From assembly GCA_965215005.1 (NCBI GenBank), contig CBDCCZ010000042.1:160001-224000 (forward strand): a stretch of DNA of 64,000 bases. Direction: 5' to 3'. The notes beneath the pieces were generated by a model that was not told the origin of the DNA, made no database searches, and was given only the letters and a program-made list of their open reading frames with translations. This DNA comes from Kofleriaceae bacterium (lineage in GTDB: Bacteria; Myxococcota_A; Polyangia; Haliangiales; Haliangiaceae). Shown here in pieces: positions 1 through 64,000 of the stretch (position 1 is the first letter of the stretch; every line of letters starts with the position of its first letter). Both the position numbers and the translations under genes were made by a program.

Positions 1-987
1 AGAGAGCCCGATCACGACCCATGCCGCCAGCGCCGTGCCGCCCAGTCGGCCCATCCGCGGCCGCGGTCGGTGCGCGAGCAGTGCATCGATTCGGCGCTCG
101 AGAAGTGAGGGCCCCACCAGAGCCAGGCCGGCCGCTGGTGCCCGCGACAGCGCCACGAGCATCCGACCATAGGCGCGCGCTCCCAGCGGTCCGCGCTGCA
201 CCGCCCAGGCGTCGCAGGCTCGCTCGCGCTGCTCCTCCAGGGCCCGACACACCCAACCGACGACAGGCCAGAAAAACAGCAGCGAGGTAGCGATCACCTC
301 GAGCAGCCGCACATACGGGTCACGTCGCGCCAAATGCGCGAGCTCATGGACCAGCGCCGCTTCCAACGCGGCGGGCTCTGCGAGCAGCATTCGCGGGATG
401 ATCAGCACCGGCGCCCAGATACCAAGCAGATGCGGTGCAGTCGTGGCATCGGTGACCCGGACATCGGGCAATCGCCGCGTGCCCATGGCCGCGGCCGCAC
501 GCTCGAGAAGATCGACGCCGCCGGTTTGCTGGCTCGAACCTAGGGTTGGCAGGAGGGCAGCGGCCCTGCGCGCGTCGCGATAGCACCGGTGCGCGCGCCA
601 TAGTCGGCGAGCAGCGATGAGTGCCCAGGCCATGACCAGCGCCGTCTGCGCCGCAAGCCAAGGCGTTGCCCAGCGACTCGGCGCCGCAGCGGCCACCGCG
701 ACGCCGTCAGGCGCGGCAGCAGCCGTCGCGGTCGCGGCGGTCGAGCCCCACAGCAGCTGCACCGCGCCAGCGAGCGACAGTGGCAGCTCGGGGCCGACTG
801 GTACCAAGAACTTGCACAGCACCACCGTCCAAAGCGCGGCCAAAAGTGCCGGCGGGGCGGTGCGAAGCAGCGTGCGCCCAAGCACCGCGGTGAGGGCAGC
901 GAGCAGCGTTCCATAGAGCAACGCGGCGCCGAGGCTCGACCACACCAACGGCAACCCGGCTTCGAGCCACGGCAGCACTCGACTCAT
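1..987 (-). CDS. M56 family (BlaR1/MecR1-like) membrane zinc metallopeptidase, runs off the window start
   Basis: Absent from the ORF track because there is no stop in the window. Hand translation from ATG 987 (ATGA overlap with blaI stop) gives N-terminal TM segments, LWTVVLCKFLVP, HELAHLARRD zinc motif and RERACDAWAV, typical of M56. Confidence 0.9.
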   Translation of the reverse strand, partial: MSRVLPWLEAGLPLVWSSLGAALLYGTLLAALTAVLGRTLLRTAPPALLAALWTVVLCKFLVPVGPELPLSLAGAVQLLWGSTAATATAAAAPDGVAVAAAAPSRWATPWLAAQTALVMAWALIAARRLWRAHRCYRDARRAAALLPTLGSSQQTGGVDLLERAAAAMGTRRLPDVRVTDATTAPHLLGIWAPVLIIPRMLLAEPAALEAALVHELAHLARRDPYVRLLEVIATSLLFFWPVVGWVCRALEEQRERACDAWAVQRGPLGARAYGRMLVALSRAPAAGLALVGPSLLERRIDALLAHRPRPRMGRLGGTALAAWVVIGLS

Positions 988-1376
988 TCGTCCCGGTCTC
1001 CCCCGCCGAGCTTCTCCTCGATGCGGCGTAACTCCTCGAGTGAGAGCGATTCGTCCTCGACCAGGTGGAGCACCAGCGAGGCCGCTTGGCCGTCGAACAC
1101 CGTCTCGACGAAACGCCGCAGCCGGTCGCGCAACACCGACTCTCGGCGAAACGCCGGCCGGTACACGAACGGTTGCCGGCTCTTGTCGACCTGCACCGTG
1201 CCTTTGACCGCCATGCGACTCAGGGTGGTCATGACCGTGGTGTACGCGAGCTCGGCGGTGTGCTCGGCCAACCCGGCCTTCACCTCAGCGACCGTGCCCT
1301 GCCCAAGGCGCCACAGCACCTTCATCAGATTGAACTCGGACGGCGACATCATCGGTGGGTGTGGCAGCACGGGCAT
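984..1376 (-). CDS. BlaI/MecI/CopY family transcriptional repressor
   Basis: SPSEFNLMKVLW, LAYTTVMTTLSRM..KG and FDG..SLVLHLV motifs; coupled to the M56 peptidase. Confidence 0.93.
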   Translation of the reverse strand: MPVLPHPPMMSPSEFNLMKVLWRLGQGTVAEVKAGLAEHTAELAYTTVMTTLSRMAVKGTVQVDKSRQPFVYRPAFRRESVLRDRLRRFVETVFDGQAASLVLHLVEDESLSLEELRRIEEKLGGGDRDE

Positions 1377-1399
1377 TCGCGACTCTCGACGGCCTGTTT

Positions 1400-1413
1400 A
1401 CTACAAGTGTAGT
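1400..1413. promoter_or_regulatory. BlaI/CopY-type operator palindrome ACTACA-AG-TGTAGT
   Basis: Perfect inverted repeat with the TACA-N2-TGTA core, about 24 bp upstream of the blaI ATG. Confidence 0.8.
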
Positions 1414-1716
1414 GGGAACGCCAGCAGCAACGCCATGGTCGCTACAACCATGAATCCGGGTCGGTAATTCCCGAATCGCGTTGCTCGCGATCACCGGATC
1501 CCTGGCGCTGCTCAGCCGAGGACCAGCGACTGTGAGCTATGCAACAAAAAAACTGCAATGACCAGGTCGCTTACTATTGACTCGCGTCCATCTGCGACTA
1601 GGCTGTCGCTCGCTTCGGATCCGCCGGCACCGCCGCCTTGGCGACGTATATCGCTTCAGTGAGCCGGTCCAGCGGATCGGTTCCTGCCGGTCGCTCGCCG
1701 CGACCGCGTGCTTCTC

Positions 1717-2577
1717 ATGCGACGGTTTACCGCATATCGCGCCTGTATCCTGCTGCTCCTCGCAGCAGCGTTGGGCAGCTGCGATCGCGAGCCGGTCGCG
1801 CCCACGCCAGCCTCGCCGGCAGCTGCGCTGGCGCCGCTCGAGGCCGCGTTCCTGCCGCTGATTCGAACGTTCGCGCGCGTCGTTTCCCTGCCAGGAGAGG
1901 TCGTGGCTGCAGAGGTGAGCAGCCCCGCCGCCCGGGCCACCCGCGCTGCCACAATACCGCTCAAGGCGCGGCAAGAACGCGCGCTGGGCGCCGAGCTTGG
2001 CCGCTATCGCCTTACCTACTATTGGATTGCGCGCGAGCAGCCGTCGCCGCGCCCTCGCGGGGTTCCGCTGCTCGACAAGCAGTGCCGGCCGCTAGCGCGG
2101 GTGAGCGCCGACTTCGCCCGCCGCGTTGCACTCGAGGGCACCGGCCGACTCCGCGACGGGCGGGTCATCAATGTCGCTGGCAACTGCGACTGCGGCGGAC
2201 GCGCGTGTTACGTGGCGCTCGATGAGGATGCGCGCTGGGGGCTCGGCGCAACTCACAAGCCGCTCCATCCATTTCGTTCCGTGGCTGTCGATACCGCGCA
2301 AATCGAGCTCGGCATGTCGCTCTACATCCCCGAGCTCGATGGCCTTACGATGCCCGGCCACGCCCCGTGGGGCGGCTTCGTTCACGACGGCTGCGTGGTC
2401 GCAAGCGACAAAGGCGGCAATGTCGAAGGGCAGCACATCGACTTGTTTCTCGGACGTCGTAGTCACTACCACGCGTTCTCTAAGCGCCATCGCCTGCGCT
2501 CGGTCACGGTGTTCGAGGGCCGCGGGCGTTGCGACGTGCCGCACCGCAGCGTCGCCTCGGGGCGCAGCGCAACCTGA
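1717..2577 (+). CDS. 3D (Asp-Asp-Asp)/MltA-like domain lipoprotein
   Basis: Lipobox LGSC; SVAVD, DKGGNVEGQHIDLF motifs of the 3D domain. Confidence 0.8.
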   Translation: MRRFTAYRACILLLLAAALGSCDREPVAPTPASPAAALAPLEAAFLPLIRTFARVVSLPGEVVAAEVSSPAARATRAATIPLKARQERALGAELGRYRLTYYWIAREQPSPRPRGVPLLDKQCRPLARVSADFARRVALEGTGRLRDGRVINVAGNCDCGGRACYVALDEDARWGLGATHKPLHPFRSVAVDTAQIELGMSLYIPELDGLTMPGHAPWGGFVHDGCVVASDKGGNVEGQHIDLFLGRRSHYHAFSKRHRLRSVTVFEGRGRCDVPHRSVASGRSAT

Positions 2578-2681
2578 GGCTGTCATCGCAATGGCGCGGC
2601 GACCAACGCGCCCTTGCTCATGGTTTCGCTCCGCCGGTCGTGACTGCACGGCCACCGGGCCGTAGTATCGTGCCGCCGACA

Positions 2682-4937
2682 ATGCCAGCTGTGCAGAGGT
2701 TCTTGGTAGCTGCCGCGCTCGTGATGGTGCTCGCGGGCGGGCGTGTCGCGCTGGCAGCGCCCCTCACGGGCGTCGTGATCGATGGCGAGACGCTGGCGCC
2801 GATCGCGGGGGCCACGATCACTGCAGAAGAAGCCGAGGCCGGAGGCGCAAGCGCCGTCACCGGCGGCGACGGCACCTATGCCCTCGACCTTCCGGCCGGT
2901 GCCACCACCCTTTCCGTGGCAGCGTCGGGCTACGAAACTCTTACCGAAGTGGTCGACGTGGCGCCGAGCGGAACCCAGAAGACCCTGGTGTTGTTCCTGG
3001 AGGGCGTTGTCTCTGAGGTCATCGAAATCACCGAAAAAGCGCCGCTCCTGCCCGCGAACCCCGGCGACATCACGCTGCCGCGCGAAGAACTAACCCGCAT
3101 TCCCGGCACCCGCGGCGATGCGCTGCAGTCGATCAAGAGCTTGCCCGGTGTCGCCAACGTCGATGCGGCGGGCAGTGGGCCGGGCTTGGTGGTCATTCGA
3201 GGCGCCGCCCCAGAGGACTCCAAGGTCACCATCGATGGCATCGAGATCCCGCTCCTCTATCACTTCTTTGGCCTGCAGAGCATCGTTCCTTCGGAGTTCA
3301 TCGAAACCATCGACTTCCTGCCCGGCGGCTTCGGCGTCGAGGAAGGCCGCGCCACCGGCGGCGTCATCGCGATCGCCACCCGCGCCGAAGAGCTGCAACA
3401 AGCCACTGGCTTCGCAGAGCTCTCATTCATCAACTTTGCCGGCCTGGTGCAAGGTCCAATCTCCAAGCGCCACCACCTGCAAGCCACCGCAGCCGTGCGT
3501 CGCTCGGCGATCGACTTGCTGCTGCCGGCCGTGATTCCCGACGACGCCAACCTCAGCTTCACCACCGCGCCGCAGTACTACGACGGCCAGCTGCGCGTCG
3601 ACTGGCGGCCGGACTACCGCAACCGCGTGACCTTTCTCGGCCTGCTCAGCTTCGATCTGCTCGCGCTGTTGAACGACAACATCAACCCCAACGAGCCGCT
3701 GCTCACCGGCGCCTTCGAGAACGAAACCAGTTTTTCGCGCGGCATCCTCACCTGGCAACACAGCGGCGACGTGCTGCAGAACCGAGCCGTTGCCTCCGTG
3801 GGAACCACCGGCCTGCGCTTCGAGATCGGCGCTCAGCGCTACCTTCGCGTCGACCAGCGGCGCCTCGAGCTGCGCGATGACCTGCTGTTCAAAGTCGATC
3901 AGCGGTTGGCGGTGCGCGCCGGCGTCGAAGCGAGGCTCGCGCAAGGCGACATCGAAGCGCTCATCCCACTGCCGCCCTCCGAGGGCAGCGGCGGCCCGGG
4001 CAACTTCAGTACTGCGGCCACCCTCGATCTCATGGAGACCATCACCAACCACATCGCCGCGGCGTATGTGGCGGTCGACTTCCAGCCCGTTGCCGGCACC
4101 CTCATCACGCCCGGCCTACGACTCGATTACTACGATCGCTTCAGCGCCACCACCGTGTCACCGCGCATCGCGCTGCAGCAGTCGCTCACCAGCGACTGGC
4201 GCCTGCGGGCCTCGCTCGGCACCTATACCCGCCCGCTCGATCAGGTCGAGTCGCTACAGCCGGAGCTCGAGCCAGAAACCGCCACCCAATACGTCGCCGG
4301 AATCGACTACGACCTCGCCGAGGGCCTCAGCGCTTCGAGCTCGGTGTTCTACACGGACCGCCGTCAGCTCGTCGTGCAGGATCCAGTGCGCGCCGATACC
4401 ATGCCCGAGGCCGCGTACATTAATCGCGGCTGGGGCCGCTCGTTTGGCGCCGAGGCCCTGCTTCGGCTGCGCCGCGAGCAGCTATTCGGTTGGCTCGCGT
4501 ATACGGTCTCGCGCTCCGACCGCGTCGATGGGCCACTGGCCGAGCGGCGGCTGTTCGACTACGACCAGACCCACGTGCTCATCGCGGTCGCCAGCTATCG
4601 CTGGGGAGCGTGGAACTTCGGTGGCCGCTGGACCCTGAGCAGTGGCAATCCGCTCACGCCGGTCGAAGGCTCGATCTATCTGGCCGACGTCAACGTCTAC
4701 GTGCCGGTCTACGGCGAGGTCAACGAGACGCGTCTGGACGCTGCCCACCAGCTCGACCTGCGCATCGACCGGCTCTGGCAGTTCGACAGCTGGAAGCTCG
4801 CCGCCTACCTCGACGTCACCAACGTCTACGCCAACCCGCGCACCCTCGGCTTTCAGTACAACTTCGACTACTCCGAGCGCGAGGCCATCGAAGAGTTGCC
4901 CGTGGTCCCGGCGCTTGGCCTGCGCGGCAGCTTTTAG
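2682..4937 (+). CDS. TonB-dependent receptor with N-terminal carboxypeptidase-regulatory-like domain
   Basis: Signal peptide, plug motifs (SLPGVA, VIRGAAPED, GGVI), beta-barrel with C-terminal Phe. Confidence 0.9.
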   Translation: MPAVQRFLVAAALVMVLAGGRVALAAPLTGVVIDGETLAPIAGATITAEEAEAGGASAVTGGDGTYALDLPAGATTLSVAASGYETLTEVVDVAPSGTQKTLVLFLEGVVSEVIEITEKAPLLPANPGDITLPREELTRIPGTRGDALQSIKSLPGVANVDAAGSGPGLVVIRGAAPEDSKVTIDGIEIPLLYHFFGLQSIVPSEFIETIDFLPGGFGVEEGRATGGVIAIATRAEELQQATGFAELSFINFAGLVQGPISKRHHLQATAAVRRSAIDLLLPAVIPDDANLSFTTAPQYYDGQLRVDWRPDYRNRVTFLGLLSFDLLALLNDNINPNEPLLTGAFENETSFSRGILTWQHSGDVLQNRAVASVGTTGLRFEIGAQRYLRVDQRRLELRDDLLFKVDQRLAVRAGVEARLAQGDIEALIPLPPSEGSGGPGNFSTAATLDLMETITNHIAAAYVAVDFQPVAGTLITPGLRLDYYDRFSATTVSPRIALQQSLTSDWRLRASLGTYTRPLDQVESLQPELEPETATQYVAGIDYDLAEGLSASSSVFYTDRRQLVVQDPVRADTMPEAAYINRGWGRSFGAEALLRLRREQLFGWLAYTVSRSDRVDGPLAERRLFDYDQTHVLIAVASYRWGAWNFGGRWTLSSGNPLTPVEGSIYLADVNVYVPVYGEVNETRLDAAHQLDLRIDRLWQFDSWKLAAYLDVTNVYANPRTLGFQYNFDYSEREAIEELPVVPALGLRGSF

Positions 4938-5164
4938 CGCACGCGCCGGGTACGGAACGTGGCGGGGGCGCAGGTGAAACTCCTGTGCGAAGCTGAGTCG
5001 ATTTAGTCGCTTTGCGACACCAAAAGCCTCCTTCGCTGGAGTTTGCTAAAGATCGAACTTCAGTGCCGTAACATCCGCTAACAACGATTGAACAAAGCGG
5101 TTTCGTCCGCTCATCGCGCGGTGTTCGCGATTGCCATCCGTCGGCTAAATCGACCAAATCAACC

Positions 5165-5215
5165 TTGACAGCGCGACCACTCCAGTCTAGACAAAACTTA
5201 GACACGACCTCGACA
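5165..5215 (+). promoter_or_regulatory. Sigma-A promoter (TTGACA-17bp-TAGACA) overlapped by a CarH/CarA-type operator of three 11-bp-spaced TnnACA repeats
   Basis: TTGACA 5165-5170; TAGACA 5188, TAGACA 5199, TCGACA 5210; directly upstream of crtY; carH is in the same operon. Confidence 0.8.
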
Positions 5216-5232
5216 GGGGCCGGGGGTAAGGA

Positions 5233-6375
5233 ATGCGTTTCCAGTATGTGCTGATCGGCGGCGGCCTGCAGAACGGGCTTATCGCGCTCGCTCTTTTACA
5301 CACCCGACCCGGTGTGCGAATCGCCGTGGTCGAACGCGAGCAGCACCTCGGCGGCAACCACACCTGGTGCTTTCACGCCGGCGATGTCGACGCCCACGCC
5401 ATGGCGTTCCTCGAGCCGCTGCTCGCCTATCGCTGGGCCTCCTACGAGGTTCGCTTTCCGGCGCATCACCGAGTTCTCGAGCAACCGTACGCCGGCATCA
5501 CCTCCGAGGGACTTGACCACGTCGTGCGCGCCGCTCTGCTCGCCGCGCCCGGCTGCGCGGTCTTCACCGGCCACACCGCCACGGAAGTGACCGCGGAGCA
5601 CGCGCGGCTGGCCTCCGGCGAGGTTCTCGAAGGCGATGTCGTCGTCGATGCTCGCGGTCCCCAAGCGGGCCCCCTGCCCCGCCAAGCCGGCTATCAGAAG
5701 TTCGTCGGCGCTGAGCTCGTGCTGACCCGTCCCCATCGCCTCGAGCGGCCCATCGTCATGGACGCCACCGTGCCGCAGACCGACGGCTTCCGGTTCTTCT
5801 ATGTCCTGCCACTCGCGAGCGACCGCGTGCTGGTCGAAGACACGTACTTCTCCGACACGGCGATCCTCGATCAGCAGGCGCTTCGCACCGCCATCTTCGC
5901 CTACGCTCGCGCCGCCGGGCTGTCCGTTGCCAGCGTCGCCCGCTACGAGCACGGCGTCTTGCCGCTGCCGTGGGCCGGGGAGGCTCCCGTGATCGATCAG
6001 GGGCCACTCATCGGCGGCTATCAAGGCGGCTGGTTTCATCCCGTCACCGGCTATTCGCTGCCCACCGCCGTGCGGCTTGCGCAGCTCATTGCCGCCACCC
6101 CACCCGAGTCTCTATTTGGCGAGCCGCTGCGCGCTTTGGCGGCTGTGCAACGCAAGCAGCTCGGCTTCTGCTATCGGCTCAACAAAATGCTGTTCCGTTG
6201 GTTTCCGCCCGATCAGCGCTACCACGTGCTCGAGCGCTTCTACCGGCTGCCAGAGGCGACGATCCGCCGGTTCTATGCACTGCAGCTAACCACCGGCGAC
6301 CGCGCGCGCATCCTGCTCGGCCGCCCGCCCAAAGGCATGTCGCTCACCGCCGCGCTCGCGGCAAGGAGCTCCTGA
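5233..6375 (+). CDS. crtY: Lycopene beta-cyclase
   Basis: GGGLQN FAD motif, LGGNHTWCFH, YQKFVG, PIVMDATVPQ, FHPVTGYSLP, LERFYRLP..IRRFYA. Confidence 0.93.
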   Translation: MRFQYVLIGGGLQNGLIALALLHTRPGVRIAVVEREQHLGGNHTWCFHAGDVDAHAMAFLEPLLAYRWASYEVRFPAHHRVLEQPYAGITSEGLDHVVRAALLAAPGCAVFTGHTATEVTAEHARLASGEVLEGDVVVDARGPQAGPLPRQAGYQKFVGAELVLTRPHRLERPIVMDATVPQTDGFRFFYVLPLASDRVLVEDTYFSDTAILDQQALRTAIFAYARAAGLSVASVARYEHGVLPLPWAGEAPVIDQGPLIGGYQGGWFHPVTGYSLPTAVRLAQLIAATPPESLFGEPLRALAAVQRKQLGFCYRLNKMLFRWFPPDQRYHVLERFYRLPEATIRRFYALQLTTGDRARILLGRPPKGMSLTAALAARSS

Positions 6376-7385
6376 TGAAGGTGTCTGCGGTTGTCGAGGC
6401 CGAGTGTTCCCCGCTCCTGGAGCTGCTTGGCGATGAGCTCGAGCACCTCGAGCGCGACGTGCCAGCCCACCTGTGGGAGCGCGCGCTGCTCGGTCCGGCG
6501 CGTGAGTTTCTGCGCCGGCCCGGCAAACAGTTTCGCGCGTCGTTGGTGGCCTCGGCGTGGGAGCTGGCGGGCGGCGCTGCGGGTGAGCTCCCCCCGCAGC
6601 TGCCGCTCATCGTCGAGATCATTCACGCCGGCTCGCTCATCGTCGACGACATCGAAGACGGCAGTGACGAACGCCGCGGAGCTCCCGCGCTGCACCAGCT
6701 CTACGGCACCGCGGTCGCGCTCAACACCGGCAACTGGATGTATTTCTGGCCGCTGGCGCTGATTGCCCGCATGCCGCTGCCGGAGACCACGCGCGCCCAG
6801 CTCACCCGCCGCGCCAACACCACGATGCTGCATTGCCATCACGGCCAAGCGCTGGACTTAGGCGTACGGGTCGCGGATCTGACGCAACCCGAGGTAGCGG
6901 GGGTGGTGCGCGCCACGACGCGGCTCAAGACCGGCACCCTCATGGAGCTCGCCGCGGCGCTCGGAGCCACCGCAGCCGGCGCCGCACCCGAGATTGTGCG
7001 GAGGGTGGCGAGCTTTGGCCAGCGGTTGGGAATCGGGCTGCAGATGCTCGACGACCTCGGCGGCCTCACCAGCGCAAAGCGTCGCGCCAAAGGCTACGAA
7101 GACCTTCGGCTCGGCCGGGTCACGTGGCCGTGGGCATGGCTGGCCGAAACCGCCAGCGCCACCGCGTTCGCCAAGCTGCAAGCAATGTCGCGGGCGGCTG
7201 GAGAGGGCGCCGATCCCGAGCTTCTTGGCGCCAGCCTCAAGAGCGCTGTCGCCGAGCACGGCCGCCGGCGCGTGCACGAGCATCTCGCCGCGGCGCTCGC
7301 GGTGGTGGGCGAGGCTGCTCGCGACTCGGACGCCATCTCGGCGCTGCGTGCCGAGCTACATCGACTGGAGAAAAGCTATGGCTGA
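6375..7385 (+). CDS. crtE: Polyprenyl (GGPP) synthase
   Basis: GKQFR, DDIEDGSDERRG (FARM), KTG, QMLDD (SARM); ATG overlaps crtY stop. Confidence 0.88.
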   Translation: MKVSAVVEAECSPLLELLGDELEHLERDVPAHLWERALLGPAREFLRRPGKQFRASLVASAWELAGGAAGELPPQLPLIVEIIHAGSLIVDDIEDGSDERRGAPALHQLYGTAVALNTGNWMYFWPLALIARMPLPETTRAQLTRRANTTMLHCHHGQALDLGVRVADLTQPEVAGVVRATTRLKTGTLMELAAALGATAAGAAPEIVRRVASFGQRLGIGLQMLDDLGGLTSAKRRAKGYEDLRLGRVTWPWAWLAETASATAFAKLQAMSRAAGEGADPELLGASLKSAVAEHGRRRVHEHLAAALAVVGEAARDSDAISALRAELHRLEKSYG

Positions 7386-8882
7386 GAGCCCTCGCCCGCT
7401 TCGCGCCGCCGTCATCGGCAGCGGCTTTGGAGGCCTTGCGGCCGCCATTCGCCTGCAGACCGCCGGCATTGCCACCACCCTCTTCGAGGCCCGCGACAAG
7501 CCCGGTGGCCGCGCCTATGTGTTTCGCGAGCAGGGCTTCACGTTCGATGCCGGTCCCACGGTGATCACCGCGCCGCATTGCATCGAAGAGCTGTTCACCG
7601 GCGCCGGCCGCGCCATGTCCGACTATGTCGAGCTGCTGCCGGTGACGCCGTTTTATCGGCTGGTGTGGACCGAAGACGGCGACACCTTCGACTACGACGG
7701 CGATGGCGAGCACATGCTCGCGCAAATTCGCGCCCGCAATCCGGCCGACGCCGAGGGCTATGAGCGCTTCGTCGAATACTCGCGGCAGGTCTTCGAGACC
7801 GGCTACACCAAGCTCGCGCACACGCCATTTTTGCGCTTCTCTGACATGGTCAAGGTCGCTCCGCAGCTGATCCGTTTGCGCGCCGACCGCTCGGTCTACG
7901 CCACCGTCGCCAAGTTCGTCAAAGACGAGCACGTGCGCCAGGCGCTGAGCTTTCACTCGCTCTTGGTCGGCGGCAATCCGTTTGCCACCAGTGCGATCTA
8001 CACCCTCATCCACTACTTGGAGCGCAAGTGGGGAGTGTTCTTTCCGCGTGGCGGCACCGGCGCGTTGGTTGCTGGCCTGGTGAAGCTATTCGGGGACCTT
8101 GGCGGCGAGCTGCGGCTGAGCCGTCCAGTCGAGCGCATTCGAGTGGATGCGAGCGGCGCCCGCGCCGTTCATTACGTGCACAGCGGCGATGGCGAGGAGG
8201 CGTTCGATTTAGTCGTCTCCAACGCCGATGTTCATCATACCTATCGACAGCTCTATCCCGACCATCCCGCCGCGCAGCGCACCGCCACCAAGCTCGAAAA
8301 GCTCGAGTGGTCGATGTCGCTGTTCGTTCTCTACTTTGGAACCGACCGCAGCTATCGCGATGAGGTCGTGCACCACACGGTGGTGTTTGGCCCCCGCTAT
8401 CGCGAGCTTCTCGACGACATCTTTCACGGCTCCGAGCTGCCCGACGACTTCAGTCTCTATCTGCACGCGCCAACCCATACCGACCCGACCTTGGCGCCAG
8501 CCGGCGGCGGTGCCTTCTACGTACTCTCGCCGGTCCCGCATCTGGGCAACGCAGACATCGATTGGGAGGCAGTCGCCCCGCGCTACGCGGAGCGAATCTT
8601 GACGGCGCTCGAGACGCTGATGCCGAACCTGCGCGAGCACGTGGTCGTCAAGCGATGGATGACGCCCACCGATTTCCGCGACAGCTTGCGCAGCTATCAG
8701 GGCTCGGCGTTTTCGTGCGCGCCCAAGCTCACCCAAAGTGCCTATTTCCGCCCGCACAACCGCGATAAACACATTCCCGGGCTGTATATCGTCGGCGCAG
8801 GCACGCATCCTGGCGCCGGCGTGCCGGGTGTTATCAACAGCGCCAAAGCCACTGCGGGGTGCGTGCTGGAGGACTTCGCGCG

Positions 8883-8886
<4 letters not shown>
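7378..8886 (+). CDS. crtI: Phytoene desaturase
   Basis: VIGSGFGGLAAA, FDAGPTVIT, VGAGTHPGAGVPGV. Confidence 0.95.
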
Positions 8887-9828
<942 letters not shown>

Positions 9829-9848
<20 letters not shown>

Positions 9849-10407
9849 AGTATTGATCTACGTCGGCCGAATACGGCAATTCTCCCGCACCGATTGGCTC
9901 ATCTATCTCTCTTGGATCGGCACCATCTTCGGCTTGTTTGGTGCAACGAGTGGCTTCCTTCTCATTGGTCACGTCAGTGGCGTGCAATTTCCTGTGGAAG
10001 CCTGGCTCGTGCCGATTGGCGCGCTGATCTTTAGCTGCGCCATTGCACTCGACACCATTGGTCATCGCACCATTTACAAGCAAGTATTGGCTGGTGGCGA
10101 AGCACTGGTTCACCACATCACGATCTTCTGCGGTGTGGCCAGCGTGGTTCTCTTGTGCCTTGCGCACCAGCACCGCATCGCGGTGGTGCCAGCGGCCGTA
10201 TTCACCGCCCTATCCTTCATCTACAGCCTCGTAGACGAGATCTTTCACTGGCGCCGCTACACCTCGGACAAGGCCGATCGTGTCGAGATGTGGAGCCACG
10301 TGTTCATCTTGATCGGCCATGGCATCATGATGCTCGGCTGGTGGCGCTTTTATCAGCTTGGCTACGCCGGGGTCGACGAGACGCTCGCGCTATTGGCGAA
10401 GGGCTAG
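9829..10407 (+). CDS. Uncharacterised multi-pass membrane protein with His/Asp/Glu motifs, inside crt operon
   Basis: About 5 hydrophobic helices; DTIGH, EALVHH, DEIFHW, EMWSH..GHG; overlaps crtB end. Confidence 0.8.
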
Positions 10408-10410
10408 TCG

Positions 10411-11532
10411 ATGGCGCTGCAGCTGTTGCCGCTGGTTACGGTTTGTCTTGGCGCCCTGGTTTGGACCTGGCGCTTGCGCGTCCTCGCGCGGCAGCGCGTC
10501 GACACGGACAGTTCCGCGTCACCTCCGCCCACGGTGTCGATCATCGTGCCAGCGCGCAACGAAGCACACAATCTGCCGGCTTTACTGGCCTCGCTCGCGC
10601 AACTGTCGCCGCCGGCCCACGAGCTCATCGTGGTCGACGACCACTCCACCGACGGCACCGGTGCCATCGCGCGCGGGGCGGGTGCCATCGTGGTGACGCC
10701 GCAGCCGCTGCCGCCGGGCTGGCTCGGCAAGCCCTGGGCGTGCCATGCCGGCGCCAGAGCCGCTACCGGTGAGCTGCTGCTGTTTACCGACGCCGACACC
10801 GTCCACGCGCCGGATAGCCTCGGACGCGCGGTTGCCAAGCTCCAACGCAGCGGCGCCGAGCTGTTGTCGGTGGTGCCAACGCACGCGGTCGTGCAGGTGT
10901 GGGAGCGCCTGCAAGGAATCTTTCAGCTGCTTCTGTTGATCGCCTGCCGCGCTGGGTCCGAGACGCGTCATGGCGAGCGTCGCTTCAGCATTGGTCAGTA
11001 TCTGCTTTTTACTCGCGCCGGCTATGACCGCGTGGGCGGCCACGTCGCCGTGCGCGCGCGGGTGGCCGAAGATCTAGCCTTTGCGCGCCTCGTCGCAGAC
11101 CACGGTCGGTTCGCCCTGCTCTTGGCGCCGGGGTTGATGACCGTGCGCATGTATCCGGAAGGCTTCGGCGGGTTCGTGCGGGGTTGGCGGCGCAACTTTC
11201 GCGAAGGCATGGCCTCGGCGGGTCTGGCCGGGGTGCTCGAGATCGGCTTGGTCATCGGCTGGCTGCTCGGCATCCCGCTGTTTGTCGCCGAGGCCGCGAT
11301 CGTTGGCGCCAACGGCTGGCTGCTGTTCTGGATCGCGGCGTACGCGCTTACCGCGGTTGAAGTAGCCCGCCAGCAGCGCATCCTCGGCCGCTTTGGCGCG
11401 TGGAGCGCGGGGCTGTATCCCGTTTTCGTGGTGGTGTTTGCGATGATCTCCGGGTTGGCGCTCTTCGACCGGCTACGCCGCGCGCCGGTGACCTGGAAGA
11501 GCCGCACGATCTCCACCAATGGAATCGAGTGA
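10411..11532 (+). CDS. Family 2 glycosyltransferase (carotenoid glycosyltransferase-like)
   Basis: IVPARNE, VDDHSTDGT, PPGWLGKPWAC, FTDAD, AED; C-terminal TM helices. Confidence 0.88.
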   Translation: MALQLLPLVTVCLGALVWTWRLRVLARQRVDTDSSASPPPTVSIIVPARNEAHNLPALLASLAQLSPPAHELIVVDDHSTDGTGAIARGAGAIVVTPQPLPPGWLGKPWACHAGARAATGELLLFTDADTVHAPDSLGRAVAKLQRSGAELLSVVPTHAVVQVWERLQGIFQLLLLIACRAGSETRHGERRFSIGQYLLFTRAGYDRVGGHVAVRARVAEDLAFARLVADHGRFALLLAPGLMTVRMYPEGFGGFVRGWRRNFREGMASAGLAGVLEIGLVIGWLLGIPLFVAEAAIVGANGWLLFWIAAYALTAVEVARQQRILGRFGAWSAGLYPVFVVVFAMISGLALFDRLRRAPVTWKSRTISTNGIE

Positions 11533-11539
11533 GGCCGAG

Positions 11540-12442
11540 ATGCCTTCTTCCGAAACCGGCGGCAGATACCATATCGGCATGGTGTCGCGGCTCACCGGCC
11601 TCTCGCAACACACCTTGCGGGTATGGGAGCGTCGCTATGGCGTGGTCGATCCGCAGCGCACCGCGGGCGGCAATCGAGTGTATTCGGACGCGGAGGTGGT
11701 GCGCCTTCGACTGTTGCGCCAGCTCACCGCCGCGGGCCATTCCATTGGCCAGATTGCCGGCCTATCGACCGCGGCGCTGCAGCAGTTGCCAGCGCGCGAT
11801 CCCGGCGCTGGCGAGCTCTTGCCCCTCGATTTCAAGGCCAGATTTCTGGCCGCGCTCGAGCGAATGGACCTGGAGACAGCGGAGGCGATTTTGTCGCGTG
11901 CCGCCAGTTCATTTGGACCGCGCGAGCTCGTCCTCGAGGTGCTGGCGCCGATCGCCTCGGAGATCGGCGAGCGCTGGCAGTGCGGTGCGCTGCGAATCGC
12001 GCATGAGCACGCTGCCTCGGCGCTGCTGCGCAACCTACTCGGTGCCCTGATGCGCTCGCACAAGGCCGCCCCCGGCGCGCATCTGGCGCTCGCCACCACC
12101 CCCGCCGGCGAGCTCCACGAGCTGGGAGCACTGATGGCCGCGCTGCTTGCCGTGGCCCATGGCTGGCGCGTCATCTATTTGGGCCCAAACCTGCCAGCCA
12201 GCGAAATCCTCCACGTTGCTGACAAGAGCGGCGCCCGCGCGGTTTTATTGTCGGTGGTGAGCGACGAGGCGAGCTTTGGCGCTGAGCTCGCGGCCGTCGC
12301 CGAGGCGCTGCCAGCAAATACTTCCTTGATCATTGGTGGCAGTGGCGCTTCCCGCGCCGCGCCGATCGACGAAAGGGTGATCGTTGCCGAGCGCCTCATC
12401 GAGCTCGAGCCACTATTGACTCGCCCGCTCCGGGGCTCATGA
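11540..12442 (+). CDS. carH: MerR-family cobalamin-binding photoregulator (CarH/LitR-like)
   Basis: MerR HTH (LRVWERRYG), W-x9-EH (WQCGALRIAHEH) and E-x-H-xx-G (ELHELG) B12 motifs; GAGG RBS before ATG 11540. Confidence 0.88.
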   Translation: MPSSETGGRYHIGMVSRLTGLSQHTLRVWERRYGVVDPQRTAGGNRVYSDAEVVRLRLLRQLTAAGHSIGQIAGLSTAALQQLPARDPGAGELLPLDFKARFLAALERMDLETAEAILSRAASSFGPRELVLEVLAPIASEIGERWQCGALRIAHEHAASALLRNLLGALMRSHKAAPGAHLALATTPAGELHELGALMAALLAVAHGWRVIYLGPNLPASEILHVADKSGARAVLLSVVSDEASFGAELAAVAEALPANTSLIIGGSGASRAAPIDERVIVAERLIELEPLLTRPLRGS

Positions 12443-13227
12443 AAATCCATGCCGGCGTACCGATGCACAATGACCCGAGGTCAAAGCGGCATTCGCCCCG
12501 CGGCGCGCTCGGGCCCGACTCATCTACGTGGAGAACGATATCAGTGAGTGCTTCCGACAACGCCGATGCAAGCTCAGGGTGTGAGCTGCAACGTCGCGAC
12601 CGGCTCGGCGGCCGGCACCTGTATAGCGTTCGCGCGTGGCGCGACTGGCTTGTGTACAAAGCCGGCGGGCTGAAACGCGCGCATACGCGGTTCAACGTCG
12701 ATTCGATCGCGCCGCACATCGCCCCGGGCGCGCGCGTCATCGACATCGGTGCTTGGGACAATCGGGTGGGCGAGCAGCTCCACGAGCGCCTCGGATGCGA
12801 GGTGGTTGGTGTGGACGTGGTCGATAAAAATGCCACCGAGCTGCCGTTCCGCTGCTTCGACGGTCGCACGCTGCCCCTGCAGCCCGGCGAGCGTTTCGAC
12901 GTCGCTACGCTGCTATACGTTTTGCACCACAGCCGCGATGACCTTGCGCTGCTCACCGAAGCCAAACGCGCCGTCGGCCCCGGCGGTCGCGTGTTGGTAG
13001 CCGAGGACATGGTCGAGCACCTCGGCCAGCGCGCGCTCACCATTGGTTTTCACCTGTGGCTGTTGACGTTCACCGGCATGGGCTGGCGCGGCCGCTTTCG
13101 CCGCCTCGAGAGCTGGCACGCCCGATTCGCCGAGGCCGGGCTCGAAGTCGAGTCGAGCCACGTTCTCGGGCCGCACATGGGCCGACCGCTGTGGCCGCGC
13201 AACGTGCTCTTCGTGCTGCGCGCGTAG
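12439..13227 (+). CDS. Class I SAM-dependent methyltransferase (start uncertain, may be later)
   Basis: VIDIGA, VGVDV, FDVATLLYVLHH, PGGRVLVAE. Confidence 0.8.
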   Translation: MKIHAGVPMHNDPRSKRHSPRGALGPDSSTWRTISVSASDNADASSGCELQRRDRLGGRHLYSVRAWRDWLVYKAGGLKRAHTRFNVDSIAPHIAPGARVIDIGAWDNRVGEQLHERLGCEVVGVDVVDKNATELPFRCFDGRTLPLQPGERFDVATLLYVLHHSRDDLALLTEAKRAVGPGGRVLVAEDMVEHLGQRALTIGFHLWLLTFTGMGWRGRFRRLESWHARFAEAGLEVESSHVLGPHMGRPLWPRNVLFVLRA

Positions 13228-13235
13228 CTCGCGGC

Positions 13236-13394
13236 TCAAGGCGCAGGCGCGGAGCCGCTGGGAGCCGGCGCGGGCGACGTTGGTGGCGCGGGCGACGTTG
13301 CTGGCGCGGCAAGCTGGGTATGCGGTCCGCGCATGCAGCCGGCTTGCAGCGCCATGCTCGCTAGAACACCCACCGAAATCAGTCGATGATTCAC
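13236..13394 (-). CDS. Small Pro-rich putative lipoprotein (52 aa)
   Basis: GTG start, signal-like NHRLISVGVLASMALQAGC followed by TSPAP repeats. Confidence 0.4.
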   Translation of the reverse strand: MNHRLISVGVLASMALQAGCMRGPHTQLAAPATSPAPPTSPAPAPSGSAPAP

Positions 13395-13476
13395 CGCGCA
13401 CCGATACTGCGACGAACGAGGTGAGTCAACCGCCGGCGGCGCCGCAGCGGCTTCTTGCCACCGATTGCCAGTTAGC

Positions 13477-13713
13477 ACGCCGCCGCGGGACTCATGACGC
13501 AGAAATCCGCCGCCCCGATGCGGGGCAAAGGCGGCAGAGTTCCGCTACTCACGCGCCCCCTTCGGCGTCTCCCCAAGCGATTGTTGCTTTGCTAGCGGTT
13601 CACGACTTCCGCCGTGAACCACTGGTAGCGCCGCCATGACGAAGGCGCCTGCCGCGTCTCCAATCGACTGTTTCGCTTCTAGTGATTCACGATGACCGCT
13701 GCGAGCCACTGCT
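13477..13713 (+). repeat. Palindromic dispersed repeat, fullest intergenic copy (13477-13626) plus degenerate tandem sub-unit (13654-13713)
   Basis: 13477-13598 aligns ungapped to 48189-48310 with 12 mismatches in 122 bp; terminal hairpin GGTTCACG-N8-CGTGAACC. Confidence 0.92.
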
Positions 13714-13768
13714 ACGACAACGACGGAACCGCGCGCAGAGCGGGACGCGGTTGTTCTATGGTTAGCGG

Positions 13769-14668
13769 ATGACAAGAACATGGGTGGGGTTGGTCATCAT
13801 GACGGCTCTGATGAGCTGTCGCGGCGAGAGCGCAACAACCGAGGTCGAGCCGGCCGAGCCGGCCGCCAGCGATTCTCCCGAGCCGGCCGAGGCCGAGCCG
13901 CCGGCCCCGCCGCCCGCTGCGACGGCCCTGCGTTGCGACGAATGGCTATCGCCGGCCATGGTGGCCACCGCGTGCGGTGAGACGCTCACGCTCGCTGCCT
14001 CGGAGTTTATTCCTGACAATGAAATGAGCTGCCGCCGCCAGGGCGAGCTCACCAGCGGCGCCCGGATCGAGCTCATGATTGGCAAGGCCGAGGCCTTCAA
14101 CTGGAAAGTCACTCAGCGCAAGTTTCCCAGCACGCCCGCGGTCACCGAAGAGCGGGGCCGCAAGCTCGCGCGCGTCGGCGCCTTTCCCTATCTCATCACG
14201 GTCACCATGACCCAGCGAGGCCGAGCGAGCCCGGTGTGCGACGACGCCGAAGCAAGCGCGCTTGCCTCCGCCATCGCCGCCGCCGTGCCGCGCGGCGAAG
14301 CACCCGAGGTCGCCGCCGACAATCCTGTTTGTGCGCAGGTATTGAGAACCGCCGATCTCCAGGAGGTCTGCGGCAAAGCAATCGAGCTGCGCTCTACCGC
14401 CATGGAGGATGGCGAGTCAGTGTTTTGCAATCGCACCGGCAGCGGCGGCCTCGTCTTCATCGTCAGCCGCCACCGCGACGCCGCGACCGCCAGCCGCGGC
14501 AAGGAAGTGGCCAGCGAAGGTGGTCGAGGCAACCGCTCCGTCGCAACCCACGACCGCTATCTCGTCGAGCTCAAATCCTTCGATGACTTCGGCGAAACCG
14601 CCGCCTGCACCCAAGCGCAGCTCGACACCCTCACAACGCGCATCACCGAACGACTCGCGGCCCTCTGA
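13769..14668 (+). CDS. Hypothetical lipoprotein with two Cys-containing internal repeats
   Basis: Lipobox LMSC; two similar units (CDEWLS..ACG..CRR and CAQVL..VCG..CNR). Confidence 0.75.
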   Translation: MTRTWVGLVIMTALMSCRGESATTEVEPAEPAASDSPEPAEAEPPAPPPAATALRCDEWLSPAMVATACGETLTLAASEFIPDNEMSCRRQGELTSGARIELMIGKAEAFNWKVTQRKFPSTPAVTEERGRKLARVGAFPYLITVTMTQRGRASPVCDDAEASALASAIAAAVPRGEAPEVAADNPVCAQVLRTADLQEVCGKAIELRSTAMEDGESVFCNRTGSGGLVFIVSRHRDAATASRGKEVASEGGRGNRSVATHDRYLVELKSFDDFGETAACTQAQLDTLTTRITERLAAL

Positions 14669-14739
14669 GTGGGTCGTATACCGGCCGCAGAAGGCGTAGC
14701 TCCTCGCTATCCTCCATGAGAATCAGCGTTCGCCACTCG

Positions 14740-15732
14740 TCATCCTTCGTGCGCATCGACCTTCTGGCAGTCGAACTCGATGCGCAGCGCCTCGCCGGTG
14801 TCAGGATCGGTGTAGTTGCGAACCAGCGTGATCGGAAACGTCGTGGCGTCGGTTGGAATGTCGAGCTCGATGGTGCCGTAGACGTTGCGGCCATATTGAT
14901 CAAAGACGCAGTGAAACGCTTCGCTATCGGGGGCGGACTCGCACGGGCCGCTGGCGATCTCCAGCGGCTCGGGCACGCTGGTCATCAACCGGCCACTCAG
15001 CGCGGCTCCAGCGTCGCCTTCTGCCGCCTCGAGTCCCTCGAAGAACTCAAGACGCAGTGACGACGATCTTTCGGTGCGACATGCAACCACGGGCACCGGC
15101 TCCGCTTCGAGCAAATCCGCCGCGTAGAGCTCCCCCTCGCCAGGCTCGGAGACGCTGGCGATCGCCACCCGCGCGCGATAGACGCCGCTGCCCGTAAGCC
15201 GCTCGAAGTCGCCGCGAAGCGTCAAGTCCGGTCCCGTCAAGCGATCGAGCCGCGCCATCTGCCCATTCCGATCAGCGATGGTACCGACCACCGCGATCAC
15301 CGGTTGCGCCAAGTACACCGTCGCGAGCGCGTAGTCGCCGCTCGGATCCGGGCTCGACGCCATGGTGAGCGCATAGCGCGGCTCCTGGCCATCGGCGATG
15401 CGCCGCTCGGCCTGGGCCCGCAGCACCTGCAACGCCGCCGCGTCGCCCTCGAGCCGATAGCGGGTGATCCCGCCGTGCATCTCCACCCAAAAGTCGAACG
15501 AGCCATCCGCCGCCGGCGCCAGAGTTCCGGTCTGCCGTCGAGCCGAGTCTGGCAACGTTGCCGCAAACGAGATCGCCAGCGGAAACGCGGTTTCCTCTAA
15601 AGCATCGGTCTTACCGCTCGGTCGCGATGGATCAACTTGATCATTAGTGACCTGACCAGTCGAGTCGACGTCCAATAGACATCCACTCGTAGTCAAACAA
15701 AGCATTACTGCTCCCAGCTTGATGACTTGCAT
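14740..15732 (-). CDS. Hypothetical lipoprotein
   Basis: MQVIKLGAVMLCLTTSGC lipobox followed by a GKTD motif; long ORF. Confidence 0.72.
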   Translation of the reverse strand: MQVIKLGAVMLCLTTSGCLLDVDSTGQVTNDQVDPSRPSGKTDALEETAFPLAISFAATLPDSARRQTGTLAPAADGSFDFWVEMHGGITRYRLEGDAAALQVLRAQAERRIADGQEPRYALTMASSPDPSGDYALATVYLAQPVIAVVGTIADRNGQMARLDRLTGPDLTLRGDFERLTGSGVYRARVAIASVSEPGEGELYAADLLEAEPVPVVACRTERSSSLRLEFFEGLEAAEGDAGAALSGRLMTSVPEPLEIASGPCESAPDSEAFHCVFDQYGRNVYGTIELDIPTDATTFPITLVRNYTDPDTGEALRIEFDCQKVDAHEG

Positions 15733-15745
15733 GAAACGCCGCAAA

Positions 15746-15760
15746 GCAGCTTTGGTGCCA
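15746..15760 (-). promoter_or_regulatory. Putative sigma-54 promoter
   Basis: TGGCACCAAAGCTGC on the minus strand, GG-N10-GC spacing, just upstream of the lipoprotein gene. Confidence 0.45.
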
Positions 15761-15845
15761 AGGCACCTCATTCTGCAAACGGCGAATGCACCGCCTTGCC
15801 GACAACAAGGCTCCGGCAGCTTTGCGAGCCAGGCAGCAGCAGTGT

Positions 15846-16778
15846 TCACTCGCGTGGCTCGAACGCGCCGAGGAGACGCGCTAGTTGCGGCATGCGCAAC
15901 GCCAGCCAATTCCCCACGCGCTCGAGACGAAAGAAGCATAGGTACGCGAAGCCGAGACACTGATACGGAAACAGAATGAACATCAGCCCCAAGATGCCCA
16001 GGTGAAACGCCATCACCAAGCCAACCCACATTGCAGCGAAGCGACGCCGCAAGAGCGCGAGCGGCGCGGCCAGCTCGACCACGATGGTGACGGCCGCCAA
16101 CGCACGAAAGAGCCAATGAGCGCGGAGGAGCGGGGTTGCTAGCGGCGAATGAACGTCACCCAATAGGAGCTTGCGCGCGTTGTCGATAGCGACGTAATTG
16201 CGCAACGCATCCCCCCACACCCAGCCCATGCCGGCACCGCGCAGCTTGGCCACGCCAGCCAAGACATACGCCAACACCACCACCGCCATCATTAGCTTTA
16301 GCGGCCAGCCATAGCGGACGTCTGCGCTTGCTGGCGAAGGACGACGCCGCGCATCGAGCGACCACGCATCGGCCGAGGGCACCAGCGCCAAGATAATGAC
16401 ATGCAGCACCAAGAGATTCTCGGTGTGGAAGATCATTCCCCACGAGCTGCGGTAGCTCAGCTGCCAAAGGAGCAACAGGCCAAACAATGGGCCGGTGATG
16501 CGAAACCGCCAGCCGAGAAAGAACGGCACCGAAGCCGCTACTGTGAGCCACGCCAGCAGCGTCACCACCGCGGGCAACAGCGCGCGATCCAGCAGCAGCG
16601 CGACCGGCCCCACCGGCGCGAGCTCGCCTGGGTGATAGCGCGCAACTGCCAGCCAATCGGGCAACCGCGCCACCAGATAGATGCAGCAAAACAGCCCCAC
16701 GAGCAACCGCGTCAGGCCCAACCGAGCCGCCGGCGCAGGCGCCCTCCAGTAGCGATCGAACGCGGCCAAGATCTTCAA
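15846..16778 (-). CDS. HTTM (vitamin K-dependent carboxylase-like) domain membrane protein
   Basis: [42 protein letters not shown] start overlapping upstream stop. Confidence 0.8.
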
Positions 16779-17215
16779 CGTGGCACCCGGCAGAGGCCAT
16801 GGATTCGCTCGGCCCCTGCTCGATCGCGCCCCGTGAGATAGGCGATGGCGTCGTGGGTTCCGGTCACGATGCGAATCTCCACCAGCGGGGACCCGGCGGT
16901 CGCGGCGGCCTCGGCGATGCGCTGGCACAGCGCCTTCGTCGCCGACGCGCCTTGCGCCACCGCGGTTGCGATCATCGAACGCGCCTGCAACACCTCCCGC
17001 GTGCCGAGCAACGCCGGCTCGATGGAACGGCGCTGCCCATCCGCGGTGACGCCCACGGCGTACTGCACCTCGATCGTCGCGTCTTCGCGCGCCCTTGCGA
17101 ACATCGGGTAGCTCGACAGCGGAAAGCTATCCTCGCCTCGCTTCCACGTCAGCGGCCACGCCACAGCGCCCATCACGACGATACTCACCAGGTATGCATA
17201 GAGCCGCGTGCCCAT
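16775..17215 (-). CDS. Hypothetical membrane-anchored HTTM partner protein
   Basis: N-terminal [14 protein letters not shown] motif, two Cys; coupled to the HTTM gene. Confidence 0.75.
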
Positions 17216-17237
17216 CGTGAAGCTCCTCGAGCAGCGA

Positions 17238-18572
17238 TCAAGCGTCGTCTATCTCCGCTCGACGCGCGCGGCGATTGAGCGCGCGCGAGCCAACATAAAC
17301 CAGCAACCCCATCGCGAACGTCACCGCCGCCCACAGCGCCGCGCGAGGCTGCGCAGAAACCACCCAAAACGCCATCCAAGCCGATAATCCAATGAACGCG
17401 ATTGGCGTCACTGGATAGCCAATCGCGCGGTAGCCCTTGGTCACGACGCCACTGCGGCGCTCACGCGCGCGGAACACGAACACGCTCGCCACTGTCGCGG
17501 CTGCAAACACTGACAACGTGAAGCCGATATAGCGAATCAGTTGATCGAGGGGCTCCCACACGAAAAATATCGCCAGCGCCCCTTGCAACAGCACCGCCAG
17601 CACTGGCGCGCCGCGGCGGTTGCGCCGCGCGAGCACGCTTGGCAGCGCGTGATCCTCGGCCATCGCGGTGTAGACGCGGGGACCGGCCATCACCATGGCG
17701 CTCACCGCCGACACCAACGCCAGGGCAATCAACGTGGAGAGCAGATTTCCCGCCTCGCGACCAAACAACGCCACCGCCGCGACATGGCCAACTTCGCCCA
17801 CTCCGGCAAGCGTCGCCGGAGCGGCAGCGTAAAAGTAAACCACGTTTAAGAGCACATACAGCGCCGTCACCAGCGCGGTGCCGAGCAGCAGCGCGCGCGG
17901 CAAGACTCGCTCGGGATCACGCACCTCGCCGGCGAGATACGCGGCCGCGTTCCACCCCGAGTAGGTAAACGCCACGAAGATGAGCGACACCCCGAACTGC
18001 TCGCTTAGCACCGCCTCCAGACCTACGCCGCGTGCTTCGAAGTGCTGCCAAGAGCCCTCTCCCACCGCCAAACCAGCGGCGATAAAGACGCCGATCAGCA
18101 GCACCTTGAGCACCGTAAACGCCGTTTGCACCCGGCTGCCGAGGACGACGTCGGTCGCGTGCACCGCGGTCATCAACACGATCAGCACCACCGCTGGCCA
18201 ACGCGCCGGCAACCCTTCGAACACCGCATGGACGTAGCCGTCGAAGGCGATGGCCGCGGCCGCAATGGGAGCCGAAAATCCGGCTATCAACGACACCCAT
18301 CCCGAAAGAAAGCCAACCACGGGATGATAGGCCTGGCGCAGATAGACGTACTCGCCACCCACGCGCGGCATCCGCACCGCCAGCTCGGCGTACACCGCCG
18401 CGCCGCACAGCGCCAGCACACCTCCGACGAGCCAGCCGATGAGAATCGCGCCAGCGTCGCCCAGGTCGGCCGCCATGAAACCCGAGGTGGTAAAGATGCC
18501 GGTGCCGATCATGTTTGCAACCACGATGGCCGTGGCGGCAACCAGCCCGAGCTTTCGCGACGGCGCGCTCAT
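17238..18572 (-). CDS. APC family amino acid permease
   Basis: NMIGTGIF, YAEL...P..GGEYVYL, FTYSGWN; about 12 TM. Confidence 0.92.
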   Translation of the reverse strand: MSAPSRKLGLVAATAIVVANMIGTGIFTTSGFMAADLGDAGAILIGWLVGGVLALCGAAVYAELAVRMPRVGGEYVYLRQAYHPVVGFLSGWVSLIAGFSAPIAAAAIAFDGYVHAVFEGLPARWPAVVLIVLMTAVHATDVVLGSRVQTAFTVLKVLLIGVFIAAGLAVGEGSWQHFEARGVGLEAVLSEQFGVSLIFVAFTYSGWNAAAYLAGEVRDPERVLPRALLLGTALVTALYVLLNVVYFYAAAPATLAGVGEVGHVAAVALFGREAGNLLSTLIALALVSAVSAMVMAGPRVYTAMAEDHALPSVLARRNRRGAPVLAVLLQGALAIFFVWEPLDQLIRYIGFTLSVFAAATVASVFVFRARERRSGVVTKGYRAIGYPVTPIAFIGLSAWMAFWVVSAQPRAALWAAVTFAMGLLVYVGSRALNRRARRAEIDDA

Positions 18573-19612
18573 GGGCCGGCGGGTACGTGCCGCTCGAGAA
18601 ACGCAAACGAGTCGCGCCAACAGCGCTGCGCCGCAGGCCGCCACACCAGCGCGAAGAACGCATGCATCTCGCCCGGGTAGTAGTGCATCTCGCGCACTGC
18701 GCCGCGGGCCGCGGCAATCTGCTCGAGGCGCCGCGTGTCGTCGAGCAACGGGTCACGCGTGCCCACCGCGGAAAACAGCGCTGGCAACGGCCGATCCGGA
18801 TGCTGCTCCTCGAGCACCACCAGCGGGCTGGCCAGCTCGGCGGAAGGCGCGCTGCCGAGATAGCTTTGCGCGACATCGGCGATGACGTCGGTCACCACCC
18901 GCGGCAGCTTGCGACGCTCGCCGAACCGCGCGTGACGGCTCACCTCGAGGATGCCGCAGTACGGCATGCACACGCGCGGCGGGCGGTTCCGCGCAAACAC
19001 GCGCTGGGCAAATGGCTCGGGTCGGCGGTAGCAGCTCGCCACCGTCACGGCGAGCGCCAAGTTGGCACCGGCGGACTCGCCGGCGACCACCATGCGCGCG
19101 GCATCGCCGCCGTAGCGATGGACGTTGTCTAGCGCCCATTCATAAGCGGCGCAGGTATCCTCCAGCGCCGCCGGAAACGGATGTTGCGGCGCCAGTCGAT
19201 AGTTGATGGTGAGGACCACGTAACCGGCGCGCGCAAACATCAGCGCAAGCGGCCAATGAGTATCCTTCGAACAAGTACAGAAACCACCACCGTGGATGTA
19301 CAGCACCACCGGTCGCAGCGTCCCGCAGCCGCGAGGCCGGTAAACATCGAGCTGGTGCGCGATCGATCCATCAGCGACATAGTTGAGATTGGCGATGATC
19401 TCCACGTCGCCTCGAGCCGCTCGCGCGCGCGGGTGCATCCGCGCAGCGCTCGAGACGCCGCGCAGGACACTCTCGGAGACGACCGTTTTGACCCGCCGAC
19501 TCCATTGCGCGCGCCGCCCGAGCCGCCGCGGAGTCGCTGGCGCAGCGGTCAACGCATCCTCGAGAAGCGCCGCCTCAGCGCGCGCCTCGGGCGACGAATT
19601 ACTAGCCGTCAT
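18569..19612 (-). CDS. Alpha/beta hydrolase (HSL-type esterase/lipase)
   Basis: HGGGF, YRLAP, GESAG, DPL and H catalytic motifs. Confidence 0.92.
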   Translation of the reverse strand: MTASNSSPEARAEAALLEDALTAAPATPRRLGRRAQWSRRVKTVVSESVLRGVSSAARMHPRARAARGDVEIIANLNYVADGSIAHQLDVYRPRGCGTLRPVVLYIHGGGFCTCSKDTHWPLALMFARAGYVVLTINYRLAPQHPFPAALEDTCAAYEWALDNVHRYGGDAARMVVAGESAGANLALAVTVASCYRRPEPFAQRVFARNRPPRVCMPYCGILEVSRHARFGERRKLPRVVTDVIADVAQSYLGSAPSAELASPLVVLEEQHPDRPLPALFSAVGTRDPLLDDTRRLEQIAAARGAVREMHYYPGEMHAFFALVWRPAAQRCWRDSFAFLERHVPAGP

Positions 19613-19815
19613 GAATCCTCCGCGGCGCTTCGCCGCGACCAGCAGGGTAGCGAAGTCACGCCTCACGAGAAAGCTCCCAGGAGCCGATGCCAAGCCAAAG
19701 CCCCCCCGGGCGAGCCAGCCGCCCCAGGCCAAAGCACCGGGGACCTGCCGTGGACGCGGCGCGGCTGGTCATGACCGCTGAGCTTCGCTAAGGTTTGGCT
19801 GCGAGAGTCCCTGCC

Positions 19816-20964
19816 GTGCACAGCTACCCACCGCATCCCCTGCCCCCGCGCGGCCCGAGCGCCGCCACCCGTTGGCTCGCGCTGCTGCTGATACTCGTTG
19901 CCGGCGCGTTGGTGTTTACGGTGTGGCGCCAGCGCAGCCAGCGGATTGAGACGCCGCGGCCGGCAGAGCCGCGGGCGATCACGCCGGCGGGCAACCTCGC
20001 TGAAGACGAGCAGGCCACGATCCAGCTGTTTCGCGAGGCGTCTCCGTCGGTGGTTCACATCACCAGCTTGGAGAGTCGGCAGGGTCGCTTGAGCCTCAAC
20101 ATGTTCGAGATTCCACAGGGCACCGGCTCCGGCTTCCTGTGGGACGATCAGGGCAACGTCGTCACGAACTTTCACGTCATCCAAAACGCCGACCGGGTGG
20201 AGGTAACGCTTTCGGACAACACCGTGTACTCGGGCACGGTGGTTGGGACGGCGCCCGATAAAGACTTGGCGGTCGTCAAAATCGAAGCGCCTCCCGAGAA
20301 GCTCAAGGCGCTGGGCATCGGCACCTCGAACAACCTGCAAGTTGGACAAAAAGTCTTCGCGATCGGCAATCCGTTTGGTCTCGATCAAACCCTCACGACC
20401 GGCGTCATCAGCGGCCTCGGGCGCGAGATCAAGTCGGTTAGCAAGCGGCCGATTTACGACGTCATTCAAACCGACGCACCGATCAATCCCGGCAACAGCG
20501 GGGGTCCCCTACTCGACAGCTCGGGCCGACTCATCGGCGTCAACACGGCGATTTACAGCCCCTCGGGGGCGTATGCGGGCATTGGGTTTGCCGTCCCCGT
20601 CGATACCATCAACCGAATCATCCCGCAGCTCGTCGAGAGCGGCACCATCGTACGGCCGGGGCTCGGCATCCACATTGGCAGCGATCAGCTCGCCACACAG
20701 CTCCGCCGCGAAGGCGTGCTGATCATGGACGTGGCGCCCGATAGCGCCGCAGCGCGCGCGGGCCTGCAGGGCATGGCCTCCAGCCCAAACGGTCGCTGGA
20801 CCTTGGGCGACGTCATCGTCGGCATCGACGGCACCCCTATCCAGAGCTCGAGCGATCTTTATCGACTGCTCGATGAGCGCAAGGTGGGCGACTCTATCGA
20901 GCTCACGGTCGAGCGCAACGGTGAACGCCGCCAGGTCGAGGTCACGCTGCAGCCACTGCCGTGA
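19816..20964 (+). CDS. HtrA/DegP-like serine protease with one PDZ domain
   Basis: GSGF, TNFHV, DLAV, QTDAPINPGNSGGP; N-terminal TM. Confidence 0.94.
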   Translation: MHSYPPHPLPPRGPSAATRWLALLLILVAGALVFTVWRQRSQRIETPRPAEPRAITPAGNLAEDEQATIQLFREASPSVVHITSLESRQGRLSLNMFEIPQGTGSGFLWDDQGNVVTNFHVIQNADRVEVTLSDNTVYSGTVVGTAPDKDLAVVKIEAPPEKLKALGIGTSNNLQVGQKVFAIGNPFGLDQTLTTGVISGLGREIKSVSKRPIYDVIQTDAPINPGNSGGPLLDSSGRLIGVNTAIYSPSGAYAGIGFAVPVDTINRIIPQLVESGTIVRPGLGIHIGSDQLATQLRREGVLIMDVAPDSAAARAGLQGMASSPNGRWTLGDVIVGIDGTPIQSSSDLYRLLDERKVGDSIELTVERNGERRQVEVTLQPLP

Positions 20965-21774
20965 CTACGCACCGCGACGCCGGCGCATTGCCCAGAGACC
21001 CACGAGGAGCACGAGCCCCATCGCCTGCGGCTGGGCGACGCGACAACTGCTGCTAACGTCGTCCTCCGCGATGCCCGCGTCTGGAGGCAGGCTGGCGCCG
21101 GCGCAAGGGCCCTCGGCGAGGACCAAGTCGATGTCCTCGCCGTAGTAGAAGCGCAAGATGCGGTCGTAGAGCCAGCCTTGCTCGGCGAGGCACGCCGCGC
21201 CGTTTTGCGACTTGCAGCCGCGGTTGGCGTCGTTGCTGGGACTGATGAAGCCAAGCGCGGTCTGCTCGACCTCGTCGCCCATGTTGCCTTCGTTGTAGGT
21301 AACGAAGGCCTCGGTGGCGGTTGGATCCATGCCGCCGCCACGGCACGATGGCCCCATCTGCAGCGCTCCGGCAACGTAAAACGCCGCCACTTGCACGCCG
21401 CGATACTGCAGCACCTGACCGGCGGTTTCTTCCACCGCGCGGTAGTGCTGTGGCTCGGGCTCGCGGCCGCAGCTGTAGACTTGATCGCCGGTGCCATCGC
21501 TGATCTCGCCGGTCGTGTCGAGGCGATAATAAAGATACGAGCGAGCGGCCACCGCTTGCGCTTTGAGCGCCTCGAAGCCAGCGGCGCCGTTTTCGCAGGA
21601 GATCACGCGCGGCAGATAGTCCGTCTCGACCTCCACCAGCCCCACCTCGGTGACGTCGACACTGCAATACGCGAGCAGCTCCTCGCTGCGCTGGCCGAGC
21701 TCGGGCGCGCAGGCCGCGAACATGCCACCCAGGCATGCGGCGCCCACCAGAGGTACAACGTCGGCGCGCTTCAT
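20965..21774 (-). CDS. SpoIID/LytB domain protein with MYXO-CTERM-like tail
   Basis: EALKAQAVAARSY, DQVY, SQNGA..LA..G..Y..IL..YY; tail SSC..hydrophobic..RRRR. Confidence 0.85.
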   Translation of the reverse strand: MKRADVVPLVGAACLGGMFAACAPELGQRSEELLAYCSVDVTEVGLVEVETDYLPRVISCENGAAGFEALKAQAVAARSYLYYRLDTTGEISDGTGDQVYSCGREPEPQHYRAVEETAGQVLQYRGVQVAAFYVAGALQMGPSCRGGGMDPTATEAFVTYNEGNMGDEVEQTALGFISPSNDANRGCKSQNGAACLAEQGWLYDRILRFYYGEDIDLVLAEGPCAGASLPPDAGIAEDDVSSSCRVAQPQAMGLVLLVGLWAMRRRRGA

Positions 21775-21837
21775 CGCGCTTCACGGTAGCACGATGCAGC
21801 GGCTACTCGGCAGCCACGTGCTCCGCGCTGAATGCAG

Positions 21838-23241
21838 TCAAGAGTCACCGGCCGCGCCCGTGACCTCGAGCACGCCGGAGCACGAAACTTCGATCAGTCC
21901 GGTCGCCGAATCCCGCGCAGCGTCGAGCTGCTGGCCGTTGCACACCGCGGTGAAGCCAGGCTCCGCTCGCTGCGGAACGTAAATCACGTGCTCACCGCTG
22001 CCCGACGTCTCGAGCCGCAGCCGATCGGCGGCCGCATCGTAGTCGAGCGCGATCACCTGCCCAGCGATGCGCTCAGCGTGGGTCCGCGAGACCCAAGCGA
22101 CGACCCGCGGACGAAGCACCCACGCATCCTCGACGCGGTCAAAGAGCCCCCACTTGCCCTGGCTGTCTTCTTTCCACAACCAGAAGGCGTTGGAGGCGAG
22201 ATACTCGCTGTGGAGCTCGCTCTGCAGCGCCATCCACAAATCGGCATTGGTTGTGTCGGGACCGACGCCAAACTCGCCAATGAACAGCGGCGTTCCCCAC
22301 GCCTCGGCCTCTGCACGGGCATTCTCGACGCTGGGGCGCAGGTCTTCCTTGGAGAGATTTTCCAAGGCTCCTGCGGGCGCGGCAAAGACAAAGGTATACA
22401 CGTGCGGCGAGTACACCGCCCCTGGCACCGGAAACGGCGCGTTCGCCAGCGGCTGACTATCGGTGAAGTTGCGGTACACCGGCGGCTCAAAGAACACCAG
22501 CTTGTGCGGCGCCGCCTGCCGCACCGCCTCTGCGGCGGCGACATCAAAGACGCGCAGCTCGCTTGCGGCGGCTTGCGGCTCGTTGAAGAGCTCGAAGCCC
22601 AGCACCATTGGATGCTCCGCGTAGCGCGCCGCAACCACGGCCAGCATGGCGCGAAACTCGGCCTGAAGGCCCTTGGCGTCGCTAGGATCGAAGAAACTGC
22701 TGAACGCCGCCTGCACTTGCATCGACAACCGGCGACGCATCAACTCGGCCGCGCTGAGCGGGCCTCCGAGCAACATCTCGGGCTCTGGCTCGATAGCCCA
22801 CAGCGGCGCGCCATCCTCGCCAATGTGCTTGGAATACGCATCTTGGTGCAGGTCGACGATCACGTAGAGTCCCGCCTCGGCCGCACAGGCGATGGCCGCA
22901 TCGACCCGCTGCAGATACACCTCCGAGATAACGTCGCGCTCCGGCTCCACGCCGCTCCAGTTGATCGGCAAGCGCAGCGTATTGAAGCCAAGCGCGCGCA
23001 TCTGCCGACAATCCTCGGCAGCCAGCGGCGGCACTTCCTCGTTCGGCAGCCGATCGTCGTCGAAGCCGACGTCGAACACGCCATCGACGCGGGCGTTGAT
23101 GCCACGCAGGAGCACGACGCGACCCTGCTCGTCACGAAACTGCCCGTCGCCTGCGGTCAGCGGCGAGAACGTGGGACCACCGTCGTCGCCACAACCTGGC
23201 AGGGCGGCGCAAGCGAGTAGCACGAGAAGCGGTGCACGCAT
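21838..23241 (-). CDS. GH5 glycoside hydrolase (endoglycoceramidase-like) lipoprotein
   Basis: Lipobox LPGC; LRGIN, WSGVEP, DLHQD, NEP acid/base, GEFG nucleophile. Confidence 0.9.
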   Translation of the reverse strand: MRAPLLVLLACAALPGCGDDGGPTFSPLTAGDGQFRDEQGRVVLLRGINARVDGVFDVGFDDDRLPNEEVPPLAAEDCRQMRALGFNTLRLPINWSGVEPERDVISEVYLQRVDAAIACAAEAGLYVIVDLHQDAYSKHIGEDGAPLWAIEPEPEMLLGGPLSAAELMRRRLSMQVQAAFSSFFDPSDAKGLQAEFRAMLAVVAARYAEHPMVLGFELFNEPQAAASELRVFDVAAAEAVRQAAPHKLVFFEPPVYRNFTDSQPLANAPFPVPGAVYSPHVYTFVFAAPAGALENLSKEDLRPSVENARAEAEAWGTPLFIGEFGVGPDTTNADLWMALQSELHSEYLASNAFWLWKEDSQGKWGLFDRVEDAWVLRPRVVAWVSRTHAERIAGQVIALDYDAAADRLRLETSGSGEHVIYVPQRAEPGFTAVCNGQQLDAARDSATGLIEVSCSGVLEVTGAAGDS

Positions 23242-23339
23242 GCTCGCAGGCTATCACCGACGACCGCGGTCAGCGCCCGCTACGCGCGTGCGCCGTGGTG
23301 CCTCGACGGAAGCGCGGCAACCGCTGATAATGCCGAGCC

Positions 23340-23861
23340 ATGGGAACGAATCGTCCCGAAACGCCGCATCACATGCTCCTTCGCTGCCACGATCGCATGG
23401 AGGAGGAGTTGAGCCTGCTCGCCGAGTGCATCGATCGCCTCGGCGGCGGCAACCGAGATACCGAGGCCATCGAGCGCCTCGGCGACATCGCAGCGTTCTT
23501 CAATCGCACCAACCCGCGACACATTGCCGACGAAGAGGAGAGCCTGTTTCCACGGCTACGCGCTCACGACGAGCCAGCGCTGCATCAGGTCCTCGACGCT
23601 CTCACTGCCGAGCATCGCGAGCAGCGCGCCTTGGAAACCGAGCTCGCCGACATTGCCGCGCGCCTCGCCAAAGGCGCCGATACAGCGGCGCTGGGGCCGC
23701 ACCTCGCGCAAATCGCGACCGCCCTCATCGCGGCCTACAGCGACCACATTCGCATCGAAAATGAGGTTCTGATCGCCGCCATCGACACCCATCTCTCGCC
23801 AAAGGTGCAGGCCGAGGCGTTTGCCGAGATGCGCGCGCGCCGCGGTCACGACCGGCGCTGA
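23340..23861 (+). CDS. Hemerythrin HHE domain protein
   Basis: HDRME, HIADEEESLFP, EH, HIRIEN. Confidence 0.88.
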   Translation: MGTNRPETPHHMLLRCHDRMEEELSLLAECIDRLGGGNRDTEAIERLGDIAAFFNRTNPRHIADEEESLFPRLRAHDEPALHQVLDALTAEHREQRALETELADIAARLAKGADTAALGPHLAQIATALIAAYSDHIRIENEVLIAAIDTHLSPKVQAEAFAEMRARRGHDRR

Positions 23862-23901
23862 GCGCCGTCGCCGGCTGCGACGTTGCGACCACCAAGGGCG
23901 A

Positions 23902-24822
23902 TCATTTCTTGCGCGACTTGCGAGCGGGGCTCGCCGCAGGTTTCGTGGGTGACGGCGCCGGAGCGGCGGGCAACGGCGCGCCGCGCAGCTCGGGAGTCGC
24001 AGCGGTGCGCCGGTAGATCATGACCATCGTCAGCAATCCACAGATGAGCACGACGACGCTCATCCATTGGGCAAACGTGAAGCCCAGATAGCGCGGATCG
24101 CTTTCCGTAAAGCGCAAGTATTCAAAGAAGAATCGTGCCGGTGGATAGGCAATTGCCAAATAGGCAATGACGAAACCATGCGGCCGTCTGCCAGTGCGCT
24201 TGAGCAGCCACATTCCAGCCAATACGACGAGTAAGTAGAGAAACTCGTACAACCCCAGATCGTGATGCGGCCCCGGCTGTACGCCGTGCTTCGAGGCCTG
24301 CTCGAGGTTCAGATGAATGGCCAGCGGAAAATCTGCCGGTGCCATCTTACCGAGATGATCATGGACGATGGTGCAGCCAATGCGGCCGATGGTGAAACCG
24401 GGCGCCAATCCCCAAAGGATGGCGTCGCCGTAGGGCAGAAACGCCAGGTTGTGCTTGCGAACGTAGAATACGAAGGAGACAAACCCACCGATGAAGCCGC
24501 CATAGGAGGAGATGCCGGCCCATATTTTAATGAGCAACAGCGGGTCCTCTGCGAGCCGATCCGGCGTGTAGACGAGGACGTCAAAGAGGTGCGCGCCGAT
24601 GAACCCGCCGACCACGATGGTGAAGATGAGCTTCCGCAAATGCTCATCGTCGAGATTGACCCGCTCGCCGTAGCGACGACCGAGGGACGCGCCGACGAGA
24701 ACGCCCGTAGCGACCAAGATCCCAAACGGCTGTATGGTGAGGGGCCCGAGCCCGAGATCGATCGGCGGCAGCGTGAAGTACGGAATGGTCGCGAGCGTGG
24801 CGAGAAGAGCGACGTGCATCAT
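23902..24822 (-). CDS. lgt: Prolipoprotein diacylglyceryl transferase
   Basis: GISSYGGFIGG, GRIGC, LYE, RFFFEYLR. Confidence 0.88.
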   Translation of the reverse strand: MMHVALLATLATIPYFTLPPIDLGLGPLTIQPFGILVATGVLVGASLGRRYGERVNLDDEHLRKLIFTIVVGGFIGAHLFDVLVYTPDRLAEDPLLLIKIWAGISSYGGFIGGFVSFVFYVRKHNLAFLPYGDAILWGLAPGFTIGRIGCTIVHDHLGKMAPADFPLAIHLNLEQASKHGVQPGPHHDLGLYEFLYLLVVLAGMWLLKRTGRRPHGFVIAYLAIAYPPARFFFEYLRFTESDPRYLGFTFAQWMSVVVLICGLLTMVMIYRRTAATPELRGAPLPAAPAPSPTKPAASPARKSRKK

Positions 24823-24934
24823 GGGAGCGAGTTCCTTGGGCCCGCCTCTCAGCTGGGCAGACGGCGCCGCGGCACTTGGCGCAGACCCGCTGGGGCGTTG
24901 GCGGCCCAGCCTACAACACAAACGCGGCGCGCGC

Positions 24935-25537
24935 TCATAGCTGCTGATCGAGACGCGAGAGCACGACATCGAGCTCGTCAGCCACGTCCATCGGCACGAT
25001 GAGGCTGCCCTCGGCGCCCGCGGCAATCGCCGCCGCGGCGTACCGCGCCACCGCCGCCCGCGGCACCACGACCGCCACGACCGGAACCTGAGCGCGCACC
25101 AGTGCCGGCAGCAGCGCTCGCGGCTCGGGCGCTGGCACCACCTGATAGCCGGCGTCGCGGAGCAGCGGCCGATGCTGCTCCTCGGCGACCAATACGCTGT
25201 GATCGGCGCGCCGGCCGAGCCGCTGCAGGTACTGCTCGAGGGCCTGCGCAAACCCTTTCGGTGCCTCGGTGATCTCGATACCGGCACCCGCAGAACGCTG
25301 ACAACGCGCCGCCAGCGCAGCATCGAGCACGTGGGCAACCTCACCCTGCACCAAGAAGCTGCCAAGGCCCGGCAGCGTGAGCTCCACCGACACCGCCTGG
25401 CGCCGCTCGAGAGCTTCTTGGGTCGCGATGAACAACCCGCCGCTCGAGAGGTTCTCCGCGTACTCGATGACAAAATCACGCGCCACCGAGAACCGCACCG
25501 CCAAACGCACTCGAAACCGCTCCGACTGACGCTCCAC
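24935..25537 (-). CDS. PilZ domain protein (myxobacterial type)
   Basis: RQSER (RxxxR), NLSSGGLFI, GAGIE. Confidence 0.85.
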   Translation of the reverse strand: MERQSERFRVRLAVRFSVARDFVIEYAENLSSGGLFIATQEALERRQAVSVELTLPGLGSFLVQGEVAHVLDAALAARCQRSAGAGIEITEAPKGFAQALEQYLQRLGRRADHSVLVAEEQHRPLLRDAGYQVVPAPEPRALLPALVRAQVPVVAVVVPRAAVARYAAAAIAAGAEGSLIVPMDVADELDVVLSRLDQQL

Positions 25538-25669
25538 CGTGCAGCCATTCTACGGCCTGCGGCGGCACGCAGCGGCACAAATTGCTCGCGCCGCGTCGCC
25601 TTCCGCGTCGCCTTCCGCGACGAGCTGCGCGCCCGGCTGCAACGCCGGCGTGTGCTATCGTCGCCCGTC

Positions 25670-26296
25670 GTGGATACGCAGGTGTTACTCGTCCGGCACG
25701 GTGTCACCGACTGGCACCGCGAGGGTAAGCTCCTGGGCCACCGGGACATCGCGCTGAGCGACGAGGGGCTTGCGCAAGCGCGCTCGGCAGCCGAGGCGCT
25801 CGCCGGCTTGCGGATCGCCGAGGTGATCTCGAGTCCGCTGCTCCGCGCCCTGCAGACCGCCGAGCTCATCGGCGCGCGGTTTGGAATCGAGATCGCGCGC
25901 GACCCGCGGCTGATCGACTTCCGCGTCGGCCAGTGGGAAGGCATGCGCTACGCCGACATCGCCGCCTCGAGCGAGTACAACCGCTTCATCACAGATCCGC
26001 TATCCGAGAGCATCCCCGGCGGCGAAAACCTCGCCGCGGTACGACAGCGGGCGGTGGCTGCCATCGATCAAGCGCTGGAAGACAATCCCACTGGCGATGC
26101 CATCGCCGTCATCACCCACGCCGGCATCATTCGGGTGCTGCTCACCCACTACCTCGGCTCACCCGCCGCCAACTACCACAAGCTTCGCGTGGTGCCAGGC
26201 TCGGTGTCGGTGCTGTCCTTCGATGGCGACGACCAGACCCCGCGGGTGTTGGCCATCAACTGGTGCGCGGGCCTCGAGCCGGTGGTCGCGCCGTGA
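25670..26296 (+). CDS. Histidine phosphatase (phosphoglycerate mutase family)
   Basis: LVRHG, SSPLLRALQTA, GQWEG, THAG. Confidence 0.92.
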   Translation: MDTQVLLVRHGVTDWHREGKLLGHRDIALSDEGLAQARSAAEALAGLRIAEVISSPLLRALQTAELIGARFGIEIARDPRLIDFRVGQWEGMRYADIAASSEYNRFITDPLSESIPGGENLAAVRQRAVAAIDQALEDNPTGDAIAVITHAGIIRVLLTHYLGSPAANYHKLRVVPGSVSVLSFDGDDQTPRVLAINWCAGLEPVVAP

Positions 26297-26400
26297 GCTG
26301 GGAGCCCTTGGCGTTGGCCGTCCTGCTCGGACTGCTGGTGTCATCCGCGATCTACTTCGTCTTCTCGTGGCCGGCTCGCGAGCCTGGTCCCGACGAATGA
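26293..26400 (+). CDS. Small single-TM protein (35 aa)
   Basis: GTGA overlap with upstream stop; SWEPLALAVLLGLLVSSAIYFVFSW hydrophobic helix; fills the gap to the next gene. Confidence 0.55.
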   Translation: MSWEPLALAVLLGLLVSSAIYFVFSWPAREPGPDE

Positions 26401-26415
26401 TCTACTCTTGAGCCA

Positions 26416-27792
26416 ATGCCGCGGACGCATGGCTGGGCGTTGCTGGCGCTCGTGGTCCTGGGCTCGCACGCCGCCGCCGAGCCGCGTCGGCGCCCGCAGC
26501 AGACTAGAATCGCTCACCGCGCCGCCAGCGCGCAGCCAATGCTCGGCCCGGCGCTCGCGCCGGTCACCCTCGAGTACTTCCTCGATCCGGGCGAGCACGG
26601 GGGCGAGCGGCTCTATCACGACCTCGAGCGACTGGCTGCGCGTCACCCGAGCCGGCTGCGCATCATTTACCGACTGGAGAGCCACGCCGCCAGCCGAGCC
26701 GCGCTCGCCGAAGCCGCGGTCGAGGCCGCGGCGCAAGGACACTTCGCGGCGTTTCTCGAAGCTGCTTGGCAGCGCCCGGTGCACACCGATGAAGCGATCG
26801 CCGCCGTCGCCGCCAAGGTTGGTATCGATGAGCGCGAGCTTCGCCGCGCCTGGAAAACCCGCCGCCACGCAGCGACGCTCGAGGACAATGCCCGCTGGCG
26901 GCGGCGGCGTCGCGTGCAACAGCGCCCGGGGCTGCTCTTCAACGGGGTCGAGCCGTTGGTGCGACCGCGAGCGATGAATCTCGAGCAGCTCGAGGCGGCG
27001 TACGACGAGGCGTATGGGCGTGCCGCAGCAGCCCTCGCGGAGGGCATCCCGCTGGCGCAGCTCTACCCGGTGCTGCTCGCGCGGGTCGACGACGCCTACG
27101 ATCCCGGGCCGCTGCCGATCGGCCTGATCGAAGGCAGTAGCAATCGCAACGGTCATCTTCCCGCGCCGTTGGCCCCGCTCATGAGGGAGCTGCCGGCGCC
27201 TGGGCCAGAGCCCCATCGCGGCGCCGACGACGCGCGGGTTCGCATCCAGTTTTTCTGCAACCTGGTCTCGACCTATTGCGCTCGTCAGAGCGCCAGCCTC
27301 ACCCAGCTCGTCGACGTGTTCGCCGGCGAGGTGCAGGTCGTGTTCCTTCCCATCGCCACCGGCGAGCCTGACACTGACGCGCTCGGGCGCCAGCTGGCCG
27401 AGGCGCTGTGGTGCGCCGGCGAACGCGGTCATTATTGGGAATTCTACGATCGCGCGTTCGAGCTGCGCCGCGCTCACCAGCGGCGGCGGATGAGCGCCCG
27501 CGAGCGCGTCGAGGACATCAGCGCCGGCCTGGGCCTCGAGGGCGACGTGCTCTGGAGCTGCGTTGCCGCCGGCACCTACACCCGCACCGTGCAGCGCACG
27601 ATGCGAGCCGCTGCACGCGCGGGGATCGATGCGGCGCCGAGCGTGCTGCTCGCCTCACGCCTGCACGTCGGCACCAAACCGCTGGAGGGGCTCATCGCCT
27701 TGGTGCTGCGCGAGCTCGAGCCCGGGCTTCTCGAGCAGTGGCTGCCGAGTTGGCTGCCGGAGTCGCTTCGCGGAGCACGGCCGACGCAGTGA
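26416..27792 (+). CDS. Secreted tandem DsbA/thioredoxin-fold protein without canonical CxxC
   Basis: Two units (PMLGPALAPVTL and PHRGADDARVRI) with P..LFNG and LWCAGERGHYWEFYD motifs. Confidence 0.75.
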   Translation: MPRTHGWALLALVVLGSHAAAEPRRRPQQTRIAHRAASAQPMLGPALAPVTLEYFLDPGEHGGERLYHDLERLAARHPSRLRIIYRLESHAASRAALAEAAVEAAAQGHFAAFLEAAWQRPVHTDEAIAAVAAKVGIDERELRRAWKTRRHAATLEDNARWRRRRRVQQRPGLLFNGVEPLVRPRAMNLEQLEAAYDEAYGRAAAALAEGIPLAQLYPVLLARVDDAYDPGPLPIGLIEGSSNRNGHLPAPLAPLMRELPAPGPEPHRGADDARVRIQFFCNLVSTYCARQSASLTQLVDVFAGEVQVVFLPIATGEPDTDALGRQLAEALWCAGERGHYWEFYDRAFELRRAHQRRRMSARERVEDISAGLGLEGDVLWSCVAAGTYTRTVQRTMRAAARAGIDAAPSVLLASRLHVGTKPLEGLIALVLRELEPGLLEQWLPSWLPESLRGARPTQ

Positions 27793-27925
27793 GTCGCGAG
27801 GAGGTCGCAGCGCGGCCGAGAGCGCGCGTACCGACTCGTGCGGCGGCGTACGAGGTGCCGCACATGGGCGAAACTACTGAGCAATCGTTGACCGGGCAGA
27901 GGCCGCCGTGGTACCTGGGAAGACC

Positions 27926-29221
<1,296 letters not shown>

Positions 29222-29345
29222 CAGCCCAGCGGCGCGGCCAGAGCGGACGAACGCTCGCCCGGAAGCCGCCGGCGGCGCGGGCGAGCCCGATTCTGTAAGG
29301 ATATGCCACTTGGTTCCTTCCCCCAATGGCGTCCAAGTGCCAATA

Positions 29346-30182
29346 ATGCCGCGCATGAGGTGGCAACGAAGTTGGCTCGTCACCGCGGCGCTCGTTCTAA
29401 CGGGATGCGCGCAGGCCTCGTCGGACGAGAACGGCAACGTCACGGCCGACAGCGGGATCACGTTGCCCGCGGACGCCGGTTTGATGGACGCGGAGCTACC
29501 TTCGTTCGGCGATGCCCAGCGACTGCCCGACGATGATGGTGGCCTGGTCGAGGTGCCGGACGCGGCGGCTCCCGCGCCGGACGCGATGGTGCCACGTCCC
29601 GATGCCTCGCCAACCCCGCAGCCGACCGCGATCACGCTGTCGCACTCGAGCTCGCCTACGGTCACCCAGGGCAACTCAGTGGCATGCCAGTATGAGGGCT
29701 CCGGCGCGACGAGCGAGAACAGCTACTATCGCGTCTTTGCCCTCGGCGAGTTCGGGATCGCAAGTCAACTCGAGATCGCCTCGATCACCATCGGCGTGCA
29801 GCTCGCCGATGCGGGCAGCGGCACCACGCAACCGGCGACGTTGCGGATCTACACGCTCAACGGCCCCTTCACGCTCGCAAACCTCCAGGAGATTGCCAGC
29901 ACCAGCGTCTCGATCAGCGATCAGAGCCTGTCGCTGCTGGACATTCCCATTGGCGCGACGGCGCCCATGGGTTCGACAATCGTGGTGGAGCTGGCGGTGC
30001 CCGACGGCCAGAGCGCGGGCCACAAATTCTACTTCGGCAGCAACGGGGCCGGCCAGAGCGCCCCGAGCTATCTGCGCGCGCCCGGCTGCTCGACGCCGCA
30101 GCCCACCGACATTGCGACGCTACCCGGCATCACCACGCCGGTGCACCTGGTCATGCAGGTAAGCGGCACGCACTATCGCTAG
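29346..30182 (+). CDS. Hypothetical lipoprotein with DA-rich linker and beta-rich domain
   Basis: Lipobox LTGC; PDA repeats; ENSYYRVF domain. Confidence 0.75.
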   Translation: MPRMRWQRSWLVTAALVLTGCAQASSDENGNVTADSGITLPADAGLMDAELPSFGDAQRLPDDDGGLVEVPDAAAPAPDAMVPRPDASPTPQPTAITLSHSSSPTVTQGNSVACQYEGSGATSENSYYRVFALGEFGIASQLEIASITIGVQLADAGSGTTQPATLRIYTLNGPFTLANLQEIASTSVSISDQSLSLLDIPIGATAPMGSTIVVELAVPDGQSAGHKFYFGSNGAGQSAPSYLRAPGCSTPQPTDIATLPGITTPVHLVMQVSGTHYR

Positions 30183-30235
30183 GCAGCCACGCTCTCGCCA
30201 ACCGCTGCGTTTTCCGTCGCCGTCGACTCGGCGCA

Positions 30236-30811
30236 TCACGGCGAGCGGTTCGCCGCGGTCTCGGTCGGCTCCGTCGAGCACGCGCGTCGAGCCCACGGGT
30301 CGACGATGTCCGAGACCAGCTCCTCGTCGAGTGCGTCGCCAGTGATCACACTCAAGCTGCCGTCGCGTTCCAGCACCATCAGTCGAACCTCCGCGAGCCG
30401 ACTCACGCCGGCGCGGCGCAGCCGCTGATAGATGTCGCGACGCGAGAGGTGGGCGCGGCGCAGCCCGTCATCGAGGATCGTGCCGGCCACCATCACCACC
30501 ACCGCACGCGGATCGATGCCCCCGCCGAAGGTTGCGTGATCGCGCACGTAGCCAACCAACGCCTGCAGCGAAAACAACGTCACCAGCGCCACCAAGCCGC
30601 CGCCGAGGCTGGTCTTGGCGACTGCGGTACGGCCGATAATAGCGCCTATCGCGATGGTGACCGGAAAGTCGTAGGACGCGATCGATGTCAGACAACGCTG
30701 CCCATAAAGACGCACGAGCAAGATGACGAGCAGGTAGATTCCCGCACCGCCGGCGATCCCGACGAAGACCTCGTGCCAGCCGATCCAGATATCACGAACG
30801 AACGCTTGCAT
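30236..30811 (-). CDS. DUF421/YetF family membrane protein
   Basis: GQR, DF...IAIG, LRRAGV, LERDGSLSV. Confidence 0.88.
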   Translation of the reverse strand: MQAFVRDIWIGWHEVFVGIAGGAGIYLLVILLVRLYGQRCLTSIASYDFPVTIAIGAIIGRTAVAKTSLGGGLVALVTLFSLQALVGYVRDHATFGGGIDPRAVVVMVAGTILDDGLRRAHLSRRDIYQRLRRAGVSRLAEVRLMVLERDGSLSVITGDALDEELVSDIVDPWARRACSTEPTETAANRSP

Positions 30812-31035
30812 GCTCTTCCCTCTATACGACGAGGGCGCAGGAGCCTCGATGCGGCTCTCGCCCGTCCTTGGACGTACGCCACAACGGCCGCATCGGCCGC
30901 GATTACTGGCGAGCAGCTTGTCTTGACTTCTTCGGGCGTCGCAATAGAGTTGGCACCCTCGCAGTGAGGTCGCTTACTAACAGCAATTCCTTGGCAATCG
31001 CGCCGCGGCGCGGCGACCAAGTAGGGCAGTAGCCA

Positions 31036-32778
31036 ATGGTGCTCGCGCTTCTCGCCGCGCTGGCCTCGGTCGCGGCAGGCGCGGCTCTTGGCAGCTTTCG
31101 TGACGTCTCCGGGCCTCGCCTCGCCGCCCTCTTCTATCCCATCCAGACCTTTGCGCTAGCGGCGGTGCTCACCAGCGTCTTTGCGCACCTCTTGCCGGAG
31201 GCGATTTCTGGAGTGGGCCCGTGGGCGCTGGTCGTGTTCGCCGCCGGCATCGCTCTGCCGCCGCTGGCGATGCGCCTGGGCGGCGATGAACATCACTCCG
31301 CGCGCGGCCATGCGATGGCCTTCGAGCTCGGCTTCGTCGGCTTGATGATCCACAAAGTCGCCGACGGCGTGGCGCTGGCGGTCTTCACCAGTGGCGAGCA
31401 CAGCGCCCACAATCATCTCGACATCATCATCGGCATTGCCGCGCACACCATCCCGGTCACTGCCATCATCGTCATCGCGTTTGCTAAGGAGCACGGCCGG
31501 CGGCCGGCGCTGCTGCGCGCCGCGCTGCTGGCGGTAGCCGTCGCCGCGGGCATGGGCGCCACCGTTGCCGGGGGCGAGATGGTCCTCGAAGCCGCCGCCC
31601 CGTGGGCGACCGCGGCGCTGGCGGGGCTGCTCCTGCACATTCTCGCCCACGATCTACCGGTCACCAGTGAGCGCACCGCGGGCGTGCGAGTGGGCGAAGC
31701 GCTGGGATTGATTCTCGGGGTCGCGGTGCCGCTGGTGCTGAGCGGTCATGGCCACGAGCATGGCCACACCCATAGCGCCATTCTCTCGGCACCGATTGCC
31801 ATTGCCGAGCTCGCATTGCAGCTCTCGCCTGCCCTGCTCCTGGGCTTGCTCGGCACTGCCTTGCTCAGTGCCTTCCGCCGCGCCAGCGATACGCGGCGCT
31901 GGCAGTCGCTGGCAGCGCCGGAGCTGTGCTTGGCAACCGTGCTCACGACGGCTGTGTTGCTGGGCGGCGTCGCGGCGGCCGCGCGGCTGGTGACGGCGCT
32001 GGTGCTCGCCAGGCTGCTCAGGCTCTTCCTCGCCTCTACCGCCGTGGGCGCGCCACGCGAAGCGGCGGCACCGCCGGAGCGGAGCTTCGTTGCCGTGATC
32101 GATGCCTACGTGGTGCGAACCGGTCCGTGGCTCATTGTTGGACTGGTGGCCGGCAGCTACGCGCAGCTGTTGCTTGCGCCCGGCGCACTGCAGCTCGCCA
32201 GCTGGCTCGAGGTCCCGCTGGGGACCGCTGCCGCGATCGCGCTCGCCCGCCCGCAGGATCATCGGGCGGTGAGCGCCCAACATGCGCGACATGGCCACGC
32301 AACCGCTGAGCCCGCTGTTGCCGCGGCTCCCGCGCTTCCAGCGGCTCACGACCGAGGCCCCGAGCCACTGCCGGGCGCTGCTGTTTCAGCGGCTGACGAC
32401 GCGCGCCGCGGGTCCAGCTTGGCGTGCAGCGGCGGCTTGGTCTTGCTGGCCGCCGCGCTCATCGCCAAAGGCACCAGCTTGGGTGCTGCCATTGCCGGGT
32501 TGGTGGTGGTCTCGATGATTCCGCACGCACTCGTCGGCAGCTCGGACCGAGCGAGCAACGCGACGCGCACTTGGGGCGCCGCGCTGGCGCTCTTCACGAC
32601 CGCAACGCTGCTCGGCTGGCTCATCAACGCGCTGGCACTGCCGACCGCGCCACCGGCATGGACGCACGGGGAGCTGTATCGCAGCCTGGGTTGGCTGAGC
32701 CTTTCGGCGCTCGCGGCGCTCGTGGTTCGCAGCGTCTGGCGCTTTGGCGCCCAGGCCTGGCTGAGCAGCGAGCGCTGA
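31036..32778 (+). CDS. Putative metal permease (ZIP-like N-half plus DUF318-like C-half)
   Basis: HLLPEA, HKVADG, HTIP, LLHILAH; His-rich linker GHGHEHGHTH; LAAALIAKGTSLGAA. Confidence 0.7.
   Translation: MVLALLAALASVAAGAALGSFRDVSGPRLAALFYPIQTFALAAVLTSVFAHLLPEAISGVGPWALVVFAAGIALPPLAMRLGGDEHHSARGHAMAFELGFVGLMIHKVADGVALAVFTSGEHSAHNHLDIIIGIAAHTIPVTAIIVIAFAKEHGRRPALLRAALLAVAVAAGMGATVAGGEMVLEAAAPWATAALAGLLLHILAHDLPVTSERTAGVRVGEALGLILGVAVPLVLSGHGHEHGHTHSAILSAPIAIAELALQLSPALLLGLLGTALLSAFRRASDTRRWQSLAAPELCLATVLTTAVLLGGVAAAARLVTALVLARLLRLFLASTAVGAPREAAAPPERSFVAVIDAYVVRTGPWLIVGLVAGSYAQLLLAPGALQLASWLEVPLGTAAAIALARPQDHRAVSAQHARHGHATAEPAVAAAPALPAAHDRGPEPLPGAAVSAADDARRGSSLACSGGLVLLAAALIAKGTSLGAAIAGLVVVSMIPHALVGSSDRASNATRTWGAALALFTTATLLGWLINALALPTAPPAWTHGELYRSLGWLSLSALAALVVRSVWRFGAQAWLSSER
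32340..32416 (+). repeat. Two degenerate copies of the repeat hairpin module, in frame within the permease
   Basis: AGCGGCTCACGACCGAGGCCCCGAGCCACTG matches the 13594 hairpin at 23/31 positions; second copy starts 48 bp later at 32388. Confidence 0.6.
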
Positions 32779-32816
32779 CACGAGTTGGCGCGGTTGGCGG
32801 GTGCTACGATCGCCCG

Positions 32817-33386
32817 ATGCGGCTCATCCACGGCATCCTTGCCAGCTTATTTCCGCCGCGACCGGAGCCGATTGCAGAGCTGCGCGCCGGCGTGCGCGCC
32901 ACGGTACGCGGCGTGCTCGTCCCGCGCGACCAGATCGACAGCCCCCTCACCGAAGATCGCTGCGTCTATTATCAATACACCGTCGAGGAATGGCGGCGCT
33001 CGCAGGTCGTTGGCATCGGCTCTGATGGCTTTTGGGAGGTCATCGAACACGACGCCGCTATCGTCGAATTCTACGTGCAAGACGATACCGGCCGCGCCAT
33101 CGTCTCGCCGGAGCGCGTCAACGTGGAACGCGGTCGCCGCATCGGCGTGCAACACGTCGAGTTCGGCATCAATCGCCGCGCCCAACAGCTGCTTTTGATG
33201 GCTGGCGACACCGTCGAAATCAGCGGCGAGGTCGAGCGAGTCATCGACGTCTTCGATGAAGCGCGCGGCTTTCGCGCCTCGCCGGAGCGGCTGCTTTTGC
33301 GTGCACCTGCAAGTGACACGCTGGAGATTCGCCTCTTGGCCCGCGGCGCCGGTCTCGGCGACGCCGCCGGCAAGCTCGGGGCCTAG
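32817..33386 (+). CDS. GIDE domain-like protein
   Basis: SPLT...CVYYQYTVEE, FYVQDDTGRAIV, L..GDTV.I.G pattern. Confidence 0.7.
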   Translation: MRLIHGILASLFPPRPEPIAELRAGVRATVRGVLVPRDQIDSPLTEDRCVYYQYTVEEWRRSQVVGIGSDGFWEVIEHDAAIVEFYVQDDTGRAIVSPERVNVERGRRIGVQHVEFGINRRAQQLLLMAGDTVEISGEVERVIDVFDEARGFRASPERLLLRAPASDTLEIRLLARGAGLGDAAGKLGA

Positions 33387-33422
33387 CGCCGAGCAGCGAA
33401 CTTCGCGCTGTCGCCGCTGCGG

Positions 33423-33997
33423 CTACTTGATGAGCCGCGAGAGCGCCTTGAAGTGCTCGGAGTCGGCGCGGCGCAACACATCAAAGCAGGCCACCTCGGT
33501 GGCGGAGACGAAGGCGCCTGCGCGACGCATGAGCTCGAGGCCGATGGTGTGGTTCTCGCGGGTGCGCGAGCACACCGCGTCGGCCAACACGTGCACCGAG
33601 GCACCCCGCTGGCAGAGCTGGCGAACGCTTTGATACACGCAGACGTGAGTCTCCATGCCGACGACGAGCCAGGTGCGACGGCCAAGCTTGCTCCACGCGT
33701 CTTCGAAGGCAGGCGCCTCACACGCCGAGAACTCGATCTTGTCGTAGCTGTGGAGCGCCTCGCCCAGCGGCTCGAGCGCCTCGCGCACCGCCGTTATCGT
33801 GTCGCCGAGCCCCTTGGGATACTGGCGCGTGAGCACCACGGGCAGCTCGAAGCGGCGCGCCAGCTCGGCGAGGATGGCGACGTTTCGTTCCAGCCGCGCG
33901 ACAAGCTCGCCTGGCATCACCTGCGCGAGCCGCTGCTGAATGTCGATGACGAGCAGCGCCGCATCGGCGGGCTCGATCGCGAGCGTAGAGCCGGCGT

Positions 33998-34001
<4 letters not shown>
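33423..34001 (-). CDS. Isochorismatase family hydrolase
   Basis: LLVIDIQ, QYPKGLG.T, K..FS, GMETHVCVYQ. Confidence 0.92.
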
Positions 34002-36787
<2,786 letters not shown>

Positions 36788-36883
36788 GGGAGCTTCCAGC
36801 TATCGCACACCCTACGCCTGCAATTCCACACGCGGCCGGGGCTCGCTGCGGCCGACAGCCGCGTCACGACCCACGCGGCGGCG

Positions 36884-36919
36884 ACCAGCGATTCACGGCG
36901 ACGTCGCGAACCGCTAGCA
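36884..36919 (-). repeat. Hairpin-only copy of the dispersed repeat
   Basis: ACCAGCGATTCACGGCGACGTCGCGAACCGCTAGCA resembles the reverse complement of 13590-13626. Confidence 0.75.
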
Positions 36920-36932
36920 GCGCCGACGGCGA

Positions 36933-37985
36933 CTAATTCACTTTGGGGGTCAGCTGCTCGAGATGCTCGCGGATCATCTGCTCCGCCAAGCTCGGGACCA
37001 CTTCCCACACCACGCGCTCCACCGTATCGAGGCTAATCCGCAGGAGCGCGTGCATCTCGGGGCTATCGGCAGCGATGCCGAGCTGCTCGGCGGCCGCGGC
37101 CATGGCATCGGAGGCGGCCTTGGCGATCTGCGCGGTGAGCAGCGACGGCCGCTTGGTCGGAGTGCCGGAGATCATCGGCGCCCGCGCCGATGGCGGCTGC
37201 GGCAGGCCCGCCGGCGGGGTTGGCAACGCCCGATCTGCGGCCACGCCCGGCGACGCGGACGGACCGCGCCCCATGCCGCCATCGCCCGTGGCGCTCGACG
37301 GCTGAGCGGCTGGAGTGGGCGTCATCTGCGGCTTGCGCGGCTCACTCGGAGACGCCGCCATGCCGGGCTTGGCCATCGACGGCGGCATCTTGATGGTCGG
37401 CATTCCCATGATGGTTGCCGAACGTTGCGCCGCAGCCGCGGCCGCGGCGCTTTGCGCATTGGCAGTCGCGCTCGGGGTGGGCGGGGGCTTGTTTGCCGCC
37501 GCGGGCCGCGAGGCCATCGCCGGCGAGGGAATGCTCGGCAGCGGCGTGGTCGCGGCGGCGGCGCCGCTGTTGAGACCGGCCGGGCTCGCGGCGCTCGCAC
37601 TCGGGCCTTGCTGGGCAAACTTCTCCAGCAGCTCGCCGACCTTGTCGAGCATCTGCTGGGTGTCCCACGGCTTGGTGAGATAGCCGTCTGCGCCTACCTG
37701 CGCACCCTTGGTGGCATTGTAGGGCTCGGAGTTGCCGCACAGCAGCACCACCGGCACGTCCGCAAGCTCCGGATCGGCCTTGAGCTCACTGCACAGATCG
37801 TAGCCGGTCTTGCCGGGCATGAGCGCGTCCGCCAGGATCAAGCTCGGTCGCTTGGCGCGGGCCCGTTGCAGCGCTTCGTCCGCGCTGCGGGCGCCAACAT
37901 ATTCGTACTCACTCGCGCGGAAGGTAATCTCCGCGACGGTCTGCATCGTCTGGCTGTCGTCGGCGCAAAGGATGGTCTTCGACAC
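36933..37985 (-). CDS. romR: RomR-like polarity response regulator
   Basis: Receiver domain, Pro/Ala-rich linker, C-terminal ERVVWEVVPSLAEQMIRE; directly upstream of valS as in Myxococcus xanthus. Confidence 0.8.
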   Translation of the reverse strand: MSKTILCADDSQTMQTVAEITFRASEYEYVGARSADEALQRARAKRPSLILADALMPGKTGYDLCSELKADPELADVPVVLLCGNSEPYNATKGAQVGADGYLTKPWDTQQMLDKVGELLEKFAQQGPSASAASPAGLNSGAAAATTPLPSIPSPAMASRPAAANKPPPTPSATANAQSAAAAAAAQRSATIMGMPTIKMPPSMAKPGMAASPSEPRKPQMTPTPAAQPSSATGDGGMGRGPSASPGVAADRALPTPPAGLPQPPSARAPMISGTPTKRPSLLTAQIAKAASDAMAAAAEQLGIAADSPEMHALLRISLDTVERVVWEVVPSLAEQMIREHLEQLTPKVN

Positions 37986-38418
37986 TCGGTCCTCCGACTC
38001 GGCTGCTGCGGGGCGAGGCATGGGCCCGGATCCCGTCCCGTTGAGCCCGCGTTTGCGGGCTTCGCTCCTGTCACGTGGTATCACGCAAATCTCGGCACTG
38101 TCAATTTAACCCCCTAATAACCGGCGCCTTTTCCGCCTTCGCGGCATCGGCGCAGGGCTTCGCAGCGCTCCATCTGGGCGCATGGTGGGCGAAGTGCCCG
38201 CAGCGCAGCTGCCGCTGCAGCGCGCTCGACCGTCGTGGGCTCGCGTGCGGCCGCGTCGACGGCGCGCGCCTCGCCGAGGGCCGAGAACGAGGCGAGTTTA
38301 TCGGCTGTCCCGTGCGCCATCGGACACGGGTCACGACCATGGGATCGTGGGGCCGGCGTGAGGCTTCCGACGAGCGCCGAGCACGGAATGTCTTACGCAA
38401 GCGAAACGACGTCGCCCT

Positions 38419-38973
38419 TCAGTCGAGGAGTTCGCCACGAACGAGCCCAACAAACTCGGGGGCACTCGATTGAAGCCGCCCGAGCAGTACATGAAAAGGT
38501 ACTTGAGGGCGGCTGAGATCGGCTGCTTGCTGGCGCAATAGCTCGACGACAACAGCGGGATTCAAATCGAAGATGTTACAGAGGAATTCGTCGGGAGATT
38601 GCGCCTCTATGCCGTCAGGTAAAGACCTAAAGTCCTTGAGATTATGGGTTGTGATGACCTGTGCTCCGGCCATTACAGCAGCAGCAACCACGTGGCGATC
38701 CTTCTTGTCGTTCTGCATCGCTGGTGTGAGGTGCTGGTACCCGGTGATCTCAGCGTCTGGAAATGCCTCCTCCATGGCGCGACGGAGCCTTAGGGCCTGC
38801 TCAACTTGCATTTTGCGATGCGACACAAGGTTGCGCTCCATCTCATCGAGAATCTCGGCACTCCAGCGCAACTGGTACAGCTCCGACTCTGCTGAACGCA
38901 GGAGCGTATCCCTCAGAGTGAACGGAAACAGAACGCACGCATCCAGGACAACGACAAAGTTTGCTGCGATCAT
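38419..38973 (-). CDS. PIN domain protein (VapC-like toxin)
   Basis: VVLDACVL, ILDE, DKKDRHVVAAA, T.NLKDF, PDEFL. Confidence 0.9.
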   Translation of the reverse strand: MIAANFVVVLDACVLFPFTLRDTLLRSAESELYQLRWSAEILDEMERNLVSHRKMQVEQALRLRRAMEEAFPDAEITGYQHLTPAMQNDKKDRHVVAAAVMAGAQVITTHNLKDFRSLPDGIEAQSPDEFLCNIFDLNPAVVVELLRQQAADLSRPQVPFHVLLGRLQSSAPEFVGLVRGELLD

Positions 38974-39023
38974 CCCCCCTCCGGTGCGGCAACGGCCTAG
39001 GTTCTACAGGCCGCCACCGTCAG

Positions 39024-39524
39024 CTAATCATCCTCGTCGTCATAGCCTCCGAGCTCCTGAGTAAGTTGCGATAGCTTGCGCAGTGAAGAACGACGCTCGC
39101 TGTCGCGACGCGCTTTGAAGCCAAGAACATCGTCGATTTGAACGCGCCGATGCTTGCCTGTTCGCGTGTAGGGGATTCGCCCTTCGTCCAAAAGACGCAC
39201 CAGATATTGCCGTGAGACATTGAGGATATTCGCGGCCTGCTGCGTCGTTAGCTGCTTTCCAACGGGCACAACGGTGATGGAGTCTCCGCGGGCCATAACC
39301 TCTGCTACGCGCTCGAGCACGTAGAAGATCGACTCCGGGAGAGGAATGGTCTCACCGTTTGGACCGACGAGTTTGCACGCAGGGGCGGTTAATTGTGCGG
39401 GATGAAGCATTCCCTCCAACGCTTTGGCGAGCCGGAGAACTTCGGAACGCTGGTCAACCGGAGCCGCAATCGGTGTCATCCGACGAACTCGGTCTTCCAG
39501 CGAATTCACCTGTGGGGCAGCCAT
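39024..39524 (-). CDS. Excisionase-type HTH DNA-binding protein (antitoxin-like)
   Basis: LTTQQAANILNVSRQYLVRLLDEGRIP..GKHRR; GGAGG RBS upstream. Confidence 0.9.
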   Translation of the reverse strand: MAAPQVNSLEDRVRRMTPIAAPVDQRSEVLRLAKALEGMLHPAQLTAPACKLVGPNGETIPLPESIFYVLERVAEVMARGDSITVVPVGKQLTTQQAANILNVSRQYLVRLLDEGRIPYTRTGKHRRVQIDDVLGFKARRDSERRSSLRKLSQLTQELGGYDDEDD

Positions 39525-39555
39525 GATTTGGACCTCCTGGACCAGGCTTAGGTGA

Positions 39556-39596
39556 AAAGCGACGTAAACGCAACCTAAAGCGACGTAAACGCAACC
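39556..39596. promoter_or_regulatory. Perfect 20-bp direct repeat (21-bp period) upstream of the HTH-PIN operon, candidate operator
   Basis: AAAGCGACGTAAACGCAACC at 39556 and 39577. Confidence 0.6.
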
Positions 39597-40027
39597 CGGG
39601 GCAGGATAAAAGAATCCGTCGCCAGCTCGTGTCTTCGTGATGGCGCGCCTCCCACCGCGGGGTAGCGGCCGCCATCGAGGGAGCGAGCTTCCGGATCCAG
39701 GTGGTTTTCTGCCGCTCATCGAAGTCGCGGGTTGCGTATCGACGAAATTTCCGGCGTATCGACGGCGGAAGGAGGAGCGCGTGGCGGCGCCTGCCGTTGG
39801 TGGCTCATCGAGTCGGGCCCACGTCTGTCCATCGTTGTCCGAGACCACAGGCAGACCACCCTTTGGAACGAAAGAGTCATTGGCCACGGCCGCGCGACTC
39901 GCGAGGCCACGCTCGTCGTTCCATACGTGTGCGGCGAGTCGGCGCCGTTGCTCCCGCCGCCGCGTCTGCCGCCGCCGTTGCCACGCCCTCGACCGCCGTA
40001 GGTCCGCCGAGTACCATCTCGCCCCTG

Positions 40028-41755
40028 ATGTCGTCTCTCCTCAATCCGTTCGCCGGTGCAGCAGCTCGGTCGGTCGCGGCCGCGCTCAGCGTCGATGCCG
40101 ACGTCTTTACCGTAAGCGCGCCTCCCAAGCCCGAGCTCGGCGACTTTGCCGTCGGCTGCTTTCCCGCCGCCAAGCTCCTCGGCGAGTCGCCGGCCAAGCT
40201 CGCCGAGCGCGCGGCTGCTGCGTTCACCCCCGATGCGCACCTCACTCACGCCCGCGCGACCGGGCCGTTCGTCAACTTTCGCGCCGACCGGCCAGCGCTG
40301 TTTCGCACGCTGGCCTCGGCCACCCTTTCCAGCGTCGCCGAGGCGCCCGCGCTCATTCCCGCAATCGGCGCCGGTAAGACCATCGCTATCGACTATTCGT
40401 CGCCCAACATCTCCAAGCATCTGGCCTACCACCACATCCGCTCCACCGTTCTTGGGCAGGTATTAAAGAACCTCTACGCCGCGCTCGGCTATCGCGCGGT
40501 TGGGATCAATCACCTCGGCGACTGGGGCACGACCCACGGCATGCTATTGGCCGCGGTCGAGCGCTTCGGGCTCCCCGAACCGCTGGACATCGCCGCGCTC
40601 AATCAGCTCTATGTTCGCTACCGCAGCGCCATCGAAACCGACCCCAGCCTAGAAGACGCGGCACGAGCGTGGTTCGCTCGGCTCGAAGGTGGCGATGCCG
40701 AGGCACGGGCGCTGTGGCAGCGATTCCGAGACGTCTCGTGGGCCGAGTTTGCCGAGGTCTATTCGCTGCTCGGCGTCGACTTCGACGAGGTTCGCGGCGA
40801 GAGCGCCTATCAAGACGCCATGGCGGGGGTGATGGAGCTGCTGGCGGCAAAGAACCTGGTGGCGGAGAGCGAGGGCGCCAAGGTCGTGCATCTCGAAGAC
40901 GTCGGCATCAAGACCCCGCTGCTACTCGAAAAACAAGACGGCACCACCCTCTATGCCACCCGCGATATCGCCGCCGCGTTGTATCGCTGGCAGACGTATC
41001 AGTTCGAAAAGAGCCTGTACGTGGTCGATCGCGGCCAATCGCTGCACTTTCAGCAGTTATTTGCCACGCTCGCCAAGGCGGAGCTTGCGTGGGCGGCGCG
41101 CTGCGAGCACATCGCGTTTGGCTTGGTGCGGATGGGCGGCAAGAAGACCGGCACTCGCAGCGGCCGGGTGATCCTGCTCCGCGAGGTGCTCGACCAGGCG
41201 ATCGAAAAAGCGCGCGCGATCGTGCGCGAAAACAATCCCGACATGCCCGACGCAGAGCTCGAGGTCATCGCCCGTCAGGTCGGCCTTGGCGGGGTGATGT
41301 TCTTCAACCTGAGCTCGCAACGCGAGAAGGACGTCGACTTCGACCTCGAGACGGTGATCTCGACCAAAGGCGACACTGGGCCGTATCTGCAATACGCGCA
41401 CGCGCGCTGCGCGAGCATCTTGCGCAAAGCAGACCTCGAGCCGAGCTCGGAGGCCGATTTTTCGCTCCTCACCAGCGACGCGGAGTGGCGACTGGCGCGA
41501 CGGCTCATCGAGCTCGGCGAAGTGGTCGCGGGCGCCGCTGCGTCGAGCGAGCCGCATCACCTCAGCCGCTACCTCCTGGACGTCTGCGCGCTGTACTCGG
41601 CCTGGTATACGGCCGGCAACGGCGACGCGTCGCTGCGGGTTCTCTGCGACGATCGCGCGACCCGAGCGGCGCGGGTCGCGCTGGTCGGCGCCACCAAAGG
41701 GGTGCTGCGACGCGGGCTGGCGCTGCTCAACATCGAAGCGCCCGACCAGATGTAG
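40028..41755 (+). CDS. argS: Arginine--tRNA ligase
   Basis: DYSSPN, NHLGDWG, GES.Y, DGTTLYATRD, GDTGPYLQYAHAR, C-terminal APDQM. Confidence 0.96.
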   Translation: MSSLLNPFAGAAARSVAAALSVDADVFTVSAPPKPELGDFAVGCFPAAKLLGESPAKLAERAAAAFTPDAHLTHARATGPFVNFRADRPALFRTLASATLSSVAEAPALIPAIGAGKTIAIDYSSPNISKHLAYHHIRSTVLGQVLKNLYAALGYRAVGINHLGDWGTTHGMLLAAVERFGLPEPLDIAALNQLYVRYRSAIETDPSLEDAARAWFARLEGGDAEARALWQRFRDVSWAEFAEVYSLLGVDFDEVRGESAYQDAMAGVMELLAAKNLVAESEGAKVVHLEDVGIKTPLLLEKQDGTTLYATRDIAAALYRWQTYQFEKSLYVVDRGQSLHFQQLFATLAKAELAWAARCEHIAFGLVRMGGKKTGTRSGRVILLREVLDQAIEKARAIVRENNPDMPDAELEVIARQVGLGGVMFFNLSSQREKDVDFDLETVISTKGDTGPYLQYAHARCASILRKADLEPSSEADFSLLTSDAEWRLARRLIELGEVVAGAAASSEPHHLSRYLLDVCALYSAWYTAGNGDASLRVLCDDRATRAARVALVGATKGVLRRGLALLNIEAPDQM

Positions 41756-41897
41756 GCCCGCGAGAAAGACGCTCGCCGCCGCGCCGCCATCTGCTCACAC
41801 GCCCCTCCATCACCGCCAAAAAAATTAGCATTCTGGATAACGTTTTATCCGTGGCCCTTACATTTTTTTCACGGCCAGGTCGATAGCATGAGCAGGA

Positions 41898-43484
41898 ATG
41901 AAGGAGCGGGTGGAAGCCGAGACAGGTCACGTCGAACCCATCGCCCGCGTGGCGCAGTACGACGTGCTGCGCGGCATCGGCCAAGGCGGCATGGCTCACG
42001 TCTACCTCGGACGCCATCAACTGCTCGGGCGACTCGCGGCGATAAAGATTCTTCATCCTGACCAAGCCGGCGATCCGAAGATGCGCCAGCGCTTCCTCAA
42101 CGAAGCCCGGGCAGTCTCCGCGATCAGTCATCCCAACGTGGTGACGCTCTATGAGCTCGGGCAGACCCCGCGCGGCGACACCTATCTGGTGATGGAGTAT
42201 CTCGCCGGCGAGACTCTAGGGCAGCGCATCAAGGGCCGGCGCGTGCTCGAGCTTCGCGAAGCGCTCGAGGTATCCCGGCAGGTCGCCTCGGCGCTGCTCG
42301 CCGCGCACCAGGTGGGCGTCATCCACCGCGACCTCAAGCCTTCAAACGTGATGTTGGTGCCCGGTGAGGACGGCCAGGAAGAGAGCGCCAAAGTTCTCGA
42401 CTTCGGCATTGCCAAGCTCTGGGAGGACGGCGGCGAAGACGATGGCCTCACCCGAACCGGAGCGGTGGTGGGGACTCCGGCGTTCATGTCACCGGAGCAA
42501 TGTCGCGGCACCGGCGAGATCGATCACCGCTCGGACATCTACAGCCTTGGCGTGTTGATGTATCGGCTGGTCACCGGCCGCTGCCCGTTCGAGTCGCGCG
42601 GCGCCGGCGAGATCATCGGGATGCACCTCTACATGCCGCCAATGGCTCCTGCGGCACACGGCGCGCGCATTCCGGCCGCGTTCGAGCAGCTCATCCTGCG
42701 CTGTCTGGAGAAAGAGCCGCGAGATCGCTTCGCAGACATGCAAGCGCTGATCGAGGGGCTCGAAGCGATCATCGCGACGCTGGGCACGCGCGGCAGCAGC
42801 ATCGAGCTGCCGCTGATGGCGCCCCGCGAAGAAGCCGAGATTCTGCCTTCTTCGCGCGCCGAGACCGGCGATGCCTCCGGCGATTATCTCGGCCATGCGG
42901 GTGCGAAGGCGGGGGAGTGGGAGCCGGTGCTCGAGCCTTCGACACCGGCGCCCCGGTCTGCGTGGCCGCGGCGGGTGTTGCTCCTTGGCGCCATGAGCGC
43001 GCTCGGTTTGACGTTGGGCTATTTCCTCAGCAGACCACCAGCGGCGGCGGCACCAGCGGCGGCGATACCCGCCAACGTCTCGCCGGCGCCCGTCGCCCCC
43101 ATCGCCGCGCCACCGAGCGCCTCCACGCCGACAGCCGCGGCACCGGCCATCGCGCCAGAAGCGAGAAAGCCAGAAGCGACCGTGGCCGTAGCTCCAGCCG
43201 AGCGCTCGAAGCTCACGCACCAGACGAGCCAGGACAACCCGGCTTCAGAGATCGCCGATTCTGACGATACCCCCAAGGATGGCGTATCTGTCGGCACGGA
43301 GGACTCTGACGGCGGGGATCCGAGCGAGACTGCCAAACCCAGCGAGCGTGAGGCCAAGGCTGCCAGCCGACCCGAACCAGCGCGTTCGCGCCGGCGCCCG
43401 CGCGCCCGACGCAGCGCGCGACCCGAGCGGCCACGCCCCGCGGCCAAGACCGACACCTATGACTTCGAAAAACCAGTTTTCTAG
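41898..43484 (+). CDS. Membrane Ser/Thr protein kinase
   Basis: GQGGMA, AIK, HRDLKPSN, DFG, SPE; one TM then Pro-rich tail. Confidence 0.95.
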   Translation: MKERVEAETGHVEPIARVAQYDVLRGIGQGGMAHVYLGRHQLLGRLAAIKILHPDQAGDPKMRQRFLNEARAVSAISHPNVVTLYELGQTPRGDTYLVMEYLAGETLGQRIKGRRVLELREALEVSRQVASALLAAHQVGVIHRDLKPSNVMLVPGEDGQEESAKVLDFGIAKLWEDGGEDDGLTRTGAVVGTPAFMSPEQCRGTGEIDHRSDIYSLGVLMYRLVTGRCPFESRGAGEIIGMHLYMPPMAPAAHGARIPAAFEQLILRCLEKEPRDRFADMQALIEGLEAIIATLGTRGSSIELPLMAPREEAEILPSSRAETGDASGDYLGHAGAKAGEWEPVLEPSTPAPRSAWPRRVLLLGAMSALGLTLGYFLSRPPAAAAPAAAIPANVSPAPVAPIAAPPSASTPTAAAPAIAPEARKPEATVAVAPAERSKLTHQTSQDNPASEIADSDDTPKDGVSVGTEDSDGGDPSETAKPSEREAKAASRPEPARSRRRPRARRSARPERPRPAAKTDTYDFEKPVF

Positions 43485-44271
43485 CCTCGCCGTGCTGGCG
43501 GCGATCGCGTGCCTGGCGTGGTGGCCGGCGCGCGCTGCCGGCGAAGAATCGCGTGGCGAAGCCGATCCAGCCTATCGCGAGGCCTTCGTCGCGGGCCGCG
43601 CGCACTTCGATAGCGGCGAGTGGGCGGCTGCACGGGATGCCTTTCAGCGCGCCTATGACCTGCAGCCCACTCCGCTCCTGCTCTTCAACATCGCCTCTAC
43701 CTATCGTCGCGAAGACCAGCAAGCGCAAGCGCTGGCCATGTATCGCAAGTTCCTTGCCGAAGCCGCCGAAGACGATGAGCTGCGGCCGCTCGCTGCCAAC
43801 GTAATCGCCGAGATCGAAGCCGAGCTCGAACAAGACCGCACGCCGCCTGCCCCCGCGCCGCCCGCCCCCGCGCCGCCCGCCGCGCCGCTCATCAACGACG
43901 CGGTGTCGCGCCCGGCCCCGGCACCCAACGCGGGACGCACGCTGCGCCTTGCCGGCGGCGGTTTTGCGGTGGCGGGCGGGCTGTTGCTCGGCTGGGGCGC
44001 CTTCGAAGCCGTGCGCGCTCGAGGTCACGCGGACTATGTAAACGACGTTCCGGCGGGAACGCCGTGGAGCTATGAGCTGCAAGACCGCTATGACCAGTCG
44101 CAACGAGGCAATGTCCGCGCCACCGTCGCCTGGTTTGCCGGCGGCGCAGCGCTGGCCACCGGCGTCACGCTGTACCTCGTCGGTCGGCGGGCAAAGAATC
44201 GCGAGCGGCTGGTCGTTGCGCCGTCGCTAACTCCGCGTCAGGGCCAGATTTTGGTTCGCGGCCACTTCTAG
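43459..44271 (+). CDS. Secreted TPR protein with C-terminal hydrophobic region
   Basis: Signal peptide; GEWAAARDAFQRAY, LLFNIA, YRKFL TPR pattern; overlaps the kinase end. Confidence 0.82.
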   Translation: MTSKNQFSSLAVLAAIACLAWWPARAAGEESRGEADPAYREAFVAGRAHFDSGEWAAARDAFQRAYDLQPTPLLLFNIASTYRREDQQAQALAMYRKFLAEAAEDDELRPLAANVIAEIEAELEQDRTPPAPAPPAPAPPAAPLINDAVSRPAPAPNAGRTLRLAGGGFAVAGGLLLGWGAFEAVRARGHADYVNDVPAGTPWSYELQDRYDQSQRGNVRATVAWFAGGAALATGVTLYLVGRRAKNRERLVVAPSLTPRQGQILVRGHF

Positions 44272-44286
44272 ATCGCAGGAGGGACG

Positions 44287-45723
44287 ATGTTGACTGTCTC
44301 TAACGTGTCCCACGCCCTCCGAGTCGCGATCACCGCCGCGACGCTATGTGTGAGCGCCTGCTCGTCCATCCAATTCGAAGATGGCGTCATTGCCTGCGGC
44401 GAAGCCGGCTGCCCCTCAGGGCTGCAGTGCGCCGCCGATGGCACCTGCCGCCGCTCCCCGCTTGGCGCTGCGGATGGCGCGCCAGAGGACGTCTTCGATG
44501 GTGGCGTGCCCGACGGGCGCACCAGCGACCCCGACCCCGACGCCTCGACACCTGAGGCCGATGGCGGCGTCATGGCCGAGGGCTGCGGCAAAACCACTCT
44601 CATCGCCGATGACTTCGACGACGGAATCCGCGACCCGATTTGGCGCGACTCGACGGGCGGCCCCCAGCTGGCCGAGGTCGACGGCGTGGCCCGCATCTCG
44701 GTCACCGGTCAAGGCTTTGCCAAATATCGCAGCGGGCTCGGCTATGACCTCACCGATTCCTACATCGCCGTCGAAGTCCCGCGCCTGCAAATCTTCGAGC
44801 AGGCTTCGGCGCTCCTCGGTATCGACTTCCGGTTCCCCAACGGCGAGGAGGGCAAGCTGCGGCTGCGCTATAAGAGCGGTCAGCTCGAAGGGCTCTTCGC
44901 GGTCGAGGGTAACCAGCTCACGATGTTCGGCGCGGTGCCTTACGAGCCCGTGGCGCATCGCTGGTGGCGCATCCGCGAGAGCGGCGGCACGGTCTACTTC
45001 GAGGCCTCCGCAAACGGCTCCCAATGGCAGCGCATCACCTCCGGCCCCGCGCCCTTTGCGCTCACGCACGTGCAAGTGCGCTTCATGGTCGGCAGCGACG
45101 ACCCGACCACCACCACCAGCAGCGCTGACTTCGATAACTTCAACGGCGGCACGCCGCAGGGCAGTCGTTGCGCCCTCTCGTCCTTGCGCGACGACTTCAG
45201 CGACTACATCGCGACGCTAGCGCAGGTCTTCACCTGGCAATCCGGCGACTGCTCGATCGACCCAAACGGCGGCCGCTTCAGCATTCGCTTCGTCCCCGGC
45301 GGCAATGCCTCGTGCGGGATGTACACCCGCAACGGCTATGACGGCCGCAACGCAGGACTTACCGTTCAGGTTCCAGAAGCAACCCCCAGCGGGTACACCT
45401 TCATCAAGCTCGACACCTTGGCCGGCGACTACGCCGAGATCGTCATCGATAGCGGCCAGGTGCGAGTGCGCACCCTGCGACAAGGCGGAAACGTCAACCA
45501 ACCGCTGTCGATGACCTACAACCCCGGAGCGCATCGCTGGTTCCGCTTTGGCGGCGATGAGGGCCGGCTCCTTCTCGAGGTCTCGAGCAACGCCACCACT
45601 TGGCAACGGATCTCGCTCGGCCCGCTGCCCTTCGACTTCTCGGCCGTTCGCCCCGCTCTTGGCGCCGGCGATGGCACCAGCACCGCGTCCACGACCAGCT
45701 TCGACGATATCGGCGGCCCGTAG
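44287..45723 (+). CDS. Cys-rich lipoprotein with two repeated beta-sandwich domains
   Basis: Lipobox VSAC; duplicated DDF...AHRW(W/F)R...E.S.N...W...FD units. Confidence 0.78.
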   Translation: MLTVSNVSHALRVAITAATLCVSACSSIQFEDGVIACGEAGCPSGLQCAADGTCRRSPLGAADGAPEDVFDGGVPDGRTSDPDPDASTPEADGGVMAEGCGKTTLIADDFDDGIRDPIWRDSTGGPQLAEVDGVARISVTGQGFAKYRSGLGYDLTDSYIAVEVPRLQIFEQASALLGIDFRFPNGEEGKLRLRYKSGQLEGLFAVEGNQLTMFGAVPYEPVAHRWWRIRESGGTVYFEASANGSQWQRITSGPAPFALTHVQVRFMVGSDDPTTTTSSADFDNFNGGTPQGSRCALSSLRDDFSDYIATLAQVFTWQSGDCSIDPNGGRFSIRFVPGGNASCGMYTRNGYDGRNAGLTVQVPEATPSGYTFIKLDTLAGDYAEIVIDSGQVRVRTLRQGGNVNQPLSMTYNPGAHRWFRFGGDEGRLLLEVSSNATTWQRISLGPLPFDFSAVRPALGAGDGTSTASTTSFDDIGGP

Positions 45724-45839
45724 ACTCCTCTAGCCCATTCCTAGCTCCTCTGCCCACGCTTGCGTGGACCAGCAGCCCTACGTAAGCTCCGGCGCTCGGT
45801 CGCTCATGGAAGTACTGCGGCCATCGCCGCTTCGACTCC

Positions 45840-47255
45840 ATGAACTTCGCGACCCCCTCGTTTCTGGGCTTCTTGCTGCTGGTCTACGTCCTGTACTGGC
45901 GACTCGGCCGGCGCGCGCAGAACGTTCTCTTGCTGGTCGCCAGCTTGTTCTTTTACGGCTACTGGGACTGGCGGTTCTTGCCGCTCATCCTCGGCTCCGG
46001 GCTCGTGGACTACGTCGTCGGCCTGCAGCTCGCCAAGACAGATGACAAGCGGCGTCGGCAACGATGGCTCGCGGTCTCGCTAGTCGCCAATCTCGGTACG
46101 CTGGGCGTTTTCAAGTACCTCGGGTTCCTCGTCGACAGCACCCAGAGCTTTCTGACGACGATCGGCCTCCACAGCAGCCCCTACTCGCTCGACATCATCC
46201 TGCCGCTCGGCATCTCCTTCTACACCTTTCAAACACTCAGCTACACCATCGATGTCTATCGGCGCACGCTCGAGCCCACCCGCGACCTCGTCCAGTTTCT
46301 CGCCTTCGTCACCTTCTTTCCCCAGCTCGTCGCGGGGCCCATCGAGCGCGCAAAAAACCTCCTCGAGCAGCTGGCCAAAAATCGGGCCTTTCACTGGAAT
46401 GCCGCTGCCGATGGCTGCCGACAGATGCTGTGGGGCTTCTTCAAGAAGATGGTCGTCGCCGATTCCCTGGCCGCCTACGTCGATGCCGCCTACGCCAATC
46501 CGGCGGCGACGACTGGTTGGCAGCTCACCTGGGCGACCTACTTCTTCGCCATTCAGATCTACTGCGACTTCTCGGGCTACTCAGACATCGCGATCGGCTG
46601 CGCCCGCCTCTTCGACTTCCGCTTGATGCGAAACTTCGCCTATCCCTACTTCGCCGTCGGCATCGCTGACTTCTGGCGGCGATGGCACATCTCTCTCACC
46701 ACCTGGTTTCGCGACTACGTCTACATTCCCCTGGGCGGCCGCCGCGTATCCCGCGGCACCTACGCGCGCAACATCTTCATCGTCTTTCTCTTGAGCGGTG
46801 TCTGGCACGGCGCCAACTGGACGTTCGTGATCTGGGGGCTGGTGCATTGGCTGCTGTTCATGGTCGCGCTCGGCTACGGTCGCTTGCGCCCAGCGCCTTC
46901 CACGCAGAGCAGGCTCGGCTACGGCCAGGCGCTGCTGCGCGCGCTCCTCATCTTTCACCTCGTCACCTTCGCGTGGATCTTTTTCCGCGCCAACAGTCTC
47001 ACCGATGCCGTCGTGGTGATCGACGGCATCGCTGCCGCGATCACCGGCGAAGCGATGGTGTTGCCGCCGCTGCGACTCGTCGCCGTTTGCGGGGCAATGC
47101 TCGCGGTCGAGTGGCTGCAGCGTAAGCGCGCCCATGGCCTCGACCTCGGGCGCTTGCGCGCTCCGCTTCGCTGGCTGATCTATTACGCCGTCCTCGCCAG
47201 CATCTTGCTGCTGAGCTCGCTGCAGACGGTCTCGTTCATCTACTTCCAGTTCTGA
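45840..47255 (+). CDS. MBOAT O-acyltransferase (AlgI/DltB-like)
   Basis: LPLGISFYTFQ, FFPQLVAGPI, DFSGYSD, FWRRWHISL, SGVWHGA, FIYFQF. Confidence 0.95.
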   Translation: MNFATPSFLGFLLLVYVLYWRLGRRAQNVLLLVASLFFYGYWDWRFLPLILGSGLVDYVVGLQLAKTDDKRRRQRWLAVSLVANLGTLGVFKYLGFLVDSTQSFLTTIGLHSSPYSLDIILPLGISFYTFQTLSYTIDVYRRTLEPTRDLVQFLAFVTFFPQLVAGPIERAKNLLEQLAKNRAFHWNAAADGCRQMLWGFFKKMVVADSLAAYVDAAYANPAATTGWQLTWATYFFAIQIYCDFSGYSDIAIGCARLFDFRLMRNFAYPYFAVGIADFWRRWHISLTTWFRDYVYIPLGGRRVSRGTYARNIFIVFLLSGVWHGANWTFVIWGLVHWLLFMVALGYGRLRPAPSTQSRLGYGQALLRALLIFHLVTFAWIFFRANSLTDAVVVIDGIAAAITGEAMVLPPLRLVAVCGAMLAVEWLQRKRAHGLDLGRLRAPLRWLIYYAVLASILLLSSLQTVSFIYFQF

Positions 47256-47262
47256 GGCGATC

Positions 47263-48591
47263 GTGACGAAACCCGGCCCCTACCGCTTCCTCGGCCGCGC
47301 CCTGCTGTTCTTGCTACCGGTGCTGCTCCTCCTCTCGCTCGCCGAGGCGATTCTGCTTCGCGGGCGCGAGATTTGGCCGGTCGACCAGGTGCTCGCCTAC
47401 CAAGCCAACCACCCGGATGCGCTGTTCTTGCGCCGCTTCATGACCCAGGAGCTGCAGCGCTACAAATACCGCGGGATCCTCGCAAATAACCCCGACATTG
47501 TGGTGTTGGGCTCGTCTCGGGTGATGCGGCTACGGGCGCTGATGTTCGGCCCCCACGCCAACGTCTACAACGCAGGAGGCATTCTGCAAGCCGCAGGCGA
47601 CCTCGAAGAGCTCGCGAAACGGCTTCCAGAGGCGTCGCTGCCGCGGGTGGCGCTGATAGGCGTCGACGAGTGGTGGCTCAGCGGCCGGTACGTTCCGGGG
47701 GCGGCGCCGCTTGCAGAAGCGCTCGAGCGCGAGCCGACGCGAGATTGGCAGGCGCATCTGCATGCGATCCGCAACCTCGTTCGCTATGCGAGCGCGCATT
47801 CGCGCTTCGTGACCAACGCGATGCGGGGTGTGCCGCCAGACGTCATTGGCTGGGCCGCGACCACCGGCAACGCGTTTCGCGCCGATGGCAGCCTTCATGA
47901 CACCTACGAGGTGCCAACCACCGCCGAAGAGTGGGTGTTTCGCGACCGCGAAGAGCCGCGGGTCGCCGAGCGCATTGACCGTAGTCTGCTGCAATTCGTG
48001 CGCACCAATCACGTCTCGATGGAGGCGCTCGCCAGCTTGCGCCGCGGCTTCGCGATGCTGCGCCGGCGCGGGGTCGCCGTCATCGCGTATCTGCCGCCGA
48101 TGTGCCGCGACATCCGCACCAAGCTGCGCAGCGATCCGGACTGGGCGATGTTCCTCGACGAGCTCGATGTTGCCCTGCCGCGATCACTACGCCGCCGCCG
48201 GATTCAGGACGCGGAAATCCGCCGCCCCGAGGCGGGGCAAGGGCGGCCGATTTCTGCTACTCACGCGCCCCCTTCGGCGTCTCCCCAAACGATTGTTGCT
48301 TGGCTACCGGCCGACCAAGCGCCCCTCTGGTTCGACTTCCGCGCGACCGAGAGCCTGGGCCTCGACGATCGGTATCTGGTCGATTGCCTCCATGCCGTGG
48401 AGACGTTTCACGTCCACATGCTGCGTCGCATGACGGCTGATCCTCGGGTCCGCGAGCTGCTTGGCGAGCTCGAAACCACCGCAGACGCGCTGCTAGCGGC
48501 GCCGAAAACCAACTTCTGGCACGTCGATGTCGAGGGCGCTGCAGCTGCCGCCGACGCGCCCTTCGACGAGATCGGCGAGCCGCAGCGCTAA
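47263..48591 (+). CDS. SGNH-like MBOAT partner protein carrying an in-frame repeat insertion
   Basis: N-terminal TM, GSSR block I, D-x-x-H (DCLH); 7 bp after the MBOAT stop. Confidence 0.75.
   Translation: MTKPGPYRFLGRALLFLLPVLLLLSLAEAILLRGREIWPVDQVLAYQANHPDALFLRRFMTQELQRYKYRGILANNPDIVVLGSSRVMRLRALMFGPHANVYNAGGILQAAGDLEELAKRLPEASLPRVALIGVDEWWLSGRYVPGAAPLAEALEREPTRDWQAHLHAIRNLVRYASAHSRFVTNAMRGVPPDVIGWAATTGNAFRADGSLHDTYEVPTTAEEWVFRDREEPRVAERIDRSLLQFVRTNHVSMEALASLRRGFAMLRRRGVAVIAYLPPMCRDIRTKLRSDPDWAMFLDELDVALPRSLRRRRIQDAEIRRPEAGQGRPISATHAPPSASPQTIVAWLPADQAPLWFDFRATESLGLDDRYLVDCLHAVETFHVHMLRRMTADPRVRELLGELETTADALLAAPKTNFWHVDVEGAAAAADAPFDEIGEPQR
48189..48310 (+). repeat. Dispersed palindromic repeat copy, in frame inside CDS
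   Basis: 110/122 identity to 13477-13598; encodes RRRRIQDAEIRRPEAGQGRPISATHAPPSASPQTIVAWLP. Confidence 0.93.
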
Positions 48592-48616
48592 CGCTCGGTC
48601 ACCCGCTCGGGAAGGG

Positions 48617-48767
48617 AAAACCACCCGCACCTGCGGCGGGTTACGTTGGCGCGATGTTATGAACTGAGGCGACGTGCTCTGAGTTCGCCTCGTCTCTAAG
48701 CTGAAGTCCCCCTGGCCGAATAGCGAAAACCAGTGTACCTGCGGCAGGTTACGCTGGTTTCGCTATT
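48617..48767. other. Structured intergenic region with a duplicated motif and long hairpins
   Basis: AAAACCA..ACCTGCGGCRGGTTACGYTGG at 48617 and 48726; long imperfect stem 48719-48767; GAGGCGA/TCGCCTC stem 48666-48691. Confidence 0.55.
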
Positions 48768-48891
48768 ACGGTTCTGTCTACCGGGTGATGGAGCGTAGGA
48801 GTTCGGCTGCCTCTTGTTGAACGGGGGTGGGGATCGTATCGAGTGCGAACGACGGCTCGTTGGGGCCGGCGTCGGCGCGGTATGGTGGGCC

Positions 48892-50169
48892 GTGCACTCG
48901 CTCGCCCTCCGGTGCCTGGTGGCGTTCGCGCTCTTGACGAGCTGCCAGGGCGAGGATCTCATCATTGATACCTTCCCGATCCGCTTTGAGCGCAGTACCG
49001 GGCCGGTGCTGCTCGCGGCCACCGTTGGTGCTCCGCTCGGCACCGAGCCCGGCGACGCGCGGCCGGCCCCCGGCGAGCCGTTTTGGCTCAGTATCGACAC
49101 CCTGTCGCCGGTCTCGGTGGTCGATCCATTGGTGCTGTCGGGCGAGCTCGAGCCGGTGCGACGGCGCGACTTGAGCCTCACCCTGATCGCCCCTGCCGAC
49201 GCCGAGCTAGCCGCGGTGCCGCGGGCCCGGCTCGACTCCACCCAGCTCCTCGCGCTCCACCCATGCGCGGCATCCTCCGAGCTTTGCGAGCTAGGCACCG
49301 GCGACAACCGGCGGCCCATCGGCGCGATTTTGGGCGCCGACTTGCTCAGTCGAAACGCTCTGCGAGTGGATTTTGCTGCCAGCGAGCTGCGCTTCTTGCC
49401 CGATGTCTCCGGCAACGAAGCCGCTCGCGGCCGCGCCTGTGAAGCGGTGTTTTCCAATCCCTTTCGCGGCGGCGGCACCCTGCGCATTGGCGGCGCCGAG
49501 GTGCCCTACTCCGGTCGCCGCATCGCGGTCGGCAGCTGCGCCGCCTACGACCCCGACGCCACCACCACGGTGCGTCGCGGCGTCGACCTGATGCTCATCC
49601 TCTCCACTGGCACCGGCAGCACCCTCTTGAGTGAGAGCGGCTACGCGCGCTATCGGCTGCAGCGTCCCGAAGCGCCGGCGCTCGAGACGCTGCCAACGAC
49701 CACGGTGTGGCTGCCTTCCGGCCCCGTTCCCGCGCGCCTCGGCACCATCGAGGAGCTTGCCCTGGTGAGCGAGCTGTCGACCGAGCGGGGGCCGTGCCAG
49801 GAGCTCTACGCCAATCAGGTGATGCGCGGCGGCGGCTGCGACCAACCCGGCGCAACCTGCGTTTGCACCTCCAATGACGACACCTTCTGCCGCACCGGGT
49901 CCGCCGTCGAGCCCGCGATGGGCGAGCCGCTCGAGGTCGCCATCATCGCCGACGACAGCCGTGTCCTCCAGGCGCTGCGCAACGAGCTGCGCCCGGCGCT
50001 TCCCGAGGTCGATGGCATCCTCGGCACCCGCGCGCTCGCCAAGCTCGCCGTCGATATCGACTATCCGCATGCCCGCGTCATCATGCGCTGCGCCGATGCG
50101 GGCTGCCGCATTCATCCCGCGGTCCTCGGCAAGCAGAGCCTGCCCTACATCGCGCAATGCGCGCCGTAG
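48892..50169 (+). CDS. Lipoprotein with a possible degenerate two-lobed aspartyl-protease-like fold
   Basis: Lipobox LTSC; SIDTLS...AILGADLL and ILSTGTG...GILGTRAL; Cys-rich inserts. Confidence 0.6.
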   Translation: MHSLALRCLVAFALLTSCQGEDLIIDTFPIRFERSTGPVLLAATVGAPLGTEPGDARPAPGEPFWLSIDTLSPVSVVDPLVLSGELEPVRRRDLSLTLIAPADAELAAVPRARLDSTQLLALHPCAASSELCELGTGDNRRPIGAILGADLLSRNALRVDFAASELRFLPDVSGNEAARGRACEAVFSNPFRGGGTLRIGGAEVPYSGRRIAVGSCAAYDPDATTTVRRGVDLMLILSTGTGSTLLSESGYARYRLQRPEAPALETLPTTTVWLPSGPVPARLGTIEELALVSELSTERGPCQELYANQVMRGGGCDQPGATCVCTSNDDTFCRTGSAVEPAMGEPLEVAIIADDSRVLQALRNELRPALPEVDGILGTRALAKLAVDIDYPHARVIMRCADAGCRIHPAVLGKQSLPYIAQCAP

Positions 50170-50393
50170 CCGCCAAGCGGCGGATGCCGTGGAGCCAGCC
50201 GGGCGTCGCTGTCGCGCAAGCCTTGGCGGTGAGCGCCGCGGTGGCAGCGGCTGTGGTAGCTTCAAGCAACCGTCGCCGCGCGCAGCTCACGATGACCGGT
50301 CTCGATTCTCGCCTCGACACCCGCCCCCGCCGCCGGCTTCCGCTCGGTCCGTGGCGGCCCAGCCGAGCCTGAGCGGCACGGCGCCCAGCGCCC

Positions 50394-51056
50394 ATGGAGT
50401 GGTTCCCGCTCAAGCTCTCGTTTCAGGTCGCCGCCATCTCCACGGTGATCTCGGTGCTGCTCGGCGTCGGTCTGGCAACGCTGCTGGCGACCCGCCGGTT
50501 CTTCGGCCGCGAGCTGCTCGATGCGCTGGTCACCGCGCCGCTGGTGCTACCACCGACGGTCCTTGGCTACTACGTGCTCGTCGCCCTCGGCCGTCGTAGC
50601 GCGGTCGGCCAGCTGTGGGAAGAGGTGTTCGGCTCGCCCATCGTCTTCACCGTCACCGGCGCGGTGGTCGCGGCCACGATCGGCGCGCTGCCGCTGGTCA
50701 TCAAGAGCGCCCGCGCCGCCCTCGAAGGCGTCGATCCAACGCTCGTGCGCGCAGCACGAACCCTCGGCGCCGGTCCCGTGCGCGCCTTCTTCACGGTGAC
50801 CTTGCCACTGGCAGCACCGGGCACCATCGCCGGTGCAATGCTGGGCTTTGCCAAGAGCCTTGGCGACTTTGGCGTCACCCTGATGGTCGCCGGCGACATT
50901 CCCGGCGAGACCCAAACCGCCTCGCTTTTCATCTACGACGCCATTCAAGCCAACAAAGAGGCCCAAGCGCAGGGCATGATCGCGGTGCTCTCCGGCATCG
51001 CTATCGTCACTCTGTATGCAGTCAACAAGCTCACCCGAAGCGACCGTGTCCTCTAA
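50394..51056 (+). CDS. modB: Molybdate ABC transporter permease
   Basis: PLVLPPTVLGY, AARTLGA, LGDFGVTLMVAGDIPGETQT. Confidence 0.92.
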   Translation: MEWFPLKLSFQVAAISTVISVLLGVGLATLLATRRFFGRELLDALVTAPLVLPPTVLGYYVLVALGRRSAVGQLWEEVFGSPIVFTVTGAVVAATIGALPLVIKSARAALEGVDPTLVRAARTLGAGPVRAFFTVTLPLAAPGTIAGAMLGFAKSLGDFGVTLMVAGDIPGETQTASLFIYDAIQANKEAQAQGMIAVLSGIAIVTLYAVNKLTRSDRVL

Positions 51057-51834
51057 CGGTCCTCTGCGCGTGCGGGTCAAGCTCCACCGTCAGGGCCACC
51101 GCGATGGTGGCGGGCGCGCGGCTCCCTTCGAGCTCGACGTCGAGCTCGAGGCGCCGCCGGGCATCACCATCTTGTTCGGCCGCTCGGGCTCCGGCAAGAG
51201 CACGATCCTGCAGGCCATCGCCGGTCTGGTGCGCCCCGATGCCGGCCGCATTGCGCTCGGCGAGGAGGTCTGGTTCGACGGCAGCACGCGCACCGATCGG
51301 CCGGTGCACACCCGCCACGTCGCGTACGTGTTTCAGTCGCTGGCGCTGTTTCCTCATCTCACCGCGCTCGGCAACGTCGGCTACGGCATGCCCAAAGGCA
51401 TGTCGCGTAGCGAACGAAACGATCGGGCCGGGGCGTTGCTCGAGCGCGTCGGCGTGCGCCACTTGGCGCGGCGCAAGCCACCGACCTATTCCGGCGGTGA
51501 GGCACAGCGCGTCGCACTGGCGCGCGCGTTGGCCATGTCGCCGCGCGTGGTGCTCCTCGACGAGCCGTTTTCGGCGCTCGACCGCGAGCTGCGCATTCAG
51601 CTTGCAGGCTTGGTTCGCGAGCTCGTCGACGAGTATCACCTGCCCCTGTTGCAGGTCACCCACAACCACGGTGAGGCGCGCGCGCTGGGCGACTGGGTCA
51701 TCCGTCTCGATGACGGCAAGGTAGTCGAGCGCGGCGGCGTCGCGGAGATCCTCGGCGAGACCCGGCGCTCGCCTGCGCAGCCGCGCATGGATGACATCGG
51801 CCGCACCCCAATGCCGCAGCTGCGTCGGCGCTAA
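51046..51834 (+). CDS. modC: Molybdate ABC transporter ATPase
   Basis: GRSGSGKS, LFPHL, SGGEAQR, LLDEPFSALD, VTH. Confidence 0.88.
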   Translation: MSSNGPLRVRVKLHRQGHRDGGGRAAPFELDVELEAPPGITILFGRSGSGKSTILQAIAGLVRPDAGRIALGEEVWFDGSTRTDRPVHTRHVAYVFQSLALFPHLTALGNVGYGMPKGMSRSERNDRAGALLERVGVRHLARRKPPTYSGGEAQRVALARALAMSPRVVLLDEPFSALDRELRIQLAGLVRELVDEYHLPLLQVTHNHGEARALGDWVIRLDDGKVVERGGVAEILGETRRSPAQPRMDDIGRTPMPQLRRR

Positions 51835-51870
51835 GCGATGCGCAGCAGGCGTTTTCGAGGCCAGATTTCC

Positions 51871-51905
51871 AGCCTCTAGCCTCTAGCCTCTAGCCTCTAG
51901 CCTCT
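51871..51905. repeat. Heptamer tandem repeat (AGCCTCT)x5
   Basis: Five perfect units between convergent modC and aroA; the last overlaps the aroA stop. Confidence 0.95.
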
Positions 51906-53241
51906 ACGCGTCGCGGATGTCGGCGCCCAGCGAGCGCAGCAGCGCAGCAAAGCTCGGAAATGACGTCGCAACGTTGTCGGCGTCTTCGATGCGGCTCTCG
52001 CCGTCAGCAACCAGCGCTGCGACCGCCGCCGCCATAGCGATGCGATGATCACCGGCGGCATCCACCCGCGCAGCGCGCAGCGGCCCCTCTTGACCATGGA
52101 CGAGCAGCCCGGCCGGTTGCTCTTCGACGCGCACGCCAAAGGCGCGCAACATGGCCGCGGTGGTGGCGATCCGATCGGATTCCTTGACCCGCAGCTCCTG
52201 CGCATCGCGAAACCGCGTGACGCCGCGCGCCCGCGCCGCGACCACCGCCAAGATCGGCAGCTCGTCGATGGCCCGCACCGTGAGCGCCCCCGCGACCTCG
52301 GTGGCGACCAGCGCATCCCCGGCACCACGACTGACAGTGAGATCGGCGGTGGGCTCACCGGTTCCTGCATTGCGAGCCTGCTTCTCGACGCGCGCGCCCA
52401 TGGCCGCCAATGCGTCGAGGAACCCGGTTCTGGTGGGATTGACGCAGACGTCGGCCACGGTGACCCGCTCCGCGCCCACCAGCAGCGCCGCAGCAATGAC
52501 GAAGGCCGCAGACGATGGATCGCCGGGCACCGCGAGTCGCTCGACGCGCAGCTGCCGCTGCCAGTTGCGTGGATCGATTTCCAGGACGCCATCGCGCACC
52601 TGCAGCGGCGCGCCCAAGTGCAAGAGCATGCGCTCGGTGTGATCGCGGCTGGGACCGGGCTCGGAGACCCGCGTGACGCCGCGGGCGTACAAAGCGGCCA
52701 AAACGATCGCGCTCTTTACCTGCGCCGAAGCCATCGGCAACGCGTAGTCGATGCCCTGGAGCTCGCGGCCGTGCACCACGAGCGGCGGGTACAGCTCGCC
52801 AGTTTTCTGGCCTTTGGCGCCTTCGAAGCGGGCGCCCATTTGGCCCAGCGGCTCGCTCACCCGCCCCATAGGTCGACTCGAAAGCGACGCATCACCGACC
52901 AGCTCGGTGGTGAAACGTTGACCCGCCAACAGGCCCGCTAGCAGCCGCATGGTGGTACCGGAGTTGCCGCAGTCGATCGCTTCGGTCGGCACGCTCAGCC
53001 CATCGACGCCAACGCCATGGACGATCAGCTCATCGCCCTCACGCGCGAGCTCGACGCCGAGCTGCGCAATGGCTTTGCCGGTGCGGCCGTTGTCGGCGCC
53101 GGCTGAAAGGCCGGAGATTCGGACCGAGCCCGAGCACAGCGCCGCAAACAGCAGCGCGCGGTGGCCAATGGACTTATCGCCGGGCACGCAGACGTGACCG
53201 AGCAGCGGCCGGGTAGCCGGCGCAACCAGCAATGCGCTCAT
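51904..53241 (-). CDS. aroA: 3-phosphoshikimate 1-carboxyvinyltransferase
   Basis: PGDKSIGHR, GNSGTTMR, SAQVKSA, RDHTE, ELRVKESDRI, DHRIAM. Confidence 0.97.
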   Translation of the reverse strand: MSALLVAPATRPLLGHVCVPGDKSIGHRALLFAALCSGSVRISGLSAGADNGRTGKAIAQLGVELAREGDELIVHGVGVDGLSVPTEAIDCGNSGTTMRLLAGLLAGQRFTTELVGDASLSSRPMGRVSEPLGQMGARFEGAKGQKTGELYPPLVVHGRELQGIDYALPMASAQVKSAIVLAALYARGVTRVSEPGPSRDHTERMLLHLGAPLQVRDGVLEIDPRNWQRQLRVERLAVPGDPSSAAFVIAAALLVGAERVTVADVCVNPTRTGFLDALAAMGARVEKQARNAGTGEPTADLTVSRGAGDALVATEVAGALTVRAIDELPILAVVAARARGVTRFRDAQELRVKESDRIATTAAMLRAFGVRVEEQPAGLLVHGQEGPLRAARVDAAGDHRIAMAAAVAALVADGESRIEDADNVATSFPSFAALLRSLGADIRDA

Positions 53242-54125
53242 GAATCGCCCTCCTTGGGCTCGGGACCTAGCGCTTGCTGCATCCGGCGGGACAAGCGCTC
53301 GAGGCGGCTCGGACCAATCACCAACACCGCACGCGCGCCCGCACCGACTTGCGCGACCTCCATCCGACCGATGGCTTGTGCAACTAACAGCGCGCGGCTC
53401 CAGGGCTGCCGCGCTGCCTGCGCGCGCCAGGCCTGAGCGGCAGACGCCAGCGCGGCGCCGTCGCGGGTCTGGGTACCGGACATCAACGCGATGATCGCCA
53501 AATCATCGGCCACGTCGCCCCAGACCGCGAACGTCACCGGAACCGCATCCAAGTCGAACATGCTCGCCAGCCCAACGCGAGCATCAAAGTCGAGCCGCGC
53601 CGCGATGCGCAGCGCCGCGCCGGTGGCTGCCTCGGGCATGGCGGTGGCGCGAATCTCTGCCAGCTCAACGTCGTCGGCCAGCGGCTCGCGCGCGCCGGAG
53701 CGGACCTTCTGCACCTCTTCGAGCAGCGCCGGCGGCCCCAGCGCGCGAACGCCGTCGGCAAGGGGCAAGCCGCCTGACAGGGACACCTCGCCGCCCGAGA
53801 CCAGCGTTAGCGTGACGGCTTCAGGCGCGCCGACGTCGTAGGAGGCAAGCAGCACCGCGTCGGCATCGCGGAGCACGTTGAACTCCTCGCCGAACGCCCT
53901 CGCCTGCTGCCCGACCAGCGCCACGGTTGGTCCCACCACCGGATTGGCGCGCAGGCGCGCGAGGTCGAGCTCTAGCACCACGTCGGCGCCCGCCGGCGCA
54001 TAGGCCATGAGCATGTCGCCCACCGTCGCCGCACGCAGCGGCAGTAGCGGGGTCGTTGGCGGCAGTGGCCGACCTTCGCCGCCGCAGGCGACTAGCACCA
54101 TCAAGACGAGTGCGCCGCGGCTCAT
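53238..54125 (-). CDS. Hypothetical lipoprotein within the aromatic amino acid operon
   Basis: Lipobox LVAC; ATGA overlaps at both ends. Confidence 0.75.
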   Translation of the reverse strand: MSRGALVLMVLVACGGEGRPLPPTTPLLPLRAATVGDMLMAYAPAGADVVLELDLARLRANPVVGPTVALVGQQARAFGEEFNVLRDADAVLLASYDVGAPEAVTLTLVSGGEVSLSGGLPLADGVRALGPPALLEEVQKVRSGAREPLADDVELAEIRATAMPEAATGAALRIAARLDFDARVGLASMFDLDAVPVTFAVWGDVADDLAIIALMSGTQTRDGAALASAAQAWRAQAARQPWSRALLVAQAIGRMEVAQVGAGARAVLVIGPSRLERLSRRMQQALGPEPKEGDS

Positions 54126-55237
54126 GCGAGGAGCTCGGCGAGGGTGCGCGCCGCTCGCTCGCTCTCAGCGGGCGTTCCCACCGAGATGCGGATGTGCTGC
54201 GGCAGCCCCCAAGCGCGCATCGGCCGCACGATCACGCCGCGTCGCAACAGCGCCTCGTAGAGCGGCTCGGGATCACGAGCCACGTCGATGAGGACGAAGT
54301 TGGTCAGCGACGGGTAAGCGCGGAGCCCCAGGCTCGCGACCGCGCCGCTCAGCGCCGCGATACCGGTGCGCGCGGCATCGGCCGAGCGCTGCAGGTGGGC
54401 ATCATCATCGAGTGCTGCCAGCGCCGCCGCCTGCGCGACCAAGCTGGTGTTGAAGGGACGCCGCACCCGATTGAGGTACTCGACGACGCGCGCATCGCCA
54501 ACGCCGTAGCCGATACGCAATCCAGCCAGACCGTGAATCTTTGAAAACGTGCGCAGCGTGAGTAGCGCCGGCCGCGCTTCACTGCGATAGGTCATCGACT
54601 GCGGATACGCCGCGCCACTGGCCACCGCGTACTCGTGATAGGCCTCATCGACCACCAGCAAGGCGCGCTCGGGCAGTGCCTCGAGAAGCCGCTCGAACGC
54701 CGCGGGCTCGACGTGACGACCCGTGGGATTGTTGGGATTGGCGAGAAACACCAGCTTGGTGCGCGGGGTGATCGCGGCGATGAGCGCGTCGATGTCGCAC
54801 GCCAAATCGCCGGTGACCGGCGCCGACGCGAAGTCCACGCCAAAGGCCATCGCCGCGAGCCGGTAGCTGATGAAGGCGTAGTCGTGCGTCACGACCTGAT
54901 CGAGCCCGGGCTGACAGAACGCTTGGATCGCGAGATAGATGAGCTCATTCGAGCCAGCACCAAACACCAGCTCATCGGGGCGCACCTCGAGCCGCTGGGC
55001 GAGCGCGCGACGCAGCGTGAACACGCCGCCGTCGGGATAGCGATGGACATTGCTGGCTGCGCTCTCGATGGCAGCGATGGCGCGTGGCGAGGGCCCCATC
55101 GGGTTCTCGTTAGAGGCGAGCTTGATCGCACCGGTGATGCCGAGCTCGCGCTCGAGCTCTTCCACCGGCTTGCCCGGCTGATAGGCCTGTAGAGTGCGGA
55201 TGTTGTCGCGAGGAAGGGTTTCGAGGAACGAGCTCAT
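54122..55237 (-). CDS. hisC: Histidinol-phosphate/aromatic aminotransferase
   Basis: KLASNENP, NPNNPTG, DEAY, RTFSKIHGLAGLRIGY. Confidence 0.95.
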   Translation of the reverse strand: MSSFLETLPRDNIRTLQAYQPGKPVEELERELGITGAIKLASNENPMGPSPRAIAAIESAASNVHRYPDGGVFTLRRALAQRLEVRPDELVFGAGSNELIYLAIQAFCQPGLDQVVTHDYAFISYRLAAMAFGVDFASAPVTGDLACDIDALIAAITPRTKLVFLANPNNPTGRHVEPAAFERLLEALPERALLVVDEAYHEYAVASGAAYPQSMTYRSEARPALLTLRTFSKIHGLAGLRIGYGVGDARVVEYLNRVRRPFNTSLVAQAAALAALDDDAHLQRSADAARTGIAALSGAVASLGLRAYPSLTNFVLIDVARDPEPLYEALLRRGVIVRPMRAWGLPQHIRISVGTPAESERAARTLAELLA

Positions 55238-56328
55238 GAAAGATCTGCTTTGCGGTAGGAGCCGAGCACCTTGACCTGACAGTCCGGCGGAATCGCCGCG
55301 AGCACCGCGGCAATGGGCGGGTCATCGCGATGGCCCTCGAGGTCGAGGAAGAAGACGTATTCCCACGCCTGTCGCTTGGAGGGTCGACTCTCGATTTTGC
55401 TGAGGTTGACGCCGGCCTCGGAGATCGGCCGCAGCGCCTGATAGAGGTCGCCCGGACGGTTGCCGAGCACCAGCAGAAGCGAGGTTTTGTAATCGCCGGC
55501 GGCCGCTCGTGGCTCGTCGACGGCGGCGCCTATCACTAAAAAGCGCGTCGCGTTGCTAGCGGAATCTTGCACCGCGCGGCGCAACACGGAAAGGCCGTAC
55601 ATGCGTGCGGCCATCTCGCCGGCGATCGCGCCACCGGCGCCATCATCGCTAGCGCGGCGCGCGGCAGCGGCGGTGGAAGCGCACTCGATGATGCGCGCTG
55701 CGGGCAGGTTGGCGTGCAGCCACGCGCGGCACTGGGCGATGCCTTGCGGGTGCGAGTAGATGCGCTCGAGCTGCCCTTCGCGTACATCCGCTCGCGCAAG
55801 CAGACACTGCTCCACGGCAATCACGAGCTCCGCGCGAATCACCAGAGGCGTCTCGAGAAAAGTATCGAGAGTGTGGCTGACCACCCCTTCGGTGGAGTTC
55901 TCCACCGGCACCACGCCGAACTCCGCTTGGCCACGCTCGACCTCTTCGAACACCATGGCGATCGAGCCGCAGGGCACCGTTGGCGCCGAGGTGCCGAAGT
56001 GTCGCTTGACCGCCTGATGGGTAAACGTCGCTTCGGGGCCGAGATACGCGACGCGCACGCCCTTCTCGAGGCTGAGGCACGCACTGATCACTTCTTGGAA
56101 CACCGGACGAATCCCACTGGTGGGAAACGGTCCGGCATTGGCCTCTTGCAGGCGATCGATGATGGCGCGCTCGCGACTGGGCACGTAGAAACCACCCCCG
56201 CTCGATTGCTTACACGCGCCAACCGCTTCCACCAGGTGCGCACGGCGATTGAGCAGCGCCAACAGGGCATCGTCGACGGCGTCGATTTCCGCTCGCAAAG
56301 ACGCGAGCTTATCGTCGGCCGGGGCCAT
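55234..56328 (-). CDS. pheA: Chorismate mutase/prephenate dehydratase
   Basis: LRAEIDAVD, YLGPEATFT, PVENSTEG, SHPQ, NATRF, IESRPS. Confidence 0.96.
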   Translation of the reverse strand: MAPADDKLASLRAEIDAVDDALLALLNRRAHLVEAVGACKQSSGGGFYVPSRERAIIDRLQEANAGPFPTSGIRPVFQEVISACLSLEKGVRVAYLGPEATFTHQAVKRHFGTSAPTVPCGSIAMVFEEVERGQAEFGVVPVENSTEGVVSHTLDTFLETPLVIRAELVIAVEQCLLARADVREGQLERIYSHPQGIAQCRAWLHANLPAARIIECASTAAAARRASDDGAGGAIAGEMAARMYGLSVLRRAVQDSASNATRFLVIGAAVDEPRAAAGDYKTSLLLVLGNRPGDLYQALRPISEAGVNLSKIESRPSKRQAWEYVFFLDLEGHRDDPPIAAVLAAIPPDCQVKVLGSYRKADLS

Positions 56329-56400
56329 TGCCGGCAGACTCTACTATAGTTAGCCTCCAGCGCGTAACGCTCTGCGTGCTGCCACCCTCTATCGAAACAG

Positions 56401-58134
56401 ATGCCGCGTATACCACTGCCCTTCCATCGCCGCGTCGGTGCCCTCGCCACCGCCTTCGTGGTCTTGCTGATCCCCGCACTGGCCTGGGCCGGAGGCGACG
56501 GCGACTTCGCCGCCAGTCGCGACAAAGGCGTGCTCGGCCTCTATCTAGCGGCCTACGGCGCCGGCGTGATGACCGCGCTCACCCCGTGCGTCTACCCAAT
56601 GATCCCCATCGTCATTGGCGTGTTCGGCGCCCGCGACGATGGCACCTCGCGCGGCCGCGCCTTCGCCCTCGCCACTTCCTATGTAATGGGCATGGCGCTC
56701 CTCTACAGCGTCCTGGGCGTGTTGTTTGCCCTCGCCGGCAAGCAAGCCGGATCATTGCTCGCCAATCCGTGGGTGGTCCTGCCGATGGTCGCGATGTTCT
56801 TGGCGCTGGCGCTCTCGATGTTCGGCGCCTTCGAAATTCGCGTCCCAATGGCGCTGCAAAACCGGCTCAGTCACGTCGGCGGCCGCGGCTACGCCGGCGC
56901 GTTTGCCATGGGTTTGGTCGGCGGCGTGGTCGCGGCACCGTGCGTGGGGCCGTTTCTCGGCGGCCTGCTCTTCTACATCACCAAGACCCGCGACGTGGTG
57001 CTCGGCGGCAGCGCGCTGTTTGTCTACGCCCTCGGCATGGGGTTGCTGTTTTGGATCGTCGCGGTGTTCACCGGGTCGCTGCCACGTAGCGGCCGCTGGA
57101 TGGAGTGGATCAAGAGCATCGGCGGCATTGGTCTCTTGGTGGTCGCGCTGTACTTCCTGCGGCCCATCGTTCCCGCTCTCGAGAATGTCGTCGTCAAGGA
57201 CCTGCGTTTTCTTCTCGGAGCGCTGGGTTTGGTCGGCGCCGGCATCGCGCTCGGCGCGGTGCACCTCTCGTTCTACGATCGCTGGAGCATCAAGCTGCGC
57301 AAAGGCCTGGGCGTGGCGTTGGCCGTTACCGGCGCCGCCGGAGTTTGGTTTTGGACGCTCACGAGCGATCGCAAGCTCGACTGGGTGCACGATGAGGAGC
57401 TGGCGTTTGCGCAGGCGCGCGCCGATGGCAAAGCGGTGATGATCGATTTCGCCGCCGATTGGTGCTCGCCGTGCAAGAAGCTCGAGATCGTCTTCGCAAA
57501 ACCTGAGGTGTTCACGCTGCTCGAGGAGCGCTTCGTGCCGCTCAAGTACGATGTCTCAAACGGCACCGATGCGGATGAGGCGGCGCAAACCAAGTGGGCG
57601 GCAGAAACGTTGCCAGCGGTCATCTTCGTCGACGCCAGTGGCCGCGAGCTAGCCCGGGTCAAGGATCTGGTGGAAGCCGAGGAGATGGTCGCCGTCATCG
57701 AGCGCGCGCTGGCTATCGCCGAGGAGCTGCCCGCCGCGCCCCCCGCCGAAGAGCAGTCCGTGGCTCCTGCCGCGAGCGACGCGCGCGCGCTGCCCTGGGT
57801 TGAGCGCGATGCGCAGAGCGCCTTCGCTGCCGCCCGCGCGGCCGGCAAAGGAGTGATGGTCGACGTGTCGGCAGAATGGTGCGCCTCCTGCGAAGAGCTC
57901 GAGGCGACGTTTGCAGCGGCGCCGGTGTTCCAGCGGCTCCAGGCGCACTACGTGCCGGTCAAGATCGACGTCACGGCCGGCACCGCTGAGGACCAAGCGC
58001 TGCAGAGCGAGTATCAGGCCTCGACGCTGCCAACTGTCATCTTCTACGACGCCGACGGCAAGGAAGAGGGCCGGATCACTAAATACCTAGCCCCGGCCGA
58101 ATTTCTGGCCACCCTCGACTCCTTCGCCCGCTGA
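56401..58134 (+). CDS. DsbD/CcdA-like thiol:disulfide interchange protein with two thioredoxin domains
   Basis: LTPCVYPMIP, APCVGP, SGRWM; WCSPC and WCASC. Confidence 0.9.
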   Translation: MPRIPLPFHRRVGALATAFVVLLIPALAWAGGDGDFAASRDKGVLGLYLAAYGAGVMTALTPCVYPMIPIVIGVFGARDDGTSRGRAFALATSYVMGMALLYSVLGVLFALAGKQAGSLLANPWVVLPMVAMFLALALSMFGAFEIRVPMALQNRLSHVGGRGYAGAFAMGLVGGVVAAPCVGPFLGGLLFYITKTRDVVLGGSALFVYALGMGLLFWIVAVFTGSLPRSGRWMEWIKSIGGIGLLVVALYFLRPIVPALENVVVKDLRFLLGALGLVGAGIALGAVHLSFYDRWSIKLRKGLGVALAVTGAAGVWFWTLTSDRKLDWVHDEELAFAQARADGKAVMIDFAADWCSPCKKLEIVFAKPEVFTLLEERFVPLKYDVSNGTDADEAAQTKWAAETLPAVIFVDASGRELARVKDLVEAEEMVAVIERALAIAEELPAAPPAEEQSVAPAASDARALPWVERDAQSAFAAARAAGKGVMVDVSAEWCASCEELEATFAAAPVFQRLQAHYVPVKIDVTAGTAEDQALQSEYQASTLPTVIFYDADGKEEGRITKYLAPAEFLATLDSFAR

Positions 58135-58143
58135 TCCGCCTCG

Positions 58144-59127
58144 CTAGCGCACGGGCACGCCCAGATGCAAGATGCGCGAGCCGGCGCGAGCCGCTGGGTT
58201 GTTGCTCTTGCCAACGCACACCCCCGCCTGCGGCGCCACGTATTCACGCACCAGATCGCCCCAGACATTGCGCAAGCGGCCGATGACCTCGCCTTCGGCA
58301 ATCGATGCGGCCAGCTCGGGATAGACCTCGAGCACTCCGCCGCGGTCGGTGTAGAGCCAATACGAGCTGCCACATTCGATGCAGGGACGCGGCGCGTCCG
58401 CCTGTCGGCTGCTCACCATCTCGAGGTACTCGAGCACCCCTTGGATCCCCAGCTGCGCTTCCTGCACCAGCCCGTGCTGAAAGCGCTGAGGATCGCCAAC
58501 CTCCACGGTCACCGCGTGCACCCCCATCTCCGCCATGGCCGCGCGAAAGGTTCCGTCGCCGCCGGTGTTGTGCACGATGATCTGCGGACTGATCAGTCGG
58601 GCCAGCGCGGCAGTTTCGGAGCGGGTCATGTCGGCGCGCACGTACAGCGAGTTGACGCGCCCGAAGCTGGCGGTGTGCAGATCGATCAAGTAGTGGAAGT
58701 GCGACGCGATGCGCTGCAGGAACCGATGCGCGTACAGCTGGCCGCAGTTGCCGTCGGGCTTGCCGGGCATGATGCGATTGAGATCTTGGCCATCCTCGAA
58801 CGCACGCTGATGGTTGAGGTATCCCGGGATGTTCATGATCGGCACTGCCACCAGCGTGCCGCGTAGCAGCTGCTCGGCGTTGACCGACTCGATGAGCTCG
58901 TGGATCACCGAAATGCCGTTGAGCTCGTTGCCGTGGACCACGGCGGTGATGCCGACGATAGGCCCGGGTTTGGGTGCGCGCAGCACCAACACCGGAACCA
59001 GGGTCTCGTTACCGGTGGCGTTCTCGCTCATCACCACACGTACCCGATGCGCTCCAGGACCCAATGCTTGTAAATCGAGCGCAGAGACGATGGGCGGTCG
59101 AACGAACGGTTTCGGCGAGAGAGTCAA
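58144..59127 (-). CDS. Succinylglutamate desuccinylase/aspartoacylase family (M14-like) protein
   Basis: HGNELNG, DLNR..PG, IDLHTAS, TVEVG. Confidence 0.9.
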   Translation of the reverse strand: MTLSPKPFVRPPIVSALDLQALGPGAHRVRVVMSENATGNETLVPVLVLRAPKPGPIVGITAVVHGNELNGISVIHELIESVNAEQLLRGTLVAVPIMNIPGYLNHQRAFEDGQDLNRIMPGKPDGNCGQLYAHRFLQRIASHFHYLIDLHTASFGRVNSLYVRADMTRSETAALARLISPQIIVHNTGGDGTFRAAMAEMGVHAVTVEVGDPQRFQHGLVQEAQLGIQGVLEYLEMVSSRQADAPRPCIECGSSYWLYTDRGGVLEVYPELAASIAEGEVIGRLRNVWGDLVREYVAPQAGVCVGKSNNPAARAGSRILHLGVPVR

Positions 59128-59207
59128 TCGATGCCTCCTGCGACAGCGCGTTCGTCAGCTTGCAACTACACGCTTGCAGGAGCAACGCATCAAGTACGAC
59201 GCCGCGT

Positions 59208-59263
59208 GTCTCCCCAAGCGATTGTTGCTTTGCTAGCGGTTTGCCGACTCACGCCGCAAACCA
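59208..59263 (+). repeat. Partial copy of the dispersed repeat with a compensated hairpin
   Basis: 34 bp identical to 13567-13600, then stem GGTTTGC..GCAAACC in place of GGTTCAC..GTGAACC. Confidence 0.88.
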
Positions 59264-59459
59264 CGAGAGGCTCGGTTGTAGTGAGCGCGACAGCCACCGG
59301 GGGGTCGCCATCGTGGGTCGGCGGTGACCCGGGGTCGCTTTCGACCCATGGGCTGCTCGCGCACCTTTACGCACGAAAAACAGCTTCGTTTGCTCGCTCA
59401 CTCAAGAATTCGCGACTGTTTACCGAGTTTGGCCAATGGCGCCCCGCGGCCGCGATCGC

Positions 59460-59475
59460 TGGCCTGCATTTCGCA
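59460..59475 (+). promoter_or_regulatory. Putative sigma-54 promoter for fliA
   Basis: TGGCCTGCATTTCGCA, GG-N10-GC, followed by AGGAG RBS and ATG 59504. Confidence 0.45.
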
Positions 59476-59503
59476 CAAGAGGCTGGTCAAGGAGACGACG
59501 ACC

Positions 59504-60193
59504 ATGCCCGCACTCGCCAACGCTCAGCTCGACTCTCGCGACGACCTCATCGCTTCTCATCTCGATATGGCGCGACGCCTAGCGAGAAAGATGGCGCGTC
59601 GACTGCCGCGCAGCGTTCGCTTCGACGAGCTCGAGAGCGCCGCGCTCCTCGGGCTCACCGAAGCCGCCACGCGCTACGACGCGACCCGCGGCGAGCCGTT
59701 CGTCGCCTACGCCGCCAAACGCGTGCGCGGCGCGATTCTCGACGAGCTGCGCCGCTGCGACATCCTCACCCGGCGCGGCCGCGAAGGCGCCCGTCGGCTC
59801 GAAGAAGCGACCCGCACCGTCGAGCTGCGCGCCGGCCGACCGGCGACCACCGACGAGATTGCCAAGGAGATGGGCCTGAGCACCGATGAAGTCTCTCGTG
59901 CCCGTGCGCGGTTGTCGGCGCCGGCGCTGGTTCCCATCGAAGATGCCCGCGATCTGCCGCGCACCGAGGACAGCGACGCCCCCGACGAGCTGTGCATTCG
60001 CAGCCAAGAGAAAGCCGCGTTGGCCGATGCGCTCAAAAAGCTGCCCGAGCGCGACCTGATGGTGCTGTCGATGTACTTCCAAGACAGCTTGACCCTCAAG
60101 GAGATCGGCGACGTCCTCGGCGTCTCCGAGTCTCGCGCCTGCCAAATTCGCGGCCGCGCGCTGCGCGCCCTGCGCCGCCTGGTCATCGACTGA
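59504..60193 (+). CDS. fliA: FliA/WhiG family sigma factor (sigma-28)
   Basis: RVRGAILDELRRCD, LTLKEIGDVLGVSESRACQI. Confidence 0.9.
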   Translation: MPALANAQLDSRDDLIASHLDMARRLARKMARRLPRSVRFDELESAALLGLTEAATRYDATRGEPFVAYAAKRVRGAILDELRRCDILTRRGREGARRLEEATRTVELRAGRPATTDEIAKEMGLSTDEVSRARARLSAPALVPIEDARDLPRTEDSDAPDELCIRSQEKAALADALKKLPERDLMVLSMYFQDSLTLKEIGDVLGVSESRACQIRGRALRALRRLVID

Positions 60194-60299
60194 AACCCTC
60201 GCTCCTGCGCTATCGCACTGCTTGCGCATCGCGCTTACCAATCCGTCCATCAGCAACGCAAAGCGGCCTACGCCGACATGCCGCGCTATACTACCTGCC

Positions 60300-60575
60300 G
60301 TGCCTCAGCGACCCAGCACCTCCCATGCCTCTGCAGCGCGCCAGCAGCGCGTGGAGGAAATCAAGCGCCGAATCCGCGAGGGCCGCTATGAGATCGACTA
60401 CGACAGCCTCGCAGATAGGCTCCTAGCGGTTCACGGCGGAAGTCGTGAACCGCTGGAAAAACCACCATCGCTTGGGGAGACGCCGAAGGGGGCGCCTGAG
60501 CAGCAGAAGTCTGCCGCCCTTGCCCCGGCCGACGAGGGCGAAGCCAGCGGCGACGACGAGCGACCGCAGAGCTGA
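60300..60575 (+). CDS. flgM: FlgM-like anti-sigma-28 factor with repeat-derived C-terminal tail (start uncertain, 60222 or 60300)
   Basis: RQQRVEEIKRRIREGRYEIDYDSLADRLL matches the FlgM C-terminal motif; follows fliA. Confidence 0.78.
   Translation: MPQRPSTSHASAARQQRVEEIKRRIREGRYEIDYDSLADRLLAVHGGSREPLEKPPSLGETPKGAPEQQKSAALAPADEGEASGDDERPQS
60423..60527 (-). repeat. Inverted copy of the dispersed repeat, in frame in flgM
   Basis: Matches the reverse complement of about 13521-13625; perfect 11-bp stem AGCGGTTCACG/CGTGAACCGCT. Confidence 0.92.
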
Positions 60576-60588
60576 TACTCTGGCAGCC

Positions 60589-62112
60589 GTGCGGCTCGGC
60601 GAGATGTTGCTAGGCGATGGCGTCATCGATGCCGCTCAACTCAGCACGGCGCTTGCTCAACAAGCCACCGAAGGGGGCCGGCTCGGCACCAACCTCCTCG
60701 ACCTCGGATTCGTGACTGTCGACCAGCTCGCTGCCGCGCTCGCGCAGCAGCAAGGAGTGCCGGCGGCACTGCTGCGGCACCTCCAGCGCGCCGACCCGGT
60801 TCTCATCGAGTTGGTGCCGCGGGCTCTCGCAGAGCATCTAGCCGCCTATCCGGTGGCGTACTCGCTGGCCGGCGGGCAGCGGCGATTGGTCGTCTGCCTG
60901 CGGGATCCTAGCGCAGCGTCCGCCACCGCGATCGCTACTGCTACGGGCCTGCAGGTGGTGCCATGCGTCGCCGCAGAGGCCGTGATCTACGCGCTGCTCG
61001 AGCGCGGCTATGGCGCCCCGCGTCCGCCCCGCTTTCGCCGAGGGCAGCGCCAACCGGCCTCGTCGAGCGGGCGCGGGCATGCTTCCCAGCCCGCCCTCGA
61101 GCCGCCCGACCTCGAGCCGCTCGACCTCGAGCCGCTCGACCTCGAGATCGACTTCGACGCCGAAGAAACGCCGCCGCCGATGCTCATGCTGGTCGAGCTC
61201 GACGACGCTGCCGTGGAGCGCGACGACTCGCAGGTCGGCCCCGCGACAAGTCAGCAGCGCACCCGCCTCATCGACTACTTCGGCTCCCATGACCAACCCA
61301 CGCCACCGGTTGCGTCCACGCCAGAGCCACCGCCGGAGCGCATGACCTCTACAGCGGCAGCTCCGCCGCCGTCAACGCCGGCGCGTGCTGCGCCACCCAA
61401 CTCTCAAGCGGCTAGCGACCCGCCACCAGCGCCGGCGCCCGCTGCACCACCCTCGGCCCCAGCACGCGAAGACCTCGACGACGGCTGGGAGCTCGATGAC
61501 GAACGGCCCACGTGGGTTCGCGCCGCCGACCGCGCCGCGGACGAGGCCGACGAGGCCCGGGTCGCGCGAGATCCACACGCTCGAGCACGACCTCCCGCCG
61601 CGGCCATCGGCTTCCGCGAGACCTTGACGGCCATCGCCAATGCCGCCGATCGCAGCGGTATCGTCGATGCAGTCGTCGCGTTCATGCGCGAGCGATTTGC
61701 CGCCGCTCTCGTGCTCACCTGCAAAGATGGATTGGCGCTCGGTCATCGCGGCTTCGGCGGCGCCTTCGATGCGGTGTCAGTGGAATCGGTGGTGATTCCC
61801 ATGTCGATGACGTCGTGCTTTCGCGTCGCGCATGACCACGGCACGCTGCATCGCGGCCCCCCGAGCGCAACGATGTCTGCCGTGCAGCAGCGGTTCCTCA
61901 AGCTGTTTCCCGACCACCGCCCTGCCGAGGTCGTCGTGGCGCCGGTGCGAGTCGGCAATCGAGTCGTCTGTATGTTCTATGGCCACCCAGAAGCCGGAAC
62001 TCTCTTGAACGATGAGGTCGTTGCCGACCTCGCAGAGCTCGCCAACGCCACCGCGGAGGGTTTCGTGCGCCTCATACGCGAAGGCAAGCAGCGCCGCTCG
62101 CCGTCTACATAA
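60589..62112 (+). CDS. MshEN (GSPII_N) domain protein, FrgA-like, no ATPase
   Basis: Tandem RLGxxLLxxGxI/VxxxQLxxALxQQ motifs; Pro-rich linker; GAF-like C-terminus. Confidence 0.82.
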   Translation: MRLGEMLLGDGVIDAAQLSTALAQQATEGGRLGTNLLDLGFVTVDQLAAALAQQQGVPAALLRHLQRADPVLIELVPRALAEHLAAYPVAYSLAGGQRRLVVCLRDPSAASATAIATATGLQVVPCVAAEAVIYALLERGYGAPRPPRFRRGQRQPASSSGRGHASQPALEPPDLEPLDLEPLDLEIDFDAEETPPPMLMLVELDDAAVERDDSQVGPATSQQRTRLIDYFGSHDQPTPPVASTPEPPPERMTSTAAAPPPSTPARAAPPNSQAASDPPPAPAPAAPPSAPAREDLDDGWELDDERPTWVRAADRAADEADEARVARDPHARARPPAAAIGFRETLTAIANAADRSGIVDAVVAFMRERFAAALVLTCKDGLALGHRGFGGAFDAVSVESVVIPMSMTSCFRVAHDHGTLHRGPPSATMSAVQQRFLKLFPDHRPAEVVVAPVRVGNRVVCMFYGHPEAGTLLNDEVVADLAELANATAEGFVRLIREGKQRRSPST

Positions 62113-62284
62113 GGCGCAGCGTCGCTAGCTGCCAGCCACGTCCATCGCACACGCGCATACGCGTCTGCTCAGAGATTTCCCCTTTTGGCTCATAGCCTTA
62201 ATGACAGTCCGTCGCTGCCACGTTACGATGTACGAACATCCAAGCCCCGCGAACGATGCGGTGATCATCTTGGTTGGAGCAACT

Positions 62285-63019
62285 ATGGGCTTGTTCGATA
62301 AGCGAGATCTCAAAAAGAAGGGCAAGGAAGGCGACGACTTCGATTCGCCAGTCGAGCGTATCGACTTGTCCTCCGCAATGCCTCCTAGCGAACCGCCAAC
62401 CGTCGCCTCTGGCGAGCTCGGCGCGGCCGCGAACGCAGACGGCCCCGCAGCGACCGCAGAGCCGAGCTATGCGCCGCCGAGCCCGCCGCCTGCCCACTCC
62501 GATGATGACTTCTTCGATGCCCCCGACTACGGCATCGACAAAGCCATCGAGCTCATGCGCACGCTGCCGCAGGACAACGTCGAGCTCGTGGTGCAGGTCG
62601 TCAAGATCACCCTCGAGTCGACCCGCGTCAAGATCGGCGACATCATCGAAGATGCGTCGCGTAAACAGACGCGCATCACCGACCGCATCAGCGTGCTCAG
62701 AAGCGAGATCGCCGAATTCGAAGCCGAGATCGCCACGCGCAAAGAAGAGATCACCGGTCTGGAAGCCGACATGAGCGAGACCAGCTCGGTCAAGGAACGC
62801 CTCGAAATGGCGGAAGGCTTGAGCAAGAGCGGTAGCTCGGGTCGCGCAGCCGGCACCTCGATGAACCCCACGAGCTCGAGCGCCTACGGCTCAAAGTCGG
62901 GTTCGGTATCGGGCACGCATGCGGTCAACCGGCCCATGGCCAGCTCCTCCAGCGCGAGCAGCACTGGCGGCTCGAGCGCCTTGGGCAGGCCCAAGACCAC
63001 CGTCGTCGTCAAGAAGTGA
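62285..63019 (+). CDS. Hypothetical coiled-coil protein
   Basis: GGAG RBS; YGIDKAIELMRTLP core, heptad-rich middle, Ser/Gly-rich tail. Confidence 0.78.
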   Translation: MGLFDKRDLKKKGKEGDDFDSPVERIDLSSAMPPSEPPTVASGELGAAANADGPAATAEPSYAPPSPPPAHSDDDFFDAPDYGIDKAIELMRTLPQDNVELVVQVVKITLESTRVKIGDIIEDASRKQTRITDRISVLRSEIAEFEAEIATRKEEITGLEADMSETSSVKERLEMAEGLSKSGSSGRAAGTSMNPTSSSAYGSKSGSVSGTHAVNRPMASSSSASSTGGSSALGRPKTTVVVKK

Positions 63020-63075
63020 CGGTGCTGCAGGCGATGCGGTTGGAAAGACGCTAGCGGTTGGAAAGACGTTGATCG

Positions 63076-64000
63076 ATGCTGCGCTACCACCTCGCCATCG
63101 TCTCGCGTGATAATCGCCTCAAGCGCGAGATCAAACGCGTCACGGCGGCTACCGGCTCGACCGCCGACTTCATCGGCGATGCCTCGGGCCTCGATCCCAA
63201 TCGGCCCGCAAATCTGGCCATCTACGACGCGCGCAGCGGCGAGCCCGACAAACAGTTTCTGAGCAAGCTGCCGCGCCACACGCCCATCGCGTACGTGCTG
63301 CAGAGCGAGCGGCTCATCGATCGCCTGGCGCTGTTTCGCGATGAGCGCGTCACCAGCCTGCTCTGTCACGACGCCGACTTCGATGACGACGAGTTCATCG
63401 CCAGCACTACCAAAGCCCTGCGCGGTGAGATCTTTGGGCTTCAGAAGTACTTCCCGTGGGGCGTCACCACCTATTCCATGGTGGTCAAGAGCTACGAGGA
63501 AAAGAGCAAGGCGATCGACATCCTGCTGCACTACGCCAAGCTCGCAGGGGTTCGCGGCCCGGTTCGCGACCGTATTCAGCTGGTTTCCGACGAGCTAATG
63601 ATGAACGCGCTGTATCACGCGCCGGTCGACGAGCAGGGAAAAGAGCGGTTTCGTGAGCGAACGCTCAAGGAGCTATCGCAGCTGCCCGAGGTTCCGCCAA
63701 TCGAGGTGCAATACGGCTGCTCGGGCCGCTACTTCGGGATCTCCGTGCGCGACGGCGGCGGCTCGCTCACGCGGCCGCGCGCGCTCGACTACCTGCTGCG
63801 CGCCAAGAGCGGCACGCACATCGAGAACAAAGCCACCGGCGCCGGGCTCGGGCTCATCAGTGTGCTCCGCTCGGTCTCAAAGCTGATCTTCAACCTCGAG
63901 CCGGGTCACTCTACCGAGGTCATCGCGCTCTTCGATCTCGAGCTCTTCGCCAAGGGACAGGTGGGCGCGCGCTCGCTGCACATGTTCCTGCAAGCCCCTG
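63076..64000 (+). CDS. HATPase_c (RsbW/anti-sigma-kinase-like) domain protein, runs off the window end
   Basis: Absent from the ORF track. Hand translation gives DELMMNALYHAP (N box), VRDGGGSL (G1), GAGLGL (G2). Confidence 0.85.
   Translation, partial: MLRYHLAIVSRDNRLKREIKRVTAATGSTADFIGDASGLDPNRPANLAIYDARSGEPDKQFLSKLPRHTPIAYVLQSERLIDRLALFRDERVTSLLCHDADFDDDEFIASTTKALRGEIFGLQKYFPWGVTTYSMVVKSYEEKSKAIDILLHYAKLAGVRGPVRDRIQLVSDELMMNALYHAPVDEQGKERFRERTLKELSQLPEVPPIEVQYGCSGRYFGISVRDGGGSLTRPRALDYLLRAKSGTHIENKATGAGLGLISVLRSVSKLIFNLEPGHSTEVIALFDLELFAKGQVGARSLHMFLQAP

Follow-up and report, generated by a model that had tools for sequence, protein, structure and literature searches.

The Correia elements (CREE) of Neisseria, a group of small mobile elements, duplicate TA. 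A TA target lying within 5'-CTAG-3' was reportedly described by Tenzen and Ohtsubo in 1991. For the IS630 family, including IS630 and ISY100, insertion into TA together with duplication of TA is documented (PMC2170065). As far as the review PMC10969869 portrays them, Correia elements are MITEs of 100-200 nt that occur in more than 100 copies, are found beside and inside genes without a transposase gene of their own, and form hairpins in transcripts; according to the same review, residence in frame inside genes is already known for MITEs. The repeat family described here, from the genome of a Kofleriaceae bacterium, shares with the Correia elements its size, its copy number, its location beside and inside genes and the lack of its own transposase gene, and it is probably a MITE of the IS630/Tc1-mariner kind.

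The window, i.e., the whole stretch of DNA that was analysed, comprises 64,000 nucleotides. A first-pass annotation had proposed seven sites of a palindromic repeat in this window, lying in both orientations. Sites were scored by local alignment to the genome-wide consensus against 200 shuffles per site, and nhmmer and a hairpin profile were employed in addition. Six of the seven sites are confirmed, with copies on the plus and the minus strand, and one is at chance level:

13475..13622, plus strand: full-length copy (nhmmer C42:173474-173623, profile positions 2-151, E=4.8e-47)
13650..13710, plus strand: degenerate partial copy, linker and right hairpin (nhmmer profile positions 89-151, E=3.9e-4)
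32340..32416, plus strand: claimed degenerate copy, not supported as a family member (no nhmmer match)
36884..36919, minus strand: hairpin-only copy (hairpin profile match C42:196919, minus strand, E=0.0011)
48188..48310, plus strand: copy without right hairpin, 123 nt or 41 codons (nhmmer profile positions 4-126, E=2.5e-32)
59206..59264, plus strand: partial copy, linker and variant right hairpin (nhmmer profile positions 93-150, E=7.4e-11)
60423..60527, minus strand: partial copy, truncated within the long hairpin (nhmmer profile positions 49-150, E=8e-28)

The full-length copy is situated between a methyltransferase ORF (12439-13227) and ORF 13769-14668 and would measure 148 nt from G to C if read with a TA duplication; its left flank is TTAG (13472-13475), overlapping the first G of the element, and on its right side a degenerate CTGG is followed by TAG (13622-13628). 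The degenerate copy lies 27 nt downstream of it. Alignment scores surpass those of the best shuffle at 13640-13730 (60 versus 30), at 36860-36940 (41 versus 33, for a hairpin only), at 48170-48330 (202 versus 36), at 59190-59280 (81 versus 29) and at 60400-60540 (183 versus 39). Pfam assigns the neighbours of the hairpin-only copy as a valyl-tRNA synthetase gene (33998-36799, minus) and a response-regulator gene (36933-38105, minus), and those of copy 59206..59264 as a succinylglutamate desuccinylase/aspartoacylase-family gene (58144-59154, minus) and a fliA-like sigma factor gene (59324-60193). Mechanical repeat finding relates window copies to one another, as 13477-13598 and 48189-48310 are 90% identical, 13521-13629 and 60419-60527 are 88% complementary, and linkers start at 13567, 13654, 48279 and 59208. 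The candidate at 32340..32416 is not supported as a copy; its site (32230-32440) scores 37 versus 39 for the best shuffle and has no nhmmer match.

Within the 6.2-Mb genome, nhmmer detects 169 matches to the repeat at E<0.01 on many contigs. They occupy distinct loci, 84 being near full length and 85 partial, with 51 of the matches covering the right part only. Contig depth amounts to 156-345 over the element versus about 6 in its flanks, and 69 copies match the consensus with a median identity of 92%. Three parts make up the unit of about 147 nt, namely a long hairpin (about 50 nt, imperfectly paired), a linker rich in T, and a right hairpin with a 13-bp stem and CTAG at both feet, the outer arm of which is the right end of the unit. 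The unit cannot encode a transposase and, as expected of a MITE, is short and present in many dispersed copies. A homologous family of about 15 copies with an identical composite layout exists in a second genus (genome G016). Across genera the right hairpin is the best-conserved part of the repeat, and pairing of both hairpins is kept via compensatory changes, within as well as between genera. Partial forms are of several kinds: six short forms without the left end share nearly one left breakpoint, five of them being preceded by xTAG, and one copy joins the left end directly to the right hairpin. With its distinct loci, sharp ends and presence in a second genus, the repeat is a non-autonomous mobile element that is abundant genome-wide and sometimes adds peptide segments, so that the earlier suggestions to this effect are supported. 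It had also not been recognised as a described family, in agreement with the absence of Rfam matches at gathering score in the 64-kb window and with literature searches, which retrieved neither a description of this repeat nor any MITEs described for the myxobacteria, to which the host is related.

Both ends of the element are sharply bounded, by (C/T)TAG on the left and by CTA(G) on the right. Among the 52 copies with both ends, the preceding base is C in 32, T in 12, A in five and G in three cases and is followed by T (38), A (41) and G (45), while the 3' end reads C (52), A or G (40 and 10), C (50), T (45), A (44) and G (43). Since copies with TTAG at the left flank keep CTAG on the right, a 4-bp duplication is excluded and TA within NTAN fits. 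In head-to-tail arrays one TAG is common to both units at each junction, and the flanks of the homologous family in G016 are identical in type. This flank signature fits a putative TA duplication within a CTAG target; the flank sequences fit equally well to an insertion 3' of CTAG by an element that itself ends in CTAG. No empty site was found in the sequencing runs holding this DNA, which apparently stem from the source sample and in which contigs break at the repeat; TA duplication is therefore what we infer from the flank statistics alone.

The first-pass annotation had seen no transposase and no clear target-site duplication in the window; outside it, however, there are an IS630-type candidate and the signature of TA in CTAG. 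The genome carries a 1517-bp IS630-family element (NCBIfam transpos_IS630, 248 bits, cut-off 100) whose protein has HTH and DDE_3 domains (Pfam). It is present in three full copies at least 99.6% identical, plus fragments; CTA precedes all seven left ends found and TAG follows both exact right ends. This co-resident element is active and has the same target signature as the repeat. Its terminal repeat matches the left end of the MITE in 16 of 23 bases, a value that is reached by only three of 63,288 TAG-anchored 23-mers of the genome employed as controls. A related IS in genome G043 (65% protein identity) has a perfect 23-bp terminal repeat, which the MITE left end matches in 12 of 14 and 16 of 23 bases (two and four of the 63,288 controls, respectively). 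The right end of the MITE matches the two IS ends in 8/23 and 11/23 bases, at or near chance, and the left end matches the reverse-complemented right end in 13/23, a weak and imperfect repeat reached by 494 of the 63,288 controls. An autonomous element with both MITE ends is not present in this assembly, and the co-resident IS, having only some 70% of the left 23 bases in common with the MITE, is possibly not its real partner. In G016 no DDE_3 gene was found despite about 15 repeat copies, the assembly of this genome being in 500 fragments.

Mobilisation of the MITE by an IS630-type enzyme, like the TA duplication itself, is something that we infer. An IS630-family DDE transposase, supplied in trans, would cut the unit out, and the excised unit would be pasted into the TA of CTAG, or less often of TTAG, with duplication of TA. 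As the element starts with G and ends with C, CTAG would be restored at both junctions. The genome has 66% G+C, and CTAG is scarce there and often contains a TAG stop codon. An insertion onto a stop codon would rebuild the stop, thereby being harmless and persisting; insertions within genes would survive only where the site reads CTA-G, a frame in which the element would be free of stop codons in either orientation and would add 49 codons. Such selection would explain why copies are intergenic, flush against stop codons and only rarely in frame inside proteins.

Three sites in the window had been thought to lie in frame in unrelated genes, and two of them stand. The SGNH-like ORF (47263-48591) contains copy 48188..48310 as an internal in-frame insertion of about 40 residues, which is missing in all seven homologues found; conserved blocks align on both sides of it and the C-terminal D..H motif is conserved beyond the insert. 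In the FlgM ORF (60222-60575) Pfam recognises FlgM at residues 35-68 (profile positions 21-54 of 55), a match that stops where the element begins, so that the last 49 residues are encoded by the element. The third gene, the supposed permease (ORF 31036-32778), codes for a 580-aa membrane protein without a Pfam family, and as the score of its site is lower than that of the best shuffle, an insertion there is not above chance. Other in-frame insertions are found in a kinase, a CheA-like kinase, a GNAT and a phosphoglucomutase, which brings the in-frame insertions to at least five real genes, flgM with its element-encoded tail being a sixth. The idea that the element creates new peptide segments is correct for a small minority, as only 7 of 134 copies are internal to genes according to a crude ORF caller, most being intergenic or at gene ends. 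All internal copies are in the only two stop-free frames of the element, those reading CTA-G, in which its 147 nt correspond to 49 codons. The rare in-frame copies are explained by survivorship in these two frames. A predicted gene uses the terminal TAG of the element as its stop codon in 23 of 134 copies (13 by the left and 10 by the right end), compared with 390 of 6,535 other CTAG sites (binomial p=5e-6).

An alternative that we regard as improbable is a REP/REPIN-like element served by a RAYT-type (HUH Y1) transposase, or a palindrome-associated IS200/IS605 derivative. The CTAG-led hairpin would then be the recognition unit, single-stranded DNA would be cut at CTAG, and insertion would occur 3' of CTAG without duplication, which the flanks do not separate from TA duplication. 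The right module is indeed REP-like in combining a tetranucleotide with a hairpin, conservation across genera is highest in this hairpin, with both hairpins kept paired, and the short forms that lack the left end but mostly still follow xTAG do not obey a strict two-TIR cut-and-paste model. Five paralogous Y1 genes exist in the genome, the best NCBIfam match being the REP-associated tyrosine transposase at 33.9 bits (cut-off 80). However, these genes possess their own, different conserved ends, which are confined to the vicinity of Y1 copies instead of being dispersed; their flanks are no more repeat-like than shuffles in nine of ten tests, the tenth having aligned to a fragment of another Y1 gene; a repeat copy lies within 6 kb of only three of the five, the nearest at about 0.4 kb; and the left end shows significant similarity to terminal repeats of the IS630 type. 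The association with RAYT transposases that had been considered for the repeat is thus not sustained. Repeat orientation is not clearly associated with GC skew (28/43 versus 32/25, p=0.075), the gene-strand control being weak as well.

It is also unlikely that the repeat is a composite of two small elements, in which the right hairpin, with or without linker, is the minimal mobile unit, its arms acting as inverted ends, and the left 100-nt module is an older IS630-type MITE that was fused on and now hitch-hikes. Hairpin-only and linker-plus-hairpin copies at separate loci, comprising the right-only matches and the short forms, would be in line with such an origin; the left end pairs with an internal stretch, CGGCGTC (around positions 91-96), which could be what remains of a right terminal repeat, and when the tandem IS junction is disregarded, two of six IS left ends coincide exactly with the terminal CTAG of a hairpin. 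Internal deletion and decay explain the partial copies equally well though, as illustrated by the copy in which the left end is fused to the hairpin, and the composite layout is the same in G016. Furthermore, the outer ends of the 84 near-full copies both carry one signature at distinct loci, indicating that the composite moves as one unit. Still less probable is a structural RNA or DNA motif selected by the host (3'-end mRNA stabiliser, terminator or protein-binding site) and spread mainly by recombination and selection. Preserved pairing in both hairpins, the copies directly after stop codons and an RNA fold of the window copy that is better than 198 of 200 shuffles (z=-2.8) might hint at such a role, but the DNA fold (z=-1.3) and RNAalifold, which yields no consensus structure from a 78-row alignment, do not; nor is there an Rfam match, or a T-run after either hairpin in either orientation. 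In addition, copies occur in both orientations to the adjacent gene, as the stop cases at left and right ends demonstrate, and also within genes, and the fixed target motif and sharp limits seen at more than 50 unrelated loci speak for insertion.

A speculative, rather doubtful possibility is that the right hairpin replaces the conventional right terminal repeat, in which case hairpin-only and linker-plus-hairpin units would be mobile alone. The arm of the right hairpin, AGCGGTTCACG, is similar to AGCGGTTCTGA, the inner portion of the terminal repeat in the G043 IS; assuming that the transposase binds this portion, a single hairpin would present it with two sites in inverted orientation. If true, hairpin-only (about 30 nt) and linker-plus-hairpin (about 50 nt) units would rank with the smallest DNA units known to be mobilisable, and REP-like hairpins would have a route to arise from the ends of DDE transposons. 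More generally, the family illustrates how target choice and selection may shape survival, in that an element seeking CTAG/TA in a G+C-rich genome abuts rebuilt TAG stops and is confined to one reading frame inside genes. For annotation, it accounts for low-complexity inserts of 40-50 residues and for C-terminal tails where proteins of this genome are otherwise conserved, for example in FlgM, the CheA-like kinase and phosphoglucomutase.

In comparison with known systems, the repeat has flanks that fit the TA-in-CTAG insertion signature of IS630-family insertion sequences and their MITEs, is small, non-coding and present in many copies like the latter, and has a left end homologous to terminal repeats of the IS630 type from the bacterial family of its host. 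Unlike IS630-family elements, its right end is the outer arm of a palindromic hairpin and a poor inverted copy of the left; also unlike them, it has no autonomous partner with both ends in the assembly and it occurs in short forms without the left end. Correia elements, compared by description only, are characterised by good 26-bp terminal repeats, promoters and an IHF site. Rickettsia palindromic elements, according to what the review relates, are likewise palindromic, about 150 bp long and in frame inside unrelated genes to which they add peptides, but they are mostly intragenic (44 ORF insertions, 11 of 12 homologues in frame; PMC10969869), in contrast to 7 of 134 internal copies here; by description, the repeat is set apart from them by its CTAG/TA target, its IS630-like end and a different host lineage. 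With REP/REPIN sequences, as far as these are portrayed in our source, it has in common a conserved tetranucleotide beside a G+C-rich hairpin and a high copy number; it differs in its unit of 147 nt, its IS630-like end, the copies inside genes, and in that the RAYT-like genes of the genome are not flanked by its hairpin. MITEPsy1 of Pseudomonas syringae is, in the account of PMC3189936, another bacterial MITE of 100 nt inserting at CTAG or YTAA, which duplicates all four nucleotides and is linked to an IS5-family element; for the repeat a duplication of four nucleotides is excluded, and no DDE_Tnp_1 gene (IS4/IS5-type, PF01609) was found in the genome. Beside these systems, the repeat is probably a new MITE family of a kind of element already known, which opens no new class of system and adds a well-delimited family whose host is an uncultured, flagellated bacterium related to the myxobacteria.

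The dispersed palindromic repeat family described for the window in the first-pass annotation is also recovered by mechanical repeat finding, which aligns 13477-13598 with 48189-48310 at 90% identity, finds 13521-13629 to be 88% complementary to 60419-60527, and places the linker at 13567, 13654, 48279, and 59208. Insertion of the element adds 147 nt to the host DNA, and the unit is built from the following parts:

Left end: GTACGCCGCCGCGGGATTGATGA
Long imperfect hairpin: after the left end
Linker: ending in GGCGTCTCCCCAAGCGATTGTTGYTTT
Right hairpin: 13-bp stem, CTAG at both feet

Seven sites had been claimed in the window, and each was aligned to the genome-wide consensus with 200 shuffles as control. 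Six of the seven stand; the exception is the site supposed to lie in frame in a permease (32230-32440), which scores at chance level and is missed by nhmmer as well, so that this in-frame copy is not confirmed.

Alignment scores of claimed sites (window positions; score; best shuffle)
48170-48330; 202; 36
60400-60540; 183; 39
59190-59280; 81; 29
13640-13730; 60; 30
36860-36940; 41; 33
32230-32440 (permease site); 37; 39

A separate 15-nt tandem repeat (GCCCGACCTCGAGCC-like) at 61089-61146, within a 555-aa MshEN-domain ORF (60445-62112), encodes repeated LEPLD motifs.

The expectation that the repeat would be abundant genome-wide is borne out in the assembly (6.21 Mb, 62 contigs, 92.8% complete; window C42:160001-224000, Cn being contig numbers; G+C 61-70%). 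A blastn search with 13477-13640 yields 124 HSPs (49 near full length), and an nhmmer profile built from 48 of these 49 copies gives 169 matches at E<0.01, i.e., 84 near-full, 27 left-only, and 51 right-only copies and 7 internal pieces. Copies agree with the consensus at a median of 92% (69 copies), and identity reaches 98% or more in 9 of 2,346 pairs. In contigs of the one sample found to contain this DNA, depth over the element is 156-345 vs about 6 beside it. Element orientation relative to GC skew gives p=0.075, the gene-strand control being itself weak. Pairing of both hairpins is maintained by double changes, counted on the fold of the consensus because RNAalifold returned an empty consensus structure for a 78-row alignment: pair 29-71 occurs as A-T (39 copies) or G-C (10), pair 129-144 as C-G (43) or T-A (17), and all 9 copies from a second genus have several long-hairpin pairs switched. 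Against shuffles, a window copy folds marginally better as RNA (z=-2.8) and no better as DNA (z=-1.3).

Among 52 two-ended copies, the four preceding bases are C (32; T 12, A 5, G 3), T (38), A (41), and G (45), and the element terminates in C, A (40) or G (10), C (50), T (45), A (44), and G (43). Duplication of a 4-bp target is excluded because copies with TTAG on the left retain CTAG on the right. The flanks fit a duplication of TA within NTAN, CTAG being preferred, with the element itself running from G to C, and copies in the second genus have the same flanks. A search for an empty site in two runs of one sample found contigs that end at the repeat and no joint that bypasses it. Arrays in which 2 to 3.5 units follow head to tail, with one TAG common to each junction, occur at C38:43186-43716 (a variant subfamily whose hairpin stem differs), C23:18850-19148, C46:21137-21437, and C9:91183-91473. 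Six short forms without the left end have almost identical left breakpoints, and xTAG still precedes five of them.

Short forms (linker plus right hairpin, about 50 nt)
C3:117880-117929
C9:51712-51756
C38:79082-79132
C3:91029-91077
C44:78572-78619
C12:144126-144177

Gene context was assessed for 134 matches at E<=1e-5 with a custom crude ORF caller (4,060 stop-to-stop ORFs, 83% of the genome), which overlooks short genes, flgM for example, so that the gene-overlap counts are minima. By this count 62 copies are intergenic, 37 lie only in the 5' overhang of stop-to-stop ORFs, 28 extend over the 3' end of a gene, and 7 are internal, i.e., have coding signal on both sides. The terminal TAG is the exact stop codon of a predicted gene in 23 of the 134 copies (13 by the left end, 10 by the right), compared with 390 of 6,535 other CTAG sites (p=5e-6); CTAG itself is rarer in the genome than expected (observed/expected 0.67). 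The consensus is free of stops in two of its six frames, one per orientation, both with the target read as CTA followed by G, and 147 nt correspond to 49 codons. The stop-free frame is not a designed feature, since about 30% of random 49-codon frames are open at this G+C, as estimated from base composition.

The other two in-frame copies proposed for the window hold. In the SGNH-like ORF (47263-48591) about 40 residues flanked by conserved blocks are missing in all 7 homologues, which were drawn from a large protein collection because no orthologues were found in 25 relatives. In the FlgM ORF (60222-60575) the Pfam match stops at residue 68 and is followed by 49 element-encoded residues. Further in-frame copies are found in these genes:

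Ser/Thr kinase: inside the AAA_16 match
CheA-like kinase: between the Hpt domain and the catalytic part
GNAT acetyltransferase
Phosphoglucomutase: between domains II and III

Two more internal copies, on C49 and C18, come from the ORF caller only.

An IS630-family element of this genome, found via PF13358, measures 1517 bp, which is long for an element of this family. Its 381-aa transposase (C14:184365-185507 in one copy) has HTH and DDE_3 domains and reaches 248 bits with NCBIfam transpos_IS630 (cut-off 100). Besides fragments, three full copies exist that are at least 99.6% identical:

C14:184022-185538, full IS copy
C6:55895-57411, full IS copy
C21:67493-69007, full IS copy

The left 340 nt of the IS contain an opposite-strand open frame of 104 codons with an HTH-like stretch, and on C6 two IS copies stand head to tail with one TA in common. 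A fourth DDE_3 match is a 147-codon fragment of a second gene, unrelated to the IS at the DNA level; it lies in C19:53400-56700, where ORF translations look plasmid-like by eye (RepA-like, ParA-like).

The IS and the repeat have one common CTAG/TA signature; CTA precedes all seven IS left ends and TAG follows both exact right ends. Outside the tandem IS-IS junction, two of six IS left ends coincide exactly with the CTAG that terminates a repeat copy (p=0.011, 186 of 6,730 CTAG sites belonging to repeats). The left end of the repeat agrees with the terminal repeat of this IS in 16 of 23 bases, a value reached by 3 of 63,288 TAG-anchored 23-mers of the genome. Among 80 other genomes of the family, 15 encode relatives of the transposase; G092, one of these 15, is unpublished, and no other result rests on it. 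The closest relative (65% protein identity), in genome G043, belongs to an IS that has CTA before a perfect 23-bp terminal repeat, GTACGCCGTCGCAGCGGTTCTGA. With this terminal repeat the left end of the repeat agrees in 12 of 14 and 16 of 23 bases (2 and 4 of 63,288 controls), and the former value exceeds that between the two IS ends (10 of 14). The right end of the repeat matches the end of its own-genome IS in 8 of 23 bases (chance level), that of the G043 IS in 11 of 23 (weakly above chance), and the left end of the repeat in 13 of 23 (494 of 63,288 controls); judged by these base comparisons, it appears to be a poor terminal repeat.

BLAST searches with the unit detect it in 1 of 40 relatives, a genome of a different genus in the same family (G016), where, in about 15 copies (16 matches), the left half has diverged and the right hairpin is almost identical. 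Exact scans of 185,579 species genomes give no locus for a 23-mer of the linker and five for a 24-mer of the hairpin, all in one other genome, a MAG named Nannocystineae bacterium (Myxococcota) that is apparently the same as G016; the hairpin 24-mer is absent from JGI metagenome contigs. A search of G016, an assembly fragmented into 500 contigs, yielded no DDE_3 gene, and BLAST finds the unit in none of five further genomes holding IS630 relatives. The genome under study also encodes a fliA-like sigma factor and FlgM (window 59324-60575) and five tandem flagellins (C4:121149-125719), and this flagellated bacterium falls in the same family as the MAG labelled Nannocystineae, a group of Myxococcota that is not known to be flagellated.

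The REP/RAYT association put forward in the first-pass annotation would have its candidates in five paralogous HUH transposase (Y1) genes of about 220 aa each, whose best NCBIfam match is the REP-associated tyrosine transposase, with a score of 33.9 bits, which is under the cut-off of 80:

C25:2926-3714, Y1 gene
C3:186037-186717, Y1 gene
C17:91299-91979, Y1 gene
C4:217105-217866, Y1 gene
C46:5216-5881, Y1 gene

Each has a conserved left end with a hairpin (CAGAC...GTCTG), an inverted copy of which is also present downstream of the C17 gene. The association is not supported, because the Y1 genes possess their own conserved ends, seen only beside Y1 copies, and flanks that do not resemble the repeat; nine of ten tests are no better than shuffles, and the remaining one hits a fragment of a different Y1 gene. 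The Y1 genes form a small IS-like family of their own, with no relation to the 147-nt repeat. Profile searches of the genome with PF01609 and PF01548 gave no match.

The repeat is best read as a MITE of the IS630/Tc1-mariner kind. It would be cut and pasted into the TA within CTAG, insertion onto a stop codon would rebuild the stop, and copies would survive selection in intergenic DNA, at stop codons, and, in rare cases, within genes in the open frame. IS630 reportedly prefers CTAG. In PMC2170065, TA is described as the insertion site of IS630-family elements and as being duplicated on insertion. Weak points of the MITE reading are the poor right terminal repeat, the lack of an empty site, the short forms with xTAG, which the cut-and-paste model does not explain, and the lack of an autonomous partner with both repeat ends: among left- and right-end pairs in the same orientation within 8 kb, four were found, of which one consists of two adjacent copies and three enclose ordinary genes.

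An Rfam search of the window, a check suggested at the outset, left the family unmatched, and the full-text literature yielded no description of it or of any MITEs from Myxococcota; a Halobacterium paper pairing MITE and CTAG is about CTAG methylation and irrelevant. Set apart by Rfam and the full-text literature, the repeat is a new family of an already known kind. Its hairpin right end is unusual and might be the sole feature that goes beyond this kind. As to the copies within genes, in-frame fusions by MITEs are called “not unusual” in a review (PMC10969869), where RPEs figure as the extreme case.
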